Part shown: one piece after another, positions 1 to 64,000 of the stretch
Position numbering within the stretch: the first letter of the stretch is position 1
How the letters are laid out: each line of letters starts with the position of its first letter
Source: Acidobacteriota bacterium
GTDB lineage: Bacteria; Acidobacteriota; Blastocatellia; RBC074
NCBI GenBank assembly: GCA_016710075.1
Contig: JADJLO010000035.1
Span: forward strand, 2,532 to 66,531
Length of the DNA stretch: 64,000 nucleotides
Direction of reading: 5' to 3'
The notes under the pieces: generated by a model
Databases searched by the model: none
The model's input: the letters and a program-made list of their open reading frames with translations, nothing else
What the model was told of the DNA's origin: nothing
Translations under genes and position numbers: made by a program

Positions 1-605
1 TCGAGACGCTGGCGTGAGATTTCGTCTTTCTCGAAGAGCATTTTATAACGCTCGACATCCGCGGCCGCGCGCCTGGCTTCGGCCTCGGCCTCGACAATCT
101 GAGCCTGAGACTGCTTCGCATTTGCCTGGGCTGCGACAATGGCAGCCGGCGCCTGCAGTGCGCGTTCACGTGAGACGGTGACCTGCGCACGAGCAACCTC
201 AACACCGGAACGGGCAACGTCGACACCGGAAGATGCCTCTTCGACCCCGCCTTTGGTTGCCGCGCGCGTCAGAGAAAGTCCGGCCTCCGCCCCGCGCGCT
301 TTCGCTTCAGCCGCGTGCAGGGCAGCCCGGGCCTGGTTGAGCCTCACCTCAAAATCCCTCGGATCGATTTCCAGCAGCAGGTCTCCTTGCTTGACCGGCT
401 GGTTATCTTTGACATGTATCTTCAAGACGTGCCCCGCGACTTTCGAACTCACCTGGACTATCCGGCTTTCAATGAAGGCATCGTCCGTCGACTCATAATT
501 TCTCGCGCGAACGAGGTATCGGATTCCAAAGATCAGAACCGCAATGACAAGCAAGGCGCCAAAGAACAATGCCAGCTGGCGCCTGGAAGAAGGCCTTTTT
601 CTCAT
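1..605 (-). CDS. HlyD/EmrA-family efflux membrane-fusion (periplasmic adaptor) protein, N-terminal part; C-terminus lies left of window
   Basis: Minus-strand translation from ATG at 603-605: MRKRPSSRRQLALFFGALLVIAVLIFGIRYLVRARNYESTDDAFIESRIVQVSSKVAGHVLKIHVKDNQPVKQGDLLLEIDPRDFEVRLNQARAALHAAEAKARGAEAGL... (TM anchor, lipoyl-like hairpin, coiled coil). Not in ORF track because it runs off the edge. Confidence 0.75.
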   Translation of the reverse strand, partial: MRKRPSSRRQLALFFGALLVIAVLIFGIRYLVRARNYESTDDAFIESRIVQVSSKVAGHVLKIHVKDNQPVKQGDLLLEIDPRDFEVRLNQARAALHAAEAKARGAEAGLSLTRAATKGGVEEASSGVDVARSGVEVARAQVTVSRERALQAPAAIVAAQANAKQSQAQIVEAEAEARRAAADVERYKMLFEKDEISRQRL

Positions 606-679
606 GAGATCTTTTAGCTCCATCCCGCCTTCACCTGATTCGGTTTTATCAGAAACTCAGGCCATGATTCTCCTTCGAT

Positions 680-1402
680 CTACCATTTAAAAGATTCGAT
701 ACTACCCAGCGCAGCCGCGAGATTTATTTGGGCAGCTTTGTATTGGGCCAGGGCGGCAATCTCGGCGACACGTGCATTTGCGAGAGATGCCTGGGCATTG
801 ATGACTTCAAGATTATCCGCGATGCCGGCGGTAAAGCGGTCTCGCGCCATCTGCAATTCCCTGTCGGCAAGCGCCACAGTCTGCTGCGCGGCTTTTACCT
901 GTTGCGCGACAGTGCTGATGGTTTGAAGCGACAGCCTCACGTCCTCCTCGACCTGCATCCTGGCGTCGTTCAACTGCAGCTCCGCCTGCCGCCTTCTGCT
1001 TTGAGCAGCATCTATCCGGCCCTTCGTGGCCATATTGAAGAGCGGGACGTTCATGCGAACCCCGACATTGCGCGTCGGGACGGAACTCTGAGCCGGTGTG
1101 CTGCCGCTCTGCCCGTAATCGGCCACGAAATCGATGGAGGGAAGCCTCTCGGCCCGCGAGGCACTTAAGGAATACCCTCGCAATTTCAATTCCTCTTCTG
1201 CGATCTGAATCTCCAATCGCTCACGTTCAGCCTCGGCCACGGTACTCTCTATTGGCGGCACAGCCTCGGACTTGAACTGGAGCACTTCGGTGAGCATCAA
1301 CTCGGTTCCAAGAGGCAGCCCGATCGTGCGCAGCAGAACCAGTCGCGCTCTTTGCGCGGTGTTCAGAAGTCTGCGCCAGGCGCATCTGTTCCTCGGCCAC
1401 AC
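680..1402 (-). CDS. TolC-family outer membrane efflux protein, C-terminal half
   Basis: ORF ...AEAERERLEIQIAEEELKLRGYSLSASRAERLPSIDFVADYGQSG...DRFTAGIADNLEVINAQASLANARVAEIAALAQYKAAQINLAAALG; second OEP repeat. Confidence 0.75.
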   Translation of the reverse strand: MWPRNRCAWRRLLNTAQRARLVLLRTIGLPLGTELMLTEVLQFKSEAVPPIESTVAEAERERLEIQIAEEELKLRGYSLSASRAERLPSIDFVADYGQSGSTPAQSSVPTRNVGVRMNVPLFNMATKGRIDAAQSRRRQAELQLNDARMQVEEDVRLSLQTISTVAQQVKAAQQTVALADRELQMARDRFTAGIADNLEVINAQASLANARVAEIAALAQYKAAQINLAAALGSIESFKW

Positions 1403-2036
1403 GCGTTTCAGCGCGCGTCACATCCACACCCGTTGCAATACCTGCATCACGCTGGTCCTTCGCCTGCTTGAAAAGACTCTGAGCCAGATTGAGATTGGCC
1501 TGCGCGGCGACTACAGAACGATCCGCGCTGATGGCATTGAGATAACCCAGCGCCACCTGCGTCACAACCTGCCGGCGCACAAGCTGCTCTTCGAGATTAG
1601 AGATCCGGACATCGGCCTGCCCTGCCTGGAACTGGCGGATCGTGCGAAGGTTGAAAATGCTCTGTACCAGTCTTGCCCGGGCATCGAAATTATTGAAGGG
1701 GCCAATGAGCAACGGCAGATCTCCCGGGAACAAACCTCGTTGAAATCCCAGAGCCGCAAGGTTGACCGTCTCACTGCGCTGAAAAACCGCTCCGGTAAGC
1801 TCCGGCAGCAACCCTGCACTCGCCACAGTAGCCCGCCCGTGAGCTTCGTTTGTCCGCTCTCGCGCCAGCCTGGAATTGAAGTTGCCTTCCAGTGCAAGCT
1901 GAACCGCAAGCTGGAAACTCAGGGCTACGGGCCCATCCGCAGATCGCGTTTGCCCAACTGCCATAATCCGGCTCAACATGACAACAACCAAAATTCCCAG
2001 AACCCAGCTCTTCTGGAATATATTATCTCTGCTCAT
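1227..2036 (-). CDS. TolC-family outer membrane efflux protein, N-terminal half (signal peptide); same gene as 680-1402, split by frameshift near 1330-1400
   Basis: ORF MSRDNIFQKSWVLGILVVVMLSRIMAVGQ...LSFQLAVQLALEGNFNSRLARERTNEA...; OEP/TolC repeat architecture; tail of ORF is out-of-frame junk. Confidence 0.75.
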   Translation of the reverse strand: MSRDNIFQKSWVLGILVVVMLSRIMAVGQTRSADGPVALSFQLAVQLALEGNFNSRLARERTNEAHGRATVASAGLLPELTGAVFQRSETVNLAALGFQRGLFPGDLPLLIGPFNNFDARARLVQSIFNLRTIRQFQAGQADVRISNLEEQLVRRQVVTQVALGYLNAISADRSVVAAQANLNLAQSLFKQAKDQRDAGIATGVDVTRAETRVAEEQMRLAQTSEHRAKSATGSAAHDRAASWNRVDAHRSAPVQVRGCAANREYRGRG

Positions 2037-2641
2037 CTAGTCTTCCTCGTTTTCCTCTCAACTAATCGGCCGGTCGAAGAATCCCGGACACTGGTCCTGA
2101 GTTTTGCCAGTAATCCGCTCAGCTCTCTCTTATCCATCTTGCTCAGGCCGGAACAGACCCGCCGCACCTCTGCATAGTAATCGGGCAATATCGAGGCGAT
2201 CAGATCTTCCCCTGCTCCGGTGATCTGCGCCACTCGCACACGCCTGTCCCCCTCTTCTGCGACTCGTTCGACAAGACCCCTGCTCTCCAGACTGTCGACA
2301 AGCCCCGTCACATTCGCCCGGCTCACTACCAGCAACTTGCTCAATTCATTCAAACGGCAGCCCTCCCCGCCTGTCCGCTGCAGAATCATCAGCACATTGA
2401 AGGCCGATACCGAAACATTGTGCCGGCTCAGATCCCGCGACAAATGCCCCAACAATACGTCATAAGTCCAGGCCAGATTGAAAAGCATCTCCATCGACGG
2501 AGAGTCAAACTCGGAATACTTCCTTCCGTATGGCTCCACACTCCCGCCGTAATAGTTCTCCCTCTGATCACTTTCAGCTCCCTGCTCGCTTCTTGTGCGT
2601 TTCATAGGGCCGATATTTATCCTTAGGAAGTCGATTGTCAA
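2033..2641 (-). CDS. MarR-family transcriptional regulator (likely real start at an internal Met, e.g. ~2605)
   Basis: ORF contains winged-helix MarR signature ...VSVSAFNVLMILQRTGGEGCRLNELSKLLVVSRANVTGLVDSLESRGLVERV...DRRVRVAQIT; heads an operon with the TolC/HlyD genes. Confidence 0.8.
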   Translation of the reverse strand: MTIDFLRINIGPMKRTRSEQGAESDQRENYYGGSVEPYGRKYSEFDSPSMEMLFNLAWTYDVLLGHLSRDLSRHNVSVSAFNVLMILQRTGGEGCRLNELSKLLVVSRANVTGLVDSLESRGLVERVAEEGDRRVRVAQITGAGEDLIASILPDYYAEVRRVCSGLSKMDKRELSGLLAKLRTSVRDSSTGRLVERKTRKTR

Positions 2642-2831
2642 CTTCTTAACTATTTTTCCGGATGGCCCGATTGGGTCCTGAGACTGAATGAGTGGTGTGC
2701 CTGATTCGGGAGAGGAACTTCACCACAAAAAAGCAGAGAAGTTCAAAAGCAGTTTTTCTTTTTGTGTCTTTTGTCCTTTTGTGAATTTTGCGGTGAATCA
2801 AAGAAATTGGAACGATTTCGCGTTCACCGCT

Positions 2832-3959
2832 TCATTCCATGTCACAGGGCTTTGGCTTGCGTGCTGATCGCGAGTTGCGTTCGAGGTCGATGAGGGCTCT
2901 TTTGCGAGGGAGTCCCCAGCGGTAGCCGGCGAGTTCTCCATTTCCGCGGATGACGCGATGGCAGGGGATGGCAATGGCGATTCTGTTTGAGGCGCAGGCT
3001 GTGGCCACGGCCCTGACGGATTTAGGATTGCCGGTCGCCTCGGCGACTTCTTTGTAAGACTGCAGTTCGCCTGAAGGAATGGTTTGGAGATAGCTCCAGA
3101 CCTTCAACTGAAAAGCTGTGCCGCGGATGTCCAAAGGCAGTTTCAGATCCACGACATCGTTGCTCAAATAATCGTTGAGCGCGGCGATCCAGAGATCGAA
3201 TTGATCCCGCAGAGCATTCGGCATCTCTGCAATTGTCGCACGAGGAAACTCCTTCTTGAGTTGTGCAGCAAGGTCTTCTTCAAAATCGTCGAACTGAAGG
3301 AAGCAGACGCCACGATCCGTGGCCGCAATCATTACCGGCCCGAGCTGCGTCCGGGCGGTTGCATAAGAGATCGATTCCCCCCTGCCGCCTTCGCGATATG
3401 CCTTTGGAGTCATCCCGAGTCTGCCGTCTATTTTTTCGTAAACACGGCTTCCTGAACCATATCCGGCGGAGTAGATCGCTCCGGAGATGGACTCGCCTTT
3501 TTGAAGCGCCCCCCTGACCCTCTCCAATCGCAAGGCTTCCTGATAAGCCCGTGGAGAAACGCCGATCTGAGTCTTGAAGGTCTTTTGAAAGTGGCTTTCG
3601 CTCATCATCGCCTGGGCAGCCAGAGTTTTGAGATCCAGTTTTTCATCTGAGTGCGTATCGATGTAGCGGCAGATGTCATGCATCAGACCGGCATGCGCGT
3701 CATTGTCATTTTTGGGGTGACAGCGTTTGCAGGGCCTCAGACCATCCCGCTCCGCAGCTTCAGGCGACTTGTAGAATCTGACGTTCTTGCGCAGCGGCAG
3801 CCGCGCTTTGCAGGATGGACGACAATAAACCCCCGTCGTCATTACTCCAAAATAGAATTGCCCGTCTTTGGTTGAATCGTTTGCAATCACCGCTTCCCAG
3901 CAGGCTGTTTCATCAAGTGTCTCAGGTTGTGAATCTTCATTTGGCATGTCTCGCAGCAT
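2832..3959 (-). CDS. ada: Bifunctional Ada: methylphosphotriester-DNA methyltransferase/AraC-type regulator fused to O6-methylguanine-DNA methyltransferase
   Basis: N-terminal Zn-Cys4 CRPSCKARLPLRKNVRFY...PCKRCHP, central AraC HTH, C-terminal IPCHRVIRGNGELAGYRWG (PCHR active site). Confidence 0.85.
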   Translation of the reverse strand: MLRDMPNEDSQPETLDETACWEAVIANDSTKDGQFYFGVMTTGVYCRPSCKARLPLRKNVRFYKSPEAAERDGLRPCKRCHPKNDNDAHAGLMHDICRYIDTHSDEKLDLKTLAAQAMMSESHFQKTFKTQIGVSPRAYQEALRLERVRGALQKGESISGAIYSAGYGSGSRVYEKIDGRLGMTPKAYREGGRGESISYATARTQLGPVMIAATDRGVCFLQFDDFEEDLAAQLKKEFPRATIAEMPNALRDQFDLWIAALNDYLSNDVVDLKLPLDIRGTAFQLKVWSYLQTIPSGELQSYKEVAEATGNPKSVRAVATACASNRIAIAIPCHRVIRGNGELAGYRWGLPRKRALIDLERNSRSARKPKPCDME

Positions 3960-4074
3960 ATCTTCTCATCTCCTTAAAAAAATCAGGTTCCATCGCCAGT
4001 CATCAGGCGACGACCCGCATTTTACGGAGATGAGACTTGAGCTTATATCCGATTCCTGCGATTGAATTCCCGTG

Positions 4075-4227
4075 AGAAGAAGAAGAAGAAAGATTACGAA
4101 ACAGACGAAAAAGTCCAAGTGGTCAATGTGCCAATTCAGCCAGGCGAATGGATTTACAATGCAATCGAGATTCACGAATCTTACTTTTTGAACTTTTTCG
4201 TCTGTTTCGTAATCTTTCTTCTTCTTG
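4075..4227. repeat. MITE-like inverted-repeat element (family AGATTACGAAACAGACGAAAAAG), copy A
   Basis: 35-bp arms gaagaagaagaaagattacgaaacagacgaaaaag (4075-4109) and reverse complement (4193-4227), 83-bp loop; related copies at 28328-28485 and 34134-34175. Confidence 0.6.
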
Positions 4228-4260
4228 TTTCTTTCTTTCTTCCGTCCGATTCGCAGACTA

Positions 4261-5934
4261 TCAGAGACTTCCCTTCTTCATTTGATCGAGCATGTAGTCG
4301 GAGGCGCGCCAGCTCAGGGCCATTAACGTAAGCGTTGGATTCTTATGTGAGCCCGAGGTGAATGAAGCGGCATCGACTACAAAAAGGTTCTTCACGTCCC
4401 AGGATTGATTGAAACCGTTAAGCACGGAGGTTTTGGCATCGCTGCCCATATGAACGGTGCCCATTTCGTGAATCGAATGACCCGGTGCGTCGGCATCTTT
4501 TGGCAGCCTGACATCGACGGCTTTGGCAGTCGTGAAGAGTTCTTCATAGGTTTGGCGCATGTATTTGAACATCGCGTAATCGTTTTCTTCGAGCGGGTGG
4601 GTAATTTTGAGAGCCGGGACTCCCCACTTATCCTTGACCGTAGGATCGAGCTCGACGAATTTTTTCTCGGACGGGAGCATCTCACCGTGTGAGGCAAGGA
4701 CCACTCTGGCCCCGGACCATTTTCGGACCTCTCGCTTGAACGAGCTGCCGAAACCGGCAATATTTTTGGCATTCTTGTCGGGTTTCATGCGAATACGCGA
4801 GGAAGGTTCGATAAGGAATCCGCGAAGGAAATCGCGTTTCTCATTGGGACGGAAAGCCCCGAACCACGGGATGATGACGTGTGAGCCTCCGATGCCGTCG
4901 CCTTCCTCGCGGTCGATCAAAAACAGCTCGGGGAAGTAGGCTTGTGCGGTGGCATCGAGATGTTCGATGAAATTCCTGCCGATCAGGCCGCTCGAATTGG
5001 CTATGCCTGAATGCAGCAGCAACCGTGTGCTTTCAAGCGCGCCGCAGGCGACGACGACCGAACGGGCTTTGACTTCGCGCTCTTTTCCGGAAGTCTTGTC
5101 GAAATAGCTAACCCCGCTTGCCATGCCTTTCTTGTTGAGGTTGACTTTAAAGGCCATTGCATTGGGGATCAGCGTAAAGGTCCGCGGATATTTCAGCAAC
5201 AGCGGCTCGACCTGCCGGAATGCGGATGTGTAATAAGAGTTGGTCTCGCATCCATCATCGCATCCATTGCAGTAATGGCACTCTGCGTAGCCCTGATAGG
5301 ATTTCGTCAGCATCGCCCGGCGGGCGCGAATCGTGCGAATGCCCATCTTCTCGACGGCTTTTTTGATCGCAATGTCCGAACATTTGTAATTGGCGGGTGG
5401 AAGGTAGCTTTTGCTGTCAGGCAGATCCGGATGGTTTTCGACGGCGCCGCAGACTCCCATGAAGATCTCCGCCTTCTCGTAGTACGGTTCAAGATCCTGA
5501 TAGGTTATCGGCCAGTCTTTCCCATGCCCGTCCGTTGAATACCCTTTGAAATCAGCCTCATTGAAACGATTCGAGAATCGCCCCCAGAATATGGTTCGGC
5601 CGCCGACATTTCTGGCGCGGAACCAGTCGAAAGGCATCTTATCGGGAGTAGTGTAGGGCTCATCGGGCGTACTGCCGGTCAGTGTATATTTCTTTTTGAG
5701 ATCTTCGCCTTTGTTGATTTCGTATTTGAGGCCGCGATAAGGATCTTCGTACGGGAATGGCTCGTGATAGGAGAAATCGGCAAACTGCTTGCGCATCGGG
5801 CCGGCTTCAAGCATCGCCACCTTCAACCCTGCATTCACCAGATTCCATGCGGCCGTGCCGCCTCCGGCACCTGAGCCAATAATGACAACATCATAAACAG
5901 GCTGTGTCCTGACAGCTCGTTTCTGCCCAAACAT
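4261..5934 (-). CDS. GMC-family FAD-dependent oxidoreductase
   Basis: N-terminal [31 protein letters not shown] Rossmann motif, 557 aa, C-terminal GMC-type HxxxGTxxMG region (HEMGTVHMG). Confidence 0.85.
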
Positions 5935-6021
5935 AGATCAACTCCTTTCGGGGATTTCTTTTGAATATGCCAAGTTTAAAATTTAAAGCTTAAAGATCGA
6001 ATTTCCATTTTCAGTTCATTA

Positions 6022-6789
6022 TCACCCGAAGATTGCCGACCACGCAGAATGTATCAGCGCCATAATCAGGGCGACACCCGAAGCCCAGAGCATGGCAGAC
6101 GAGGTCTTGAGCTTCTTCGATACCGCGGCAGTGCCGATTGCCAGCAGCGCCAGCCTCCATATAAAAAAGACGTCGATGTAACTCAGAAACGTCTTGAGGA
6201 ACTTCGGCAGCTTCTCCATCCCGATGACCGAGAGCAACGCAGCTACATTCGACCCCATCGGGTTGTTCCAATCGAAGTCCTCAATCGGTTTTATGAAAAT
6301 GAGGACGATGAAAATGAGCGACGTAATGATGGAGATCGCCAGCAGCGAATAGGTCGTGACGGCGACCAGCGGCATATAGTTGTTCTCGGTTCCGATCATC
6401 ATGCTGACCAGCTTCATGATTCCGGCAATCGCAAATAGCATAATCAGCGTTGTGATGACAGCGATAACGGGGGTCAGAACCTTCATGTACGGAGCGATTT
6501 TCTTCATCTGCTCCTTTTGCTGGTCCGCCTGCTCCTGAGTTATGCGTCCAGAATCGACCATCTCCTGCGTCCGCTGTTCGGTGAGCTGATCCATCGAGAC
6601 TTTTGTCGAAAAAACTAAAGTCGTTCCCATGGTCAGGACCAGCAGAAAGATGATCGGCGCCAGAACGTTTGGAGCGGCAGCCATCTCATTGAATGTCTCT
6701 CCCGGCGAAAAATAGACGCCCATCAACCTGCTAAAGAATCCACTTTGTTTGACGGGTTCAGCCGCTTGCGGGGCATTATCTTGATCCAT
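6022..6789 (-). CDS. Yip1-domain integral membrane protein
   Basis: 255 aa, soluble N-terminus then 5 hydrophobic helices; Yip1-like topology. Confidence 0.5.
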   Translation of the reverse strand: MDQDNAPQAAEPVKQSGFFSRLMGVYFSPGETFNEMAAAPNVLAPIIFLLVLTMGTTLVFSTKVSMDQLTEQRTQEMVDSGRITQEQADQQKEQMKKIAPYMKVLTPVIAVITTLIMLFAIAGIMKLVSMMIGTENNYMPLVAVTTYSLLAISIITSLIFIVLIFIKPIEDFDWNNPMGSNVAALLSVIGMEKLPKFLKTFLSYIDVFFIWRLALLAIGTAAVSKKLKTSSAMLWASGVALIMALIHSAWSAIFG

Positions 6790-6831
6790 ATTATTCTCCT
6801 CGGTAGGGGGCTCTCAAAGAAGGGCCGGGGG

Positions 6832-7788
6832 TTATAAATGACATGCCGTGAAATGTCCCGGCGATTTTTCCGTGAATTCGGGTTCTTCAAACCTGCAACG
6901 TTCCATCGCGTGAGGGCACCTCGGGTGGAATCGGCATCCGGAAGGTGGATTGATCGGTGTCGGCACGTCTCCACTCAGTCGCTGGAAATCATTTTTCTTC
7001 GCTAACGGATCGGGAACGGGGATTGCTGCCAGCAGGGCCTGTGTGTATGGGTGCACAGGTTTTGCATAAATATTTTCCGCCGGCGCCAGCTCAACCAGTT
7101 TTCCAAGATACATCACTCCGACTCGGGAAGAAATATGCTTGACCACTGCAAGCCCGTGAGAAATAAAAAGATATGTCAGGCCGAGCTTCTCCTGCAAATC
7201 CTGCAGCAGATTGACAACCTGTGCCTGGACCGAGACATCGAGCGCAGAGACGGGTTCGTCGGCGACGATGAAGTCCGGATTGAGCGCCAGAGCACGTGCA
7301 ATTCCGATACGCTGCCGCTGTCCTCCGCTGAACTCATGCGGATAGCGGCCCGCATAATCCGGATCGAGCCCGACCACGGTTAACAGTTCTGCGACTCGAT
7401 CTCGACGCTCACGGCGATCTCCAGTTTTGTGAACAGCCAGCGGTTCGCCGATGATATCTCCAACCTTCATCCTTGGATTGAGCGATGAATAGGGATCCTG
7501 GAAGATGATCTGCATCCTCCGCCTCAACTCTCGCATCTCTGTTCTGTTTAATTCAAGCAGATTTCTACCATCAAAACGAATGCGGCCGCCGGTCGGTTCG
7601 ATCAATCTTAAAATGGTTCTGCCGATGGTCGTCTTGCCGCAGCCTGATTCACCGACAAGCCCGAGGGTCTCCCCGCGGTTGATGGTAAAAGAGACTCCAT
7701 CCACCGCGCGGACCATCTGCCTGCCGGAGGCCGGGAAGTGCTTGATGAGATCACTGATTTCGACCAGTGCCGGGTTTACCATAGTCAA
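6832..7788 (-). CDS. ABC transporter ATP-binding protein, OppF/DppF-like
   Basis: Walker [10 protein letters not shown], signature LSGGQRQR, Walker B, C-terminal oligopeptide-ABC Cys-rich tail (CRFHPRCP). Confidence 0.85.
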
Positions 7789-7791
7789 TTG

Positions 7792-8787
7792 TCAGGCATG
7801 AACCTTGTTTTGGATATTGTTTGCCAGCAAGCATCGAGAAAGATGGTTGCCGCCAAGATCGACAAAGCCGGGATCGACCACAAGGCAGTCGTCAAAGGCC
7901 TTTGAGCATCGGGGAGCGAATCGGCATCCCTTCGGCCATTCGAGTGGATTCGGAACCACGCCCTCGATGGTCTGGAGCCGGCGCCTCTTCTCTTCCCCTG
8001 TTTCGTCAATTCGAGGAACGGCTCGCAGCAGACCTTCGGTATATGGATGCTGCGGATTGCCGAAAATATCCTTTACCGAAGCCTGTTCGACAATCCTGCC
8101 CGCGTACATCACAGCCACATTGTCCGATGTGCCGGCAACAACGCCAAGGTCGTGAGTAATGAGCAGCAGGGCGAGGCGGCGCTTTTCGCGAAGCTGATTG
8201 AGGAGATCGAGGATCTGGGCCTGGATCGTGACGTCGAGAGCAGTCGTCGGCTCATCCGCGATCAGCAGCTTCGGATCACACGCCAGAGCCATTGCGATCA
8301 TGACGCGTTGGCGCATCCCACCCGACATCTCGTGCGGATAATTCCTTGCCCGAATTTCCGGAGCCGGGATGGCCACATCGCGCATGCCCTCGACGGCCTG
8401 ATTCCACGCTTCACGCTTCGAGACTTTGCGATGCAGCCTGATCGCTTCCGCAATCTGCTCTCCGACTGTAAATACGGGATTGAGCGATGTCATCGGATCC
8501 TGAAAGATCATGGCGATATCATCGCCGCGTATCGCCCGCATCTGCTCATCCTTGAGCGAAAACAGGTTCCGCCCTTCGAAGATCACCTCTCCGCCTGCTA
8601 TCCACCCGGGACGCGAGACAAGGCGCATTATCGACAAGGCGGTGACGGACTTGCCGCAGCCCGATTCTCCCACCAGGCTCAGCACTTCGCCGGCATTGAG
8701 TGTGAACGAGACGTCATCGACTGCGCGCACCTCTCCTCGCTTCGTGGCAAAGTAGGTCTTCAGATTTCGGACTTCAAGCAGGCTCAT
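7792..8787 (-). CDS. ABC transporter ATP-binding protein, OppD/DppD-like
   Basis: Walker A GESGCGKS, signature MSGGMRQR, C-terminal CRFAPRC tail; adjacent to the OppF-like gene with a 3-bp gap. Confidence 0.85.
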
Positions 8788-8804
8788 GTCGGATGATCAT
8801 ACGC

Positions 8805-9302
8805 CTAATTCTTCTTGTTGAGGTACGGTTTAAGTCCGACGTAGGCTTCATCGACGGCGGCGGATATCTGTTCGAGGTTAAGCTTCAGCTCCTGGAGATC
8901 GACGATTCTCAGACTCAGATCTATTCTGGTAAAGAGGTCTCCATCCTCGTCGATCCCGAACTTCACCCGGTCAAAATCGTCGTTGAATTTCAGAAGCTTC
9001 TGGTAGAACTCCGGCGAGGGCTTGAGATCCTTCTTTTCCGCAATGACAGTCAGCAGAATGATCATTCCTTCATGACCAATGATGACGACATTGAATTCCG
9101 GTAATTCGTTGCCTTTGAATTTGATCGTCCAGACGTTATCGGCGGCCTTGGCGTAGTTGTATCCGGATGCTTCAAGCATCGAAATCAGTTTGGCGGTCGA
9201 AGCCTTGTCGAGATTGAGCTTCGGCTTGTCCTGCGCATGGGCCGAACCGGCAAAAATGAAAGTGAGGGTGACAAGGGTGAGTGCTGCAAAGAATTTTTTC
9301 AT
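8805..9302 (-). CDS. Secreted YbjN-like (putative sensory-transduction regulator fold) protein
   Basis: Signal peptide MKKFFAALTLVTLTFIFAGSAHA; 165 aa; weak resemblance to YbjN/T3SS-chaperone-like fold. Confidence 0.4.
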   Translation of the reverse strand: MKKFFAALTLVTLTFIFAGSAHAQDKPKLNLDKASTAKLISMLEASGYNYAKAADNVWTIKFKGNELPEFNVVIIGHEGMIILLTVIAEKKDLKPSPEFYQKLLKFNDDFDRVKFGIDEDGDLFTRIDLSLRIVDLQELKLNLEQISAAVDEAYVGLKPYLNKKN

Positions 9303-9354
9303 ATTAAGATTATCTCCATGAGTATTCTATTCGCCCTGATTTACAGAGACAAAA

Positions 9355-10236
9355 TTATGGCAATGGGATGTTGTTTAATTTGAATGGGACTTTAAGAACA
9401 GCCTTTGGGGTGTAGATATAGATCTTCAGCCGGGCGGTTGGAGGCAGTTTCTGTTCCAAATTGAAAATCATCGTCTTCGGTTCGTCTCCCATTATGGATC
9501 TGCCGTTATAAGAGATCTCCTTCCCATCCGCGCTTTCAAATTCGAACTTGATTATCTTCGACTGCTTGTCGCTGACCTGAAGAGCTATGCCGTTCTCGTC
9601 CATCTCGGTCAGGGCGCTGAAAAGGCCGCCAAATACCTTCATCAGCCCTTCAACAACCTCCTCGCCAAGCTCTGCGGCAGCCTCTTTCTTTTTGCTTTCG
9701 GCTTCTTTGCGAAGGCGCGCCTCCTCGGATTTCTTTCTGGCGTCAAACTGCTCTTTGTTCCAGACGGTGATCTCAATACCGGCGGCTTTGAGAGCGGGGC
9801 TGACGAGAGGTTTACCTGTTGCACTGAGCAGATTTGCAATTGTCAGTTTCGATGCCGGATCCTTTCCGGGCATATAAAGCTCGATGACACCGGCGACTTC
9901 ATTGACCTGAGTGGCCTGGCGGGCGGGGTTTTTCAATTCGATGTCTATCTTTGGCGCAGACCTGTTGTATTCACTGATCTCAGTGAACTCATCTCCTTTA
10001 TCGCGTTCGGGGATCAGGTTGCGTCCGGTCTCATCTACGGCAGTCTGGACTTTAACGCGGAGGGCCTTTGCATCGGCAAGCGGATCACCAAGTAATTTCA
10101 GCTCTATTTCAAGCTTGTTGAAGAAGCCGTCGGTTCTTCTGGTCTCTTTGATTTCCCCGGTCATAACCCTCACCTGAGCCAGTGCGGACGACGAAGTTAA
10201 AAGAAGAATCGTTAATAAAAACAGGAGTAATTTCAT
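9355..10236 (-). CDS. Hypothetical secreted protein
   Basis: Signal peptide MKLLLFLLTILLLTSSSALA; Lys/Glu-rich coiled segment; no recognisable domain. Confidence 0.45.
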   Translation of the reverse strand: MKLLLFLLTILLLTSSSALAQVRVMTGEIKETRRTDGFFNKLEIELKLLGDPLADAKALRVKVQTAVDETGRNLIPERDKGDEFTEISEYNRSAPKIDIELKNPARQATQVNEVAGVIELYMPGKDPASKLTIANLLSATGKPLVSPALKAAGIEITVWNKEQFDARKKSEEARLRKEAESKKKEAAAELGEEVVEGLMKVFGGLFSALTEMDENGIALQVSDKQSKIIKFEFESADGKEISYNGRSIMGDEPKTMIFNLEQKLPPTARLKIYIYTPKAVLKVPFKLNNIPLP

Positions 10237-10388
10237 TATTCACCCTTTACTAAAATCAAGTGATACTGCCGGCGAATTCGCCAACTGTATCAGTAATTTA
10301 CATAAAACAGGAGAAGACACTGACTGATAATCAATCCCTAAAAACCTGTTCCAGGCGCTTCAATGTATTCGGTGGTTCATCAATTTTT

Positions 10389-13205
<2,817 letters not shown>

Positions 13206-14316
13206 TGGCTTGACGGTATGCCGTTGGTCATCTGGTGTTTGATCGGGTGCCCCGATTCGTTTTTGGGGATCGTCGGGTCGGCAGTCTGAGTCATGCCGAG
13301 GTTTCCGAATGCCGCGAACCGGCCTGAATGCTTCGGATCGCGGTCATTAGCGTAAACGACGTGACAGCCGGTGCAGCCGGACATGCGGTAATCGCCCGGA
13401 TTATCGTTGGTCCCCGGCATGGAGAGCAGCGGATCGAGCAGGCGCGTCTTCTGCAACCCCTGAAATACCGGGTCGGTTCTCAAACGAGTGCCCAGACCGC
13501 GATCGCTGAGCTTCACATCCGGTCTGCCCGGCAATTCAAGAACATTCGGACTGCCGATATCCGAAGGAAGGCCTTTGAGTTCGCCGCCTCGCTCAAAAAC
13601 CCGCAGGATATTTCCAGGCTGCGTGATCTCCCAACGCGGCAGCGGCGAGAGAAATGGCAGGATGCCCTGCATCAAAGTCTCTTCAGGCGTCGGCTGCGGA
13701 TTGGTGAAGACCATCTGAATCGCGCCGCCGGCGCCGTAGCTTTCGCCAAAATGGGCGTCCTTGTATGGAAAGGCGCCGTTGTTGTAGAGCGCTGCACCCC
13801 ACAACATACCACCGTGAGTCATCATGCTCTTCTTCGACCAGACAACCTCTTTCGCGTGGCATTTGCCGCAGGCCAGATCGGCGGCACGGAAATCTCCGGG
13901 ATTGACGAAACGCACGAACTCATCGCTCTCCTTGAGCCACATGGCATTGAGCCTTTGCGGATTAGCCGTCGAGCTCCAGTGTTCAGGAAAACGCGGCTGA
14001 ACGTGTGCCTTCTTTTTATCCTGCGTTTCATTCGGATTGCCGCCGTGACAGTCAGCACATCCTATGTCCAGATCATCGTCTCCATCGACGTGCATCGATT
14101 CAGAATTCTTGTGACAGACAATGCAGCCGACACTGCGCGGATTGACCTTGCTCTTCCTCGCCTGAGCCTGCTGCTGAGCCAGGCTGTCGTCGGAATTAGC
14201 GGATGTTCGCGTGTTGACCGAGAGCATGCTCACAGCGATTGTCAGTATCAGGCTCGCGAGCAGTAAGATCTTGATTTTCCTTGCAGCGCTTTTCTGTTCC
14301 ATAAATCCCTCAGGAA

Positions 14317-14628
14317 TCAATAAACAAACTTCAAGGTGACAAAGGCCGACCAGAGCGTGGGCGTGCCTGCGCCGCACCCCTGCGGCGCGCCGGTGCAGTT
14401 TGAGCTGTAGATGTCGGTAAAACCTCTGCCCGGCCGCAGCCCCGAAGCTCCGCCAATGAGGACGATGTTTTCATTGAGCAGCGGGCGATAGATGAAACCA
14501 ACGCCAAGGTCGTGACCGATTTCATGCCGGATCCGGTTCTGGAACAATGCCAGTTCGATGGCTTCAGTGCGATTGAATCGCAGGTAATTGTAGTTGACGA
14601 AGCCGCGAAGCTTCGGCGTTACATCCAC
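14317..14628 (-). CDS. C-terminal part of the same outer-membrane beta-barrel (ends in aromatic ...TLKFVY)
   Basis: Beta-strand pattern and C-terminal aromatic residue typical of OMP barrels; frameshift(s) between 14628 and ~14900. Confidence 0.5.
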   Translation of the reverse strand: MDVTPKLRGFVNYNYLRFNRTEAIELALFQNRIRHEIGHDLGVGFIYRPLLNENIVLIGGASGLRPGRGFTDIYSSNCTGAPQGCGAGTPTLWSAFVTLKFVY

Positions 14629-14725
14629 ATCAATGCCGGCGTTGTAGAGAGTCAGTCCCGGATTGACGAAGTTCGCCTGGCCCTGAAACTTGCTGCTGCG
14701 AAGCGAGGGAATCAGGCTGCGCGGT

Positions 14726-16177
14726 TCAACCAGCGCAACCCCTGTCTGTGTCAGGCGGATGCTCTGCGAATTCCAGAAGCTGAATCTGCCGCCGGCAAAA
14801 TTCGGATTGTCGAGTATCGCATCGAATCCGCGCGCCGTACCGTCGGTGGGATTTGAATCGCCCGACGTAAAACGCTCCTATCCGGTAACGCAGCCAGTCA
14901 TAATCGACCGAAAACTCGCCCGCAGCCATCTGCGCATTGATCCGCGTGCCGCGCTTCGCTATTGGATTGAAAGAATCCCGCCCGATCACCTGGTAGAAGG
15001 CATGCGTGATGTTGGTCCGCCCGAAATGCCCGTCGCCCGCCCAGCCGAAATATCCGCTGCGCACCCGGTGCGGCGTCACCGTTCCCACTTTCGCCGGCCT
15101 TACGATAAACCCGTTCTGATCGTACTCGACCGTCGGCCTGTCATCGCTGTAATGCAGGCTGAACTGTGTCGTATATCCGAGCTTGAACGTGTCCTGGCGA
15201 TAGATGTTGGCGATGTATACCTTCTGATTGCGAAATCCGATGTCGCGGAAGTTGACCGTATTGAGACCGCTGTTGGTCTCCTTTTCGAGCATTTCGAAAT
15301 ATGCAAGATTGTATTGCCAGCGGTTGGATTCGAAGCTGCCGAACAGCCGCGCTCCAAGATTCGAGTCGCTGAAGATGAATCCGCGGAAATCGCTGGTGAA
15401 CGGCTGAACGCCAAGGCGGATCGAAGTGAAATCGTAAAAAGGCGATCGCCCCTTCCTGCTGCCTTTTCCGCGAAGGAACGGAAACAGTCGGGTCGTGTCT
15501 CCCAGCCGGTATTCGAAGAACATCTCTTCCAGGGCGTTGAAGCCGTCCAGACGCGACCGGCCCTCCCGGACATCGATATTGACGATTCCCAGCTCACGCA
15601 CCTTCAACAGATTGAGATTCGCGATGCCGGTAACTTTGAATCGCCAGTCAACCGGCTTGTATGAAGTGTCCCCGTGAAAGAGATCGAACGAAAAGACGAA
15701 ATTCTGATTGAATGATTCCTGCCGGCCGCGACCGAAAAACTCATAGCTGCCGGGCAACTGCGAACTCACATCCTGCGGCACAGGCACTCGCCTCACATTG
15801 AAATCGCTCTCGGAGGCAAGCGTAATGTTGAGGAAGGTGCTGTTGCCGATGACAGGATAATCTCCCTTGAGCACATTCTGGCGATACGGGTTTTTGATAT
15901 CGCCCTCTTTGAATCTGGGGTCTTCGGGAATCCCTACGCGCCAGCGGTCCCGGATGATCATGAAATCGGCATCCTCGGGGCGAGGTTTCTGCCGATTCTT
16001 CGTTGGACCGGCGGCGCCCAGAGGCTTGTCCTCCGGCAACCGGGGAGCTTTTGCCTCTCCCTGCTGCTCCTGTGCTACCGGCTTCGCCTGCGGCTTCTCG
16101 GCCGGCTGTTGTTGAGCATAGGTTTCAATCCGGCAAAATAGCATGCTGGCCAGCATTATTATTCTTGTAATTTGCAC
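14726..16177 (-). CDS. Outer-membrane beta-barrel protein (porin/alginate-export-like), N-terminal part
   Basis: Signal peptide MQITRIIMLASMLFCRIETYA, Pro/Gln/Lys-rich linker, then alternating amphipathic strands rich in aromatic residues; tail out of frame. Confidence 0.6.
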   Translation of the reverse strand: MQITRIIMLASMLFCRIETYAQQQPAEKPQAKPVAQEQQGEAKAPRLPEDKPLGAAGPTKNRQKPRPEDADFMIIRDRWRVGIPEDPRFKEGDIKNPYRQNVLKGDYPVIGNSTFLNITLASESDFNVRRVPVPQDVSSQLPGSYEFFGRGRQESFNQNFVFSFDLFHGDTSYKPVDWRFKVTGIANLNLLKVRELGIVNIDVREGRSRLDGFNALEEMFFEYRLGDTTRLFPFLRGKGSRKGRSPFYDFTSIRLGVQPFTSDFRGFIFSDSNLGARLFGSFESNRWQYNLAYFEMLEKETNSGLNTVNFRDIGFRNQKVYIANIYRQDTFKLGYTTQFSLHYSDDRPTVEYDQNGFIVRPAKVGTVTPHRVRSGYFGWAGDGHFGRTNITHAFYQVIGRDSFNPIAKRGTRINAQMAAGEFSVDYDWLRYRIGAFYVGRFKSHRRYGARIRCDTRQSEFCRRQIQLLEFAEHPPDTDRGCAG

Positions 16178-16530
16178 TTTCAGTGCCTCCAGGGACGGCT
16201 CTCAGTTATGGAAAAAGCAGGCTAAATAGAGCGATGTGAGACTCCGGCAACACCGGGGCATTTTTCACAAAAAACCTCGAATCTCCAGGCCGGCTTGCGG
16301 CCAAAACGATAAATGTGAAGGGTTGATAACACAGCCTTTCAAATTAAGTCAATCTTAGAATTATTCCTCATCCGCTGCGGAAGGTTTAAAAGCATGAACC
16401 GATGATACGTGGATCATTGAAAACAGGCGGACTCCATGGAGGCGGCGCGTCTCGCCTGCGTGTCACTCAAATATTGAAAACTAATCCACCGCACGATTTA
16501 ACAGGCTTCGGGAAATACCAAAGCGGCGAC

Positions 16531-16546
16531 AAGATTTGCGCAAATC
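16531..16546. promoter_or_regulatory. Perfect 16-bp palindrome AGATTTGCGCAAATCT, candidate regulator-binding site
   Basis: Perfect dyad symmetry in the 636-bp intergenic region between two divergent genes (beta-barrel start 16177; HbpS-like gene start 16816). Confidence 0.25.
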
Positions 16547-16815
16547 TGAATTGTGCAGATATTTCAATACAAGCGGGGACGCCTGCGGTCCCGCTCGTAT
16601 TTTGATTCTGTAATTTCTGACAATCTACCAAAGGAGGAATTCGCCGACAGTATCACTAACTGATCCAGCCGGCAGCGGAAGCGGGTCCATTTTTTTCTTG
16701 CGGCGGGATGCGGCTAAAGGCTATAGTTTGCGCCGTCTTACCGAAATAATTATTATTCCCGTTGTTTCTCTAAGCCCCACGGCTCTTTTCGTCAGACAGC
16801 GTATTTACCGAGGGT

Positions 16816-19246
16816 TTGAAGATGCGTCCCTATCTAAAATTCTGCAATTGTGCGCCATTCACATCAGCAGCCGTCATTGCAATTCTCTTCGTGCCGGCAG
16901 TCACGGCAGCGATAGTGAGAGAAGGTTCGGCAGCGGCTGAAGGCGCGAATTCCGTAGGCAAAGTGACCGCTGCCAGTTATTTGAGGCAACTATCACCGGG
17001 CGCGATTGCCGCCGCGTTTGGAGCGAATCTGGCGACACAATCGGAGGCGGCGCAATTTCTGCCGTTGAGAACCGAGCTTGCAGGCACCCGAGTCAGACTG
17101 ATGGACAGCAGGAACAACGAGTTTTACGCGCCGCTCTTCTTTTGCATCATCAGGGCAGGTCAACTTTCTGATACCGGATGAAGCCGCATTGGGAGCCGTT
17201 CGAATGACGATTACCAACTCGAACGGGATTACATCATCGGGCGAGATCGAGCTGGTCAGCAGTTCGCCTGCGATTTTCACGAGGGATTCGAACGGCCGCG
17301 GGCTGCCGATAGCTCTGACCACATTCGATGGAATCAATTTTGACAGCGTATCGAGCACGGACGGCAGCCCGAAGCCTGTGCTGCCGGGCAGCGTCTGGAA
17401 GCCAAACTATCTGACCATCTTCGGCACTGGACTGCGCTACGCTAAAAACCTCAGGATTCGAATCGGCGGCGTCGAGGTGGAGCCGCTCTATTCCGGCGCA
17501 CAGGGGTCGTTTTCGGGACTTGATCAGGTAAACGTCATGATTCCGTCGAATCTATCGACCGGGACCACTGATGTGATAGTGACCGCCGATGGGCGGGCAA
17601 GCAACATTGTTCAGTTGCAGTTTCAGGGAGAGTCGCTGGCTCAGGCGTCAACACTGACAACCGGCGATGTGCAGACAATCATTGCCCAGGCCGTCGGAAA
17701 AGCACAGCAACTGGGCTTGAAAGTCACCGTTGCGGTCACGGATCGTGAAGGGACGGTGCTTGGAGTATTTCGAATGACCGGCGCCCCGGCTACGACAAGA
17801 ATAGGCGCTTTCAATCTGCAGACCGGAGTGAAACTGAAGCCGGTTGACCCGGATGGCCTTCAGGATACCGATGTTCCGGCGAGCTTTGCGGCGATATCGA
17901 AAGCGGGCACGGCGTCGTTCTTCAGTACACAGGGCAATGCGTTCTCAACAAGGACCGCCAGTTTCATCATTCAGGAGCATTTCCCGCCGCTGATTCAGAA
18001 TACAGGTGGAGGACCGCTCTTCGGCGTGCAGTTTTCACAACTGCCGTGTTCGGACATCAAGATTCCGAACCTGCCGCTGGGGCTGGCTGGAGATCCCGGA
18101 GGAGTCCCGATATACAAGAACGGGATAGCTGCCGGTGGAGTCGGAATTGAAGGCGACGGATTCTATTCGATCGACATCGATCCATCCGATTTCGATCAGT
18201 CTCCGGAAGAAATCATCGCGGTTGCAGCGACTCAGGGGTTCGAGACTCCTGCAGACATTCGCGGCGACCAGATACTGGCCGATGGAATCCGGCTGCCCTT
18301 CGTCAACGCCCAGGCTTCGGCGGTTACGGCCGGCGCCTTTGCGAGCCTGCCCGGAACGGTCGATCCGAGCTTTCCGGTGCGCAATGCGGCGGCATCGATC
18401 TTCTCTCCGCTGACGCTGGCTGGAGTTCCCGGGCGAATCGATTCGCGATTCTATCCATTCAAAAACAGCCCTTCGGCGAACCCGGTAAAACTGAACGCAT
18501 CCGAGGTCAATCAGATCATCACGCAGGCGGCGCAGCAGGCTTTCATCACCAGAGCGGCCATCCGTCGCCCGCTTGGATCACGTGCCGAGGTCAACATCGC
18601 CGTGGTCGATGCAGCAGGAGTCGTTCTCGGAATCTTCACCACTCAGGATGCTCCAATATTCGGCTTTGACGTCAGCGTCCAGAAGGCGCGCACAGCGGCC
18701 TTTTTCAGCAGCCCGACCGCAGGCGCTCAGTTGAGGGCGGCTCAGGGCGGAAGGTTCATCCCCTATGCCGATGCGGCTGCGGCAGACGGAATAAAACTCG
18801 ACGGCACAATTGCCTTCAGTGACCGGGCCAACGGATTTTTGAGCCGCCCGTTCTTTCCCGATGGAATCGACGGCTCGCAGCACGGGCCGAACTCAAAACC
18901 GATCAGCGTCTTTAGCCCGTTCAATAACGGATTACAGGTCGCACTCGTCAAATCGGCGCTGGTCAACATTCTCAGTGGGCTGCCGTTTGTGCCGGGCGGA
19001 TGCACCGGCATCCCGGCTCTGGCCAATGGAATCCAGATTTTTGCCGGCAGCGTTCCACTTTACAAAAACGGAGTTCTGGTTGGCGGCATTGGCATCAGCG
19101 GCGACGGCATCGATCAGGACGACCTGATTGCCGCCGCGGGCAGCATCGGATTCGAAGCACCGCCGAACATCCGCGCCGATCAGTTCTTTGTTCGCGGCGT
19201 AAGATTGCCTTACGTGAAATTCCCCCGGCATCCGAATCTTCCTTAA
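16816..19246 (+). CDS. Secreted protein: N-terminal TIGR03437 (Solibacter-type Ig-like) domain + two HbpS/GlcG-like (DUF336) heme-binding domains; frameshift near 17135
   Basis: Signal peptide; ...SPGAIAAAFGANLA...FYAPLFF // ...GQVNFLIPDEAALGAVRMTITNSNGITSSGEIELVSSSPAIFT...GVEVEPLYSGAQGSFSGLDQVNVMIP; two GlcG-like cores VTVAVTDREGTVLGVFRMTGAP and IAVVDAAGVVLGIFTTQDAPIFG. Confidence 0.7.
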
Positions 19247-19308
19247 TGGCCTGGTGGCCCAATGGCCCAATGGCATTGCTTAAGACCTGAGACCGGCCCG
19301 CGATTGAA

Positions 19309-20646
19309 ATGAGACCGATGAAACAAATCGCAGTCATCCTGTTTATTCTCTCGATCTGTTTTCTGTGGCAGACGACTGACCGTATTGACAGAGCCTACGC
19401 ACAGAAGCGGCGCATCCCAACACCGTCAAAATACTCAAAGTTCACCCACAAATCTCACACCGGCCAGGTTAAAAGTCTGACCGACAAAACCAGGGTGATT
19501 GAAATCGACTGCGCCTACTGTCACGGCACAGTCACCAGAGACAAACTCGGCAAGGACCAGCACGATCTGTCGGCAATCGGTTATCCAAGCCACAAAAGCG
19601 GCCTTGAAAAAGAGAAGGCTCATACTGCCTGCACTGAATGTCACGTGATCACAGGCGCGGGGTTTCAGAAGGACATGTGCCTCATCTGTCACCAGCAGTT
19701 GACCGTCAACCCGAAGCAAATGGCCACCAATATTCGCCGGTTTCCGAATCCCGACGGCGATCCGAAATCACAGTTTTATGACTATTACTCTCACGGCGAG
19801 CACGTGGACTTCTTCGAACAGTACGCCACCTCAACTCCATTGAAGGAACGCGTCAAATTCTACGACCCTAAACAGGATGCAAAAGCGAACAAGGGGCTCG
19901 ACAAGAACAAATTCGAATGTTCCGCCTGTCATACTAAAAATCCGGCTCCGGTCACGGTTGCCGGAATCTCCTTCGCCGCAGGAGTCAAGATGATGCCCGC
20001 GGGACACGCCGAATGCTTCATCTGCCATCTCGATCAGAAAATCGTCACCCCGCCAAAAAAAGAGAAGCCTGATCCGAAAAACACTTTTGCGACGAACTGC
20101 ACCGGCTGCCACCAGTCATTGCAAAAACAATTGAAAGACGGCCGTCCGGTCAAGGGTTCCGAACTGATGGCCCTGCGCTTCGCCAGGCAGATCATCAACA
20201 CTGAATTGAATCCCGTCAGGCCGGGCGTCAAATCCCCGCTTCCCTACAGTCACAAGACTCACGAAGAGAACATGGGCAAAGCCGTCTCCGATTGCATCTC
20301 ATGCCACACGACGGCCAAATCGGCGAATACCATCTCTGATTTTTATCTCGAAGACAAAAAGATGAAGGAGAAGCAGCCTCCCGCTTACAGCTGCACCGAA
20401 TGCCACAAGAAGGAGATGCAGACGAAGATCGAAGGCGCCGTTACGATCGAGACGGCAAAATGCAATTACTGCCACTCGCTGCAAACGATCAGGGATTTCG
20501 CGGCCAAAGGAGCCTTGCTTCCGCCGCAGGGTCATTTCGCCAAACGACCATCAGCCGGCTCGGTTCGGCCGCCCGGCAGTCAAGCAAAAGTAGGGGCGTT
20601 TCTGTCGCTTTCACGGGCTCGAAAAGTAATCCCAACAAAGAAATAG
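19309..20646 (+). CDS. Nine-heme c-type cytochrome (secreted)
   Basis: Signal peptide; 9 CxxCH: CAYCHG, CTECHV, CLICHQ, CSACHT, CFICHL, CTGCHQ, CISCHT, CTECHK, CNYCHS. Confidence 0.85.
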   Translation: MRPMKQIAVILFILSICFLWQTTDRIDRAYAQKRRIPTPSKYSKFTHKSHTGQVKSLTDKTRVIEIDCAYCHGTVTRDKLGKDQHDLSAIGYPSHKSGLEKEKAHTACTECHVITGAGFQKDMCLICHQQLTVNPKQMATNIRRFPNPDGDPKSQFYDYYSHGEHVDFFEQYATSTPLKERVKFYDPKQDAKANKGLDKNKFECSACHTKNPAPVTVAGISFAAGVKMMPAGHAECFICHLDQKIVTPPKKEKPDPKNTFATNCTGCHQSLQKQLKDGRPVKGSELMALRFARQIINTELNPVRPGVKSPLPYSHKTHEENMGKAVSDCISCHTTAKSANTISDFYLEDKKMKEKQPPAYSCTECHKKEMQTKIEGAVTIETAKCNYCHSLQTIRDFAAKGALLPPQGHFAKRPSAGSVRPPGSQAKVGAFLSLSRARKVIPTKK

Positions 20647-20662
20647 CTTGTTTATTTAAATA

Positions 20663-21643
20663 ATGCAGAACTTAAAGATAAAAACTCTGATCCTGCTTTC
20701 GTGCCTTATCGGCAGCCTGATGCTGATTGAGGCTTCAATGGCTCAGCAACAGACGCCTGGTGTCGCGCAGCAGAAACCAGTTGATTACGAGAAATTCACC
20801 CACAAGTCTCACACAGGAAGCGTCAAGGTTCCCGGCACGGGCGCATTCAGAGACCTCAAGTGCGATTCCTGCCACGACCGCCCTGCCGACAGGGAGATAT
20901 CCGGCGGCATCGTTCAAACCACACCACGCAACAAACAATTAAGCCTGAAATTCCCGGGCCATAAAGCATGCGCCGAGTGCCACATCGCTCAGTTCACGAC
21001 TCGGCCGCAACAGACCTGCACCATCTGCCACGAAACCCGAAACGGTCTCAACGCCAGACCGCCGCAACGCGACTTCCCTCAGCGATCCGATTTCAATGCT
21101 CTGTTTGACGCTAAACAGCACGAGCTGCACGCCGGCTACATCCTGCCTCAAACCGGCAAGAAGACAGATTGCGGCTTCTGTCATAAGCAGGACCAGAGAC
21201 CCGCAGTCCTGACGATTGCATCGCATCCGGAATGTTATGCCTGCCACTCACCCGGCAGCCAGGATCAGAAGGGTAAATTGAAATCCGGTTGCATCGTCTG
21301 CCACACGCAAGTCGTGCCTGCAGCACAGCCTTTCTCCGCGAAATACGTCAGCAGGGCCTACGGCGCGAAATTCACCCATAAATCTCACGTCGAACACATG
21401 GGCAATCGCTGCGATATGTGCCACACCATCTCCGCGGGCTACAATCAGCCGGCTCCGACATCTCTCAAGGTAAAGCAACACAACACAACCGCCGAAAAGA
21501 GCGGCCGCGGATGCTTCACCTGCCACGACGGCGGCGTCCATTTTGGACGGAAAGTATTCTGCGCAGAGCCGGGATGCGAGGGCGGTGGGTCATGCCAAAA
21601 ATGCCACACCAGAAATGATTTCAAGGTCTTCCCGTCTTCGTAA
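20663..21643 (+). CDS. Nine-heme c-type cytochrome (paralog of 19309-20646)
   Basis: Signal peptide; CDSCHD, CAECHI, CTICHE, CGFCHK, CYACHS, CIVCHT, CDMCHT, CFTCHD, CQKCHT; shares N-terminal EKFTHKSHTG motif with the upstream paralog. Confidence 0.85.
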   Translation: MQNLKIKTLILLSCLIGSLMLIEASMAQQQTPGVAQQKPVDYEKFTHKSHTGSVKVPGTGAFRDLKCDSCHDRPADREISGGIVQTTPRNKQLSLKFPGHKACAECHIAQFTTRPQQTCTICHETRNGLNARPPQRDFPQRSDFNALFDAKQHELHAGYILPQTGKKTDCGFCHKQDQRPAVLTIASHPECYACHSPGSQDQKGKLKSGCIVCHTQVVPAAQPFSAKYVSRAYGAKFTHKSHVEHMGNRCDMCHTISAGYNQPAPTSLKVKQHNTTAEKSGRGCFTCHDGGVHFGRKVFCAEPGCEGGGSCQKCHTRNDFKVFPSS

Positions 21644-21664
21644 TCTGTCTTTATCTGTATTTTT

Positions 21665-21690
21665 CTGTCTTACACTGTAGACAGTTTTCT
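21665..21690 (+). terminator. Weak intrinsic terminator between convergent cytochrome and REC genes
   Basis: ctgtct-tacactgt-agacag stem-loop followed by TTTTCT. Confidence 0.3.
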
Positions 21691-22029
21691 GACGGCTTCG
21701 ACGAGATCGGGGACTTCGAAGGGTTTTTCGATGAAGGCATCGCAACTGTCTTTGATGAGGCGGGCTTTTTCGCTGTTGTTCTGGCCCGAGACGGCAAGGA
21801 CTTTGATGTGAGCGAGTTGGGGGTTGGATTTGATCAGTCGCGTCGCCTCGACTCCGTCCATGACGGGCATGTCGAGGTCCATGACGATGACGTCGGGATT
21901 TTCAATGGCGGCAACACGAAGGGCTTCGAGGCCATTCGATGCCTGGACTATCGTGTAATCATCTTCTAACGCGTAGATGAGCATGCGCCTGACGCCTTCG
22001 ACATCATCCACAATCATGACCTTGGTCAC
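21670..22029 (-). CDS. Stand-alone response-regulator receiver (CheY-like) domain protein
   Basis: MIVDDVEGVRRML...VIVMDLDMPVMDGVEATRLIK...KVLAVSG; Asp/Lys receiver signature, 119 aa, no output domain. Confidence 0.85.
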   Translation of the reverse strand: MTKVMIVDDVEGVRRMLIYALEDDYTIVQASNGLEALRVAAIENPDVIVMDLDMPVMDGVEATRLIKSNPQLAHIKVLAVSGQNNSEKARLIKDSCDAFIEKPFEVPDLVEAVRKLSTV

Positions 22030-22304
22030 ACAGTACCTCTATGAATATTCATTCGCACGTTTAACGGTAAAAATTGAATCACGGAACCGTGCCTGACAGT
22101 GGGCTTCTGTTTACGTATACACGCGTTGCTGGTGTGTGTGTCGCGGCAGGGCTACCGTACAAGATGCAAAGGAATTATAACCAAAAGGCGGCAGAATGGA
22201 AGTTCAAAGTTGACGGTTACCAGTTTAAAGAGGGAGGCATAAGTCTATTTGAATCTATGGACTAACGATTACCAACAGCACCGGAAGTCTTTAAACTTCG
22301 AACT

Positions 22305-23183
22305 TTAAGCTATTAACTTTTTCCGAGTTGCCAGTCTAAGCCTTGAGACCATGACGCCGGCGACAATCATTGCGGCTCCGATTCCCCGTAAAAATCCGAG
22401 TTGCTCACCTAAGACCATGTAAGCGAATACTGCTGCCGTTACCGGTTCGAGCGCATAAAAGATGGCTGCGTGAGTGGATGAGACGCGGCCCTGAGCCCAT
22501 GTCTGGATCAGCGCGGCGACGAATGTGACCATGATTGCCATGTAGCCGATCTGGAGGAGGAATTTCGAGTCAAGGGTATTAGGCTGGTGCTCAAACCCGA
22601 GTGATTTGAGAATTAAATGGACAGTGACAGCCATGACGGCAACGGTCATCACCTGGACGGCGGCAAGAGTTCTGGTATCGCTGACGCGAGCGAAGGCGCT
22701 GGTGGCGGCGATATGGAGCGCCCAGGCCATTGCGGCGCATAAAATCAGGACATCACCCCAGTTGAGCGGCTCGCCGCCGCGAGGAAAACTGAGCAGAATG
22801 AACCCGCTCAAGGCAACGATCAGCCCGGCAATGTGATCCCGCGTCGGCCGTGCCTGAAAGAAGACAAATCCCAGCAGTGGGGTGAAGACCAGATAGAGGC
22901 CGGTGATGAAGCCCGCTTTCGTCGCCTGGTGAAGACCAGCCCGGCAACATAAAACGCTATACCCGTGAAGCTGCACAGCCCGAGCAGAACCCCCTGAAAG
23001 ATTTCCTTGCTGCTGCTGCGCCTGACATGGTTTGAGAACATCAGCAGGAAGAAGACCGCAGCGATCCCAAACCTCATGCTGGTATAAAAAGCGGGCGAGT
23101 GCGTGGCCAGGATATCCTTGGTGATGACATGCGATGTGCCCCACATCACCGCCAGCATGATCAGCGCGGAATCGGACTGCCAT
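22305..23183 (-). CDS. EamA/DMT-family transporter, C-terminal portion (frameshift ~22925 against 22820-23245)
   Basis: Multiple TM helices, EamA-like repeats. Confidence 0.7.
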   Translation of the reverse strand: MAVRFRADHAGGDVGHIACHHQGYPGHALARFLYQHEVWDRCGLLPADVLKPCQAQQQQGNLSGGSARAVQLHGYSVLCCRAGLHQATKAGFITGLYLVFTPLLGFVFFQARPTRDHIAGLIVALSGFILLSFPRGGEPLNWGDVLILCAAMAWALHIAATSAFARVSDTRTLAAVQVMTVAVMAVTVHLILKSLGFEHQPNTLDSKFLLQIGYMAIMVTFVAALIQTWAQGRVSSTHAAIFYALEPVTAAVFAYMVLGEQLGFLRGIGAAMIVAGVMVSRLRLATRKKLIA

Positions 23184-23245
23184 CCACTCTGTTTCGCATG
23201 TTCGATCGGTTCACCCGGATCACTTTTATGTTCAGGTTTGTGCAT
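22820..23245 (-). CDS. EamA/DMT-family transporter, N-terminal portion
   Basis: MHKPEHKSDPGEPIEHAKQSGWQSDSALIMLAVMWGTSHVITKDILATHSPAFYTSMRFGIAAVFFLLMF... first EamA repeat. Confidence 0.65.
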   Translation of the reverse strand: MHKPEHKSDPGEPIEHAKQSGWQSDSALIMLAVMWGTSHVITKDILATHSPAFYTSMRFGIAAVFFLLMFSNHVRRSSSKEIFQGVLLGLCSFTGIAFYVAGLVFTRRRKRASSPASIWSSPHCWDLSSFRHGRRGITLPG

Positions 23246-23350
23246 TATTGATTGTAAGAATCAGGTTTCATCTTCAGAAATATCATCGAGAGGCGGTTGC
23301 AACACCCAAAATAACCGACACATCAGATTGTCGCAAGCCGCAGATTAAGA

Positions 23351-23990
23351 TCAACCGGCCTTAGTCATAATCGGCCCGTCGCTCTTGAAATAAGGTTTGA
23401 CCTGCACCGGAATCCCGGCAGCGCCAAAGGCCGCTTCAAACAACTGTTTTATCGAAGCTATCGCCTGTTCTTTTGCGACGCGATAAATATCGGGGGATTT
23501 CCCCATCTCTTCGAGAGTTGGGCGGACCATCTTTTCCGTGGTCTCTTCAAGAATATTTCCGGTGTATTTTTCAGTACGAAGAAAATCGAGGTTCCGCAGG
23601 AGTTCGGCTTTGGGGAGATCGGGATCCATAGCCTGAATCTTGACGTCCGGCAGGATCAGGAGAACGCCGTTTCATACCTGAGCTGGCTGCGATCGATCTC
23701 GCCGAGGTTGATCGCGTAATGAATAGTAGCCGGCACAATCCCGGATCAATTCCGCATCGCCATACCATCGCTCGTCTCGCTGTCTGACGATAGCCTGAAC
23801 ATAAGCTTTTGTAGTCACCAGGCTGTTGTCCCGTTCAATTTTCAGTAGAACGGCATTCGCCGTCCGGATTATCTTCTGATCGGGAGTCAGCCAGTCAAAA
23901 AGCCTTCTGCCGGTGAAATTCCAGCAGAGCGCCGCGATTGCCAGGAACCAGGCTGAGAGCGGCCACCGATTTCCAGAATCTGTTATTCAT
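23351..23990 (-). CDS. Hypothetical membrane-anchored protein (DUF4230-like), multiply frameshifted; ATG 4 bp after the stop of the upstream methyltransferase
   Basis: From ATG 23988-23990: MNNRFWKSVAALSLVPG.../...DQKIIRTANAVLLKIERDNSLVTTKAYVQAIVRQRDERWYGDAELIRDCAG.../...IHYAINLGEIDRSQLRYETAF.../ MDPDLPKAELLRNLDFLRTEKYTGNILEETTEKMVRP... in three frames. Confidence 0.45.
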
Positions 23991-24927
23991 CGTCTCCTCC
24001 GGTCTGCCCCAGTTCACGGGCGAAAGGATTGCTGTTCTGCCAGCCGGTGCGTCCAGTGCGGCGGAAGTGCTCCAGCCTGCGGATGGTGATCTCGCAATAA
24101 ACCGGATCGAGATCCATGGTCAGGCAGGTCCGGCCCGACATCTCCGCAGCAATCAGCGTCGTACCCGAATGCGAAAAGAAATCCAGAACGAGGTCGCCTC
24201 TTCGCGAACTCGCCTCGATTATCCGGCTGATAGCCTTGAGTGGCTTCTGCGCATAACACCCGTTGACGTTCTCTTCCATTCTGTAAAAAACCTGCTGGAT
24301 ATCGATCCAGATATTTCCCGCTCTGAGGGTGTCGGCTGTGCCGCGCTCCGTGTTTTCAGTGATCCGGCCGGCCACCTTCTTGTAATATCCCTTGACGGTT
24401 TTGGGAATATCCGTGTACTGAGGCGTAAAAACGGGGTTGCCGCGAATGTAATAGAGCAGTTCCTGGCGGACGCTCATCCAGTTCTTTCTCGTGCCGTAAC
24501 CGCGCTGATTTCGCAGGGAGATGAAACTGCGTGATCTGAATCCGGTTTCGCGCATCATGAGCATCAGTTCCGGCAGTGGCGCAAATCCTTCTCTTTGATC
24601 GGCGCCGATCCAGAGATAGAGGCTGCTCTCGGGTGTCATGGCCTTCCCGGTGTTATCCACCACCTGGCGGCACCAGAGAGTGAACTCCGCCGTGCTCAAC
24701 CTGTCGAAGGCGATGAAATTGTAAGGAAGGTCGTGGATTGCGAGCACGGCGAGATCTTCCCCGCAGAGCGTTTTGACATGCGGGAAGGAGGCCGCGTCCA
24801 GACAGCCGACACGGTGACCGTTCTGTTTGTCCTGCCATATCTGACCGGGCTCAAGGCGGCAATAAGGCAGCAGCTTTCTTCTCAGTTCCTGATCGCGATC
24901 GAGCCTTACCAGCGGATGTTTGAGCAT
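23983..24927 (-). CDS. Beta-class N6-adenine/N4-cytosine DNA methyltransferase (orphan)
   Basis: Motif IV-like DLPYNF precedes motif I FFSHSGTTLIAAEMSGR (beta-class order); 314 aa; no restriction endonuclease gene nearby. Confidence 0.75.
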   Translation of the reverse strand: MLKHPLVRLDRDQELRRKLLPYCRLEPGQIWQDKQNGHRVGCLDAASFPHVKTLCGEDLAVLAIHDLPYNFIAFDRLSTAEFTLWCRQVVDNTGKAMTPESSLYLWIGADQREGFAPLPELMLMMRETGFRSRSFISLRNQRGYGTRKNWMSVRQELLYYIRGNPVFTPQYTDIPKTVKGYYKKVAGRITENTERGTADTLRAGNIWIDIQQVFYRMEENVNGCYAQKPLKAISRIIEASSRRGDLVLDFFSHSGTTLIAAEMSGRTCLTMDLDPVYCEITIRRLEHFRRTGRTGWQNSNPFARELGQTGGDDE

Positions 24928-25015
24928 ATCATTTGACTTTAAGCAGTGAAGGAAGCTTAATAAACATTTGCTTTTTACTCAATAATAAGTTGCTGCATCT
25001 ACTGAAGGAAGATTT

Positions 25016-25401
<386 letters not shown>

Positions 25402-25405
<4 letters not shown>

Positions 25406-26178
25406 ACGTCACGGTCGCGCTGGGCATCGACGGGCTTAAGGACGAGCACGAGAAGATCCGCGGCAAACAGGGGAGCTGGGATAAAGCCATCGGAACCGCA
25501 CGCATGCTTCAGGATATTCAGAAGGAAATTCCTCGACTCGATGTCCAGACCTGCACCTGCTTTATGAACTCGAACCAGGATCGCATCTTTGAGTGGTACG
25601 ACTTCCTCCGCTACGAACTCAAACCTGACAAGATCAACGTCAACTACATCCGCCCGCCTTCAAAGGATGCGAAGGAACTCGATATCGACCTCAATCGCTA
25701 TCGCAAGCTTTCAAAGCTGATCGATGACGATTCGCGCAACGGAGTGATCAAAAACCATTACAAGGGCGAAAGCGGTCATTTCAAGGCGGCAGTCGACATC
25801 TATATGCACGAGCTGATCGCCCGCACCGAGGTTGAACAGAAAGCCCAACTACGCTGCTTCGCAGGAACCACGGGCGGCGTCATCTACGACGAGGGCACCG
25901 TTTCAAGCTGCGAGAACCTCGACCCGATCGGCAATCTGCGAAATTACAACTGGGACTTCCAGGCCTTGTGGAATTCACCTGAAATGGCTGTGCGCCTACA
26001 TCACGTCAAGAATGGATGCTTCTGCACCCACGAATCAAACTGCTATTATCCGTCGCTCGCTTTCAACCCGAAGCATCTGATCCAGATCAAGAAGCTCGAA
26101 AGACAGTTGAAGAAGAGTCATAAAAAATCAGGCGCAAGGAGTGCTCGAACCACTGGAAGTCTAAAGTTCAAAGTTTAA
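25402..26178 (+). CDS. Radical SAM enzyme, C-terminal part with SPASM/twitch Cys-rich domain
   Basis: ...RCFAGTTGGVIYDEGTVSSCENLDPIGNL...GCFCTHESNCYYP auxiliary-cluster cysteines. Confidence 0.7.
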
Positions 26179-26340
26179 AAGTTTAAAGTGCGTGTCGCAC
26201 TGGAATCCTTATCCGACAGATAAGGCACCTTTTCTCTTTGAACTTCGGACTTCAGACTTCAGACTTTGGACTTGGGACTTTAAACTTTAGACTGGACTTT
26301 AGACTTTGGACTTTGGACTTTAGACTTTAGACTTTTTAGC
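26156..26340. repeat. Heptamer tandem-repeat hairpin: (AAAGTTY)x4 ... two small palindromes ... (RGACTTT)x~14
   Basis: ggaagtctaaagttcaaagtttaaaagtttaaagtgcgtgtcgcact...ccttatccgacagataagg...gaacttcggacttcagacttcagactttggacttgggactttaaactttagactggactttagactttggactttggactttagactttagacttt; the arms are reverse complements; overlaps the stop of the radical-SAM gene. Confidence 0.7.
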
Positions 26341-26342
26341 TG

Positions 26343-27551
26343 ATGGATGGAAAAGAGAAAAATTCGGAAATGGTTTCAAATGATGATGGAGCCAGGAAGT
26401 TTCTGATCATCACTTCCGAGACTGGAGGCGGCCACACGAGCGCGGCGGCGGCGATCGCCGACGGGTTGAAGCGTTTTGCCGCTCCGGATCTGGTGGTTAA
26501 TATTGCCCGTGCGATCGAAGAATCCCACTTCCTGGCGCAAAAGCTCGCCGAGTTTTACAACTACATGCTGCGCAATCATCAGCACTTGATGAAGCATTAT
26601 TACTGGGCGATCGAGCGTTTCCGGCCGAACGAATCGAATCTCTTTTACCGGATGACGGCAAAATACGTGCGGCATTTATTCGAAAAATACTGTCCGCAGG
26701 TTGTGGTATCAGTTCATCCGATGAGCCAGCATTTTCTGGGTAGAATGCTGCGGGAGCTGGGATTGCTTGAGAAGATCCCGCTGGTTACGGTGGTCACCGA
26801 TCCGTGTTACGGGTTCTGGCGCGGATGGGCATGCGAAGAAGTGAGTCTTTATCTGGTGGCGACCGATGAAGCCCGGCGGCAATTGATCGATTACGACGTC
26901 CCGGAAGAAAAGATCAGGATCTGCGGCATGCCGATTCACCCGAAGTTTCAGCATCTGAAGGACGAGGACAAGGCGGCGGCACGAATGGAACTGGGGCTGG
27001 ATCCTGAAAAATTCACGGTCTTCATCAATGCAGGATGGGTTGGAGGAGGGAATATTCCTCAGATTTACCAGCAGATGGTCGATCGTGGCGAGGAGATCAG
27101 GGATACTCAGGCGATCTTTCTGGCAGGCCGGAATGACGGGCTGCGAGAAGAGATCAAATCGATTGCGGGCAGGGCATCTTTCCCGACGAAGGTCATTGGA
27201 TATACCAGCGCGATGGAAAAGCTGATGAATGCCGCGGACATTATGGTCTCGAAACTCGGGGGGCTGACGACCTTTGAAGCGCTCGCTTCGCGGCTGCCGA
27301 TCATTGCGGATGCAACGACGACTCCAATGCCGCAGGAACTGCAGACGGCGAAGCTGATCTCGCACCACAACGCCGGCGTCATGCTCAAACGCGCGCACGA
27401 TATCATTCCGATTATTCGAAGACTTCATCATGATCCGGCTGAGCATTCCGCCATGAGAACCGCGGCTTCACGAATTGCCATCCCGGATTCAACCAAACGC
27501 ATCGTTAATGAACTGATGCGCAAGATTGTTTTAAAAACTCATAAACAATAA
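26343..27551 (+). CDS. GT28 lipid glycosyltransferase (MGDG synthase / UgtP-YpfP-like)
   Basis: N-terminal KFLIITSETGGGHTSAAAAIADGL, C-terminal GT-B fold; 402 aa. Confidence 0.75.
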   Translation: MDGKEKNSEMVSNDDGARKFLIITSETGGGHTSAAAAIADGLKRFAAPDLVVNIARAIEESHFLAQKLAEFYNYMLRNHQHLMKHYYWAIERFRPNESNLFYRMTAKYVRHLFEKYCPQVVVSVHPMSQHFLGRMLRELGLLEKIPLVTVVTDPCYGFWRGWACEEVSLYLVATDEARRQLIDYDVPEEKIRICGMPIHPKFQHLKDEDKAAARMELGLDPEKFTVFINAGWVGGGNIPQIYQQMVDRGEEIRDTQAIFLAGRNDGLREEIKSIAGRASFPTKVIGYTSAMEKLMNAADIMVSKLGGLTTFEALASRLPIIADATTTPMPQELQTAKLISHHNAGVMLKRAHDIIPIIRRLHHDPAEHSAMRTAASRIAIPDSTKRIVNELMRKIVLKTHKQ

Positions 27552-27585
27552 TAGACAGACAGACAACTGGCGACAAAGTGGAACT

Positions 27586-28332
27586 ATGGGACTTTGAGAC
27601 GGAAAGATTGCGCTCATCACAGGCGGCTCCCGTGGAATCGGACGGGCACTTTGCGAGGTATTTGCGCGCGAGGGCGCCGATATTATTTTCAACTACAACT
27701 CGAGCGACGATCTGGCTCGTGAGGTCGTTGAAAAGATCCAATCGATGGGGCGCAAAGCTGTGTCCTACAAGGTTTCGGTCACGGATCGCCCGGCGATCAA
27801 CAAGATGGTCCGCGAGATCCATCACCAGTTCGGCCGGATCGACATTCTGGTCAACAACGCGGCAATCAACCGCGGCGACAACTTCGCGACGATGACCGAG
27901 CACTCATGGCACACGGTGATCGATACGAATGTCAACAGCCTCTTCAACGTCACCAAGCCGGTCTTCAAGCACATGCTGCGTCAGCGATCGGGACATATTC
28001 TCAATATCAGCAGCATCGGCGCGATTCGAGCCTTGCCGACCGCCGTGCATTACGCGACATCCAAGGCCGCCGTCATCGGCTTCACCAAATGCCTTTCCCG
28101 CGAGGCCGCTCCATTCGGCGTCATCGTCAACGCCATCGCTGCCGGCATTTTCGACACGGATCTTTCTGAGGCCCTGCCCGAGAGAATGCTGGAAATGCAT
28201 AAATTCTGGTGCTCCCGCAACAGGCAGGGACAACCTGAGGAACTGGCGGAATTCGCCGCCTTCATGGTCTCCGATAGAAACTCCTATATGATCGGTGAAG
28301 TCGTTACTGTCGACGGCGGCAGCGTGACTTAA
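27586..28332 (+). CDS. Short-chain dehydrogenase/reductase (FabG-like); in-frame TGA at 27595-27597 right after the ATG
   Basis: MGL(TGA)DGKIALITGGSRGIGRALCEVFAREGADIIF...NISSIGAIRALPTAVHYATSKAAV (YxxxK) ...VVTVDGGSVT. Confidence 0.75.
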
Positions 28333-28485
28333 TACTTAGATTACGAAATAGACAAAACAAACGAAAAATCTCAGGCGGTCAACATCGTGTTTGATCTGCC
28401 TGGCCTATCGACTTACAGAGTAATTAAAACCTGCGAATCCTGCTGATTTCTCCCTTTTTCGCTTGTTTTGTTTATTTTGTAATCT
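28328..28485. repeat. MITE-like inverted-repeat element, copy B (same family as 4075-4227)
   Basis: Arms agattacgaaatagacaaaacaaacgaaaaa (28328-28358) and tttttcgcttgttttgtttattttgtaatct (28455-28485). Confidence 0.6.
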
Positions 28486-28550
28486 TCATATTCCCATTCC
28501 GGACTGAAAAAACATAAGAAAAGAACAACACCTTCAATATTGAGTCTCTT

Positions 28551-29726
28551 TTGTTACTGGCCTGCACTTCTTCGATGATGTTCGCGCAGACGAATGACAA
28601 GGTGGCGGCAAAAGCGAAGAAGATACATTTCTCATCGCTGGTGATGGATACTCACATAGACGTCACGCCGAAGCTTCAGGGCGAGTGGAAATTCGGCGAG
28701 CGTCACACGACGGGTCATATCGATCAGCCGCGAATGAAGGAAGGCGGATTGAACGGGCTCTTCTTTTCGATTTTCATGCCCGGGACGGTGACGGGACCGA
28801 AGGCGGTCAACGATGCGATTTTGCGCATTGCAGCCGTTCACAAGCTGGCCGAAGACATGCCCGATCAGATCATGCTCTGTCGCACGGCCGCGGATGTTCG
28901 CGAAGCGCATAAAAAGGGAAAGATTGCCGGGCTGCTGGGGATGGAGGGCGGCCACATGATAAATAACAGCCTGCCTGTGCTGAGAATGTATGCGGAGCTG
29001 GGCGTGCGATATCTGACGCTGACTCACTCGGTCAACACCGACTGGGCCGATTCTTCAGGCGATCAGCCGAAAAGCAACGGGTTATCGAATTTCGGCAAGG
29101 ATGTCGTCAGGGAACTTAACAAGCTTGGAATCATGGTCGACATCTCGCATGTTTCCGACAAGACATTCTGGGATGCGCTCGAAGTGAGCAAGGCGCCGAT
29201 GATCGCATCGCACTCTTCGTGCCGCTCAATCAGCGGTCACCCGCGCAATATGACCGACGAGATGATCAAAGCCCTGGCGGCTAAAGGCGGGGTGATCCAG
29301 ATCAACTATCTCGACAGCTTCATCGACCCGGAACTCTATGAATGGACCCAGAAGACCCAGGCGGCCCGCCGCGACTTGATGCAGCAGTTTCAGAATGAGC
29401 CGAGAGAAACGGCCATGCCCAAAATCCGCGAGGAGCTGGTCAGACAGTTTGGCCCCGCGCCAAAAGTCAGTTGGGAGCGCATCGTCGAGCACATAGACCA
29501 CGCCGTCAAACTCGTCGGCGTTGATCACGTAGGTCTCGGTTCTGATTTCGACGGCGGCTCGATGCCCGTCGGTATGGAAGACTGCACGAAACTGCCTCAA
29601 ATTACTGAAGCTCTGCTCAAAAAAGGTTATAAAGAGAAGGACATCCGAAAGATACTCGGACTGAACACCGTCCGCCTTCTTGCTGATGTCGAGCGGATTG
29701 CCGGGCAGATGCACAGCGGCAAATAG
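28551..29726 (+). CDS. Membrane dipeptidase, peptidase family M19
   Basis: LVMDTHIDV...GMEGGH...DISHVSDKTFWDALEVSKAPMIASHSSCR...LGSDFDGG; TTG start, signal peptide. Confidence 0.85.
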   Translation: MLLACTSSMMFAQTNDKVAAKAKKIHFSSLVMDTHIDVTPKLQGEWKFGERHTTGHIDQPRMKEGGLNGLFFSIFMPGTVTGPKAVNDAILRIAAVHKLAEDMPDQIMLCRTAADVREAHKKGKIAGLLGMEGGHMINNSLPVLRMYAELGVRYLTLTHSVNTDWADSSGDQPKSNGLSNFGKDVVRELNKLGIMVDISHVSDKTFWDALEVSKAPMIASHSSCRSISGHPRNMTDEMIKALAAKGGVIQINYLDSFIDPELYEWTQKTQAARRDLMQQFQNEPRETAMPKIREELVRQFGPAPKVSWERIVEHIDHAVKLVGVDHVGLGSDFDGGSMPVGMEDCTKLPQITEALLKKGYKEKDIRKILGLNTVRLLADVERIAGQMHSGK

Positions 29727-29795
29727 TCACAACTTCTTTCATCAACCGAAGTTCTCCAATACCTGTTTCGACTCACCGTTCCGGGAGGAATTTCC

Positions 29796-31498
29796 ATGAA
29801 AATTCGAATGGGGCAGCGGCTTCTGTTTGCTGCAGTAGTGATTCTTTTCCTGTCGCTGTCGGCGGTTCCCGCCGGGCACCGCGCCGGCGGATACGAAATT
29901 CGAGATCTCCTATTCAGCGTCGCTCGACAACGGGCCGATCACCGGCCGTGTGTTCGTCATGATCTCGAAGACAGACCGGGTCGAGCCGCGCCTGCAGGCA
30001 GGCTCTTACAACGCATCGGTTCCGTTTTACGGCATGGATGTCAATGCGTTGAAGCCCGGTGATAATGCGGTCATCGATGCATCGGTTATCGGCTATCCGG
30101 TCGAGAGCCCGAGCCAGCTTCCGGCGGGCGAATATTATGTCCAGGCCTTGCTCAATGTCACGCAGGTGCACCGCAGCGACGGCCACGATCTGGGTTCACA
30201 TGGATCAATGGGAAGGCCAGCAGTGGAATCGATCGCCGGGCAACCTTGTCAGCGAAGTACAGCGAATCACACTGGATCCGTCCAAAGGTTTCAACGTCAA
30301 GCTCAGCCTGACGAAGAAACTGCCGCCGGTTGAAATCCCCCCCGATACGCAATGGGTCAAGCGGGTGAAGATTCAAAGCAGAATGCTTTCGGAGTTCTGG
30401 GGACACCCAATTTACCTGGGAGCGACTCTGCTGTTGCCGAAGAATTACGATCAGAATGCCGGCCGGAAGTATCCGGCGATATACATTCAGGGTCATTTCG
30501 GACTCGGAGCCCCTTTCGGTTTCACGACAATGCCTGCGGCTAATCCCGAAAGCGAGGCGCAGCGCAAGGCCCGGCTGAGCCGTAGCGCGCGCGAAACCGG
30601 ATACGAGTTCTCCCAGGCCTGGATGTCCGACGACTTCCCGCGCATGGTGGCCGTGACCTTTCAACACCCCACGCCATACTACGACGATTCATACGCAGTG
30701 AACTCGGCAAATAACGGCCCGTATGGTGACGCCCTCACCAAAGAATTGATTCCCTACCTGGAAGAAAAATTCAGGCTCATCGCAAAGCCCGATGCGCGGG
30801 TGCTGACCGGCGGTTCGACCGGTGGATGGGAATCGCTGGCGCTGCAAATCCTCCACCCAAAGTTCTTCAACGGCACATGGTCACTGTGTCCCGATCCCGT
30901 CGATTTCCGGCGCTATCAAATGTCGAATGTCTATGAGGACGATAACGCCTTCGAAGTGCCGAACGGGGATTGGGGCAAGCTCATTCGCCCTCTCTCCCGA
31001 AACGCCGATGGACAGGTCACTCTGACGATGAGGGAAATGAATCGACTGGAAGCCGTGCTCGGAAGCAACGTGCGCTCCGGCCAGCAGATCGCCGCATGGG
31101 ATGCCGCGTATGGCCCTGTCGGCAAGGATGGCTATCCCCGCCCGATCTGGGATCGGCTGACAGGCAAAATCGACCGGGAAGTCGCATTCTACATGCGCGA
31201 CAATGGCTTCGACCTGAGATACAACGTGGAGAAAAACTGGTCAGAAATCGGCCGGGATCTGGCGGGGAAAATACACGTCTACACCGGCGATATGGACAAC
31301 TACTACCTCAATCTGGCGGTCTATCAGCTTGAAGACTTCCTCAAAACTGCAGAAAATCCGAAATCCGAAGCCGTCTTTGAATATGGCCGCCCGATGAAGC
31401 CGCACGGATGGCAGCCATTCACCAATGCCGAGATGGTCCGAATGATGGCTGCTCGAATGAACAAAACAGCGCCGGGCACAGTGGTGACTATTAAATGA
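29796..31498 (+). CDS. Secreted alpha/beta-hydrolase esterase (enterochelin-esterase/esterase-D-like), two frameshifts (~29950-30060)
   Basis: Signal peptide MKIRMGQRLLFAAVVILFLSLSAVPA; ...KYPAIYIQGHFG...LTGGSTGGWESLALQILHPKFF (GxSxG) ...; three overlapping ORFs 29796-30062, 29950-30333, 30059-31498. Confidence 0.65.
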
Positions 31499-31807
31499 CT
31501 TTTAACTGCATAGCCATTTGAGGCATCTCCGTTGTGGAAAGTATAAAGTTTCTGGCAAATGGCTGGCGCTCATTGGAAAACGAGCGGGGCGCAGGCGTCC
31601 CGCCTGCGTGTTCGGCAATTATTCCATTGAAATTCTCGGCGCTGTTGTTCGCAGGCGGGGCCGCGGTCGCCGGGCCAGGCCGATCCTGGATCCGGTTAAG
31701 TTTACTTCCAGATCTTAAAGCGGAGCAGGCCAAAGTCAGGTCAGGGGCTGAGCAGTTACATGACTTTTAAATAATGATGGCAGGTGGTTGCGACGCCTGA
31801 AGGAATT

Positions 31808-32722
31808 CTATCCTCCCGCCAGATAGACATATCTGAGGATGAACAGCACAGCGAGAACATAGACCAGCGGGCGGACTTCTCTCGATCGCCCGGTCATGAT
31901 CTTGAGGATCGGATAGAAGATGAAGCCGATCGCGAGACCGTTGGCTATTGAGAAGGTCAGCGGCATGGCGATGATGGTCAAAAACGCCGGAATCGCTTCA
32001 GTGATGTCGTTCCATTTTATATCGGCGACGGCGCTGATCATCAGAGCGCCGACGATGATCAAAGCCGGCGCTGTAGCGATTGGTGGAATCGCACCCGCAA
32101 TCGGTGAAAAGAAGACCGCCATCAGGAAAAGCAGGCCAACCACAACCGCAGTCAGGCCCGTTCGCCCGCCCTCGCTGACTCCGGTCGAGCTTTCGATATA
32201 GGTGACCACAGTCGATGTCCCCAGCAGAGAACCGGCAATAGTCGCAATCGCATCGGCAAACAATGCACGATTGACGCGAGGCATCCTGCCCTCCGCATCG
32301 AGATAGCCCGCCTGACGCCCCAGCCCCATCAAAGATCCGATCGTGTCGAAAAGATCGACGAAAAGAAAGACGAAGATGACGTCGAATACTCCCAGCCTGA
32401 GCGCGCCTTTGATGTCGAGCTGCAGAAAAGTCGAGCGCACATCCGGCATCTGAAACAGGCCTGTTGGAGGGCTTGAAACCTTGAGCAGAATCGAAAACAG
32501 CGTCACCAGAATTATCCCTGTAATGATTGCGCTTCGATACCCGCGCGCCAGCAGCGCAGCCGTGACAAGGAGCCCTCCGAGCGAGAGCAGCACCGGCTTC
32601 GTCATTATATGACCGAGAGTTACAAACGTTGCCGGCGAAGAGACGATCACCCCGGCATTCTTCAATCCAATGAATGCAATGAACAACCCGATGCCGACGG
32701 CAACGGCCGTCTTCATCGTCAA
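31808..32722 (-). CDS. NCS2-family nucleobase permease (AzgA/guanine-hypoxanthine permease-like), C-terminal part
   Basis: MTMKTAVAVGIGLFIAFIGL... multi-TM, characteristic of NCS2. Confidence 0.75.
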   Translation of the reverse strand: MTMKTAVAVGIGLFIAFIGLKNAGVIVSSPATFVTLGHIMTKPVLLSLGGLLVTAALLARGYRSAIITGIILVTLFSILLKVSSPPTGLFQMPDVRSTFLQLDIKGALRLGVFDVIFVFLFVDLFDTIGSLMGLGRQAGYLDAEGRMPRVNRALFADAIATIAGSLLGTSTVVTYIESSTGVSEGGRTGLTAVVVGLLFLMAVFFSPIAGAIPPIATAPALIIVGALMISAVADIKWNDITEAIPAFLTIIAMPLTFSIANGLAIGFIFYPILKIMTGRSREVRPLVYVLAVLFILRYVYLAGG

Positions 32723-33143
32723 TCGGTATCGCGTCGACTATCATCGCGCGGATGCGCGCCAGAGTCAGTATCAGGAAGACCACGCCTGAAATGAAGACAG
32801 CTCCGAGCGCCACGTGCCAGTCATAGCCCATCCCCTTCACGACGCTGTATGTGAAATAGGCATTGAGCCCCATTCCGGGCGCAAGAGCAAAAGGATAGTT
32901 TGCGATCAACCCCATCATCAGCGAACCGATAGCCGATGCGATGCACGTGGCAAAGAGCGCCCCTGAAAACGGGACTCCCGCTTCGCTCAATATCGCCGGA
33001 TTGACGAAGATGATGTAGGCCATCGTCAGGAATGTAGTCACCCCTGCGGCAACCTCTGTGCGGATTGTCGTCTTGTTCTCGGTAAGCTTGAATAGCCGTT
33101 CGAGTGAATTGGTCAGATATGCCTGTGTCACGCCGACTCCCAA
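32723..33143 (-). CDS. NCS2-family nucleobase permease, N-terminal part (frameshift ~32725)
   Basis: MGVGVTQAYLTNSLERLFKLTENKTTIRTEVAAGVTTFLTMAYIIFVNPAILSEAGVPFSGALFATCIASAIGSLMMGLIANYPFALAPGMGLNAYFTY... Confidence 0.7.
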
Positions 33144-33156
33144 TTGCTGCGAGGTG

Positions 33157-33624
33157 CTATTTCATCCACTCATAGACCAGGTAGTGCTCTCCATCCATTC
33201 CCAGCCGCGTGTATACTTTCTGCGCGGTGGTGTTTCGTCTGTCGACGTAGAGCCTGATGCCGCGGACACTCTCGTCGTGCCGGGCAAGATCCTGTATGTA
33301 TGCATAGAGCCCGGCATAGATTCCCCGGCCGCGCATTTCAGGTATCACATAAACGCTTTGGATCCACCAGACGACGCCGTGGCGCCAGTCGCTCCATTCA
33401 TAGGTGATCATCGTCGAGCTGATGACACGCCCGTCCTTCTCGCAGACGAAATACCGGCCGTGGGATGGATCATCAAAGACCTCATTGACTCCCTTCGTAC
33501 ATATCGCGCGATCAAGCACGACATCTTCCGTCTCAAGCGCCATGGCTATTTGAAATTCGATGATGGCAGCGGCATCAGTTCGCACCGCCGAACGATATTT
33601 GATTTCAGACATTCCCTCAGACAT
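33157..33624 (-). CDS. GNAT-family N-acetyltransferase
   Basis: 155 aa; ...WIQSVYVIPEMRGRGIYAGLYAYIQ... acetyl-CoA binding motif. Confidence 0.85.
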   Translation of the reverse strand: MSEGMSEIKYRSAVRTDAAAIIEFQIAMALETEDVVLDRAICTKGVNEVFDDPSHGRYFVCEKDGRVISSTMITYEWSDWRHGVVWWIQSVYVIPEMRGRGIYAGLYAYIQDLARHDESVRGIRLYVDRRNTTAQKVYTRLGMDGEHYLVYEWMK

Positions 33625-33688
33625 AGATTATATACGCTCCAAAATAATTACTGATACTGTTGACGAATCAATGAAGATTTCGAATTAT

Positions 33689-34060
33689 ACGAAAAATTTA
33701 ATAACTGATGTTACGCAAATAAGTATTTCTGAATCGGTTTGACACGTTCTTTTGAAGTAATTCAAACAGCCGGCGAAGCCGGCAGCAAGATGTAGCCCAG
33801 GGGTGGAGCGAGGCGAAGCCGAGCGGAACCCCGGGCAGTGCTGAAAATAGAACTCAAGCCCACGAAGTGGGCGGCAGATTTAGGGCCAAAGATTTAGTGG
33901 CTATTTTTCTGTCGCGCGTTTCACGGGCTCAGAATGATGTTGATTACGATACCCAGGGTTCGCTCGGCCTTCGGCCCCCTCCCGGGCTACATGCTGCCAC
34001 CCGCTTCGCGGGTTGTGGACTAGTCAAATCAAGATAGAGAATGTTCCGTGCGTAACATCA
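33689..34060. mobile_element. Putative non-autonomous MITE-like element with ~20-bp terminal inverted repeats (TTAATAACTGATGTTACGCA) and an internal ~45-bp imperfect inverted repeat
   Basis: Left TIR 33689-33712, right TIR (reverse complement) 34036-34060; internal IR atgtagcccaggggtggagcgaggcgaagccgagcggaaccc (33790-33845) vs 33925-33985; no ORF; a solo copy of the TIR core at 52449-52465. Confidence 0.45.
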
Positions 34061-34133
34061 GTTAATAATGGCAAGCCGCATTTTTTCGAGGATATACAAA
34101 GATCTGAAGGTTCTCGTCCATTGATCGCATGAT

Positions 34134-34175
34134 TGTTTTCGTTTGTTTCGTTTATTTCGTCTGTTTCGTAATCTT
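34134..34175. repeat. Partial (single-arm) copy of the AGATTACGAAACAGACGAAA MITE-like family
   Basis: gttttcgtttgtttcgtttatttcgtctgtttcgtaatcttc matches right arms of copies A/B. Confidence 0.5.
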
Positions 34176-34184
34176 CTTTTTTTC

Positions 34185-34925
34185 CTATCCCCGGAACTCC
34201 GCCAGCACCGGAACATCGTTTCTGTCGAGCAGTTCAAGCGCGGCGGCGATAACCTTGTGCTGCAATTTCGGGTGATCGGGCATGCCGAGCGGAAATCCCA
34301 TGCGAAAATTGGCGAACAAGGCGCGTGGAGGCCTGATAATTTCGGTGACCTCACGCAGCAGAGTGATCGAAACCGTGCGGATTCCCTCGCGTTCGATTGC
34401 AGCCTGAACCAGACCGACCGTCTGGATGCACATGGGTCAGACAGGCGTCAGAAAGGCCACATCGACACCGTCATCCCGCAGCATGCGCGCCACCCGGGGC
34501 GCTGTCTCTTCAATCAGCGCCCCGGGGCCGACGATTGAGCCCATGAAGCTGAAGTGACGATGGTTAAGCGCTCCTATGATTCCCTGCTGCTCGAGTTCAC
34601 GAAACCGGTCCAGAGGAAAGGCGATATTCTGATCGGCCTCCACGCCGCTGTGATCGAATGAACTGCTTCTGTGGGACTCAATCAGCGTGGCCACATCGAC
34701 CGTATTGGGTATCTCTCGGAACGACGGATCGCCTTTCTTGATCGAATGATCGAAATCTTCCTGCTCCGGCAAGCGAAAACCGGCAGTAGTCACCAGCGCA
34801 AAGCGCGAGTGGCTCAGCGGCTTTTTCAAAGGCGCACAAGGCACGGGATCGATCGTATACCGGGAAAACGGATAGCCTTTCATGAAAAGCCTGACATACA
34901 ATGCCAGATCTGAATAAGTTGCCAT
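34185..34925 (-). CDS. PrdB/GrdB-family (glycine/betaine/D-proline reductase selenoprotein B-like) selenoprotein; in-frame UGA (34437-34439) read as Sec in T-P-V-U-P-M-C
   Basis: ORFs 34437-34925 and 34185-34433 are in the same frame separated only by TGA-CCC; joined protein ~245 aa: ...FALVTTAGFRLP...SFREIP...FPLDRFRELEQQGIIGAL...HFSFMGSIVGPGALIEETAPRVARMLRDDGVDVAFLTPV-U-PMCIQTVGLVQAAIEREGIRTVSITLL...; matches my recollection of the PrdB layout (ALVTAAG...SFRVIP...FPIDRL...FMGG...GVDAVLLTAG-U-GTC...AIEEAGIPTI), recalled from memory and not checked. Confidence 0.7.
34404..34428 (-). promoter_or_regulatory. Candidate bacterial SECIS hairpin
   Basis: mRNA: UGA CCCAUGUGCAU CCAGAC-GGUCG-GUCUGG; 6-bp stem starts 11 nt after UGA, apical loop contains G and U, spacing like fdhF SECIS. 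Confidence 0.5.
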
Positions 34926-34952
34926 TGTTTTATTTTACAGCGTTTTCATCGG

Positions 34953-36455
34953 GTGTGCAGGCGAGGAGGGGGTACGAGCTCTAATTCTTTCATGATAATC
35001 TTTGACGGATTTATGAGGATCAACCTTAAGTTCATCATTACTTTATTGCTGATTCTGGTTTCGGCCATCGCCGCTCCCGGAACGCATGGCTTGGTGAATG
35101 GGCAGAATCCGGCCCAGCCTGCCGCGGCGCCACTTATTGACGCTTACGACCCGGCACACATCAACGGACTCGTATTCATCACTGGAAATCAAGGCAAGGC
35201 CAATATATTCGGAATTCGAATTCTGGTCTATCGTCAGGGAGAGCAGATCGACGACTCCCCGGTATCTTTTAATTTCGGGCCGCATTCTCCGAACGGGTCT
35301 TATGCCGCCGTCAACTGGGTGACCAGGCTGGATGAAAAGACCCCGGTAAATTTCCGCTGGAGCCGCTCGAGTCAGAATGGGGTGATCGGGCAGGTGACCG
35401 CGTCTTCAAACGTCAGAATAGCGATTGAGCTTTACAGGCCGTGGATCGACACTGGTGGAGTGCAGCAACAGGCCATCTTTCAACCTCAGCCGGATCGAAG
35501 GACAATTCTCGGTGAGCAGGTTCAGAACCGAATGACCTCTCCGGCCAACAAGCGGTTTCTGTTTAAATCGGATCGCGATTCGGCCGGAAACGCCGGTTAT
35601 GAAGACGCCACGGCTATGCGGGAGATGCTTGTTAAAGATGGACAGGCGCAGCAAATAACCACTGCAGACGGATCCGGCTTATTTCTTCATGCCTTGCTGA
35701 GCTTCGATTTGAGCACGAATTCGACCATCGGTTTTGTGGCCATGGTCGGAGATAGCTTCGACGAGATGGAGCGGGAGGCGATCAAATCGCTTCAACAACC
35801 CGTCAACGATCAGCTCGATCGGGCGGATAAAAACTATCAAACAACGCGAACCGCCGGCAGCGGGGCCTCCGGCGACGGATTCGAGGCGTTAAACCGCATC
35901 GTCTGCTGGAATCGATTTTATGACCCCGTGAACAGGTCCGAGTACCTGTCGCCGCATCGAACCCCGGGAAGATCATTAAACAGCGTCGATAAGATTTCCG
36001 GGAGCACAGTCCTCGGATGGGAGTCGTTCCTGTTTGCGGCAATGGGAGCGATGATCGATCCGGAAACTTCCGTATCGACCGCCCGCCGAATTCTTGAAGG
36101 CCAGATGAGCGACGGACGTGTCCCGCTGCGCATATCTGCCGGAAGCAGGTCGCGCGGCGAACCGGAAGTTTTAGCCGGACGTTCGATGCCTCCGATTGGC
36201 GCACTTGGCGTGTGGAAAATATATCTTGTTACCGGCGATATCAGCCTGCTGGCAAATGCCTTTCCACGGCTGCTTAAATGGAATGACTGGTGGCTGGCCA
36301 ATCGCGGGGACGGACAGGCATGGAGAGACGGCAATTCTGACGGGCTGCTTGAATTGGGCTACGATCAGGAACTTGAACTCGGCTCGCTTATGCGCGCGCA
36401 GCGTACCCGCACCAGTGCAGCTCAAACAGGCATTTTCGGAATCAGGGCTCGCTGA
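34953..36455 (+). CDS. GH63-like (alpha/alpha)6-barrel glycoside hydrolase (MGH1/YgjK-like), N-terminal part; signal peptide; frameshift ~36350-36420
   Basis: MRINLKFIITLLLILVSAIAAPG signal peptide; N-terminal beta-sandwich region. Confidence 0.55.
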   Translation: MCRRGGGTSSNSFMIIFDGFMRINLKFIITLLLILVSAIAAPGTHGLVNGQNPAQPAAAPLIDAYDPAHINGLVFITGNQGKANIFGIRILVYRQGEQIDDSPVSFNFGPHSPNGSYAAVNWVTRLDEKTPVNFRWSRSSQNGVIGQVTASSNVRIAIELYRPWIDTGGVQQQAIFQPQPDRRTILGEQVQNRMTSPANKRFLFKSDRDSAGNAGYEDATAMREMLVKDGQAQQITTADGSGLFLHALLSFDLSTNSTIGFVAMVGDSFDEMEREAIKSLQQPVNDQLDRADKNYQTTRTAGSGASGDGFEALNRIVCWNRFYDPVNRSEYLSPHRTPGRSLNSVDKISGSTVLGWESFLFAAMGAMIDPETSVSTARRILEGQMSDGRVPLRISAGSRSRGEPEVLAGRSMPPIGALGVWKIYLVTGDISLLANAFPRLLKWNDWWLANRGDGQAWRDGNSDGLLELGYDQELELGSLMRAQRTRTSAAQTGIFGIRAR

Positions 36456-37500
36456 CCGCCCGCAGTGGACCAGCGAAAATGGGGTCAGACTCAACGAGAA
36501 GACCCACACGGCCGAGTTCACTCCGGTTGGGCTCAATGCCCTTTACGCGCTCGATACCGAAATGCTGCTGCAGATCGCCCGCGAACTCGGCCTTACAGAA
36601 GATGCTGAAAAGCTCCGCGCCCGATACTCGTCGCTCAAGACAAAGATCAATGCCGATCTATGGAGCGAGGAGGACGGTCTCTATCTCAACAAGGACTGGG
36701 ATGGAAAATTCTCTCGCCGAATCTCGCCTGAAAATTTCTATCCATTGATTGCCGGGTTGCCGGATGAAGGCCGGGCAAAACGCATGATGGAAACTCTGCG
36801 CCGGGCCGACAAACTCTGGGGTGAAACCATTATCCCAACCATCTCCCGCGATGATGCAGCATTCTCGGCACAGACTGTGGGTCGTGGCGCAATCTGGTCT
36901 TTGATGAACTACCTTTTATATCAGGGCCTGAGGCGGTATGCCTTCAACGATCAGGCAGGCGAACTCGCCGCGAAAAGCAACCTGCTGTTTCGGACCCAAT
37001 GGGAAAAGACCGGCAGAGCGTATGATCACTTCTCGAGCGACGACGGCAAGCCGGTCGATCCCGAACAGCCATCTATGCACCAGTCCATTCCCGGCCTGAT
37101 GCTGTGGCCTGCGATCGAGGAGATCATCTATGCCGATCCCTGGGCAGGTTTTTCAGTTGGGAGCGTCAAGGCAGCCAATGAGTCGCGGCTTGACCGGATC
37201 AGATTCGGCGGCTTCATCAACGATATCATCTCGGGCCCCAAACGGACCGTCATCCGCAGATCGGGCAAAACCGAAGTCGAATGCGAAGGCCCCGTCAGGC
37301 TGAGATCATTTCGCAGCACCGAGGCTGTTACGGCTTTTGCAATTGAATCGGGCGCGCAGGTCCGCGTTCTGATTCCGGCAATCGAGGGAAGAAAGATCAC
37401 CGTCTCTGTCGATGACATAATCATCGGCAGCACCGCCCCGGGGGCTCCAGCCAGCTTTAAAGTCCCCGCAGGTCAACACAGAGTCTTCATCGTAAAATGA
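36196..37500 (+). CDS. GH63-like glycoside hydrolase, C-terminal catalytic (alpha/alpha)6 part
   Basis: ...GLNALYALDTEMLLQIARELGLTEDAEKLRARYSSLKTKINADLWSEEDGLYLNKDWDG...TVGRGAIWSLMNYLLYQGLRRY...; last 55 codons duplicated at 52955-53090. Confidence 0.6.
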   Translation: MAHLACGKYILLPAISACWQMPFHGCLNGMTGGWPIAGTDRHGETAILTGCLNWATIRNLNSARLCARSVPAPVQLKQAFSESGLADRPQWTSENGVRLNEKTHTAEFTPVGLNALYALDTEMLLQIARELGLTEDAEKLRARYSSLKTKINADLWSEEDGLYLNKDWDGKFSRRISPENFYPLIAGLPDEGRAKRMMETLRRADKLWGETIIPTISRDDAAFSAQTVGRGAIWSLMNYLLYQGLRRYAFNDQAGELAAKSNLLFRTQWEKTGRAYDHFSSDDGKPVDPEQPSMHQSIPGLMLWPAIEEIIYADPWAGFSVGSVKAANESRLDRIRFGGFINDIISGPKRTVIRRSGKTEVECEGPVRLRSFRSTEAVTAFAIESGAQVRVLIPAIEGRKITVSVDDIIIGSTAPGAPASFKVPAGQHRVFIVK

Positions 37501-37755
37501 AGGGGAAGAATGGAGAATGGAGAATGAAGAATGGAAGACTGAGTGGGAATCTGCAAGACCTCAACAGATATTCCCCATTCTGCATTCTGCATTCTTCATT
37601 CTTCATTCTTCAACATCTCGGCGGGAAGACCGGGACGATGAGGGTCGCAGCCTGAGTCAGCGTCAGCTGATTCAGGTTGTGGCTCTGGCTGAAAGCTCCC
37701 GACTGAGCATTCGAGTTCTCGTTGAGGTTGATGATCGCCCACAGGTTATGCCTCG
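37337..37755. repeat. ~420-bp direct repeat, copy 1 (3' end of GH63 gene + heptamer hairpin + 3' end of a convergent ORF)
   Basis: ~90% identical to 52955-53340; begins at tttgcaattgaatc, ends gttgaggttgatga(t/c)cgccc. Confidence 0.8.
37505..37610. repeat. Heptamer-repeat hairpin (GAATGGA/GAATGAA)n ... (CATTCTG/CATTCTT)n between convergent genes
   Basis: gaatggagaatggagaatgaagaatggaaga...ccccattctgcattctgcattcttcattcttcattcttc; likely bidirectional terminator. Confidence 0.6.
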
Positions 37756-38209
37756 CTCTCGTCAACTGGTCGTTAGCCCTCGCGTGGCAGATACGCATAC
37801 GCTGCTGCGCCGACAATGAGACAGGCGAGGGCCACAATGTCAGCGGCGTACACACGACCAACCTGTGCGTTGTAGCTACCGATCGACCAAGCCAGATAGA
37901 GGATGACAGCTCGCTGACGAAGCCTGCGACAAACGAAGCCAGTTGGTAGCCGGGCCGAAAGGCGGCATACAGCAGAAATGCGCCAAGGAGACCGAACAGA
38001 ACCGCTCGATGGCGCATTAGGATTGCCAGGTTCGGGTCATCGAACGAGAGGCCATAGGGCACGCTCAACCGTGCACCTCCAGGCACGCTGAGCATTGCCG
38101 GCGCAAGGAATGCTTGAATTATAAGGCTTTTCTGCGCCGGCATTGCGAGGGAAGCGAAACTGGCGGTATGTTTTTTCGCCGCCAGTTGAGCCGTTCCCTG
38201 CAAGCGCAT
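37610..38209 (-). CDS. Hypothetical protein; C-terminal 45 aa is a paralogous copy of the C-terminus of the giant surface protein (53206-53340)
   Basis: ...[40 protein letters not shown] vs ...[40 protein letters not shown]; upstream part hydrophobic, uncertain. Confidence 0.3.
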   Translation of the reverse strand: MRLQGTAQLAAKKHTASFASLAMPAQKSLIIQAFLAPAMLSVPGGARLSVPYGLSFDDPNLAILMRHRAVLFGLLGAFLLYAAFRPGYQLASFVAGFVSELSSSIWLGRSVATTHRLVVCTPLTLWPSPVSLSAQQRMRICHARANDQLTRARHNLWAIINLNENSNAQSGAFSQSHNLNQLTLTQAATLIVPVFPPRC

Positions 38210-38374
38210 GTTGGATCCTTTTTGGGAATCAATTAGTCAATAATAGCTCACAACTTTTCTGGCCAAATAACTTTGAACTTTTTGGAGCATTTCCAGTAAC
38301 TATGTTTCCATCTACTATCACACCCGGGCCAGTATATTTTGCGCCCTTGCTGCTGACGCTGGTGCCGACGAAGC

Positions 38375-41300
38375 CTATTTCACCTCGACTTTGCGCGCCG
38401 TTCCTTCCTTGAGGTTCAAATCGAGATACCGGTCGGCGGCAACGTTCGCGACCTTCACCTTTCTGCCACCAGGCAGCCGCACTTCGAGATTCACGCGGCC
38501 GATTTTCCCCAGCCCAAAGTGCGCTTCGAGGGCGCTGCTCGATTTGTAACCCTGGTTCGAATAGATGCCGCGCATGCCCAGCAGCCGGTTTGTCCCGGGT
38601 TCGCGCACTTCGACGCTCGCGCCGAGGAGTTGCGCATCGCTGACACCGGAGAATCGCACTCGCAACCAGTGATTTTCGCGCGCACCGCGAGTGCCAGCGT
38701 TCATAAAGACCATGCTTTCGTAGCGGTGCGGGTCGCTGGCAACCCCCGTGTTGTCCGGGTCGGCGGCAATAATCAAATCGAGCAGGCCGTCGTTATTGAG
38801 GTCGGCCGCCGCGCCGCAGATGCCCGTGCCGTTGAGTCCGGAGATGGTGGTCGGCTGCGGCTCGAATGTCCCATCGCCGCGATTCAGAAACAGGAACGAG
38901 CGTGTTTCAATCGCCGGCGACTCCAGCCGGTCAAAGACGACGATGTCGAGCCAGCCATCGTTGTTGAAGTCGGCAAAAACGGCATCGGAATACAAGGCCC
39001 GATTGTCGAACGGGTTCTTCGGCGTCAATCCGGGCTGCGAGCGAATCTTCCGCGCCGCAGGGTTGAAGGCCTTTATGGCGTCGCTGGGTGCGGCATCGAA
39101 GAAAGCAAACCACTCACGGTAGCTCTGATTGAGTCGCGCCAGTCCGGACTTTGCGGTGGCTTCCTCGAAACGAAAGCCGCCGCGGTTATACCAGAACCGC
39201 GCGCCCACATCCTCTGTCGCGGGCCGATTGAATGGATCGCCACCGCCCACGGCTAGCGCGTCGAGCAACCCATCGTTGTTGACGTCGCCGAAAAAAAGAT
39301 ACGGCAGGCCCGGCGCCCGCGCTTCGGTCATCGGCACGAGCCGCTCCACATTGCGATCGTAGCGCAGCCGGGCCTCACAGGCGAACCCGTTGTCCGTGAC
39401 TTTCTCGAACTGAAACCGGCCCGACTCGGCGAGAAGATTTCGCCAGTTGAAAATGCCATGCCGATACTCCGCCGGCGAGAAAGGCAGCGTCGGCGGCTGC
39501 GCGGCGATGAGCAGCACGTGTGTGCTTTGAATCAGGTCCAGGTCGCCGTCATTGTCGATGTCACGCAGCGCGAGATTGGGCCCTGCTTTGTCCCGCGCGC
39601 TGTCGTGGTAAAAGCCGCCGAAGTCCGGGATGAGGTCCGTGCCGCCGATGTCTGTAAACCTCCCGCCCGCGAACTTTCCATCCTTCGGCTGGAAGACGAG
39701 CAGCGCCGATTTCGGCAGTCCCTCGAAGGCATTCACGATATTGTCTGCCCCGAGTGCGATGTCGATGAAGCCGTCGCGATTCACATCGCCCAGGCTCACC
39801 TGACGGTTGTAGGCCATTTCATTGAGCGCGCCGTATTCGACGGAGACATCGCGGAACCGGTCGAGACGACCGTCGCTCAGAAAAAGGCTGCAGCCAACAG
39901 GCTTGAAACCCTCGCGAATCTTTCCGTTGCTCATCGGCGCTTGCCGCGTGATGAATATATCGAGCAACCCGTCACCGTTGAAATCGGCCAGCGCCGGCAC
40001 CTGCCCGCCGCGCCATCCCTGACTGAGGTCATCCGGGGTGGCCGCCGATCCAGTGAGCGTCACGGCCTGCGCCTGGAGACGAAATCCGCCGAAGTTCAGC
40101 AGCAGCCGCAGCTTGTCCTTGGGATTGCGGGTGCGTTTGACACCGCCGGTCTCATCGGCCCACGTCGCGTCGAGGGCGAAGGGTTCCGTGGTAACGGTCA
40201 GAATGTCGAGGTAGCCGTTCTTATCAAAATCGCCGAGTGCAAACCCGTTCAGCCCTTCGCGAAAATCCGTAAAGCCCGGAACATGAATCGCCTCGAACAT
40301 CTGCCCGGTGCCCGCCGCGTCGCGAGTGGCGTCGCTATCCGGGAGCGCCTTCAATTTGCCCGGCGCGTTGTCCGATGCTGGCTTCGAAGCAGGTGGCTGG
40401 TTCTGCGGCACTGACGGCTTCGTCACGGCGGAAGGCTTCATCGGGTGCTTTTGGAAAAACTCCCACATCAGATCGTTGGCCAAGATGTCCTTGGTGGACT
40501 TGCCCAGCCAGGCAGGCGGCTCCATCCCGGGCCAGGTGTGACCGCCGCCTTCGATTTCGATCAGCACGACCTCCGTGCCGTCCTTGCCACCGCCCCACGT
40601 CTTGCGCGTGACGCGCATACCGTCGTCGGCCTTGTCCGGCAACGCAACAATCTCCGGCTTGTCATTGCAGCCGTTCGCCTTGACCCAGTTCTGAATGGAG
40701 TGGTCCACCGATTTGAAGTCGGTCACGCCCTTGGCACCTGCCGCTCCTTTGCCGAAGCCACCATTGAACGGCGCGAACTCATCCGCTGTACCGTGAAAGT
40801 GCATAACGGAAACAGCGCGCCGCGGGCGGCAGGCATCCATCATCAACGGGCCGCCAACCGGCGCGATGGCGGCGATACGATCGGACAACTCTGACGCGAG
40901 GTAATACGCCATGATGCCGCCATTGGAGAGGCCTGTGGCGAAGACGCGGTTGGTGTCCACGTTCGCGACCTTCGCCAAATCGTCCAGCAACGCGCGGGTG
41001 AAGCCGACATCGTCGATCTTGTTCTGCATGGCATAGGCGCAGCAACCACCGCCGTTAAAGGTCAACCTGTTGTTGTCCAGCGCACCCGTGCCAAAGGGAT
41101 ACACAACAATGAACCCGGCCTCTTCCGACTTTGTATTCATACCCGAGAGACGCACCATGCTCTCGGGATTGCCACCACCTCCGTGGAACACCAGGATGAC
41201 AGGCGTGGGACGATCGGCAGCGTATTTCTTCGGCACATGCACCAGGTAGCGGCGCTGTAAACTGCCAACGGTAACCGTTCGTGTGTGCTCGCCCGGTTCC

Positions 41301-41422
41301 AATATTCCCTGGCCGCTGCGATCGAGGCCGCTGCCGGCCGGCCGCGCCACTTCCTCCGCCATGAGTGTCACGCCGGTGAGAATGACTAACAAGCTGATGA
41401 TGGTGGTGATGGTTGTTTTCAT
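38375..41422 (-). CDS. CRTAC1-family protein: N-terminal PHB-depolymerase-like esterase + FG-GAP/VCBS repeats + C-terminal ASPIC/UnbV domain
   Basis: Signal peptide MKTTITTIISLLVILTGVTLMA; LQRRYLVHVPKKYAADRPTPVILVFHGGGG...GLSNGG (esterase); many DxNxDGxxD FG-GAP repeats; C-terminal HWLRVRFSG... Confidence 0.75.
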   Translation of the reverse strand: MKTTITTIISLLVILTGVTLMAEEVARPAGSGLDRSGQGILEPGEHTRTVTVGSLQRRYLVHVPKKYAADRPTPVILVFHGGGGNPESMVRLSGMNTKSEEAGFIVVYPFGTGALDNNRLTFNGGGCCAYAMQNKIDDVGFTRALLDDLAKVANVDTNRVFATGLSNGGIMAYYLASELSDRIAAIAPVGGPLMMDACRPRRAVSVMHFHGTADEFAPFNGGFGKGAAGAKGVTDFKSVDHSIQNWVKANGCNDKPEIVALPDKADDGMRVTRKTWGGGKDGTEVVLIEIEGGGHTWPGMEPPAWLGKSTKDILANDLMWEFFQKHPMKPSAVTKPSVPQNQPPASKPASDNAPGKLKALPDSDATRDAAGTGQMFEAIHVPGFTDFREGLNGFALGDFDKNGYLDILTVTTEPFALDATWADETGGVKRTRNPKDKLRLLLNFGGFRLQAQAVTLTGSAATPDDLSQGWRGGQVPALADFNGDGLLDIFITRQAPMSNGKIREGFKPVGCSLFLSDGRLDRFRDVSVEYGALNEMAYNRQVSLGDVNRDGFIDIALGADNIVNAFEGLPKSALLVFQPKDGKFAGGRFTDIGGTDLIPDFGGFYHDSARDKAGPNLALRDIDNDGDLDLIQSTHVLLIAAQPPTLPFSPAEYRHGIFNWRNLLAESGRFQFEKVTDNGFACEARLRYDRNVERLVPMTEARAPGLPYLFFGDVNNDGLLDALAVGGGDPFNRPATEDVGARFWYNRGGFRFEEATAKSGLARLNQSYREWFAFFDAAPSDAIKAFNPAARKIRSQPGLTPKNPFDNRALYSDAVFADFNNDGWLDIVVFDRLESPAIETRSFLFLNRGDGTFEPQPTTISGLNGTGICGAAADLNNDGLLDLIIAADPDNTGVASDPHRYESMVFMNAGTRGARENHWLRVRFSGVSDAQLLGASVEVREPGTNRLLGMRGIYSNQGYKSSSALEAHFGLGKIGRVNLEVRLPGGRKVKVANVAADRYLDLNLKEGTARKVEVK

Positions 41423-42297
41423 TGTTTCTCCTTCAGAGCTGTCCGCGTAGAACGAATCGGTGTTGCCGTTTGCGTCCATGATAAGTCACGGAGGAATGGC
41501 GCCTGCAATACGGCATCCTCGTAAAACGGCCTCGGCGCCCAGGTACTTTTCAACGTCATGTGATTACTGCCCATGCTGTGTAGCCAGTAACCTGGCAGAT
41601 TGGCAAAACGCGCGTGGGGACTGCGGATGACTTCCAGCTTGCCGGTCTGCCGCGTCGCGCCTGTTGTGGCGGCGCCACGTAATGAAGCGGGCACGGCGGC
41701 GCGCCATCCCTCTTTCAGTGTCTTGCGCATTTCGGCCAATACCGGCGCGGCTTTCGGATCATTGACCAGATTGGTGAATTCGTGTGGATCGGTCTGATGA
41801 TCGTAAAGCTCCGCCGTCATTTCATCGCCCCACTCAGTGTAGCGGTAACGCTCCGTGCGCACACTTCGCCCCATCAGGTTACGCCGCGCGAGCGTTGTGA
41901 ACGCCGCTTTCTTCCACGCCTGTTTGGGATTGTCGAGCAACCGCGCGAAGCTCAGGCCTTCGACACCCACGGGCGCGGGCAAGCCGCAGAGTTCCGCCAG
42001 CGTCGGATAGATATCCACGAATTCCACGAGTCGTGGTGAAACAACATTCGCGCGTTTTTTCGGCGCGACAACAATCAGCGGCGCGCGGGCGCATTCTTCA
42101 AACAGTGTCAGCTTGCGCCACAGGCCGCCGTGTTCGCCCAGGTGAAAACCGTGATCGCCGATGAAAACGATGATCGTGTTGTCGCTCAGCTTCAACCGAT
42201 CCAGCGTGTCGAGCAGAATCCCGACTCCGGCATCCATCAGCGAAGTCGCCGCGTGATAGGCTGCGATGGCCTGCCGCCGTTGCGCGTCGGTCAACAC
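41419..42297 (-). CDS. Sulfatase, C-terminal part
   Basis: ...NTIIVFIGDHGFHLGEHGGLWRKLTLFEECARAPLIVVAP...; tail of ORF is out-of-frame extension overlapping the next gene. Confidence 0.75.
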   Translation of the reverse strand: MLTDAQRRQAIAAYHAATSLMDAGVGILLDTLDRLKLSDNTIIVFIGDHGFHLGEHGGLWRKLTLFEECARAPLIVVAPKKRANVVSPRLVEFVDIYPTLAELCGLPAPVGVEGLSFARLLDNPKQAWKKAAFTTLARRNLMGRSVRTERYRYTEWGDEMTAELYDHQTDPHEFTNLVNDPKAAPVLAEMRKTLKEGWRAAVPASLRGAATTGATRQTGKLEVIRSPHARFANLPGYWLHSMGSNHMTLKSTWAPRPFYEDAVLQAPFLRDLSWTQTATPIRSTRTALKEKQ

Positions 42298-42317
42298 CTC
42301 ATCGCCGGAATGATGCG

Positions 42318-43169
42318 TCAGCGCAGGCGCGGGAATGTCGGCGCGGTCATTGGCGGGTGTGGCGGGAAGCGGCGCATGGCCTGCGGATAAAGGTCAAAAT
42401 ACTTTTTCGGCGCGATCCACGGCAGGTGCGGTTTGTGAAATCCGGCGGCGATGAAAAACGGTTTGTCCTGGTTCGCTTCGAGCAATTTGGCCACGCGGCG
42501 CGCCGTATTGCCGTCGGGTTCGTCTTCGTCTTTGGTGTTGGTCGCCCGCCAGGTGAGCGGCACGCCGCCTTCATCGCCGGGCTTGAGTTGCTTGAGCAGG
42601 GCGTCGCGCGACAGCCCCGTGCGCCCGCGATAATTCATCCGCTCGGCATCCGGCGGTTTGGTGCGGTCAGCCACTTCCGACCCGTCTTCGTCGGGCACGA
42701 AATAGGCCGACGGGTCAGCGTCTTCCGATACATCCCACGAAACCAGGCTGTTGTAAGTGTCGTGCGGAATCTTGCCGATGCGCGCGGTGAAATAGCCGTG
42801 CTGTTTGAAGTATTCCGGCAACATCACTACGTCTTTCAGATTCGTGCGCGGGTCGGTGGCATTGTTGTAGATGCGCGTCGTTTCGGGGCGGCGGCCGCTC
42901 AGGAATGACGTGCGCGACGGGCTGCACAACGGATACTGGCAATAGGCGCGGTCGAATTTGACGCCGCGTTTGGCGAGCCGGTCGAGATTGGGCGATTTGG
43001 TGATCGCGTCGCCGTAGGTGCTGAGCGAAGTGTTCAGATCATCGGCGACGATGAACAGCACATTCAGCTTTTTCGTTTGTGGCTGTGCGACAGTGCGCTG
43101 AAGCGCGACACCAGCACAGAGGGCGAGGATGGAAAGAAACGCAGCGGATAATTTTAAGATCTTTTGCAA
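42318..43169 (-). CDS. Sulfatase (Cys-type, formylglycine motif), N-terminal part; frameshift ~42300-42360
   Basis: Signal peptide; LNVLFIVADDLN...CQYPLCSPSRTSFLSGRRP (C-x-P-x-R). Confidence 0.8.
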   Translation of the reverse strand: MQKILKLSAAFLSILALCAGVALQRTVAQPQTKKLNVLFIVADDLNTSLSTYGDAITKSPNLDRLAKRGVKFDRAYCQYPLCSPSRTSFLSGRRPETTRIYNNATDPRTNLKDVVMLPEYFKQHGYFTARIGKIPHDTYNSLVSWDVSEDADPSAYFVPDEDGSEVADRTKPPDAERMNYRGRTGLSRDALLKQLKPGDEGGVPLTWRATNTKDEDEPDGNTARRVAKLLEANQDKPFFIAAGFHKPHLPWIAPKKYFDLYPQAMRRFPPHPPMTAPTFPRLR

Positions 43170-43181
43170 GTTGTTCTCCTG

Positions 43182-43592
43182 CTATGTTGACCTCAGCCAA
43201 AGATGCCGAGGGGCGCAAAATCTCCTTTGAACTCGCCTGCGCCGCGCAGGCCTTGACCTTGCAGCAACGTTTCGAGGACAACCTGAAAAACAACGCCGCC
43301 CACAAACATCACCAGCAGGCGCGCGTCGCGTTTGCTCAGGGAAAAATACAACGCGATGGCCAGGCCGATGATTGCCGAATTCGGGAATATGTTTGGCGAC
43401 CGGCTCGTCGAGGTCGAATTTGCCGCGCTCCCATTGTTGCGCGACGGCGACGGCGGTGATGGCTTTGGTCGAAGAGAACCAGATCATCATCGTGTCAGTC
43501 GTCATCGGCACATCGGCTCGCGCGAGTCCCAGCGCAAAATCCGCGAGCGGTTTGCCGTGCCGCGAGACGTAAACCTGGCTGCCGATTTGCAC
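43182..43592 (-). pseudogene. Truncated class-C beta-lactamase / serine-hydrolase-like gene fragment
   Basis: N-terminal ~70 aa with S-x-x-K (FSSTKAITAVAVAQ) then junk; rest of the gene absent (sulfatase starts at 43169). Confidence 0.5.
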
Positions 43593-43788
43593 TTTATCCG
43601 CCTACAATTTCTCGAGCAGGGCGACGGTGCATGGCAACGCTTCTTTCGGCGCCGACAAGTTCGGATTGCTTTGCCGCGCTTGCGCGATGCGTGGGAACAG
43701 CGCCAGCCCCGCTGCGCCAACCGTCAAGCCCATCATCTAGCCGCGCGATAAAAACGTCGAGTGGAACTCTGTTGCTATTGGTTCTGCC

Positions 43789-45837
43789 TCAAAAATACAG
43801 TTTCAGTGCAAACTGCATCTGCCGCGCATCTTCTGCTGCCAGCAACCGTCCGAAATTCGCTGAGCCCAGAACCGAAACCGGCGTCGTGAAATTCGTGCGA
43901 TTGAAAACGTTGAAGCCCTCAACGCGAAATTGCAGCCGCATCGTTTCGGTAAATTTGAAGTTGCGTTGCAACGACACATTCGTGCTGAAATGACCAGGCC
44001 CGCGCAGGTTCGAAAAGGTGCGCGGTGAATTGCCGAAGGTGTATTGCGGCGGTGCCTGGAACGCGGCGGTATTGAACCATTGCAACGACGTTTTCCGTTG
44101 GGTCGCGTCGGCAATCACGGGATCGCCAATCAGATTCGGACGCAAACCACCCACTGCCGCAGTGCTGCCAACAAAGGCCAGGCCTTGCAAGCCATTGCTC
44201 ACCGCCAGAATGTTGAGCGGGAAACCGCCTTGCGCCTGCACAATTGCGTTGACGCCCCAACCGCCTACGATTTGCCCGATCACGCCTTCTTTCAACCAGC
44301 GCCGGTCGTAGCCGAACGGCAGTCGCCACGTCACGTTGCCGATGAAGCGATGCCGCACGTCAAAGGTCGAAAGCCCCTTGTTATCGCGGCGGTTGTAGTA
44401 ATTCTGATAGTTCGGATTCTGAATCGTCGGCCCGGCAGAGATGGACGACACGTCGTCAATCGTCTTCGCGAACGTGTAGCTGCCGTTGAAGAGCAGGCCG
44501 TCGCTGAAGCGCCGCTCGACACGCAGTTGCAGTGAATGATAGGTCGCGTGCGATTCGTTCATGTTGTACGACACGACGTTGCCGAATTGCGGGAACGGGC
44601 GCAGCAATTGTCCCACCGACAGGGTTGCCCGTCCGAGGATCGAAGTCGCTGCCGGACGCTGATCTGCGGGCAACGTCAAAAACGGATTCGCCATCAGCGT
44701 ATTCAGCACCGTCGCGCCCAGCGCCACCGTTTCCGGCGTCAGTTGATTGAGGTCGGTTGGCCCCGAAAGCAAGCCAATACTCGCGCTGCCTGCGTATGCT
44801 GCTTGAACTTTCAAATGCCACGGCAATTCGCGTTGCAAACTCAGATTCCATTGGGCGATTTTCGGCTGGCGAATGTCGCGCACTTTGACCGGCAGCGATT
44901 GTTGCCCGTAGCCGTAAAACGCGCCGGGGAAAGTAGCGGGAACTTGCACGATGCCGTTGGGAAATGGATTGCTCAGGCTCGTGCCGGGCGTCGGTGTGAC
45001 GTTGTCGAGCGAGGCGATGAACGGCGTTTCGCCAATGTCTGATAGCGCGTAGGTCGCCGTCGAAAACCCGCCGCCGGAATTTGACGCATAGAAAATGCCG
45101 CCGCCCGCGCGCAACACTGTCTTGTCATCCAGCTTGAACGCGAGTCCGATGCGCGGCCCCCAATTGTTCAGGTCGCGGTCGAATTGCTCGCGGCTGCTCA
45201 CGCCGTTGCGACCAATCGGAGTGACCGTGCCGCGCATGTTGATCGTGCGCGTGCCGAGGTTCGTGGCGGCGGGAAAGGCTACGGAAAGGCTGCTGACCGG
45301 GAACTGCCCGTTGCGGTCGAAATTCGTCAACCGATTGAAGCGTTCTGTGTTGCCTAAATCCGCTTCCCAGCGCAGCCCCAGATTCAGCGTCAGCCGGTTG
45401 TTGACCTTCCAATCGTCCTGCGCAAAAAAGGCGTAGTACAGATTCTGCACCGCCGGTTGTGGCACAATCGCCAACCGCCCCGCGTTCGGATTGCCGAGCA
45501 GCAACGACGCGACGGCATCGCCCGATTGCGTGTCGTTCGCCGTGCGCGCCGTGAATCCGCGTGTGAAGGTGAAGTTGCCCGCCGGGTCATCAGGCCGATA
45601 GTTGTAGATGCGATAGGCGCGCTGGTTTGCGCCCAGCTTGAACGAATGCGCGCCCTGCAACAGGCTCACATCCTGATTGAGCGTGAAGGTGTCCTGATTA
45701 TTCAGCGCGTTGCCAAAGCCGCGCGTCGGGCCGAGCGTGGTGTAACCCGCCACGGTGGTGCTCGGAAAGACACGTGTATCGCCTGAGGCCTTTCGCCAGA
45801 TACGCCGGAAAGCCGAGCGTGGTGAGATCGAAGCCAT
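43789..45837 (-). CDS. TonB-dependent receptor, C-terminal beta-barrel part
   Basis: Long beta-barrel, ends with C-terminal aromatic ...QFALKLYF. Confidence 0.8.
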   Translation of the reverse strand: MASISPRSAFRRIWRKASGDTRVFPSTTVAGYTTLGPTRGFGNALNNQDTFTLNQDVSLLQGAHSFKLGANQRAYRIYNYRPDDPAGNFTFTRGFTARTANDTQSGDAVASLLLGNPNAGRLAIVPQPAVQNLYYAFFAQDDWKVNNRLTLNLGLRWEADLGNTERFNRLTNFDRNGQFPVSSLSVAFPAATNLGTRTINMRGTVTPIGRNGVSSREQFDRDLNNWGPRIGLAFKLDDKTVLRAGGGIFYASNSGGGFSTATYALSDIGETPFIASLDNVTPTPGTSLSNPFPNGIVQVPATFPGAFYGYGQQSLPVKVRDIRQPKIAQWNLSLQRELPWHLKVQAAYAGSASIGLLSGPTDLNQLTPETVALGATVLNTLMANPFLTLPADQRPAATSILGRATLSVGQLLRPFPQFGNVVSYNMNESHATYHSLQLRVERRFSDGLLFNGSYTFAKTIDDVSSISAGPTIQNPNYQNYYNRRDNKGLSTFDVRHRFIGNVTWRLPFGYDRRWLKEGVIGQIVGGWGVNAIVQAQGGFPLNILAVSNGLQGLAFVGSTAAVGGLRPNLIGDPVIADATQRKTSLQWFNTAAFQAPPQYTFGNSPRTFSNLRGPGHFSTNVSLQRNFKFTETMRLQFRVEGFNVFNRTNFTTPVSVLGSANFGRLLAAEDARQMQFALKLYF

Positions 45838-47410
45838 CCGAGAACTGTGTCACCCGATTATTAAAGCGCGTCACACCCGCGTTGAAATGCGCGACTACGC
45901 GCGGCGAGGCCGTCCAGACGTAATCCAGCACCAGCGACACCGGACGGTTTGTTACAAACGGACCGCCCTGCGTTCCGGCGATGGAGCCAGGAAACGGCCC
46001 GGCGTTCTCAGTGGAATTGAAATCCTTGATGATGCGCCCGTAAACCAGGTGTTTCTGCGAGAGGTTGTAATCCAGCCGCACGACCATCTGATTTTCAGTA
46101 TTGGAAATGGGCGAATTCACGACGTAGTTATTGGTGAAGCCCGCGCGATTTGGCAGCGGATAATAGGCCGCGAGGTTGCGCCCGACGACATTCTGCTGTG
46201 CCCGGGGAATCACGTTGTTCGCAAAAACAATGCGCGATCCGGCGCCGGGCTGCCCGGCAGCCACCAGCGCGCCCGGCACGTAAATCATCCCAACGCGCGC
46301 CGGAATCAAGGCCCCGCTCGTGTCGCGCACATTGACGCCTGTAATCGCCGCGCCGAGCAGTTCAGAAAAATCGCCGTCGCGTTGTTTAAGTGTCGGCACA
46401 TTCGATTGCCGCAACTGCGCCTGCCGCACGCGCAACGCCTCATAGTTGAAAAAGAAAAACAACTTGTCGGATTTCTTCACCGCTGGGCCACCCGTGCCAA
46501 AGCGCGGCAGATAGACGGGGCCACCCAGATTGCCGCCGAATTGGTTGAAGCGGAATTTGCTTTTTTGCAAGCCCGTCTGATTGACGAAAAAATTAGTGGC
46601 ATCCAACGCATCATTGCGCAGAAATTCAAACAGCGTCCCACGCACTTTTGTCCCGCCCGAACGCACCGAAAAGTTGAGCGAGCCGCCGCCCGTGCGCCCG
46701 TATTCCGACGAGTACGAATTGGTGATGATGCGGAATTCCTGAATCGCTTCGGGTGAGGGCCGCAAACTCGGCAGGTTGTCGGCTTTGTTTGTGACCGGCA
46801 CGCCGTCCACCACGATTTCATTCGTCAGCGTGCGTCCGCCATTAATCGAAAGTTCGCCGACGCCGCCTGCGCCTAGACTGGGAATCGCGCTGCGCGATCC
46901 CGGCGAACTGCTGACCCCTGCTTCGAGCTGAGCGAGCTGAAAGACATTGCGCCCGTTCAACGGCAAATCGTCTATCTGTGTCCGTTGCACGACCCCGCCG
47001 AGCGCGCCCGACGCCGTGTCGAGTTGCAATGAGGCTTCGCTGGCGGTCACGGTGATAGTGTCGGTGATGTTCCCGGGTTGCAGCACGATATTTAGCTCAG
47101 CGTTTTGCGCAACAGCCAGCTCAAATCGTTCAAGCTTGTAGCTCTTGAATCCTTGCGCCTGCACTTCCAGCGAGTAGCCGCCAGTTTCCAGGAAAGTGAA
47201 GTTGTATTGGCCATCGCCTCTAACAGCAAAGGTGCGTTTCAGCCCGGTCGAGGCCTGAATCAAAGTCACGGTCGCGCCAGGGGTGACGTTTCCAGTGCCG
47301 TCAGCCACCGTGCCTCTGAGCGTAGCCGTGGCCGTTTGCGCGAAGCCGGCGCTGGTTAAGCCAACCAGCAAGAACAACGTAACAAGGACGAATTTATCCA
47401 GTTTAGACAT
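45698..47410 (-). CDS. TonB-dependent receptor with N-terminal carboxypeptidase-regulatory-like domain, N-terminal part (frameshift ~45700-45840)
   Basis: Signal peptide MSKLDKFVLVTLFLLVGLTSAGFAQTATATLRGTVAD...; plug region DDLPLNGRNVFQLAQLEAGV... Confidence 0.8.
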   Translation of the reverse strand: MSKLDKFVLVTLFLLVGLTSAGFAQTATATLRGTVADGTGNVTPGATVTLIQASTGLKRTFAVRGDGQYNFTFLETGGYSLEVQAQGFKSYKLERFELAVAQNAELNIVLQPGNITDTITVTASEASLQLDTASGALGGVVQRTQIDDLPLNGRNVFQLAQLEAGVSSSPGSRSAIPSLGAGGVGELSINGGRTLTNEIVVDGVPVTNKADNLPSLRPSPEAIQEFRIITNSYSSEYGRTGGGSLNFSVRSGGTKVRGTLFEFLRNDALDATNFFVNQTGLQKSKFRFNQFGGNLGGPVYLPRFGTGGPAVKKSDKLFFFFNYEALRVRQAQLRQSNVPTLKQRDGDFSELLGAAITGVNVRDTSGALIPARVGMIYVPGALVAAGQPGAGSRIVFANNVIPRAQQNVVGRNLAAYYPLPNRAGFTNNYVVNSPISNTENQMVVRLDYNLSQKHLVYGRIIKDFNSTENAGPFPGSIAGTQGGPFVTNRPVSLVLDYVWTASPRVVAHFNAGVTRFNNRVTQFSDGFDLTTLGFPAYLAKGLRRYTCLSEHHRGGLHHARPDARLWQRAE

Positions 47411-47431
47411 GTTGATGGAACCTCCTGAAAC

Positions 47432-48169
47432 CTATATTCGGCTGCGTTGCGCAGCTTTCACGGGGCGACCTTTGCCTCCCCTTAGCGTTGTCGTAGTTTG
47501 GGCGACGGCACGCAAGCGCGCGCGCGTCGTTGGGCGCAAAAGCGCAGCCAGCGCAGCTTTGGTGAACTCTTCGACCATCTGTTCGCGCGTCAACCGGCCA
47601 GCAGAACTGTACCAGCGCGCCAGCCAGTGCAATTGGCCGATCAGATTCTGTGTGGCAATCGTGACATCCAGATCATGTAATTTGCCTTCAGTTTTGAGGC
47701 GCTCAATGATCCCGCGCACGAATTGGTAATAGCGCCGCCGCCGCGCTGCGACTTTACGTAAATCGTCTTTCGCCAACCCATTGCTTTCGTCCAGCAAAAT
47801 GGTCATTTCCATCCCGTTATCAATGATCAATTGCGTATTCAGTGTGATGACGGAACGTAATTGCTGTTCGGCATCCGGCAACAGCGCTGAGGGCGCCATC
47901 ACTCTGTTTTCCAGCAGTTCCAGGCGATAACTCATGATCTTGAAGAGCAGACTCTGTTTGCCATCAATGTAATGATACAAACCGCCCTTCGTGACGCCGA
48001 CCGCATCCGCGATGTCCTGCAACGAGGTCGCGTCATAGCCCTTTTCGTGGATAACGCGCGCGGCGGTTTGGTAAATCAGCAACAGGCGATCATCTTCTCC
48101 CAGCCGCGACAGTTTTATGGGCGCGCCAGTTTTGCCGGCCAAATTGGTTTCCCGCAAGCTCTTCCTCAT
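47432..48169 (-). CDS. TetR-family transcriptional regulator
   Basis: N-terminal HTH ...LLLIYQTAARVIHEKGYDATSLQDIADAVGVTKGGLYHYIDGKQSL. Confidence 0.85.
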   Translation of the reverse strand: MRKSLRETNLAGKTGAPIKLSRLGEDDRLLLIYQTAARVIHEKGYDATSLQDIADAVGVTKGGLYHYIDGKQSLLFKIMSYRLELLENRVMAPSALLPDAEQQLRSVITLNTQLIIDNGMEMTILLDESNGLAKDDLRKVAARRRRYYQFVRGIIERLKTEGKLHDLDVTIATQNLIGQLHWLARWYSSAGRLTREQMVEEFTKAALAALLRPTTRARLRAVAQTTTTLRGGKGRPVKAAQRSRI

Positions 48170-48215
48170 TTCACAGGTTGTTTTGCCGAAGGTGTCTTAA
48201 CTTCATATTTCTACT

Positions 48216-48246
48216 TGTTGGTAGAAAAAACCAACCGGTTGGTAGA
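48216..48246. promoter_or_regulatory. Candidate TetR operator: TTGGTAG-aaaaaa-CCAACCGGTTGG-TAG (12-bp perfect palindrome) just upstream of the TetR gene
   Basis: Perfect palindrome CCAACCGGTTGG at 48231-48242; the whole promoter segment is duplicated at 50400-50545 with two copies of the palindrome. Confidence 0.45.
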
Positions 48247-48356
48247 ATTATACCAAAAAACGAAAGGCGTCAAGCCGGAACCTCGATTGGCAAGGTAACT
48301 CCTATTACTATACCAAGCGCGGGCATAAATTGAGCATTTGAGGAATCTTTCGTAGC

Positions 48357-48611
48357 GTGTTGTTGTCACAAATACTTGTCCGAGGAGACACTCAAATGAC
48401 CAGCTTAGAATTTACCACAGAGGAGATCCAAACTTTGCATCACGTACGCTTTCATCATCCACACCCGCGCGTGCAAGGGAAAGTGGAAGCCCTCTATCTG
48501 CACGCCACGCGCGCGCGATGCAACAATCCGGCCTTGACGCTGCCGGTCGTCAGTTTCTTGCGCCAGGGGCCATTGGCCAGGGTTTCGCCGGTCTGGCGCA
48601 ACGAGGCATAG
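48357..48611 (+). other. Possible remnant of an IS630-family transposase N-terminal HTH (very tentative)
   Basis: ...LEFTTEEIQTLHHVRFHHPHPRVQGKVEALYLHA... resembles IS630 Tnp N-terminus (LTxEExxxL...HPxxRVRxRAxxLLL); truncated after ~55 aa. Confidence 0.2.
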
Positions 48612-48679
48612 CCTGCCAACACCGCCAGCGTGCAAACCAGGCATAGCAAGATTTTAAGCAGTAATTTCATGGCGATCTA

Positions 48680-49969
48680 TCATTGTTGTACACGCGCCAG
48701 ATCAGTGCCGTAACGGCGCGCGGCCAGCCACGCCGGAATGGCGGCAGTGAATCCGATGCAGGCGCAAATCAACAACCCGCGCCACAGGCTTTCGCGGTCG
48801 CCAATTGCACCCGATACCAGTGGCCCTAGTCCCGTGCCGAGCAAATTCAGCGCGAGCAATAAAAACGCCACGGCAGTCGAACGAATGCGTGCGGGCGTCA
48901 AATCCTGCACGGTCGCAAAGACGGGGCCGTACCACATGGTGCTGCCCAGACTCGAAAAGAACCAGCAAACGTAAAACAAATAAAAGGGCGTTTCGGTTGA
49001 GAGCGTATAAAACAGCAGCGTGAACGGCATGAAACACAAAACATTGGCGACGAGAAACCACATGCGCCCGCCGACCCAGCGCCGCTGAAACCAATCGCTG
49101 ACGTACCCGCCCAGGATCGTGCCGAGCATACCGGCGACGGTAAAGATGCTGGCGCTGGTGAAAGCGGCCTGTTGATAGGTAAAGCCGCGTTCGAGGTTGA
49201 GCCACGTCAGCACCATGCTCGAAGCACTGAAGGAGAAGCTGATGATCACGCCCGCCAGAATCGCCAACAACAACGCAGGCATGCGGCGTAAGGTCTGAAA
49301 TAGTTCGCGGTAAATCTCGCGCGTCGTCAATGCTGCTTCGGCTTCGGCTTTGGTATGGAAGGGTTCGGCTCGTTCCGCCGCTTCGGCCTGCCCGCGCTGC
49401 GGATTGCGAATCATCCGCACTAGCGGCACGAGCAACAGCCCCAGCACGCCCAACACGTAAAAGCATGCGCGCCAGCCATAACGCGGCGCGATGTAACCCG
49501 CAATCAGCATGCTCACGCCCGAACCCAACGGCACGCCTGCGTAATAAAACCCCGAAGCGAACGCGCGCTTTTTCGGCGGGAAAACATCGCCTAGCAACGA
49601 GACCGCGGCCGGTGCCAGCGTCGCTTCGCCCACGCCAACGAGCAGGCGCGCCATGGTCAGGTGCAGAAAATTCACCGCCGCGCCCGATGCTGCTGTCAAC
49701 GCGCTCCACAACGCCAGGCCTCCGGCCATCAGGCGCGGGCGATTCATGCGATCTGCCGCGTTGCCCAGCACTATCCCCATCAAGGTATAAAACGCCAGAA
49801 AGATGTAGCCGTACAGCAGCGCAATTTTCGCCAGTGACAGACCCAGCTCCGCCCGCAACAGCGGGGCCAGATAGACGATCAATTGCCGGTCAATAAAGTT
49901 GATGACGTTGAGCAGTGTCAGAAAGAACAACAGCCCATACGCCTTGCGGCTGGAATAGTGATGATCCAT
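48680..49969 (-). CDS. MFS transporter
   Basis: 429 aa, 12 predicted TM, MFS motif GxxADRMNRPRL between TM2-3. Confidence 0.85.
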   Translation of the reverse strand: MDHHYSSRKAYGLLFFLTLLNVINFIDRQLIVYLAPLLRAELGLSLAKIALLYGYIFLAFYTLMGIVLGNAADRMNRPRLMAGGLALWSALTAASGAAVNFLHLTMARLLVGVGEATLAPAAVSLLGDVFPPKKRAFASGFYYAGVPLGSGVSMLIAGYIAPRYGWRACFYVLGVLGLLLVPLVRMIRNPQRGQAEAAERAEPFHTKAEAEAALTTREIYRELFQTLRRMPALLLAILAGVIISFSFSASSMVLTWLNLERGFTYQQAAFTSASIFTVAGMLGTILGGYVSDWFQRRWVGGRMWFLVANVLCFMPFTLLFYTLSTETPFYLFYVCWFFSSLGSTMWYGPVFATVQDLTPARIRSTAVAFLLLALNLLGTGLGPLVSGAIGDRESLWRGLLICACIGFTAAIPAWLAARRYGTDLARVQQ

Positions 49970-50162
49970 AAAGATATTCGATGCAGTTGAGGGAACGGTA
50001 GCGACCTGGCGACTGTGCGTTGTTCACATCCAGAGTCACTGTATCACTTGTATGTTGAGTTCCAACACCGCGCGCTACAACGCGCCGGTGAACTTCCTGG
50101 GGGCACTTGGGAAAGGTGATGGCAGCAATCTGACAGGTCGCTGTCGCCTTTGAGCCTGAGCG

Positions 50163-50402
50163 TTAGATGCAGGCTGCCATCACCAGACGTACTGCCAAGC
50201 TCGGACGGTATCGCATGACTAGACGCAGCGGAGTCCAAGTCTGAATCGGCAAGAACGAAGTCGCGTCATACCCTTTTTCATGAATCGAGGGCGTCGCTGT
50301 TTGATAAATCAGCAAGAGGCGATCATCTTCTCCCAACCGCGACAGTTTAACCGGCGCGCCAGTTTTGCTGGCCCAATTGGTTTCCCGCAATCTCTTCCTC
50401 AT
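50163..50402 (-). pseudogene. Duplicated 5' fragment of the TetR gene (~50 codons) with duplicated promoter/operator (50443-50475)
   Basis: MRKRLRETNWASKTGAPVKLSRLGEDDRLLLIYQTA... vs MRKSLRETNLAGKTGAPIKLSRLGEDDRLLLIYQTA... of 47432-48169; CCAACCGGTTGG at 50443-50454 and 50464-50475. Confidence 0.6.
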
Positions 50403-50679
50403 TTCACAGGTTATTTTGCCGAAGATGTCTTAACTTCATATTCCAACCGGTTGGTAGAAAAAACCAACCGGTTGGAATAATTATACCAAAAGTCCAAAAC
50501 CGTCAAGCCGGAACCTCGATTTGCAAGGTAACGCCTATTACTAAGTGTGCGCCACGCAGGTGGATAGCCCCACGGTCTGGTCAGCGCCGTTCTGAGTCGG
50601 TGGGCAGGCAAAACGCAATACGCCTCCGGGCAGGAAATGATGCCGCTGCGCACGCTGGCGATTGGCCGGGAAAGGACTT

Positions 50680-51480
50680 TTATCCAATTCTAGCCGTTTG
50701 TCCGCCATCCACTGGCAAGATCGCCCCAGTAATAAATTGCGCTTCATCCGACGCCAGAAACAGCGCCGCATACGCCACATCCCAGGCCGTGCCCATTTTG
50801 CCGCGTAAGGGTACCTGCGCATCGCGTTCGCGGATGAGTTGGTCTTCGCTGATCTGCCGTGCGCACGACTGGCCTTTGATTGCCATCGGCGTATGGATCA
50901 AACCCGGCATGATCGCATTCACTCGGATGCCGTATTTGGCGTTGGCCATCGCCAGCCCTTGTGTCAAGGCGTTGACTCCGGCTTTGGAGATTTTGTAGGC
51001 CATCAGCCCAATCGAACAGACGGCAGCCACGGACGAAATGTTGATGATGCAACCGCTGCCTTGTTCTCGCATTACCGGCACAGCTTCGCGGCAAGCGAGA
51101 AACATGCTTTTGAGATTTACGTCCATCACCCTGTCCCACGCCGCTTCGGTCAATTTTGTCAGTCCGGCTTCGCCGACGCCAACGCCGACGCCAACGTTGT
51201 TGTGGAGAATATCTATGCGGCCATAAGTGGCGAGGGCGGTTTCGACGAAGGCGCGGCAAGCGGCGGCGCGCGTGACATCGGCGGCAACGGCGTAGCACTT
51301 GCCGCCTTCGGCTTCGATCATCGTTTGCGTTTCGCGCGCCGAGGCGAGATCACGGTCTACGAGGACGACGCGGGCGCCTTCGCGCGCAAACAGGATGGCC
51401 GTGGCGCGTCCGTTGCCGATAGTATCGCCCGGCATTTGCCCTGCGCCGGTCACGATGGCGACTTTATCCTGAAGCCTCAT
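50680..51480 (-). CDS. Short-chain dehydrogenase/reductase (SDR)
   Basis: Start MRLQDKVAIVTGAGQ...; NNVG...YKISKAG (YxxxK); the ORF-track N-terminal extension is spurious. Confidence 0.85.
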   Translation of the reverse strand: MRLQDKVAIVTGAGQMPGDTIGNGRATAILFAREGARVVLVDRDLASARETQTMIEAEGGKCYAVAADVTRAAACRAFVETALATYGRIDILHNNVGVGVGVGEAGLTKLTEAAWDRVMDVNLKSMFLACREAVPVMREQGSGCIINISSVAAVCSIGLMAYKISKAGVNALTQGLAMANAKYGIRVNAIMPGLIHTPMAIKGQSCARQISEDQLIRERDAQVPLRGKMGTAWDVAYAALFLASDEAQFITGAILPVDGGQTARIG

Positions 51481-52031
51481 GACGGGAATCCTTCCTTGTC
51501 TTCTTCCAATTGCACGCCGATGGAATTCAGCACCAGCGCCAGCATCTGGTATTGGCCGACGGTGAAGAGCAGGTCGAGCATTTGTTGTGTGTGGTAACGC
51601 GCTGTCAGTGCCTGCCAGACAACATCGCTGAGCCGCGCGGCGGCGTGCAATTCGTCCACTGCCCGCAATAGCGTGGCATCGAATGCAGCCCAGTCGGCGG
51701 CTTCCGGCCCTTGCGTGACGCGCAAAATTTCCTCGTCGGTCAGCCCGGCATCCCGACCGATTTGCGAATGCTGGCCCCATTCGTATTCACCACGTTGCAA
51801 CCACGCGATGCGCAGAATCAGCAGTTCACGCTCACGCGCGGGCAGCGAGGATTTGTTGAGCAGATGCCCGCCGAAAACACGCCAGCGTTTGAGCAGTTTC
51901 GGGTGATGCGCGAGCGTCCTGAAAATATTCAGGATGCGGTCGCCCCGTCTGGCCTCCTCCATCAATTCGCGTGTTTCTTCGTCCCATTGCGTTTCGGGCA
52001 GCGGCGCGATGCGCGGCGTTTTCAGTTCCAT
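51477..52031 (-). CDS. Carboxymuconolactone decarboxylase (CMD/AhpD-like) family protein
   Basis: 184 aa; ...ARERELLILRIAWLQRGEYEWGQHSQIG... Confidence 0.65.
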   Translation of the reverse strand: MELKTPRIAPLPETQWDEETRELMEEARRGDRILNIFRTLAHHPKLLKRWRVFGGHLLNKSSLPARERELLILRIAWLQRGEYEWGQHSQIGRDAGLTDEEILRVTQGPEAADWAAFDATLLRAVDELHAAARLSDVVWQALTARYHTQQMLDLLFTVGQYQMLALVLNSIGVQLEEDKEGFPS

Positions 52032-52155
52032 TACATTACCTCCGTGAAAGTGTATTTCTGCTCCTGCGCCTGTTTGAGCAACGCGGCGGGTTCCGACAAT
52101 TTGCCGCTCTCCATCACATACGCGATCTTCTGCGTGTTGCTGATGCTTCGTAGCG

Positions 52156-52300
52156 TCATCGACTCATTAAGGGCACGCGATCGGAAGCGTATTTCTTCGG
52201 CACATGCACCAGGTAGCGGCGCTGTAGTTCGCCGACGGTAATCGTGCGCCACGGCTCAGCGGCCCGATGCGTGGGCGAGACTTTTGCACGCAGCAAAAGG
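52156..52300 (-). pseudogene. Fragment of a paralogous CRTAC1/esterase gene 5' end
   Basis: RTITVGELQRRYLVHVPKKYA and nucleotide match (gcgtatttcttcggcacatgcaccaggtagcggcgctgta) to 41216-41260. Confidence 0.55.
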
Positions 52301-52954
52301 CGTGAACACTTGTTGGGTCCGTTAAAGCAACTGGTTGGGCGGGATGTCGCTACGCTCAAGTGGTCGTGTCCAAGTCAGTGAATAGCGCCATCCGGTACTC
52401 AACGCCTGGAAGCAAACGTTCAGCAGTACGGCATATCTCAGTGTAACTCACTGATGTTACGCATTATTCTTTCTCGCCCATTGAGCCAAGGTTTTCGGAT
52501 CAATTCTATTCCTGAGCCTATCTCTTATGCCTTGTCGAGCCGGATTTGTCTTCGACGATTGGCACCAAACTCAGTGCAACCCGAAATTCAGGCCTAAATA
52601 TCGAAAAGGGTTCTTTGCTTTTGTGTGAGCCCTGGCTCGCGGCTTGATCGTTATGGCTAGTCTAAGAGTGGCCGCCCCTGCGTTAGCTGAAAAAAGTAGC
52701 ATCGAGTAAAAATACTTAAAATGAAAATTACATTCGACAAAAGGACGTTACGCCCGAGCCATCGAGTTGTCCATTATTATTTTCAACTTGTGTCCTACCA
52801 AAATAGAAACGTCCCCTAAGACAAAGAAGGACTAGATCTTTTCGCTTTTGGGGATGCGGGCCAAGTCTGGGGAGACAATCGATCGCGCTCCAATCCGCTG
52901 ATCCTGGCCAACGACAGGTTCGCCTTTGCAATTGAATCAGGCGCGCAGGTCCGC

Positions 52955-53340
52955 GTTCTGATTCCGGCAGTCGAGGGAAGAAAGATCACCGTCTCCGTCG
53001 ATGACATAATCATCGGCAGCACCGCCCCGGGGGCTCCAGCCAGCTTTAAAGTCCCCGCAGGTCAGCACAGAGTCTTCATTGTAAAATGAAGGGGAAGAAT
53101 GGAGAATGGAGAATGGGGAATATCTGTTGAGGTCACAGATGCTTCCCATTCTTCGTTCTACATTCTTCATTCTACATTCTTCATTCTTCCTTCATTCTTC
53201 ATTCTTCAGCATCTCGGCGGGAAGACCGGGATGATCAGGGTTGCAGCCTGAGTCAGCGTCAGTTGATGCAGGTTATGGCCCTGGTTGAAGGCTCCGGATT
53301 GGACATTCGAGTTCTTGTTGAGGTTGATGACCGCCCCGAA
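52955..53340. repeat. ~420-bp direct repeat, copy 2 (orphan GH63 3' fragment + heptamer hairpin 53098-53205 + true 3' end of giant gene)
   Basis: See copy 1 at 37337-37755. Confidence 0.8.
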
Positions 53341-53619
53341 CATTCCGTTTTCAGACAGCGAGTAGAGCTTCATCCATCCGGTGCGGCCCGGCGGAATCGC
53401 CGACTCGAATCGCGGAGCCGTCCTCGGGAAGCTGTTTGAGAGGCTGTTTCTCAACTGGCAGCCTCCGGTGATGTTGAAGCTGTAGCCCTGCTCGACGTCG
53501 TCGTAAAGCAGACCGAAGATCGTGCCCAGAGTCAGACCGCCGGCCGAAAGATTGCCTCCGAAGCGGTTGATTATCAGCATCGTGTCGTTGCCGTCGCCCT
53601 TTGCCGGGAGGTTGTCCAC
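53206..53619 (-). CDS. Giant Gly-rich Pmp/PbH1-like surface protein, C-terminal domain (piece 6 of one ~9.5-kb gene 53206-62781)
   Basis: ...[42 protein letters not shown]; in another frame from 53574-55859, overlap 45 bp. Confidence 0.6.
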
Positions 53620-55859
53620 GGCCAGGACTCTTGGGACTCCGTTGTAGCTAACTCCGTCGAAGTTGAGCGTCGCTGTTGTGGAATTCGCGTCGCACAGCGG
53701 CAGCCCTCGGCCAGGGCCGAGATGGCCTCGGCTCCGAGGTTGGCGGCGTGGCCGCTGCTGAACTTCACATATTCATCACCGATCAGGTAGTTGAAGTCGA
53801 TTGGGCATCCCCTGTCGTCAACCGCCACTGCAACCAGATACCCTGTCGTTCCCGGATCGATGTCCGATGCCAGGAAGGTGTAGGTCTGATTGGGCGTCAG
53901 GCATACATACATATCCGCCGCCGTGCACGAAACTCCGTCCACGAAGAAGAGGTGAACCGTGGCCCTGAGCACCGGATGAACATTTGTGATCGAAATCCGT
54001 GTGTTCTGTGCGTTGTAGTTCGCCGCATCGGAACTGTAGATGTTGTAGAAGAGGACCGATCCCGCCTTCTGATCGCTTGCCGGCGACTTGGCATCAGGAA
54101 TCACCCCTGTGCCGAGCGCCGGGCAGTTGACCGTCAGGCAGGCCACAACGCTTCCCGCAGGGCTGGCGCCAACCGTACCCGATGACGTGATGCACATCTG
54201 CGTGCCGGTTACGACCTGGTCGCCGATCTGCGCCTTGTACTTGATCGTCACCGTCTGGTTTCCGGCGAGTGTTCCCGACCAACTGACGGTCGAGCCATTG
54301 ACCACATTACAGGTCCCGACATTTGCCGAACACGTGCCCGGCACTGCGAGCAGGCCCGCCGGCAGCGAAGCCGTGAAAGTAGCCGATTGTGAAGAGTTCG
54401 CGCCGTTGGTCACTGTCGCCGTGACATCGACCGCGCCGCCGGGACCCGTGCATAGCGCAGGATCGGCGATGCTTGCCGTTACGCCGCTGACGGCTATGAC
54501 AAACGTCGCATCGGTCTGTGCCCCGCAATTGTCTGTCGCGCGAATGGTGATCGTGTGGCTGCCGGCAGGGCCGGCATTCGAAATCGTCACCACCCCAGCC
54601 GCATTGACAGCAACCGTCCCGGTGAAGGTCCCCTTGCTTTGGACGATGATGGTCGACACGCTGCCGTTGTCGCTCGGGCCTGTTGCCGGGTTGATCGTCG
54701 TCCCGCTGCCGGCGATGACGTTCTGCAGTGCGCCGTAGCTCAGCGTCGGGGCAGTGTTGGCCGATACCGTCACATTGAGCGTGGTTTCGGTGAAGTCTCC
54801 CAGGCTGTCGGTCACCCGCAGCGTGAAGCTCGCATTGGTCGCCGTGCACGTGGCCACGACATCAGCCGTCACCACACCAGCAGCGGATACAGCGATGTTT
54901 GACACTGTCACGCCGTTGACCGTGGCAGAAGTTCCTCCGTCGACCTTGACGCTCAGAGTTTCCTCAGCGTCCTCAAGGTCGTTGACGTTGGCTATGGTTG
55001 AGTTGGCCGACGGGCTGCCTTGCTGCCGGCTCGTCGCCACCGCTCCGATCGTCGGCGGCGTGTTGACCTTGAGCGAGAAGGTCTGCTGTGTCTCTGCCCC
55101 GCAGTTGTCCTTCACCGTCACCGTGATTGTGTAAGTTCCGGCCGGGGCCGCATTGCTGATCGTGATCGCGCCGGTCATCGTATTCCCGACCAGGCTGCCG
55201 GTGAACGTGTTGGGCGAGGCCGTCGCCGTCACCGAGGCGATCGTCCCGTTGTCGGCCGGCGCCGCCGACGGCGTCACCGTCGTCCCGCCGCCATTCGGCA
55301 CAGTCGTCGCGGCATAGGTCCCCACCGTCGGGGCCGTGTTCGCCGTCACCGTCACATTGAGCGTGGTTTCGGTGAAATCGCCCAGGCTGTCGGTCACCCG
55401 CAGCGTGAAGCTCGCATTGGTCGCCGTGCACGTGGCCACGACATCCGCCGTCACCACACCAGCGGCGGATACAGCGATGCTTGACACCGTCACGCCGTTA
55501 ACCGTGGCCGACGTCCCGCCGTTGACCGTAACGCTCAACGTATCCTCCGCCTGATCAACGTCGTTGACGTTGGCTATGGTTGAGTTGGCTGACGGGCTGC
55601 CCTGCTGCCGGCTCGTCGCAACCGCTCCGATCGTCGGCGGCGTGTTGACCTTGAGCGAAAACGTCTGCTGCGTCTCTGCCCCGCAGTTGTCCTTCACCGT
55701 CACCGTGATCGTGTAGTTGCCCGCCGGAGCGGCATTAGTGATAGTGATTGCTCCGGTCATCGTATTCCCGACCAGGCTGCCGGTGAACGTGTTGGGCGAG
55801 GCCGTCGCCGTCACCATCGCGATCGTCCCGTTGTCAGCCGGCGGCGCCGACGGCGTCAC
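53574..55859 (-). CDS. Giant surface protein, piece 5: tandem ~190-aa Ig-like repeats + C-terminal domain
   Basis: Two near-identical units APADNGTIA...[51 protein letters not shown]...TLNVTV(T/S)ANTAPT. Confidence 0.65.
54716..55859. repeat. Tandem direct repeat, 2 x ~570 bp (>95% identical) inside the giant gene; a third, diverged unit upstream (~55860-56430)
   Basis: e.g. 54761-54920 vs 55341-55500 nearly identical. Confidence 0.8.
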
Positions 55860-58800
55860 CGTCGTCCGCCTCCCGTCAACAGGCTCGTCGCGGCATAGTT
55901 GCCGACCGTCGGAGCCGTGTTCGCCGTCACTCTGACCGTCAGGTAGCCCGTCGAGCTCGCCATGAAGATGTCGGTCACCGTCAACTCGACCGTGTTATCT
56001 CCGATCGCCGCGTTGCAGCCGGCCGCCACATCCGCCGTGATCGTCCCGTTCGTGTTGACGATGTTGGTCACCGTGATCCCCGCCGGCACTGTCGTTGCCG
56101 TGACGACCAGTGTTCCCGCCGACTGGTTCGCATCGTTAACCGTTGCGATCACCGGGTTGATCGCCGCCGATCCCTGCTGCCGATTGAGCGGTCCGCTTAC
56201 CATGATCTGCGGCGGCGGATTGAGGTTGGTCAAGGAGAAGTTGACTCCGCTCGCGGCACCGTTGGCCGAGGCCGCCACGTTGTACGGGCCTCCCACCGTG
56301 CCGTTGGCCGTGACCGTTCCGGTTGTCGCTGTGCCGCCCGCGATCGTCGCCGGATTGCCCGCGATCGCCGCGCTCGCCCCGCTTCCCGGAGGCGTGAAGG
56401 TTACCAACCCTCCATTGACCGGCTCGCTGAAGGACGAGGTCACATTCACCGAGAGCGGATTGGCGAAGGCCGTGTTGACGAACGTGCTCTGATTGTTGCC
56501 GCCATTGATCGCCAGCGAGAAGCCTCGCGACTCGAAGGCTCCGATGTCGGTGGCCCCCACACGGGCAATCCCGCGCTGGTCGGCCGCGGGCGCTCCGCTG
56601 CTTGTGCCCGCGTTGATCGCCGGGCTCCCGGGGAGCAGCGCGTGCGTCTGCGTCGGCCCTCCGTAATTGCCCAGCGGCGCAAGCAACGCAACTATCGGGT
56701 TGACTATTGTTCCGACGATGTCGCCGTTGACTCCATTGGTGAATCCGCTTGTGCCGTCGCTGTCCAAATTATTTCCCAGCGAACTCAAAATGAATTGGGG
56801 CAAGGCAATCTGGTCGACATTGGTTGCGAAATTGCCGCCGCCGTTATTGAAAACAAGTGTGTTTTTGAGAGTCGTGGTGACCCTCGCGTTCGGGTCGGTA
56901 TTTCCGCTGTCCGTCCAGACTGCGCCGAAAGGAGCAACCGAGGTGTTGTTCGTAATTGTGCAATTGATCAGGGCCAGGGTGCTCGTTGTGCGATAGTAGA
57001 GTAGATTGGCAATCCCACCTTGAGAGAGCTGACTGATATTCCCGCTGATGGTGCAATTGGTCAGGGTGGCGGTGGCATCCTGGATATTCACGCCGCTGGC
57101 CTGGAATGTCGTATTGTTTCCGCTCACCGTACTATTGGTCATAATCAACGGCGCGAAGCCTTGAAAAATGCCTCCGCCGTTATCTGCACGGTTCCCGCTG
57201 ATGGCGCAGCCAGTGATGGTCAGGGTGCCGGTGGAATAGACGCCGCCGCCAAAACCCGTGCCCGCATCGCCATTTGAAATCGTCAGGCCGTCCAGCGTGA
57301 CCGTCTTGCCGCTGTTGATCGTAAAGATTCGGAAAGCGGTCATGGAGTTGCGGCGGACATTCAGTTGATCCGCCCCCGGCCCGTCGATCGTCAGGTTCGG
57401 GTGATTCAGGTTGGGAAGCGCAGTCGCCAGGTTGATCGTCCCCGTGACGCTGAAATCGATCGTCAGCGGCGAGCAGGGCGGGATCGCGTTGGCCTCCATG
57501 ATCGCCGCCCGCAGTGTGCATTTGCCGGTCGCATCCGCGCAGATGGTGTCTCCCGGCGTCGCGTCCGGCGTATCGCCCAGGTCGTTCACGGTAAACAGAG
57601 TCGGACAGGCCAGGATCCTCACCGTAAACGGCACAGAGCCGCTCACGCAGCTAGTCGTGACATTGCGCACGGTCAGTGTGCCGTTGTAGGTCGCCGGCGA
57701 TGCCATCCCGGGCACCGTCAGGACGATTGGCGTCGAGGGCAGCGCCGCATTCGTCACATCCACGAAGCCAGCGGTATTGGCCGTCGCATCGTAGTCGATG
57801 CTGTATTGAGTCGGACTGCCGGTGGTCGCCGTGTACGGCAGGTTCGCGCTCGTTATTCCCGGCAGGACTGACGGGCTCGCTCCCAGCGTGATCGTCGGCA
57901 GCGGGTTGACCGTCACATTCTTGTTGAACGTCGTCGGACAACCAAATCCATCCGTCACTACCACCGTCAGCTTGACGGGACTAACTGTGCCGGCTGTCCA
58001 GGTGATCGAGGCGATATTCGTCGCGCTGGTGATCGTTCCGTTCTCGATCGCCCAGGCATAGCTCGCCCCCATCGTTGCCGTGATCGACGCCGGGTTGCCC
58101 GTCGATAAGGCGCAGACGGCATCCGGCGCCGTCAGCGTCCCGGCATAGGCGGTACAGCAGAGTTCGTATGCACCGATATCAGGAGTGTTGCCCTGCGGCC
58201 GCATCGTTCCGGTCTGATCCGTGGCGGGCGAGGTCCCGGAAGCCGCGTTGATCGCCGGGCTGTTGGCGAGCAGGGGCAGGACCGCAGGTTTGCACGTGCC
58301 CGCCGCACAATTGCTGAGCACGGCGAGCGCGCCGAGATTGGGATTGCTCGACAGAGTCGGGCTGCCGGATTCGGTCGCGCCGTTGATCGAGGTCTTCGCC
58401 ATCACCAGGTTGCCGTTGCTGAAGGTGACGGTCGCGGTGTTGGCCTGGGTGCCGTCGCGTTTGTCGTTGACCAGATCGTTCGTGCCGCCGCTCGTCGTCG
58501 CCAGGATTGAATTGCTGATGGTGGCGGTCGCGGTGGAAGCCGAGCCGTCCTCAATCTTGTTGCCGAAGGCCAGGTTGTACACCGCGCCGCCGTCGGCCTG
58601 TGCGCTGCTGCCGCCTGTTCCTGCCGTCACGGTGTTAGCCGCAAGGGTGGAACTGGTAATCGTGGCCGAGCCATTGAGGTTGAAGATCGCTCCGCCAAAA
58701 CCACTTCCGCCGTTCGCACCATTGCCGCCTTGCGCCGTATTGAGCGTCATTGTGGTGTTGATGATGGTGAGCGTGCCACGATGGTTGAAAATTGCCCCGC

Positions 58801-59133
58801 CCATCCCGCCGCCTCCTCCTCCGGAGTTGCCACCAGCGAAGCCACCGCCGCCGCCGACGCCGCCGTTGGATCTGAACCCGCCGCCGCCGCCGCCGAACCC
58901 GCCGCCACCGCCGTTGGAAGCGCCGATACCACCGCCGCCTGCGAACCCGCCGCCGCCCCCTGGAGGGCCTGCTGCTCCACCCCCACCGCCGACACCGCCA
59001 CCAGCTCCGCCACCACCGTTGGGCGCCCCGCCACCGAAACCGAACGCCCCCCCGGCCCCGCCGGCCCCGAAGTTGCCTCCGCTGCCTCCGCTGCCTCCGT
59101 CGCCTCCGTCACCAAAACCGGAGCCAAGTCCGC

Positions 59134-62229
<3,096 letters not shown>

Positions 62230-62345
62230 CGGAATTTCCGTTACGGGCGAATCCGCTGCCGTTTCCGCCGGGCAACGTTGTTTTCATGCGACCGGGTCAG
62301 ATTGTGCGCCCTCAGGCGGCGGTTGGGGTCTTGCCTGCCTTGGCA

Positions 62346-62558
62346 TCAAGTCGCGCCGCGCCCCATGCGCCCGTTGCGCCCGCCGCCGTTGGCCAGCGTC
62401 AGGTTTTGAATCGTGATCGTGCCGTTCTGAATCCAGAAGATGCGAGAGGCATTGCCGCCGCTGATCGTCAGGTTGGCCTGGCCGGGACCGTTGATCGTCA
62501 CGTCATCGGTGATCACCAGAAAATAGTTAGCCGGATTGACCGTGATCGTTCCGGTCAC
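62346..62558 (-). CDS. Giant surface protein, piece 2 (first beta-helix turns)
   Basis: ...SGSLRQAILDANANPGADIIDATGVTGTITVNPANYFLVITDDVTINGPGQANLTISGGNASRIFWIQNGTITIQNLTLANGG. Confidence 0.55.
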   Translation of the reverse strand: MTGTITVNPANYFLVITDDVTINGPGQANLTISGGNASRIFWIQNGTITIQNLTLANGGGRNGRMGRGAT

Positions 62559-62781
62559 TCCCGTGGCATCGATGATGTCGGCGCCCGGATTGGCATTGGC
62601 GTCGAGTATCGCCTGTCGCAGCGATCCGGAGCCGGAATCGTTTGGAGAAAGTCGCGATGCCCGCCATCCGGGCTGCCTTCACTCCCAGCCCGGTAAGGTG
62701 AATGGCGGCCAGACTCCCCAGCAAGCCAAGCGTTAAGAGAATAAGCTTCATCCGTTGTGTGTAGTTAAGATGGCGGCGCAT
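62527..62781 (-). CDS. Giant surface protein, piece 1: start and signal peptide
   Basis: MRRHLNYTQRMKLILLTLGLLGSLAAIHLTGLG; frameshift ~62650. Confidence 0.5.
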   Translation of the reverse strand: MRRHLNYTQRMKLILLTLGLLGSLAAIHLTGLGVKAARMAGIATFSKRFRLRIAATGDTRRQCQSGRRHHRCHGSDRNDHGQSG

Positions 62782-63027
62782 ATGGGTCTCCTGATTCGAC
62801 TCGCACAAGACACACTTGTGCTCTCGGCTTAGTCCCAGTGATTGCGGATCCTCCGTGTCAAACAAATGAAGCGGGGATGCAGCTTGATTTATGTTCACAT
62901 TTAACGCGAGATTCCAGGTCGATCTTCCAGTAAGTGCAGTAAGTGCAGTGAGGGGAATCTCGCAAGCGTCAGTGTACCGACATTTCCAATATCAGTCCAG
63001 ATAATTGCAGGAATTTCCAAATCCAGG

Positions 63028-63617
<590 letters not shown>

Positions 63618-63642
<25 letters not shown>

Positions 63643-64000
63643 TGCTCGAGGAAATAATCCTCATCGAGCTTCAACCCCGTCTCGTCAAACATCGGTTTGA
63701 GCACTTCATCGGTGGTTCCGGGATAGGTCGTTGATTCGAGTATCACCAGTTGACCCGGCTTGAGTGTTGCCTGAATCTTTTCAGAGGCAGAGAGGATGAA
63801 TGAAACGTCCGGATCTTTCGTCTTTCGAAGCGGAGTCGGCACACAGATGATGATGATGTCCTGATCTTTGAGCCCCGAAAAATCCGTTGTCGCACTGAGC
63901 TTTCCGGCCTTCACCAGCTCGGCCACATGCGCCGTCGGCACATCCGGAATATAGGATTCTCCGCGATTGATCGCATCGGCTTTCCTCTGATCGACTTCGA
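63618..64000 (-). CDS. Nucleotide-sugar dehydrogenase, central part; N-terminus beyond right edge of window
   Basis: ...DIIIICVPTPLRKTKDPDVSFILSASEKIQATLKPGQLVILESTTYPGTTDEV... (the 106-aa track ORF begins MPTAHVAELVKAGKL). Confidence 0.75.

Follow-up and report, generated by a model that had tools for sequence, protein, structure and literature searches.

A UGA-interrupted gene of Blastocatellia predicted to encode a short, stand-alone PrdB-like selenoprotein

Gene layout and annotation

The window analysed here, a 64,000-nucleotide stretch of an Acidobacteriota contig (JADJLO010000035.1), carries on its minus strand one reading frame of 246 codons whose sole interruption on translation is an in-frame TGA, with 162 amino acids encoded before it and 83 between it and a terminal TAG (Table 1). 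With the TGA read as selenocysteine (Sec), the surrounding residues are T-P-V-U-P-M-C-I-Q-T-V-G-L, or in longer form DVAFLTPV-U-PMCIQTVGLVQAAIEREGIRTV. From the comparative and structural evidence presented below, we put at about 0.85 the probability that this locus is a single gene encoding a selenoprotein of 246 residues, a genuine Sec-containing member of the GRDB/PrdB-like family and, within the GRDB superfamily, of the short PrdB type.

An open reading frame listing of the same DNA returns two pieces, of 162 aa (34437..34925) and 82 aa (34185..34433), and the GenBank entries MBK7600663.1 (162 aa) and MBK7600662.1 (82 aa), under IPJ07_19970, are both named 'hypothetical protein'. The initial annotation of this DNA had placed the TGA and the single frame shared by the two pieces accurately to the base, as translation confirmed, and its prediction that pipelines would call two short ORFs is borne out by these entries. 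Exact matches to the 162-aa and 82-aa products come from metagenome-assembled genomes (MAGs) of wastewater Acidobacteria. Upstream of the ATG, a weak sigma-70-like promoter match was not above chance, with two sites found against 1.6 expected in shuffled sequences. The assembly of the window is prone to indels: genes for a glycoside hydrolase, a permease, an OEP, a sulfatase, a TonB-receptor and an SDR protein are all split relative to those of sister MAGs.

Table 1. Positions of the selenoprotein gene, its internal elements and its neighbours within the window
Feature	Position	Strand	Details
Selenoprotein gene (predicted)	34185..34925	-	ATG 34925, Sec-UGA 34439..34437, TAG 34187..34185; 246 residues
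Predicted Sec codon, in-frame UGA	34437..34439	-	Residue 163, in U-P-M-C; comparative evidence
Codon of Cys166 (putative resolving Cys)	34430..34428	-	
Post-UGA coding segment	34188..34436	-	83 codons; helix after UxxC, invariant E178 and R201
SECIS-type hairpin	34409..34425	-	5' arm 34425..34420 CCAGAC, loop 34419..34415 GGUCG, 3' arm 34414..34409 GUCUGG
GNAT acetyltransferase gene, downstream	33157..33624	-	Pfam Acetyltransf_1, E = 1e-13; in 30 of ~97 loci
NCS2/Xan_ur_permease-family permease gene	31808..33143	-	Frameshifted here; 440 aa in sister MAG L002
Sigma-70-like promoter match, upstream of ATG	34932..34959	-	TGCACA-16-TAAAAT; weak

Family assignment and predicted structure

Membership of the superfamily, which had been proposed from motif layout with a Pfam search as its check, was confirmed by a match to GRDB (PF07355) at 32.5 bits against a gathering score of 22 (E = 7e-8). 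The alignment pairs residues 24-160 with positions 210-345 of the 347 in the profile, which goes no further than the Sec and leaves the final 83 residues without Pfam cover. The best NCBIfam match (E = 1.2e-37, covering positions 20-219 of the 238 in the model) was to TIGR04483, PrdB, which in clostridial D-proline reductase is the selenoprotein subunit (Kabisch et al. 1999, as cited in PMC1088965). Like clostridial PrdB, the product is a single domain of about 240 residues, with Sec in a UxxC motif (U163-P-M-C166) at the same relative position and a bacterial SECIS-type element directly downstream of the UGA, and the two align over 200 residues. We rejected assignment as a PrdB orthologue: the score of 129.6 bits is under half the TIGR04483 equivalog cutoff of 300, and the 44.1 bits against TIGR01918 fall below that subfamily's cutoff of 65.45.

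Identity with the GrdB-type subunits was likewise rejected. GrdB, GrdF and GrdH (PF07355, TIGR01917, NF040794/5) resemble the product only in their C-terminal halves, including the Sec position (~209-412 of 431-435), with scores of 36-53 bits against cutoffs of 600-800 and, for TIGR01917, 35.6 bits against 602. In contrast to these two-domain proteins of ~430 residues, the protein here is without the ~200-residue N-terminal domain, has UxxC rather than UxxCxxC (U-P-M-C-I-Q-T offers no third Cys), and its gene has no grdA, grdE, grdC or grdD neighbours. On its profile matches, the product is therefore best described as belonging to the GrdB/PrdB 'selenoprotein B' superfamily, with one domain and the length of PrdB.

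No relative was found by sequence search of the PDB, and that search and the literature together yielded no solved structure or characterised member of the subfamily. An AlphaFold2 model, built from a 50-sequence alignment with X at residue 163, was predicted with high confidence (pLDDT 96.2, pTM 0.94) and places both halves of the frame in one compact domain with a Rossmann-like alpha/beta fold. U-P-M-C lies where a strand gives way to a helix: strand 156-160 is followed by the loop that contains U163, and helix 165-179 has C166 in its opening turn. In the model this arrangement is the one classically seen in redox-active (U/C)xxC pairs. A thioredoxin-fold oxidoreductase was considered and set aside, as the fold around the (U/C)xxC motif is not that of thioredoxin. 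Residues D98, E178 and R201 are invariant, and D66 and R70 nearly so.

Genomic context

Pfam scans of all window ORFs of at least 150 aa found no PrdA/GrdE, GrdA, PrdC, SelA, SelB or SelD, so that the absence of prdA, grd and sel genes from the window, part of the initial annotation, holds at that length. The window also contained no tRNA detectable by ARAGORN and no Rfam match at gathering thresholds, and an ARAGORN scan for tRNAs alone across 1.28 Mb of sequence flanking homologues found no tRNA-Sec. The isolation of the gene from PrdA and Grd partners extends to the wider family: roughly 100 homologous neighbourhoods contained no PF09338-type partner, PrdC, PrdDEF or GrdA/C/D, and thus neither they nor the window show the clustering with prdA and prdC/prdDEF expected of a PrdB gene.

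Instead, the only recurrent neighbours across 97 clustered loci and five neighbourhoods of Cys-containing forms were the GNAT acetyltransferase and the NCS2-type permease. By ORF clustering, the permease was the commonest same-strand downstream neighbour (40 of ~97 loci), and in one relative (L007) it adjoins the selenoprotein gene directly, with 2 nt between them. Synteny in Blastocatellia runs from a UDP-sugar dehydrogenase and a divergent MGH1-like glycoside hydrolase through the selenoprotein gene, GNAT and NCS2/Xan_ur_permease to an SDR protein, MGDG synthase and a radical SAM protein; four loci (L007-L010) have a betaine-type OpuAC ABC permease upstream instead. In this strain, a 371-bp MITE-like insertion lies between the gene and GNAT and may have uncoupled the two. 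Gene order alone suggests that in Blastocatellia the gene probably forms an operon with GNAT and/or the NCS2-type permease. Cys forms from other lineages have different surroundings: one adjoins a DsbH-type thioredoxin gene with a Pyr_redox_2 gene ~7 kb away, another lies with a PHO4 transporter and a convergent Pyr_redox_2 gene, and a third with a CoA-transferase and a TRAP transporter. No partner was conserved family-wide in the neighbourhoods examined, and a pyruvoyl subunit was never present. Because neighbourhoods outside Blastocatellia are unrelated, the link with GNAT and the permease may reflect inherited synteny rather than function.

These data bear on whether the gene could encode a true PrdB of a D-proline (or glycine/betaine) reductase, with its PrdA/GrdE partner elsewhere in the genome. 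The length and UxxC motif of the product do match PrdB (PMC9312934), as does its best NCBIfam model, and the betaine-type OpuAC transporter beside L007 would fit a reductase of this kind. Against this, the PrdB and TIGR01918 scores both fall short of their cutoffs, Stickland reductase genes are normally clustered (PMC13188914) and yet no partner was found in the window or in the ~100 neighbourhoods, and in Blastocatellia the neighbours are GNAT and the permease instead. We therefore give a true PrdB with a distant partner only a slim chance, and consider the product most likely, by analogy with the Stickland enzymes, to be a stand-alone selenol/thiol reductase rather than a D-proline reductase subunit.

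Homologues with selenocysteine and cysteine

More than 1000 relatives emerged when 5.8 billion proteins were searched. Among the best 120, which were inspected, 112 were proteins of ~162 aa ending exactly at the UGA position and eight were full-length. Seven of those eight have Cys at the UGA column, in CPMC or CPFC, which is the outcome that the initial annotation had looked for in an alignment with Cys-containing homologues. The eighth (P0001) has W, but its contig DNA reads TGA, so the W is an artefact of translation with an alternative code. When 1.84 billion cluster representatives were searched exhaustively with a profile (E <= 1e-3), the family grew to 2933 clusters at 50% identity, 151 of them at E <= 1e-30. 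Within the top 150 clusters, 50 have Cys at the column, mostly as CPxC, while 31 end exactly there and about two dozen more end one residue before; we read both truncated groups as predicted Sec forms. In a minority of clusters the column is occupied by S, G, W, D or T, and W and G probably reflect further TGA artefacts in some instances. No Pfam domain was found in the C-terminal extensions of long family members (380-420 aa).

Conservation of the UGA codon and of the downstream hairpin

Closer relatives were collected by a scan of one genome per GTDB species, in which 480 genomes proved to carry a relative. The 80 best matches among them were all MAGs of Blastocatellia/Pyrinomonadaceae, and all had TGA. 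Together with sister MAGs and the window, these ~80 species genomes make up a set of 91 loci in which the codon is TGA without exception (91 of 91), and a further 82-95 codons can be read past it without a stop. In the 66 codons following the TGA, all 84 unique sequences are free of internal stops, compared with stops in 65-68 of them in the other two frames. At codon positions 1/2/3, per-site diversity measures 0.24/0.14/0.53 downstream of the TGA and 0.21/0.16/0.54 upstream, a pattern indicating that purifying selection acts alike on the 83 post-UGA codons and on the 162 that precede them. A real stop in homologues, which the initial annotation had named as grounds for abandoning its reading, is thus not what the family shows. 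A UGA aligned with Cys in homologues and followed by a conserved frame is the pattern expected of a selenoprotein gene, and in evolutionary terms the UGA at codon 163 is, judged from these comparisons, no terminator.

The hairpin that had been proposed downstream of the UGA, CCAGAC-GGUCG-GUCUGG, was found exactly as described, its stem beginning 11 nt and its loop 17 nt past the UGA. In an ungapped alignment of 74 distinct sequences, with columns 15-20 paired to columns 26-31, 98.2% of cells are paired, although the stem overlaps conserved codons (Q-T-V-G-L) and part of this conservation is therefore at the protein level. Compensatory changes occur at three of the six pairs and include synonymous sites: at the basal pair C-G, G-C and U-A all occur; at a second, joining the wobble position of the Gln codon to the first position of the Leu codon, G-C alternates with A-U; and at the third, A-U alternates with G-C where Thr is replaced by Ala. 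None of 500 shuffles reached the observed covariation, pairing dropped to 14-40% when the registers were slid, and RNAalifold independently predicted the same 6-bp stem. Folding of the single 66-nt sequence gave a different result, its energy being no better than that of shuffles (z = 0.84) and the hairpin not being the minimum free energy structure. The proposal that RNA folding would reveal the hairpin thus failed for the single sequence and succeeded for the alignment, and because the single fold is unexceptional we rely on covariation. A lower stem (columns 5-9 with 42-46) was not adopted, as it was only 77% paired with little covariation.

Loop positions 2-3, G-U (alignment columns 22-23), are invariant, which gives the G-containing apical loop and the structurally conserved stem near the UGA that are expected of a bacterial selenoprotein gene. 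In the bSECISearch consensus, the loop lies 16-37 nt from the UGA and a G occupies one of its first two positions. The position and loop G-U of the hairpin here fit that consensus and what we take to be the features of the E. coli fdhF and Moorella SECIS elements. As in E. coli fdhF-type elements, presumably, the hairpin lies within the coding region 11 nt after the UGA and presents an apical-loop G-U; it differs from them in having support for nothing beyond a 6-bp upper stem, with no bulged U recognised and a doubtful lower stem. We infer that the hairpin is a bacterial SECIS element bound by SelB-GTP-Sec-tRNA(Sec). A recent conversion to Cys (L091/P0003, TGT) keeps all six pairs and appears to carry a fossil SECIS, while four more distant Cys forms keep five, three, two and two of the six, the stem having decayed in most of them.

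Decoding of the UGA as something other than Sec, whether by a code reassigned to Trp or Gly or through Cys or Ser carried by a suppressor or SelC*-type tRNA, would account for the database translations with W or G at the column, and allo-tRNAs with suppressor potential do exist in Acidobacteria (PMC5389517). We nevertheless consider it very improbable. The sole W that was checked, P0001, is TGA in the DNA; TGA is the commonest stop in the window, ending 11 of its 27 well-supported genes, and as an ordinary stop there it points to the standard genetic code with gene-specific recoding; a covarying hairpin at SECIS distance with a loop G-U is what SelB-dependent decoding predicts; and alternation of Sec and Cys at UxxC is typical of selenoproteins. 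The idea that the TGA is a genuine stop, leaving a truncated or decaying gene or two short genes of 162 and 82 aa, agrees with the two genes that all pipelines annotate and with the lack of visible Sec machinery in the window. It is effectively refuted already by the fixation of TGA at one codon in all 91 loci, by a downstream frame free of stops in all 84 unique sequences with the same third-position-dominated variation as upstream, by Cys-containing homologues that are continuous proteins, and by the AlphaFold model that joins both halves in one compact domain (pLDDT 96). A sequencing or assembly error masking a TGC or TGT codon, for which the many apparent frameshifts in this window relative to sister genomes might speak, has a negligible probability: the errors of the window are indels rather than substitutions, and independent short-read and long-read assemblies of ~90 genomes and many metagenomes share the TGA, which excludes a substitution error.

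Proposed function

For a protein with Sec at residue 163, we envisage a cycle in which SelB would deliver selenocysteine at the UGA via the predicted SECIS hairpin and, by analogy with PrdB/GrdB chemistry, the selenolate would attack a small and probably charged substrate at an electrophilic atom. The invariant D98, E178 and R201, with the near-invariant D66 and R70, suggest a charged ligand, and these residues may hold the substrate. Cys166 would then resolve the adduct to a selenenylsulfide, which a thioredoxin-type system would re-reduce, so that the U163/C166 pair would cycle between selenol/thiol and selenenylsulfide. The likelihood of any specific chemistry for this pair, argued from analogy, is well short of even. 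Since such a protein would work without the pyruvoyl subunit (PrdA/GrdE) of the Stickland reductases, a stand-alone reductase is suggested, and the isolation of the gene in the window and in ~100 loci supports the earlier proposal of such an enzyme outside the Clostridia-type Stickland context.

A more far-reaching reading, which we regard as speculative and rather unlikely, is that the stand-alone PrdB-like proteins, with ~2900 clusters at 50% identity and a Sec form fixed throughout Blastocatellia, are a separate class of Se-dependent reductases requiring no pyruvoyl partner. In these aerobic Acidobacteria from soil and wastewater, the substrate would be a small metabolite with which the co-oriented NCS2-type permease and GNAT also deal; the enzyme could, for example, reductively cleave an imported compound that is nucleobase-like or an N-substituted amine. 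If true, selenoenzymes would gain a new reaction that lies outside anaerobic Stickland metabolism.

Relation to known systems and significance

PrdB-type UxxC selenoproteins are a thiol-oxidoreductase-like class that is abundant outside Clostridia (PMC1088965, PMC2398784, PMC1794560). 'Proline reductase PrdB' was the third most abundant selenoprotein family of the Sargasso Sea, with 42 genes (PMC1088965), the GOS data, in which it likewise ranked among the most abundant, contained 235 Sec and 110 Cys members assigned to pfam07355 (PMC2398784), and PrdB UxxC selenoproteins were listed for Anaeromyxobacter and Geobacter uraniumreducens in a survey that also recorded selenoproteins in the phylum Acidobacteria (PMC1794560). 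Recent reviews still treat the clostridial enzyme alone (PMC9312934, PMC13188914). The family of the metagenome surveys shares with the gene here its pfam07355 match, the UxxC motif, Sec/Cys alternation and an occurrence in non-Stickland organisms of oxic environments, and judged by these shared features the two most probably belong to the same broad family. Those reports are marine and deltaproteobacterial, whereas the gene described here belongs to Blastocatellia and has conserved synteny with GNAT and the permease; in the literature searched, we found no paper on the Blastocatellia clade of this PrdB-like selenoprotein. Set against clostridial PrdB, whose hosts are Stickland-fermenting clostridia, it is found in an acidobacterium of the class Blastocatellia, with no prdA, prdC or prdDEF nearby.

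The finding does not overturn current understanding: non-Stickland 'PrdB' UxxC selenoproteins have been listed since 2005-2008, and the gene here is a further, well-documented member. Its practical consequence lies in annotation, as hundreds of copies of the gene in GenBank, IMG and ENA stand as a 162-aa fragment and an 82-aa 'hypothetical protein', some with a spurious Trp. The conserved third of the protein past the Sec, with the putative resolving Cys, E178 and R201, is invisible to domain annotation, given that Pfam GRDB stops at the Sec. Merging the two pieces corrects the annotation and makes the gene a marker of selenocysteine use in Blastocatellia, a class common in soil and activated sludge. 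With its universal Sec form, close Cys converts, conserved synteny and confident structural model, the Blastocatellia clade offers a clean test system for the function of the non-Stickland PrdB-like proteins catalogued in the surveys of 2005 and 2008.

Assembly quality and gene content of the window

Compared with the intact copies in sister MAGs, many genes in the window are truncated or broken into two overlapping ORFs, including an MGH1-like glycoside hydrolase (828 aa when intact in the homologous locus L002), a permease (440 aa in a sister MAG) and an SDR (248 aa in a sister MAG). This indicates that the window assembly is indel-prone, and probably of the long-read type, rather than rich in real pseudogenes. 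Elsewhere, multihaem cytochrome c genes with cytochrome c7/c3 domains are clustered, accompanied by an HbpS-like haem-degrading-domain protein, and an LVIVD-repeat protein of 938 aa carries a cytochrome c3 motif. Two consecutive ORFs of 1138 and 1031 aa gave no Pfam matches at E <= 1e-4; a 761-aa Ig-like/PKD-domain protein adjoins them.

Coordinates of features in the window
Feature	Position	Remark
Tandem repeat, 9-nt unit TTTCGTTTG, 3.7 copies	34137-34169	Just downstream of selenoprotein stop codon
MITE-like insertion, 371 bp	33698-34068	Between selenoprotein gene and GNAT gene
Second 46-nt inverted repeat	33766-33811 with 33971-34016	Nested inside MITE-like insertion
Split/truncated genes	34953-37500; 31808-33143; 680-2036; 41419-43169; 43789-47410; 27745-28332	Relative to sister MAGs
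Cytochrome-rich regions (cluster and LVIVD-repeat protein)	10389-13205; 17189-21643	Without relation to selenoprotein finding
Ig-like/PKD-domain protein	53574-55859
Two consecutive ORFs	55856-62229	Minus strand

Repeats downstream of the selenoprotein gene

The array of 9-nt repeats is shorter by 18 nt in the sister MAG represented by locus L001. The MITE-like insertion, present as a single copy within the window, is bounded by imperfect terminal inverted repeats of 46 nt, whose tips are perfect over 20 nt (TGCGTAACATCAGTTAWTAA). It is shared with the homologous locus L003 and absent from L001; at the same site, L002 carries instead a shorter insert of ~140 nt that could be aligned only in part.

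Domain architecture of the family

Against the selenoprotein gene (34185-34925), the Pfam model PF07355 (GRDB) does not extend beyond the selenocysteine (profile positions 345-347 of 347), presumably because it was derived from UGA-truncated sequences, thus leaving 83 conserved post-Sec residues without any Pfam domain. Five Cys-containing members of 380-420 aa (P0126, P0130, P0134, P0143 and P0153) possess an additional C-terminal region of ~150 residues, for which no Pfam match was found, and in P0184 an N-terminal HTH_3 DNA-binding domain is fused to the GRDB-like domain. P0204 weakly matches the Pfam UGSC family around CxxC, a hint that UGSC selenoproteins and the C-terminal region of GRDB are distantly linked.

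The Sec column in database proteins

The database protein P0001 (L097, JGI contig Ga0683611_0454898, gene 284-1021) has Trp at the Sec column, where the DNA codon is TGA, apparently reflecting a gene caller whose translation table reads TGA as Trp. Public protein sets contain further W or G residues in this column (e.g. P0145, P0148, P0212), which may be the same translation artefact. The Cys-form homolog P0003 (L091, 10001-10879; codon TGT), with a DsbH-type thioredoxin gene directly upstream in divergent orientation, is close kin of the L088 and L089 Sec forms. Its SECIS hairpin is complete, with 6/6 pairs kept, and on these sequence features P0003 looks like a recent Sec-to-Cys conversion that has retained a fossil SECIS.

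What the first reader, a model, noticed from the sequence alone, without database searches (positions are those of the whole stretch)
37337..53340. ~15-kb GC-richer block bracketed by ~420-bp direct repeats; looks like an inserted or rearranged islet between a glycosidase gene and the giant surface-protein gene
The repeat holds the last 55 codons of the GH63 gene, a heptamer hairpin, and the last 45 codons of the giant gene on the other strand. Copy 1 sits next to the intact GH63 gene plus a remnant of the surface-protein C-terminus. Copy 2 sits next to an orphan GH63 3' fragment plus the intact giant gene. Recombination between the copies would recreate a simple convergent pair, GH63 then the giant gene. 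The enclosed DNA is compositionally different (roughly 60-65% GC against 52-57% outside). It carries accessory-type genes (CRTAC1 esterase, sulfatase, TonB receptor, TetR, MFS, SDR, CMD). It also holds several fragments: a beta-lactamase stub at 43182-43592, a TetR 5' duplicate with its operator at 50163-50545, a CRTAC1 5' stub at 52156-52300, and an AT-rich ORF-less 650-bp stretch at 52300-52950. No integrase is visible.
Basis: seen in the sequence. Interest (0 to 1): 0.6.

Follow-up and report, generated by a model that had tools for sequence, protein, structure and literature searches.

The report
Integrase-less gene islet, duplicated junction
A real 15-kb patchwork of accessory uptake and hydrolase genes sits between a glycosidase gene and a giant surface-protein gene of a wastewater acidobacterium, bracketed by two diverged copies of the original 415-bp gene junction; it is an ordinary recombination-built genomic islet, not a mobile element and not an assembly error.

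Summary
A 415-bp direct repeat (37333-37740 and 52922-53336) consists of the GH63 3' end, a heptamer hairpin and the last 45 codons of the giant gene. It brackets 15.2 kb of minus-strand accessory genes and gene scars.

It is not an assembly artefact. Two other long-read MAGs of the same Blastocatellia species are collinear across both repeats. A further long-read MAG contig and four short-read contigs carry the right junction.

Empty sites exist in distant relatives. Five species have GH63 directly convergent with a homologue of the giant gene, and 14 have GH63 convergent with UGDH. None carries block genes there.

There is no integrase, IS or tRNA. The block is a mosaic. One part is a Blastocatellia-type CMD-SDR-TetR-TonB receptor-beta-lactamase cluster, 86-93% nt identical to another MAG, interrupted by an MFS segment. 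The other part is a sulfatase plus esterase-FG-GAP/ASPIC pair whose homologues outside Acidobacteriota are named mostly as Planctomycetes/Verrucomicrobia/Lentisphaerae-group (PVC) bacteria.

Repeat divergence looks allelic rather than like in-situ decay. That favours homology-assisted integration of DNA from a diverged relative.

All frameshifts here are 1-nt assembly indels. The "CRTAC1 5' stub" is a 72-nt internal patch.

Verdict: an ordinary genomic islet of low to moderate interest.

The parts
34953..37500 (+). GH63/MGH1-like glycoside hydrolase gene. It is split in this window by a 1-nt assembly indel at 36393.
   Evidence: Pfam PF22422, PF01204, PF03200. tblastn of relatives shows the frame change at about 36388. 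The gene is intact in sister genomes, 794 aa and 828 aa. Indel located.
37333..37740 (.). Repeat copy R1: the last 55 GH63 codons, the hairpin, and a 45-codon remnant of the giant-gene C-terminus.
37502..37609 (.). Heptamer hairpin 1. GAATGGA-type units lie on one arm and CATTCTK units on the other.
   Evidence: Fold -52.9 kcal/mol, z -7.7. The motif occurs only at R1 and R2 in the window.
37741..38229 (-). Unassigned DNA with a membrane-protein-like ORF that runs into the R1 remnant. It has no family match.
38230..38374 (-). 3' fragment of a DJ-1/PfpI gene, a scar immediately after the stop codon of the esterase-FG-GAP gene.
   Evidence: Pfam PF01965, E=3e-4, profile positions 127-164 of 165
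38375..41422 (-). PHB-depolymerase-type esterase fused to FG-GAP repeats and an ASPIC/UnbV domain ('CRTAC1 family').
   Evidence: Pfam. Homologues: 99% in the same species, 82% in a Chloracidobacterium MAG, 74% in Lentisphaerae, about 60% in Planctomycetes. The domain order is permuted relative to L099, with the breakpoint at 40434/40435.
41419..43169 (-). Sulfatase gene, split here by a 1-nt assembly indel at 42375.
   Evidence: Pfam. It is 583 aa and intact in other assemblies. Indel located.
43370..43592 (-). Beta-lactamase-family 5' stub, a true truncation.
   Evidence: Pfam profile positions 16-90 of 329. L088 has the full 418-aa gene and its nucleotide homology stops at 43370. The same 136-aa ORF is present in IPL01 (L087, L091) and L090.
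43789..47410 (-). TonB-dependent receptor (CarboxypepD_reg + Plug + OMP_b-brl_4), split here by a 1-nt assembly indel at 45791.
   Evidence: Pfam. It is 1206 aa and intact elsewhere. Indel located.
47432..48169 (-). TetR-family regulator, full length.
   Evidence: Pfam. Homologues at 88% identity in L088.
48021..48310 (-). T1: the first 50 TetR codons plus 141 nt of upstream promoter/operator region. This is the functional copy of the inner repeat.
48680..49969 (-). MFS transporter. In L088 its homologue lies about 3.3 kb upstream of the CMD gene instead of between SDR and TetR.
   Evidence: Pfam. L088 comparison.
50254..50543 (-). T2: a truncated TetR 5' stub (49 codons) with its own copy of the upstream region.
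   Evidence: 87.6% identical to T1. The T2-specific changes are 12 synonymous and 6 non-synonymous. Also present in a short-read contig, L089.
50680..51480 (-). Short-chain dehydrogenase (266 aa).
   Evidence: Pfam. Gene calls in other assemblies.
51477..52031 (-). Carboxymuconolactone-decarboxylase-family (CMD) gene.
   Evidence: Pfam. The identical protein is found on 13 contigs.
52031..52159 (-). 42-aa ORF abutting the CMD start. L088 homology ends about 30 nt upstream of it, at 52189.
52178..52249 (-). 72-nt internal patch of an esterase gene, 89% identical to 41211-41282.
52250..52921 (.). AT-richer (48% GC) ORF-less spacer of unknown origin, essentially invariant among strains.
52922..53336 (.). 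Repeat copy R2: an orphan GH63 3' fragment, the hairpin, and the functional C-terminus of the giant gene.
53090..53205 (.). Heptamer hairpin 2. Its centre is the exact reverse complement of the centre of the MFD R2 copy, whose core orientation IPL01 R2 shares.
   Evidence: the alignment shows the same centre in L090-L096
53206..62898 (-). Giant surface-protein gene, about 3,200 aa. It is split here by 1-nt assembly indels at 53708, 55866 and 59346, and probably one more near 62.2 kb.
   Evidence: It is at least 3269 aa and intact in L092.
63028..63941 (-). UDP-glucose dehydrogenase, the backbone neighbour that directly faces GH63 in 14 relatives.

Best explanation
The window comes from a Blastocatellia bacterium (order Pyrinomonadales / MiDAS 11-24) found in Danish activated sludge. 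Its ancestral layout was GH63 convergent with a large surface-protein gene, separated by a long hairpin.

DNA carrying a diverged copy of that junction was joined into the locus. The likely route is one homologous exchange within the 415-bp junction plus one illegitimate join. That could be a Campbell-type single crossover of a circularised fragment, or homology-facilitated illegitimate recombination of a linear fragment. This step is inferred.

The result is two allele-like copies of the junction bracketing 15.2 kb. The cargo is itself a recombination patchwork with no mobility genes:
- a TetR-controlled TonB receptor / SDR / CMD cluster of Blastocatellia type, interrupted by an MFS segment and truncated in its beta-lactamase-family gene;
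- a sulfatase plus esterase-FG-GAP/ASPIC pair from a family whose named members outside Acidobacteriota are mostly PVC-group bacteria;
- several small scars.

The islet is fixed in all sampled strains. A 13-kb tract inside it has recently been homogenised across them.

The genes plausibly add a regulated uptake-and-hydrolysis capacity for sulfated or esterified substrates. This is inferred from the families only.
For: SHOWN. The structure is real. Two other MAGs of the species are collinear over both repeats: GCA_016711965.1 against window 24847-62066, and GCA_963852515.1 against window 28218-62084. The right junction is also present in GCA_016717465.1 and in four short-read contigs from two other projects (L093-L096). 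A fifth short-read contig (L089) spans SDR-T2-MFS-TetR inside the block.

SHOWN. Empty sites exist. GH63 faces a giant-gene homologue in L033, L038, L040, L043 and L044. It faces UGDH in 14 loci. No block genes follow GH63 in any relative.

SHOWN. There is no mobility machinery. Pfam finds no integrase or transposase in any ORF, the unassigned gaps are at most about 700 nt, and there is no tRNA.

SHOWN. The block is a mosaic. L088 has CMD-SDR-TetR-TonB receptor-full beta-lactamase as one contiguous run. The window matches it in three separate pieces at 85-93% nt identity, with a 290-bp overlap that equals the T1/T2 repeat. The esterase-FG-GAP gene has 89% and 83% nt relatives in unrelated contexts.

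INFERRED from counts: the repeats are allele-like, not in-situ decay.
- On the T2 branch, synonymous sites changed 12 of about 36 and non-synonymous sites 6 of about 111. The T1 branch has only 1 synonymous change.
- The R giant part has dS 0.40 and dN 0.10.
- The orphan GH63 fragment differs from R1 at 3 of 113 nt. The giant remnant differs at 16-24 of 133 nt. That ratio is the same as between present-day alleles of the two gene ends.

SHOWN. Diversity between strains is 0.5-0.6% inside 39.9-52.9 kb, 1.7-3.6% in the left flank, and 1.6-1.8% in the giant gene.
Against: - No donor and no close empty-site strain was found. The nearest genomes outside the species have at most 58% GH63 identity, so the order and timing of events are not observed.
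- Gene conversion between R1 and R2 evidently occurs: the window's R2 hairpin and the adjoining ~60 nt look R1-like. That could have erased divergence in the GH63 part and mimicked the allelic pattern.
- The counts are small (3 to 26 sites).
- The three direct-repeat pairs are nested (R, esterase patch, TetR) and similarly diverged at 86-89%. This would also fit one complex replication-based rearrangement.
- All contigs except L087 were found through block genes, so 'fixed in the species' rests on a biased sample.
- Whether L088 and L099 are close relatives or HGT partners could not be determined.
Confidence: 0.55

Rival explanations
1. In-situ origin. A replication- or repair-based rearrangement was triggered at the long hairpin, by fork stalling and template switching or by tandem duplication followed by deletions. 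It copied several segments from elsewhere in the same genome into the junction. The region around the hairpin was duplicated as a long 'target duplication', and the nested TetR and esterase repeats are by-products.
For: - R is centred on a -52 kcal/mol palindrome.
- The three direct-repeat pairs are nested (R2, C2, T2, T1, C1, R1) and similarly diverged at 86-89%.
- There are at least 6 junctions that cut genes at arbitrary points.
- There are no mobility genes.
Against: - The T2 branch carries 12 synonymous changes against 1 on the T1 branch. It also shows a purifying-selection pattern, which is not expected for a stub that was dead from birth.
- The dead GH63 fragment in R2 differs from R1 by 2.7%. 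The dead giant remnant in R1 differs from R2 by 12-18%. These should be equal if both were born together.
- No second copy of the TetR cluster from the same species appeared among the TetR homologues.
- Gene conversion could rescue this model.
Confidence: 0.2
2. The 15 kb is ancestral at this site and was lost in the relatives. The repeats then come from an old local duplication unrelated to any insertion.
For: All sampled conspecific strains carry it. The relatives used for comparison are distant, with 39-58% GH63 identity.
Against: - About 20 species-level relatives in two clades show tight convergent pairs (GH63 with UGDH, or GH63 with the surface protein) and no trace of block genes.
- The orphan GH63 3' fragment next to the giant gene is direct evidence that GH63 and the giant gene were once adjacent.
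- The block's homologues sit in unrelated contexts elsewhere.
Confidence: 0.08
3. A degraded integrative element: a genomic island, ICE or composite transposon whose integrase or transposase has since been deleted, with R as its att-like boundary.
For: It has direct repeats at both ends, accessory cargo, slightly higher GC, and many internal deletions that could have removed mobility genes.
Against: - There is no integrase, transposase, IS end or tRNA.
- The 415-bp repeats are the host's own gene ends plus the intergenic hairpin, not short att cores.
- Much of the cargo is a chromosomal-type Blastocatellia cluster.
Confidence: 0.05
4. Assembly mis-join or strain chimera in a long-read metagenome bin.
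For: The source is a CANU Nanopore MAG with residual indel errors. The window's R2 hairpin region differs by 17% from other strains.
Against: Both junctions recur in two other independently assembled MAGs. The right junction recurs in four MEGAHIT-type (k141/k127) short-read contigs from other samples and projects.
Confidence: 0.02

Closest known systems
Integrase-less genomic islets / flexible genomic islands maintained between conserved core genes
   Same: Lineage-specific accessory genes at a fixed site between conserved genes. Relatives hold different content at that site: nothing, a surface-protein gene, or UGDH. The interior is a mosaic with gene scars, and there is no integrase or tRNA.
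   Different: The bracket here is a 415-bp duplication of the host's own convergent gene ends plus their hairpin. The islet appears fixed rather than variable among the sampled strains.
Campbell-type single-crossover integration, and homology-facilitated illegitimate recombination (one homologous anchor plus one illegitimate join, described for naturally transformable bacteria; recalled from my own knowledge, not checked in the literature here)
   Same: These mechanisms predict exactly this footprint. The insert is flanked by two copies of the homologous segment with sharp outer ends. The copies differ as donor and recipient alleles do.
   Different: No donor, circular intermediate or competence system was examined. 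The mechanism is inferred from the footprint only.
Long target-site duplications and templated insertions from replication template switching (FoSTeS/MMBIR-type events; recalled from my own knowledge, not checked here)
   Same: A multi-segment insert, nested direct repeats, a duplication centred on a strong palindrome, and breakpoints inside genes.
   Different: The duplicates are 3-18% diverged, with unequal and selection-shaped divergence. No source copies were found in the same species.
TetR-linked CarboxypepD_reg/OMP_b-brl_4 TonB-dependent receptor clusters of Acidobacteriota (as in locus L088)
   Same: The CMD-SDR-TetR-receptor-beta-lactamase order is shared, with 86-93% nt identity to L088.
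   Different: In the window the cluster is interrupted by an MFS segment with a 290-bp duplication. It is truncated in the beta-lactamase gene and fused to a sulfatase/esterase module.

Membership tests
Integrase-mediated genomic island / ICE / prophage remnant | Tyrosine or serine recombinase (integrase) gene at one end | tested here: not met
   Pfam on all ORFs of 37.6-53.6 kb finds none. The unassigned gaps are at most ~700 nt.
Integrase-mediated genomic island / ICE / prophage remnant | Insertion into a tRNA/tmRNA gene or other att site, with short att direct repeats | tested here: not met
   No tRNA or tmRNA in the window. The repeats are 415 bp of host gene ends plus a hairpin.
Integrase-mediated genomic island / ICE / prophage remnant | Composition distinct from the host backbone | tested here: inconclusive
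   58.0% GC against 54.0% (p=1e-4). However, GC3 of most block genes falls within the backbone range, and the neighbouring giant gene is 63.9%.
Composite transposon / IS-bounded element | Flanking IS copies with transposase genes and terminal inverted repeats | tested here: not met
   The flanking repeats encode GH63 and giant-gene ends. No transposase domain was found.
Homology-assisted integration (Campbell-type or homology-facilitated illegitimate recombination) | The insert is flanked by direct copies of a segment of the target locus, with sharp outer boundaries | tested here: met
   R1 and R2 are 415 bp, and similarity ends abruptly at 37740 and 52922.
Homology-assisted integration (Campbell-type or homology-facilitated illegitimate recombination) | The two copies differ as alleles of functional genes, not as a copy decaying in place | tested here: inconclusive
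   Giant part: dS 0.40, dN 0.10. GH63 part: 3 of 113 nt differ, the same ratio as present-day alleles. T2 branch: 12 synonymous against 6 non-synonymous changes. Counts are small and gene conversion is evident.
Homology-assisted integration (Campbell-type or homology-facilitated illegitimate recombination) | An identifiable donor lineage or circular intermediate | not testable with these tools
   No genome with GH63 identity between 58% and 90% was found. No reads are available.
Insertion relative to an ancestral empty site | Relatives with the flanking genes directly adjacent | tested here: met
   GH63 faces a giant-gene homologue in 5 species, with 15-110 nt between the genes. GH63 faces UGDH in 14 species.
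Assembly artefact | Junctions absent from independent assemblies | tested here: not met
   Both junctions are present in 2 other MAGs. The right junction is present in 5 more contigs (L090, L093-L096), four of them short-read assemblies.

The most novel reading that the evidence does not exclude
The 415-bp duplication is centred on a -52 kcal/mol heptamer palindrome whose centre flips between strains. The most novel reading is that such long terminator palindromes between convergent genes act as break or stall sites. They would capture multi-segment DNA by template switching and leave a long, transposase-independent 'target duplication'. The nested TetR and esterase repeats would then be footprints of the same single event. 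That would make convergent-gene hairpins a predictable entry point for accessory genes in bacteria that lack obvious mobile elements.
Probability: 0.1. Interest if true: 0.55.

Novelty: new member of a known kind. Interest (0 to 1): 0.25.

Why it matters
It gives a cleanly documented case, in an uncultured Blastocatellia lineage, of how accessory uptake and hydrolase genes enter a chromosome without any mobile-element machinery. The old gene junction is preserved twice, so the pre-insertion state can be read directly and is confirmed by relatives.

It also serves as a caution. Every 'pseudogene' in this window is a 1-nt long-read assembly error, so gene decay should not be inferred from this MAG alone.

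Beyond that it does not change any general picture. Recombination-built islets between core genes are well known.

Tried and rejected
- Single-protein scans for close GH63 relatives in genome contigs and metagenome contigs found nothing. Only an alignment-based scan reached relatives.
- Exact look-ups of the window's esterase-FG-GAP protein and of P0001 found no contig.
- Rfam at gathering thresholds and tRNA search found nothing in the window. An E-value Rfam scan of 52100-53250 gave only sub-threshold microRNA-precursor hits, which reflect a generic long hairpin.
- The promoter/terminator scan of 52000-53300 was at chance level.
- I first read the GH63-part dN/dS (5 synonymous, 1 non-synonymous) as evidence for allelic origin. 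I withdrew it. Population data show that only 3 of those differences separate R1 from R2. The rest are R1 polymorphisms, or lie in a tract where the window's R2 looks converted from R1.
- I considered that the hairpin centres of R1 and R2 had been swapped in this strain. I rejected this. The window's R2 centre is the exact reverse complement of the MFD R2 centre, so it is a simple flip.
- I looked for further decayed GH63 sequence upstream of R2 and for decayed giant-gene sequence beyond R1. Neither exists.
- A first three-way TetR comparison was mis-registered by 12 nt and was redone.

Full report
OBSERVATION

The direct repeat is real. Positions 37333-37740 and 52922-53336 align over 416 columns at 85.8% identity, and similarity stops abruptly at both outer ends.

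The left 165-200 nt are 96% identical. They encode the last 55-61 codons of a GH63/MGH1-like glycosidase, and tblastn with three relatives hits both copies. The right 135-147 nt are 89% identical and encode, on the minus strand, the last 45 codons of the giant gene.

Between them lies a hairpin built of GAATGGA-type heptamers. It folds at about -52 kcal/mol (z about -7). The heptamer motif occurs only at these two places in the window.

The enclosed 15.2 kb is entirely minus-strand. By Pfam it carries an esterase-FG-GAP-ASPIC ('CRTAC1-family') gene, a sulfatase, a beta-lactamase-family stub, a CarboxypepD_reg/OMP_b-brl_4 TonB-dependent receptor, TetR, MFS, SDR and CMD.

No integrase or transposase is present. 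The unassigned gaps are at most about 700 nt, and there is no tRNA or Rfam family.

- GC is 58.0% in the block against 54.0% in the 37-kb backbone (p=1e-4 on 1-kb windows). Only the esterase-FG-GAP gene exceeds 60%. The giant gene outside the block is 63.9%.
- The 'CRTAC1 5' stub' is a 72-nt internal patch (52178-52249 matching 41211-41282) with no start codon and unrelated sequence on both sides.
- There is a further scar: a DJ-1/PfpI 3' fragment directly after the esterase-FG-GAP stop codon.
- GH63, the sulfatase, the TonB receptor and the giant gene are all frame-broken in this window.

SOURCE AND ASSEMBLY QUALITY

The GH63 fragment is 100% identical to MBK7600665.1 (locus tag IPJ07_19985, 'Acidobacteria bacterium', 131,880-bp contig).

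A sister MAG, JADJRY (GCA_016711965.1), is Hade_18-Q3-R52-61_BATAC.287 of Singleton et al. 2021. Its GTDB placement is Blastocatellia, order Pyrinomonadales. Its MiDAS placement is order 11-24, midas_g_1424 (PMC8012365 supplement). That study assembled with CANU from Nanopore reads and polished with racon/medaka and Illumina racon.

I aligned the window to a third genome of the species, GCA_963852515.1. All six frame breaks coincide with single-base indels at 36393, 42375, 45791, 53708, 55866 and 59346. The genes are intact in that genome and/or in others: GH63 794 or 828 aa, sulfatase 583 aa, receptor 1206 aa, giant gene at least 3269 aa. Conversely, the esterase-FG-GAP gene is intact here but split in JADJRY.

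The frameshifts are therefore assembly errors, not decay. The beta-lactamase stub (136 aa in JADJRY and L090 as well) and the TetR stub are genuine.

NOT A MIS-JOIN

JADJRY (L087 and L091 merged) is collinear with window 24847-62066, including R1, the block, R2 and the giant gene. GCA_963852515.1 (L092 and L097 merged) is collinear with window 28218-62084.

The right junction (giant gene, R2, spacer, CMD and onward) is also present in GCA_016717465.1. It is present too in four short-read contigs from other samples and projects, L093-L096. Short-read contig L089 independently shows SDR-T2-MFS-TetR.

EMPTY SITES

No genome outside the species has GH63 identity between 58% and 90%. An alignment-based scan of GTDB species representatives returned 80 loci, and I screened their flanks by tblastn.

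The backbone permease-GRDB-GH63 is conserved in these relatives:
- In 14 loci (GH63 identity 50-58%) GH63 faces UDP-glucose dehydrogenase directly. In the window that gene lies at 63028-63941, beyond the giant gene.
- In five species (39-45% identity; L033, L038, L040, L043, L044) GH63 faces a protein whose last ~295 aa are 48-51% identical to the giant gene's C-terminal domain. It ends ...PVFLPKC against ...PVFPPRC here, and only 15-110 nt separate the two genes.
- None of the relatives carries block genes downstream of GH63.

The orphan GH63 fragment beside the giant gene is a direct relic of it.

THE CARGO IS A MOSAIC

Locus L088 (Blastocatellia MAG GCA_046155425.1) has CMD-SDR-TetR-TonB receptor-full-length beta-lactamase (418 aa) as one contiguous run, with an MFS gene about 3.3 kb upstream of CMD. 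The window matches it at the nucleotide level in separate pieces:

| Window | L088 | Identity |
|---|---|---|
| 52189-50254 | 4814-6743 | 92.7% |
| 48310-43370 | 6454-11375 | 86.5% |
| 49970-48501 | 68-1537 | 85.6% |

The first two pieces overlap by 290 nt in L088 coordinates. That overlap is exactly the T1/T2 repeat. In the window, an MFS segment therefore sits inside the cluster, flanked by a duplicated promoter plus TetR 5' end. The cluster is also cut inside the beta-lactamase gene at 43370.

The sulfatase/esterase-FG-GAP module has different affinities: 99% within the species, 82% to a Chloracidobacterium MAG where the gene stands alone, 74% to a Lentisphaerae protein, and about 60% to Planctomycetes and Kiritimatiellae.

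In contig L099 the FG-GAP/ASPIC part is 89.4% nt identical, but the esterase is a separate downstream gene. The window gene is thus a fusion or permutation with its breakpoint at 40434/40435.

HOW THE REPEATS AROSE

The question is whether the copies were born identical in place, or are two diverged versions brought together.

TetR repeat. With L088 as third taxon, the T2 stub carries 12 synonymous and 6 non-synonymous private changes. T1 has 1 and 1, and L088 has 2 and 3. The 141-nt upstream region is equidistant among the three, with 6, 8 and 6 private changes. A stub that was dead from birth should show about 1 synonymous to 3 non-synonymous changes, and the same synonymous branch length as T1. 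It shows neither. T2 therefore spent most of its divergence as part of a working TetR gene and was truncated late.

Repeat R. The giant-gene part has dS 0.40 and dN 0.10. Across strains, R1 remnants differ from R2 alleles at 16-24 of 133 nt, and R2 alleles differ among themselves by up to 16. The orphan GH63 fragment differs from R1 at only 3 of 113 nt, and functional GH63 ends differ by 2 between strains. The two halves of R are thus diverged in the same ratio as present-day alleles of a conserved and a hypervariable gene end. Two dead fragments of equal age should instead show equal divergence.

I read this as two allele-like copies of the junction brought together by recombination. One exchange would be within the junction and one illegitimate join would be at 52921/52922 or 37740/37741. 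This could be either a Campbell-type single crossover or homology-facilitated illegitimate recombination.

This step is inference. The counts are small. Gene conversion between R1 and R2 clearly occurs: in the window, the last ~50 nt of the R2 GH63 fragment, the hairpin and ~60 nt of the giant-gene end resemble the R1 of other strains. All other strains lack 44 nt there.

The main rival is a single hairpin-triggered template-switch or duplication event. It explains the nesting and the similar divergence of the three repeat pairs. I give it 0.2.

POPULATION PATTERN

Between the window and each of the two sister genomes, substitutions are as follows:

| Region | Substitutions |
|---|---|
| Left flank | 1.7-3.6% |
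| Giant gene | 1.6-1.8% |
| 39870-52921 | 0.49-0.59% |
| 52922-53039 | 0% |
| R1 hairpin region | 5-8% |
| R2 hairpin region (53040-53336) | about 17% |

Short-read strains whose giant-gene 3' kilobase is only 90-96% identical to the window still share the block at 99.4-99.8%.

The low-diversity tract starts inside the esterase-FG-GAP gene and ends at the R2 hairpin. It therefore reflects a later homogenising exchange or sweep among strains that already had the islet, not the original insertion.

FUNCTION (inferred from families only)

The genes suggest a TetR-regulated outer-membrane receptor with an MFS transporter, SDR/CMD redox enzymes, a sulfatase and a secreted esterase-FG-GAP protein. 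Together these point to uptake and processing of sulfated or esterified organic matter. This is plausible for an activated-sludge heterotroph. Nothing here tests it.

VERDICT

The object is a recombination-built, integrase-less genomic islet. It is a new member of a known kind and of modest interest.

Noticed in passing
window 36393, 42375, 45791, 53708, 55866, 59346 (also 38171, 52675): Single-base indels relative to GCA_963852515.1 coincide with every apparent frameshift: GH63, the sulfatase, the TonB receptor and three in the giant gene. Permease and UGDH ORFs outside the block are also split. This is typical residual error of a Nanopore MAG and is not pseudogenisation.
   Followed up: yes
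window 39870-53039: This 13-kb tract has 0.5-0.6% substitutions between strains, against 1.6-3.6% in both flanks. Its edges lie inside the esterase-FG-GAP gene and at the R2 hairpin. It looks like a recent recombination or sweep tract within the islet.
   Followed up: partly
window 37540-37575 and 53110-53150; the corresponding R1 and R2 regions of L087, L090-L097: The hairpin centre is inverted between strains. The window's R2 centre is the exact reverse complement of the MFD R2 centre, and the core orientation is opposite in IPL01 as well. The R1 core orientation is also opposite. Heptamer copy number varies, and all other strains lack 44 nt of the GH63 fragment in R2.
   Followed up: partly
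window 53206-54100 (C-terminal ~300 aa of the giant gene): This is a conserved C-terminal domain with no Pfam match. The last 137 aa hit 640 cluster representatives (E<=1e-3), almost always at the extreme C-terminus of proteins of 500-5800 aa, and sometimes in 2-3 copies. It may be an uncharacterised anchoring or sorting domain of acidobacterial surface proteins. It is also the most variable part of the gene between strains (90-98% nt identity).
   Followed up: partly
window 40434/40435; L099 8046-10127 and 10538-11402: The esterase and FG-GAP/ASPIC parts, fused in the window gene, are two separate genes in the opposite order in a JGI contig (89% and 79% nt identity). This is a gene fusion or domain permutation with a precise breakpoint.
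   Followed up: partly
window 54741-55930: An approximately 582-nt tandem duplication (about 90% identity) inside the giant gene encodes repeated Ig-like/PKD-like modules. Weaker internal repeats lie at 58.8-61.6 kb.
   Followed up: no
L006 1954-3918; also L015 and L019: The UDP-glucose dehydrogenase that faces GH63 carries an intein (PF14890) in one relative. In two others its tblastn match is split by about 1.4 kb. The window's copy has no such insert.
   Followed up: no
window 4077-4229: A ~150-nt imperfect palindrome (71% self-complementary) lies far outside the finding. Its nature is unknown.
   Followed up: no
window 35871-35976 and 39752-39867: Segments of 105 nt and 115 nt are present in the window and in GCA_963852515.1 but absent from JADJRY. 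They lie inside GH63 (794 against 828 aa) and inside the esterase-FG-GAP gene. They are either real in-frame indels or assembly gaps in JADJRY.
   Followed up: no
window 52031-52159: A 42-aa ORF overlaps the CMD start codon by one base. It is called as a gene in three short-read assemblies (L093, L094, L096) and is conserved at the nucleotide level in L088. It may be a real small gene of the CMD-SDR operon.
   Followed up: no

What the first reader, a model, noticed from the sequence alone, without database searches (positions are those of the whole stretch)
53206..62781. ~9.5-kb gene for a giant Gly-rich, Pmp-like (GGAIFN) beta-helix surface protein with internal 570-bp tandem repeats and G/C homopolymer tracts at every frame break
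Six consecutive minus-strand ORFs read as one protein of about 3,200 aa. Its parts, in order: signal peptide; pectate-lyase-like N-terminus (SLRQAILDANANPG...); at least 8 GGAIFN...TL..N beta-helix turns (resembling chlamydial polymorphic membrane protein motifs) separated by long GGGGxGG runs; 3 or more Ig-like repeats of about 190 aa; and a distinct C-terminal domain. All five frame breaks fall in C/G runs (for example the C-tract at 55858, C7 at 59274-59280). This could be slipped-strand phase variation of a surface adhesin, or simply homopolymer sequencing error. The two near-identical 570-bp units are also prone to copy-number change or assembly collapse.
Basis: partly seen in the sequence, partly recalled or inferred. 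Interest (0 to 1): 0.7.

Follow-up and report, generated by a model that had tools for sequence, protein, structure and literature searches.

The report
Giant adhesin-like gene split by assembly errors
The six reading frames are one ordinary, very large secreted repeat-protein gene of a wastewater soil-type bacterium (Acidobacteriota), and comparison with two sister assemblies points to genome-assembly mistakes, not a genetic on/off switch, as the reason it looks broken.

Summary
The six minus-strand ORFs are real and belong to one gene. Two of them are identical to GenBank proteins IPJ07_20070 and IPJ07_20065 of an Acidobacteria MAG. Two sister assemblies about 98% identical to the window carry the same locus. 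In a three-way alignment, every frame break in the window is private to the window. The majority consensus is a single uninterrupted ORF of 3,246 codons.

The breaks are:
- a 20-nt deletion;
- a 231-nt degraded zone with 17 gaps (142 nt missing);
- three single-base losses in C runs of 5, 3 and 2 nt.

The C7 and C6 tracts are in frame and identical in all three assemblies. Small indels are as frequent in the flanks as in the gene (6 against 6). At least seven ordinary neighbouring genes are also split. One sister MAG is documented as a Nanopore assembly. Phase variation is therefore not supported; residual long-read consensus error is the best explanation.

The protein has a signal peptide, four beta-solenoid-like modules of the CSLREA/choice-of-anchor-Q class (three expanded with glycine), PKD/Ig-like domains including a 582-nt tandem repeat, and a conserved 311-aa C-terminal domain that no library describes. 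No Chlam_PMP match and no autotransporter barrel were found.

The parts
53206..62781 (-). Whole gene as it stands in the window. It runs from the ATG at 62781 (GGAG 6 nt upstream) to the TGA at 53206-53208. The intact form is 3,246 codons.
   Evidence: ORF list; frame map; the three-assembly majority consensus gives one ORF of 3,246 aa.
62671..62781 (-). Predicted Sec signal peptide, residues 1-37 (MRRHLNYTQRMKLILLTLGLLGSLAAIHLTGLGVKAA).
   Evidence: Read from the sequence: a basic n-region, a hydrophobic core and no Cys. No signal-peptide predictor was available, so this is an inference.
62642..62643 (-). Break 1. Here 20 nt (CATTCACCGTCACGAATACC) are missing from the window. Both sister assemblies read ...TFSTFTVTNTNDSGSGSLRQ...
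   Evidence: Pairwise and three-way alignments.
62152..62382 (-). Break 2. This is a degraded zone with 17 gaps, all in the window, that sum to 142 nt, plus 27 window-private substitutions in the 500-nt bin. At least two frame changes occur here.
   Evidence: L001 and L002 are identical to each other here and stay in frame.
59346..59349 (-). Break 3. The window has a C4 run on the + strand. L002 has C5 and reads through; L001 has a substitution at this spot plus a private extra T 10 nt upstream.
55866..55867 (-). Break 4. The window has CC where both sister assemblies and the gene's own second repeat copy have CCC (GGG on the coding strand).
53708..53708 (-). Break 5. The window has one C where both sister assemblies have CC. 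Restoring the base gives ...[22 protein letters not shown]..., a stretch conserved in distant homologs.
61579..62649 (-). Module 1 (residues 45-455): SLRQAI motif, predicted beta-helix rungs and Gly-rich tract 1 (61909-62384).
   Evidence: (weak NosD-like hit).
59848..61578 (-). Module 2 (residues 456-1032): ELISAI motif, Gly-rich tract 2 (60454-61236), GGAIFN rungs and a choice-of-anchor-Q motif at the end.
   Evidence: NF041518 hit at 71.1 bits.
58163..59832 (-). Module 3 (residues 1038-1594): ELIGAI motif, Gly-rich tract 3 (58790-59406), three GGA(I/V)(F/Y)N rungs and a choice-of-anchor-Q motif.
   Evidence: The AF2 model of window ORF4 aa 152-371 has pLDDT 87.8 and periodic short strands. 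Foldseek gives only weak matches, mostly to beta-solenoid proteins.
57605..58162 (-). PKD-like pair of domains (residues 1595-1780).
   Evidence: PF19408 PKD_6, E = 1.3e-5.
56525..57604 (-). Module 4 (residues 1781-2140): CSLREA-type start ([13 protein letters not shown]), Cys-containing rungs without a Gly expansion, and a choice-of-anchor-Q motif.
   Evidence: TIGR04214 at 26.0 bits and NF041518 at 120.1 bits over 2 stretches.
54474..56218 (-). Array of six alternating Ig-like domains (B'-A1-B1-A2-B2-A'). The tandem 582-nt units lie at 55347-55927 and 54765-55346.
   Evidence: Copy number is the same in all three assemblies.
54141..54473 (-). DUF11-like domain (residues 2825-2935).
   Evidence: TIGR01451, E = 0.0045, below its cut-off. 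The domain is conserved in the homologs P0006, P0009, P0017.
53209..54140 (-). Conserved C-terminal domain of 311 aa, ending ...IPVFPPRC. It is interrupted by break 5.
59274..59280 (-). It is in frame (..LSWGGMGG..) and has the same length in all three assemblies. The same holds for C7 at 59047-59053, C6 at 61007-61012 and C6 at 61786-61791.

Best explanation
WHAT IT IS. One gene of 3,246 codons encodes a giant secreted, probably surface-associated, adhesin-like protein of a Blastocatellia (Pyrinomonadales) bacterium from activated sludge. Its parts, in order:
- a Sec signal peptide;
- four tandem beta-solenoid-like modules; module 4 opens with a CSLREA-domain match, modules 1-3 open with a similar xLxxAI motif, and modules 2-4 close with a choice-of-anchor-Q motif (three of the modules are inflated by Gly-rich tracts);
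- PKD/Ig-like spacer domains, including a 2 x 582-nt tandem repeat;
- a DUF11-like domain;
- a conserved 311-aa C-terminal tandem beta-sandwich domain.

WHY IT LOOKS BROKEN. In this window the gene is cut into six ORFs by consensus errors of a long-read metagenome assembly. These are a 20-nt deletion, a 231-nt badly called zone and three single-base under-calls in C runs of 5, 3 and 2 nt. It is not a slipped-strand switch.

SHOWN: that it is one gene, that the breaks are private to this assembly, that they do not lie in long tracts, and that neighbouring genes are damaged in the same way.

INFERRED: that the lesions are technical rather than real mutations, that the protein is secreted, that it acts in adhesion or matrix formation, and that the C-terminal domain anchors the protein or binds glycan.
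For: - Window ORF4 and ORF5 are identical to MBK7600681.1 (IPJ07_20070) and MBK7600680.1 (IPJ07_20065) of 'MAG: Acidobacteria bacterium'.
- Two syntenic sister assemblies exist: L001 (GCA_016711965.1) and L002 (GCA_016717465.1), about 98% identical to the window.
- In the three-way alignment all window breaks are window-private. L001 and L002 each carry different private frameshifts: L001 an extra T at 9914 and an extra C at 14137, L002 a G5->G4 change at 9993.
- The majority consensus is one ORF of 3,246 aa.
- P0121 from L002 (2,521 aa) reads through breaks 3, 4 and 5 to the natural C-terminus.
- Ordinary genes are broken too: OEP, xanthine/uracil permease, MGH1-like glycoside hydrolase, sulfatase, TonB-type outer-membrane protein and UDP-glucose dehydrogenase, and the MFS transporter gene carries a 1-nt C5->C4 loss. 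The sister assemblies have the dehydrogenase, the outer-membrane protein and the sulfatase intact.
- Outside the degraded zone and the heptamer tract, 1-2-nt indels number 6 in the 9.58-kb gene and 6 in 9.49 kb of flanks.
- The L001 MAG (JADJRY000000000) is listed in the supplement of Singleton et al. 2021 as Blastocatellia; Pyrinomonadales. It was assembled from Nanopore reads with CANU and polished with Racon, medaka and Illumina reads through Racon run with --include-unpolished.
- Family evidence: NF041518 and TIGR04214 hits above their cut-offs, and intact homologs of 2,300-3,240 aa with the same beta-helix modules (CSLREA/choice-of-anchor-Q) and Ig-like repeats, most of those read in full also ending in the same C-terminal domain.
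Against: - No reads were available, so technical error cannot be told apart from real mutations fixed in this one population.
- The window's own MAG (IPJ07) could not be found in the stored, truncated part of the supplement. Its Nanopore origin is inferred from the locus-tag series and from its sister MAG.
- The degraded zone has lost 38% of its bases, far more than ordinary homopolymer error. It needs a mis-mapping or unpolished-segment explanation, which was not shown.
- Two independent G5->G4 changes fall inside this gene, one in the window and one in L002. One could read that as tract instability.
- The function is inferred from homology and architecture only.
Confidence: 0.85

Rival explanations
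1. Real pseudogenisation. The strain behind this MAG has genuinely lost the giant gene, and several neighbouring genes, through deletions and frameshifts, while its relatives keep them.
For: - The lesions include a 20-nt deletion, a 142-nt net loss and a 223-nt deletion in the neighbouring dehydrogenase gene. None of these is a classical homopolymer error.
- The window carries more private substitutions than its sisters: 197 against 94 and 73.
Against: - It would require simultaneous decay of at least eight unrelated genes, including transporters, an outer-membrane receptor and a sugar dehydrogenase, in a genome about 98% identical to relatives in which the genes that could be compared are intact.
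- The two sister assemblies also carry private frameshifts in the same gene at other sites. That pattern fits noise common to all three assemblies better than decay in one lineage.
- Window-private substitutions cluster in a few 500-nt bins, as expected for locally unpolished consensus.
Confidence: 0.1
2. Slipped-strand phase variation. Length changes in G/C tracts switch expression of the surface protein on and off, and different assemblies have captured different states.
For: - The gene is rich in short G/C runs: 1.78 runs of 5 or more per kb against 0.41 in the rest of the window.
- Three window breaks and one L002 break are single-base changes in G/C runs, and the state differs between assemblies.
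- Poly-G-dependent variation of chlamydial pmp genes is a precedent. This is from my own knowledge and was not checked here.
Against: - The changed runs are only 2-5 nt long.
- The four tracts of 6-7 nt are invariant and in frame in all three assemblies.
- Two of the window's lesions are multi-base deletions.
- Several simultaneous off-lesions in one gene make no sense for a reversible switch.
- Indel density is the same in the flanks (6 against 6), and similar short-run changes hit two ordinary genes: a C5->C4 loss in an MFS transporter gene and an A2->A3 gain in a TonB-type receptor gene.
Confidence: 0.03
3. Several separate genes. The six ORFs are independent proteins, as GenBank annotates two of them.
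For: GenBank lists IPJ07_20065 (761 aa) and IPJ07_20070 (1,138 aa) as separate hypothetical proteins.
Against: - The ORF boundaries cut through conserved domains: an Ig repeat at break 4 and the C-terminal domain at break 5.
- Sister assemblies read through every boundary.
- Homologs are single ORFs.
- Only the first ORF has a signal peptide.
Confidence: 0.01

Closest known systems
CSLREA-domain / choice-of-anchor-Q beta-helix repeat proteins of Acidobacteriota and other phyla (NCBIfam TIGR04214, NF041518)
   Same: - Both HMMs match above their cut-offs.
- The best homologs carry these names and share the tandem beta-helix modules and the Ig-like repeats; those with the same C-terminal domain (22 of the 120 listed) mostly carry no source name.
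   Different: - Three of the four modules here carry very long Gly-rich insertions (50-55% Gly over about 200-260 aa).
- Among the homologs read in full, only P0077 showed a comparable Gly-rich module.
- The family is named, but as far as I know (not checked here) it has not been studied experimentally.
Chlamydial polymorphic membrane proteins (Pmp; Pfam PF02415; type V autotransporters)
   Same: - GGA[ILV] motifs recur 10 times and sit in a predicted beta-solenoid.
- Some distant homologs (P0059, P0110, P0117) carry precomputed PF02415 hits.
- The region aligns to P0059 and P0110 at about 30% identity.
   Different: - PF02415 itself does not match any segment.
- FxxN occurs 11 times against a rough own estimate of about 6 expected by chance.
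- There is no C-terminal autotransporter barrel; the C-terminal domain is modelled as beta-sandwiches.
Gene-fragmenting indel errors in Nanopore R9.4.1-based assemblies
   Same: - Single-base length errors in short homopolymers split ORFs across many genes.
- The errors differ between independent assemblies of the same species.
- They persist in repetitive sequence where short-read polishing is unreliable.
   Different: The 20-nt deletion, the 223-nt deletion and the 142-nt net loss are larger than typical homopolymer errors. They point to locally unpolished or mis-mapped consensus.
TM1070 / Anabaena sensory rhodopsin transducer (ASRT) beta-sandwich fold
   Different: - Sequence identity is only 7-11%.
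- Here the fold appears to be duplicated in tandem, contains Cys and sits at the end of giant secreted proteins.
- No sequence-level relation was detected.

Membership tests
Choice-of-anchor-Q / CSLREA-domain repeat proteins | Match to NF041518 (choice_anch_Q) above the curated cut-off | tested here: met
   71.1 bits (ORF3) and 120.1 bits over 2 stretches (ORF4 part), against a cut-off of 25.
Choice-of-anchor-Q / CSLREA-domain repeat proteins | Match to TIGR04214 (CSLREA_Nterm) above the curated cut-off | tested here: met
   26.0 bits against a cut-off of 25, at ...[14 protein letters not shown].... The margin is small. The other three modules have the motif without the Cys.
Choice-of-anchor-Q / CSLREA-domain repeat proteins | A recognised C-terminal sorting signal after the repeats (PEP-CTERM, LPXTG, T9SS etc.) | tested here: not met
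   No Pfam or NCBIfam sorting-domain hit. Instead the protein ends in a 311-aa undescribed domain ending ...FPPRC.
Chlamydial Pmp / type V autotransporter | Match to the Pfam PF02415 (Chlam_PMP) repeat | tested here: not met
   No hit on whole ORFs or on five separate GGAIFN-containing segments, even at E <= 10.
Chlamydial Pmp / type V autotransporter | Multiple GGA[ILV] and FxxN tetrapeptide motifs | tested here: inconclusive
   GGA[ILV] occurs 10 times, clearly above chance. FxxN occurs 11 times, against a rough own estimate of about 6 by chance.
Chlamydial Pmp / type V autotransporter | C-terminal outer-membrane beta-barrel translocator | tested here: not met
Slipped-strand (SSR) phase-variable contingency gene | The frame change sits in a long homopolymer or short tandem repeat (typically 7 or more units) | tested here: not met
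   The breaks lie in runs of 4 (true length 5), 2 (true 3) and 1 (true 2) nt, or are 20-nt and multi-gap deletions.
Slipped-strand (SSR) phase-variable contingency gene | Tract-length polymorphism at the long tracts among close relatives | tested here: not met
   C7 at 59047-59053, C7 at 59274-59280, C6 at 61007-61012 and C6 at 61786-61791 are identical in three assemblies.
Slipped-strand (SSR) phase-variable contingency gene | Frameshifts confined to the gene, with clean flanking genes | tested here: not met
   6 small indels in the gene against 6 in flanks of equal length. At least seven other genes are split or frameshifted.
Slipped-strand (SSR) phase-variable contingency gene | Mixed tract lengths within one population (read level) | not testable with these tools
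   No reads are available.
Long-read assembly indel artefact | The breaks are private to one assembly and are removed in a consensus of independent assemblies | tested here: met
   the majority consensus of three assemblies is one ORF of 3,246 aa.
Long-read assembly indel artefact | The source assembly was made from error-prone long reads | tested here: inconclusive
   The sister MAG JADJRY is documented as Nanopore/CANU/Racon/medaka. The window's MAG (IPJ07) was not found in the truncated supplement, so its origin is inferred from the locus-tag series and the species identity.

The most novel reading that the evidence does not exclude
The 311-aa C-terminal domain (window 53209-54140) may be an undescribed anchoring, sorting or glycan-binding module.
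- It is a tandem TM1070/ASRT-like beta-sandwich that ends ...IPVFPPxC.
- It has no Pfam, NCBIfam or PDB-sequence match.
- The profile finds it in 1,575 representative proteins. In about 145 of the best 150, the best-scoring stretch ends at the C-terminus.
- The proteins that carry it have very different N-terminal parts.
On this reading it marks a large class of giant secreted proteins in Acidobacteriota. Separately, and much less likely, some of the G5 run changes could be real population heterogeneity.
Probability: 0.3. Interest if true: 0.45.

Novelty: new member of a known kind. Interest (0 to 1): 0.15.

Why it matters
Mainly as a caution. A striking picture, a giant surface-protein gene with a G/C run at every frame break, turns out to be the expected signature of residual long-read consensus error in GGN-rich glycine-coding sequence. 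In GenBank the gene is accordingly annotated as separate hypothetical proteins.

Reading such loci as contingency genes would create false phase-variable adhesins across long-read MAG collections. Comparing independent assemblies of the same species is a cheap test that works without reads.

Two smaller points follow. The intact 3,246-aa protein is a good full-length example of the little-studied CSLREA/choice-of-anchor-Q giant proteins of floc-forming Acidobacteriota. Its conserved C-terminal domain deserves a family description.

Tried and rejected
- An exact look-up of an ordinary window protein and of P0122 in the contig index found nothing. The window's own contig could therefore not be fetched.
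- A literature search for GCA_016711965 found nothing. The JADKFO and GCA accessions were not in the stored part of the supplement.
- Pfam on the whole 1,595-aa N-terminal half returned nothing. This is probably compositional filtering, so nine separate segments were scanned instead.
The 99%-identical P0121 segment was used instead.
- Foldseek of the GGAIFN-region model against the PDB gave only weak hits (best E = 0.012, TM 0.33). Most of them are to beta-solenoid proteins. The beta-helix call therefore rests on strand periodicity and on homologs with PF13229, not on a significant structural match.
- The profile of the C-terminal domain found no relative among PDB sequences.
- Considered and rejected: the C7 tract at 59274-59280 as the frame-break site; an autotransporter architecture; collapse of the tandem repeat; a programmed frameshift at break 3. 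For the last, the window and L001 are both broken within 10 nt, but by different private changes, and L002 reads through.
Full report
OBSERVATION

The region 53206-62898 holds six consecutive minus-strand ORFs, of 123, 70, 1031, 1138, 761 and 137 codons. Translating all three frames around each junction shows where the coding frame moves:
- f0 to f2 near 62650-62680;
- a confused stretch at 62400-62230 in which all three frames carry stops;
- f0 to f1 between 59385 and 59340;
- f1 to f2 at 55866/55867;
- f2 to f0 near 53708.

The direct-repeat search finds a 582-nt period (54741-55040 against 55323-55622, 90% identity), not 570. The two full units are 89.9% identical in DNA and 181/194 identical in protein. 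They are flanked by half-units that are only 38-43% identical.

THE BREAKS ARE NOT SPECIAL TO THIS GENE

Pfam scans of suspicious overlapping ORF pairs elsewhere in the window show single domains split between frames:
- Xan_ur_permease: profile positions 3-120 in one ORF and 126-386 in the other;
- MGH1-like glycoside hydrolase: 7-122 and 152-325;
- Sulfatase: 2-191 and 199-300;
- OMP_b-brl_4: 2-250 and 257-838;
- the two OEP repeats of a TolC-like protein;
- UDP-glucose/GDP-mannose dehydrogenase: N-domain 55-147, then central domain 27-93.

WHERE THE WINDOW COMES FROM

A homology search with the repaired C-terminal two-thirds found P0001. It is 99% identical, 1,433 aa long, and named 'MAG: hypothetical protein IPL01_00090 [Acidobacteria bacterium]'. 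Its cluster also holds P0122 (1,138 aa, IPJ07_20070), P0123 (761 aa, IPJ07_20065) and P0121 (2,521 aa, IPO77_02200).

P0122 and P0123 are letter-for-letter the window's ORF4 and ORF5. The window is therefore part of that GenBank MAG contig (131,880 bp), where the gene is annotated as separate hypothetical proteins.

The contigs that carry P0001 and P0121 were fetched as L001 (GCA_016711965.1, JADJRY010000001.1) and L002 (GCA_016717465.1, JADKFO010000001.1). Both are syntenic with the window. Both have an intact 442-aa dehydrogenase and an intact 1,206-aa TonB-type outer-membrane protein. L002 also has an intact 583-aa sulfatase.

JADJRY000000000 is listed in the supplement of Singleton et al. 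2021 (PMC8012365) as MAG Hade_18-Q3-R52-61_BATAC.287, classified Acidobacteriota; Blastocatellia; Pyrinomonadales. That study assembled Nanopore reads with CANU. It polished with Racon, two rounds of medaka, and Illumina reads through Racon, with --include-unpolished.

The same origin for the window's MAG is an inference from the locus-tag series and the species identity. It could not be verified because the stored supplement is truncated.

THREE-WAY COMPARISON

Aligning the window (minus strand, 64000-44936) with L001 and L002 gives 40 indel events.

Every lesion that breaks the giant gene in the window is private to the window, with L001 and L002 agreeing against it:
- A 20-nt deletion at 62642/62643. 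The sisters read TFSTFTVTNTNDSGSGSLRQ, the canonical start of this protein class.
- 17 gaps summing to 142 nt in 62152-62382.
- One base lost from a C run at 59346-59349. L002 has five C; L001 has a substitution at this spot.
- One base lost from CCC at 55866-55867. The gene's own second repeat copy also shows this base should be present.
- One base lost from CC at 53708.

Each sister assembly has its own, different frameshifts in the same gene:
- L001 has an extra T at 9914, which ends its 1,210-aa call, and an extra C at 14137, which ends P0001.
- L002 has a G5->G4 change at 9993, just before its 2,521-aa call begins.

Break 3 is therefore not a shared lesion. The window and L001 are broken within 10 nt of each other by different changes, and L002 reads straight through.

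The majority consensus of the three assemblies is one uninterrupted ORF of 3,246 codons, from the ATG at 62781 to the stop.

Outside the gene the window also carries private lesions:
- a 223-nt deletion in the dehydrogenase gene (63646);
- an extra A that splits the outer-membrane protein gene (45793);
- a 2-nt loss at 50075;
- an extra G at 52678.

The window shares a C5->C4 change in the MFS transporter gene (48926) with L002.

Leaving out the degraded zone and the heptamer microsatellite downstream, 1-2-nt indel events number 6 in the 9.58-kb gene and 6 in 9.49 kb of flanks. Small indels are thus no more frequent in the gene than in its flanks.

The four G/C runs of 6-7 nt in the gene show no length difference among the assemblies and lie in frame.

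Window-private substitutions cluster in a few 500-nt bins, including the degraded zone. That is what patchy polishing would produce.

INTERPRETATION OF THE BREAKS

A reversible slipped-strand switch needs one long tract, variation at that tract, and clean surroundings. None of these holds here.

The data fit residual consensus error of a long-read metagenome assembly:
- Nanopore consensus sequences are reported to retain homopolymer indels that cause frameshifts during gene calling (PMC9262707).
- Short-read polishing is unreliable in repeats (PMC8812927 abstract).
- This gene is both GGN-rich (runs of 5 or more G/C are four times denser than in the rest of the window) and internally repetitive.

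The larger deletions are not explained by homopolymer error. I attribute them to unpolished or mis-mapped consensus; this step is inferred, not shown.

Real strain-specific decay cannot be excluded without reads. It would, however, require parallel loss of at least eight unrelated genes in a genome about 98% identical to relatives in which the genes that could be compared are intact. I give it about 0.1, and phase variation about 0.03.

WHAT THE GENE ENCODES

NCBIfam places the protein in the CSLREA / choice-of-anchor-Q class: NF041518 at 71 and 120 bits, and TIGR04214 at 26 bits, all above the cut-off of 25.

The consensus protein has these parts:
- A signal-peptide-like N-terminus.
- Four tandem modules. 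Each opens with an xLxxAI motif (SLRQAI, ELISAI, ELIGAI, TLRAAI), and modules 2-4 close with the choice-of-anchor-Q motif (...GSPAIxAx...DQxG..R.....DIGAxE).
- In three modules the rungs are separated by tracts of 35-55% Gly.
- PKD-like domains.
- An array of six alternating Ig-like domains, whose centre is the 2 x 194-aa tandem repeat.
- A DUF11-like domain.
- A 311-aa C-terminal domain.

An AF2 model of window ORF4 residues 152-371, which carry three GGA(I/V)(F/Y)N rungs, reaches pLDDT 87.8 and shows short periodic strands. Foldseek gives only weak matches, and most of them are to beta-solenoid proteins such as pectate lyases, LnbX, ice-binding proteins and Rhombotarget A. 'Beta-helix' is therefore plausible but not proven.

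Complete homologs of about 2,300-3,240 aa (P0007, P0009, P0013, P0017, P0022) are single ORFs with the same beta-helix modules and Ig-like repeats and the same C-terminal domain.

PMP-LIKENESS

The GGA[ILV] motif recurs 10 times. The region aligns at about 30% identity to proteins that carry precomputed PF02415 hits. Against this, PF02415 itself does not match any segment even at E <= 10, and there is no autotransporter barrel. The resemblance is at the level of a shared beta-solenoid rung motif, not of family membership.

THE C-TERMINAL DOMAIN

- It sits at the extreme C-terminus in 22 of the 120 best homologs, whose N-terminal parts differ widely.
- A profile of 17 sequences finds 1,575 representative proteins at E <= 0.001 and 739 at E <= 1e-30. 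In about 145 of the best 150 the best-scoring stretch ends at the last residues.
- It has no Pfam, NCBIfam or PDB-sequence match.
- The AF2 model (pLDDT 86.8, pTM 0.87) is all-beta.

I read this as a tandem beta-sandwich that anchors the protein to the cell envelope or binds glycan. This is an inference from its position and fold.

VERDICT

The gene is real, large and of a known but little-studied kind. Its fragmentation in this window is best explained as an assembly artefact. Interest is low (0.15). The one loose end worth a family description is the C-terminal domain.

Noticed in passing
window 53147-53208 (+), and onward to about 53047: A heptamer microsatellite (CATTCTT, about 9 copies) begins right at the stop codon of the giant gene. 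This stretch carries 11-, 6-, 29- and 8-nt length differences among the three assemblies and 45 window-private substitutions in its 500-nt bin. The stop codon itself differs: TGA in the window, TAA in the sisters.
   Followed up: partly
window 63646 (gene 63028-63941, -): The window lacks 223 nt inside the UDP-glucose/GDP-mannose dehydrogenase gene. The gene is an intact 442-aa ORF in both sister assemblies. This is too large for a homopolymer error.
   Followed up: partly
window 48926 (MFS transporter gene, about 48700-49968, -): The window and L002 both have C4 where L001 has C5. Only L001 has the full 422-aa transporter; L002 aa. The same under-call in two assemblies suggests either a systematic, context-dependent error or a shared allele.
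   Followed up: no
window 680-2036, 31808-33143, 34953-37500, 41419-43169, 43789-47410: Five more ordinary genes are each split between two frames: a TolC-like OEP, a xanthine/uracil permease, an MGH1-like glycoside hydrolase, a sulfatase and a TonB-type outer-membrane protein. The break in the outer-membrane protein gene was located to an extra A at 45793. The other four were not located to the base.
   Followed up: partly
window 53209-54140 (-); alignment A2; model mc8f0c765aff1: The 311-aa C-terminal domain has no Pfam, NCBIfam or PDB-sequence match. Its profile finds 1,575 representative proteins, nearly always with the domain as the last one. A few proteins carry 2-3 copies or an N-terminal copy (for example P0127, P0130, P0133). 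The modelled fold resembles TM1070/ASRT beta-sandwiches.
   Followed up: partly
L001 9914 and 14137; L002 9993: The two public sister assemblies carry their own private frameshifts in the same gene. As a result it is annotated there as 1,210 + 1,433 aa (L001) and as 2,521 aa (L002). None of the three GenBank records shows the intact 3,246-aa protein.
   Followed up: yes
window 38375-41479 (-): A second giant secreted-type gene lies nearby: 1,034 aa with FG-GAP/ASPIC repeats plus a predicted esterase domain. It sits immediately downstream of the split sulfatase gene.
   Followed up: no
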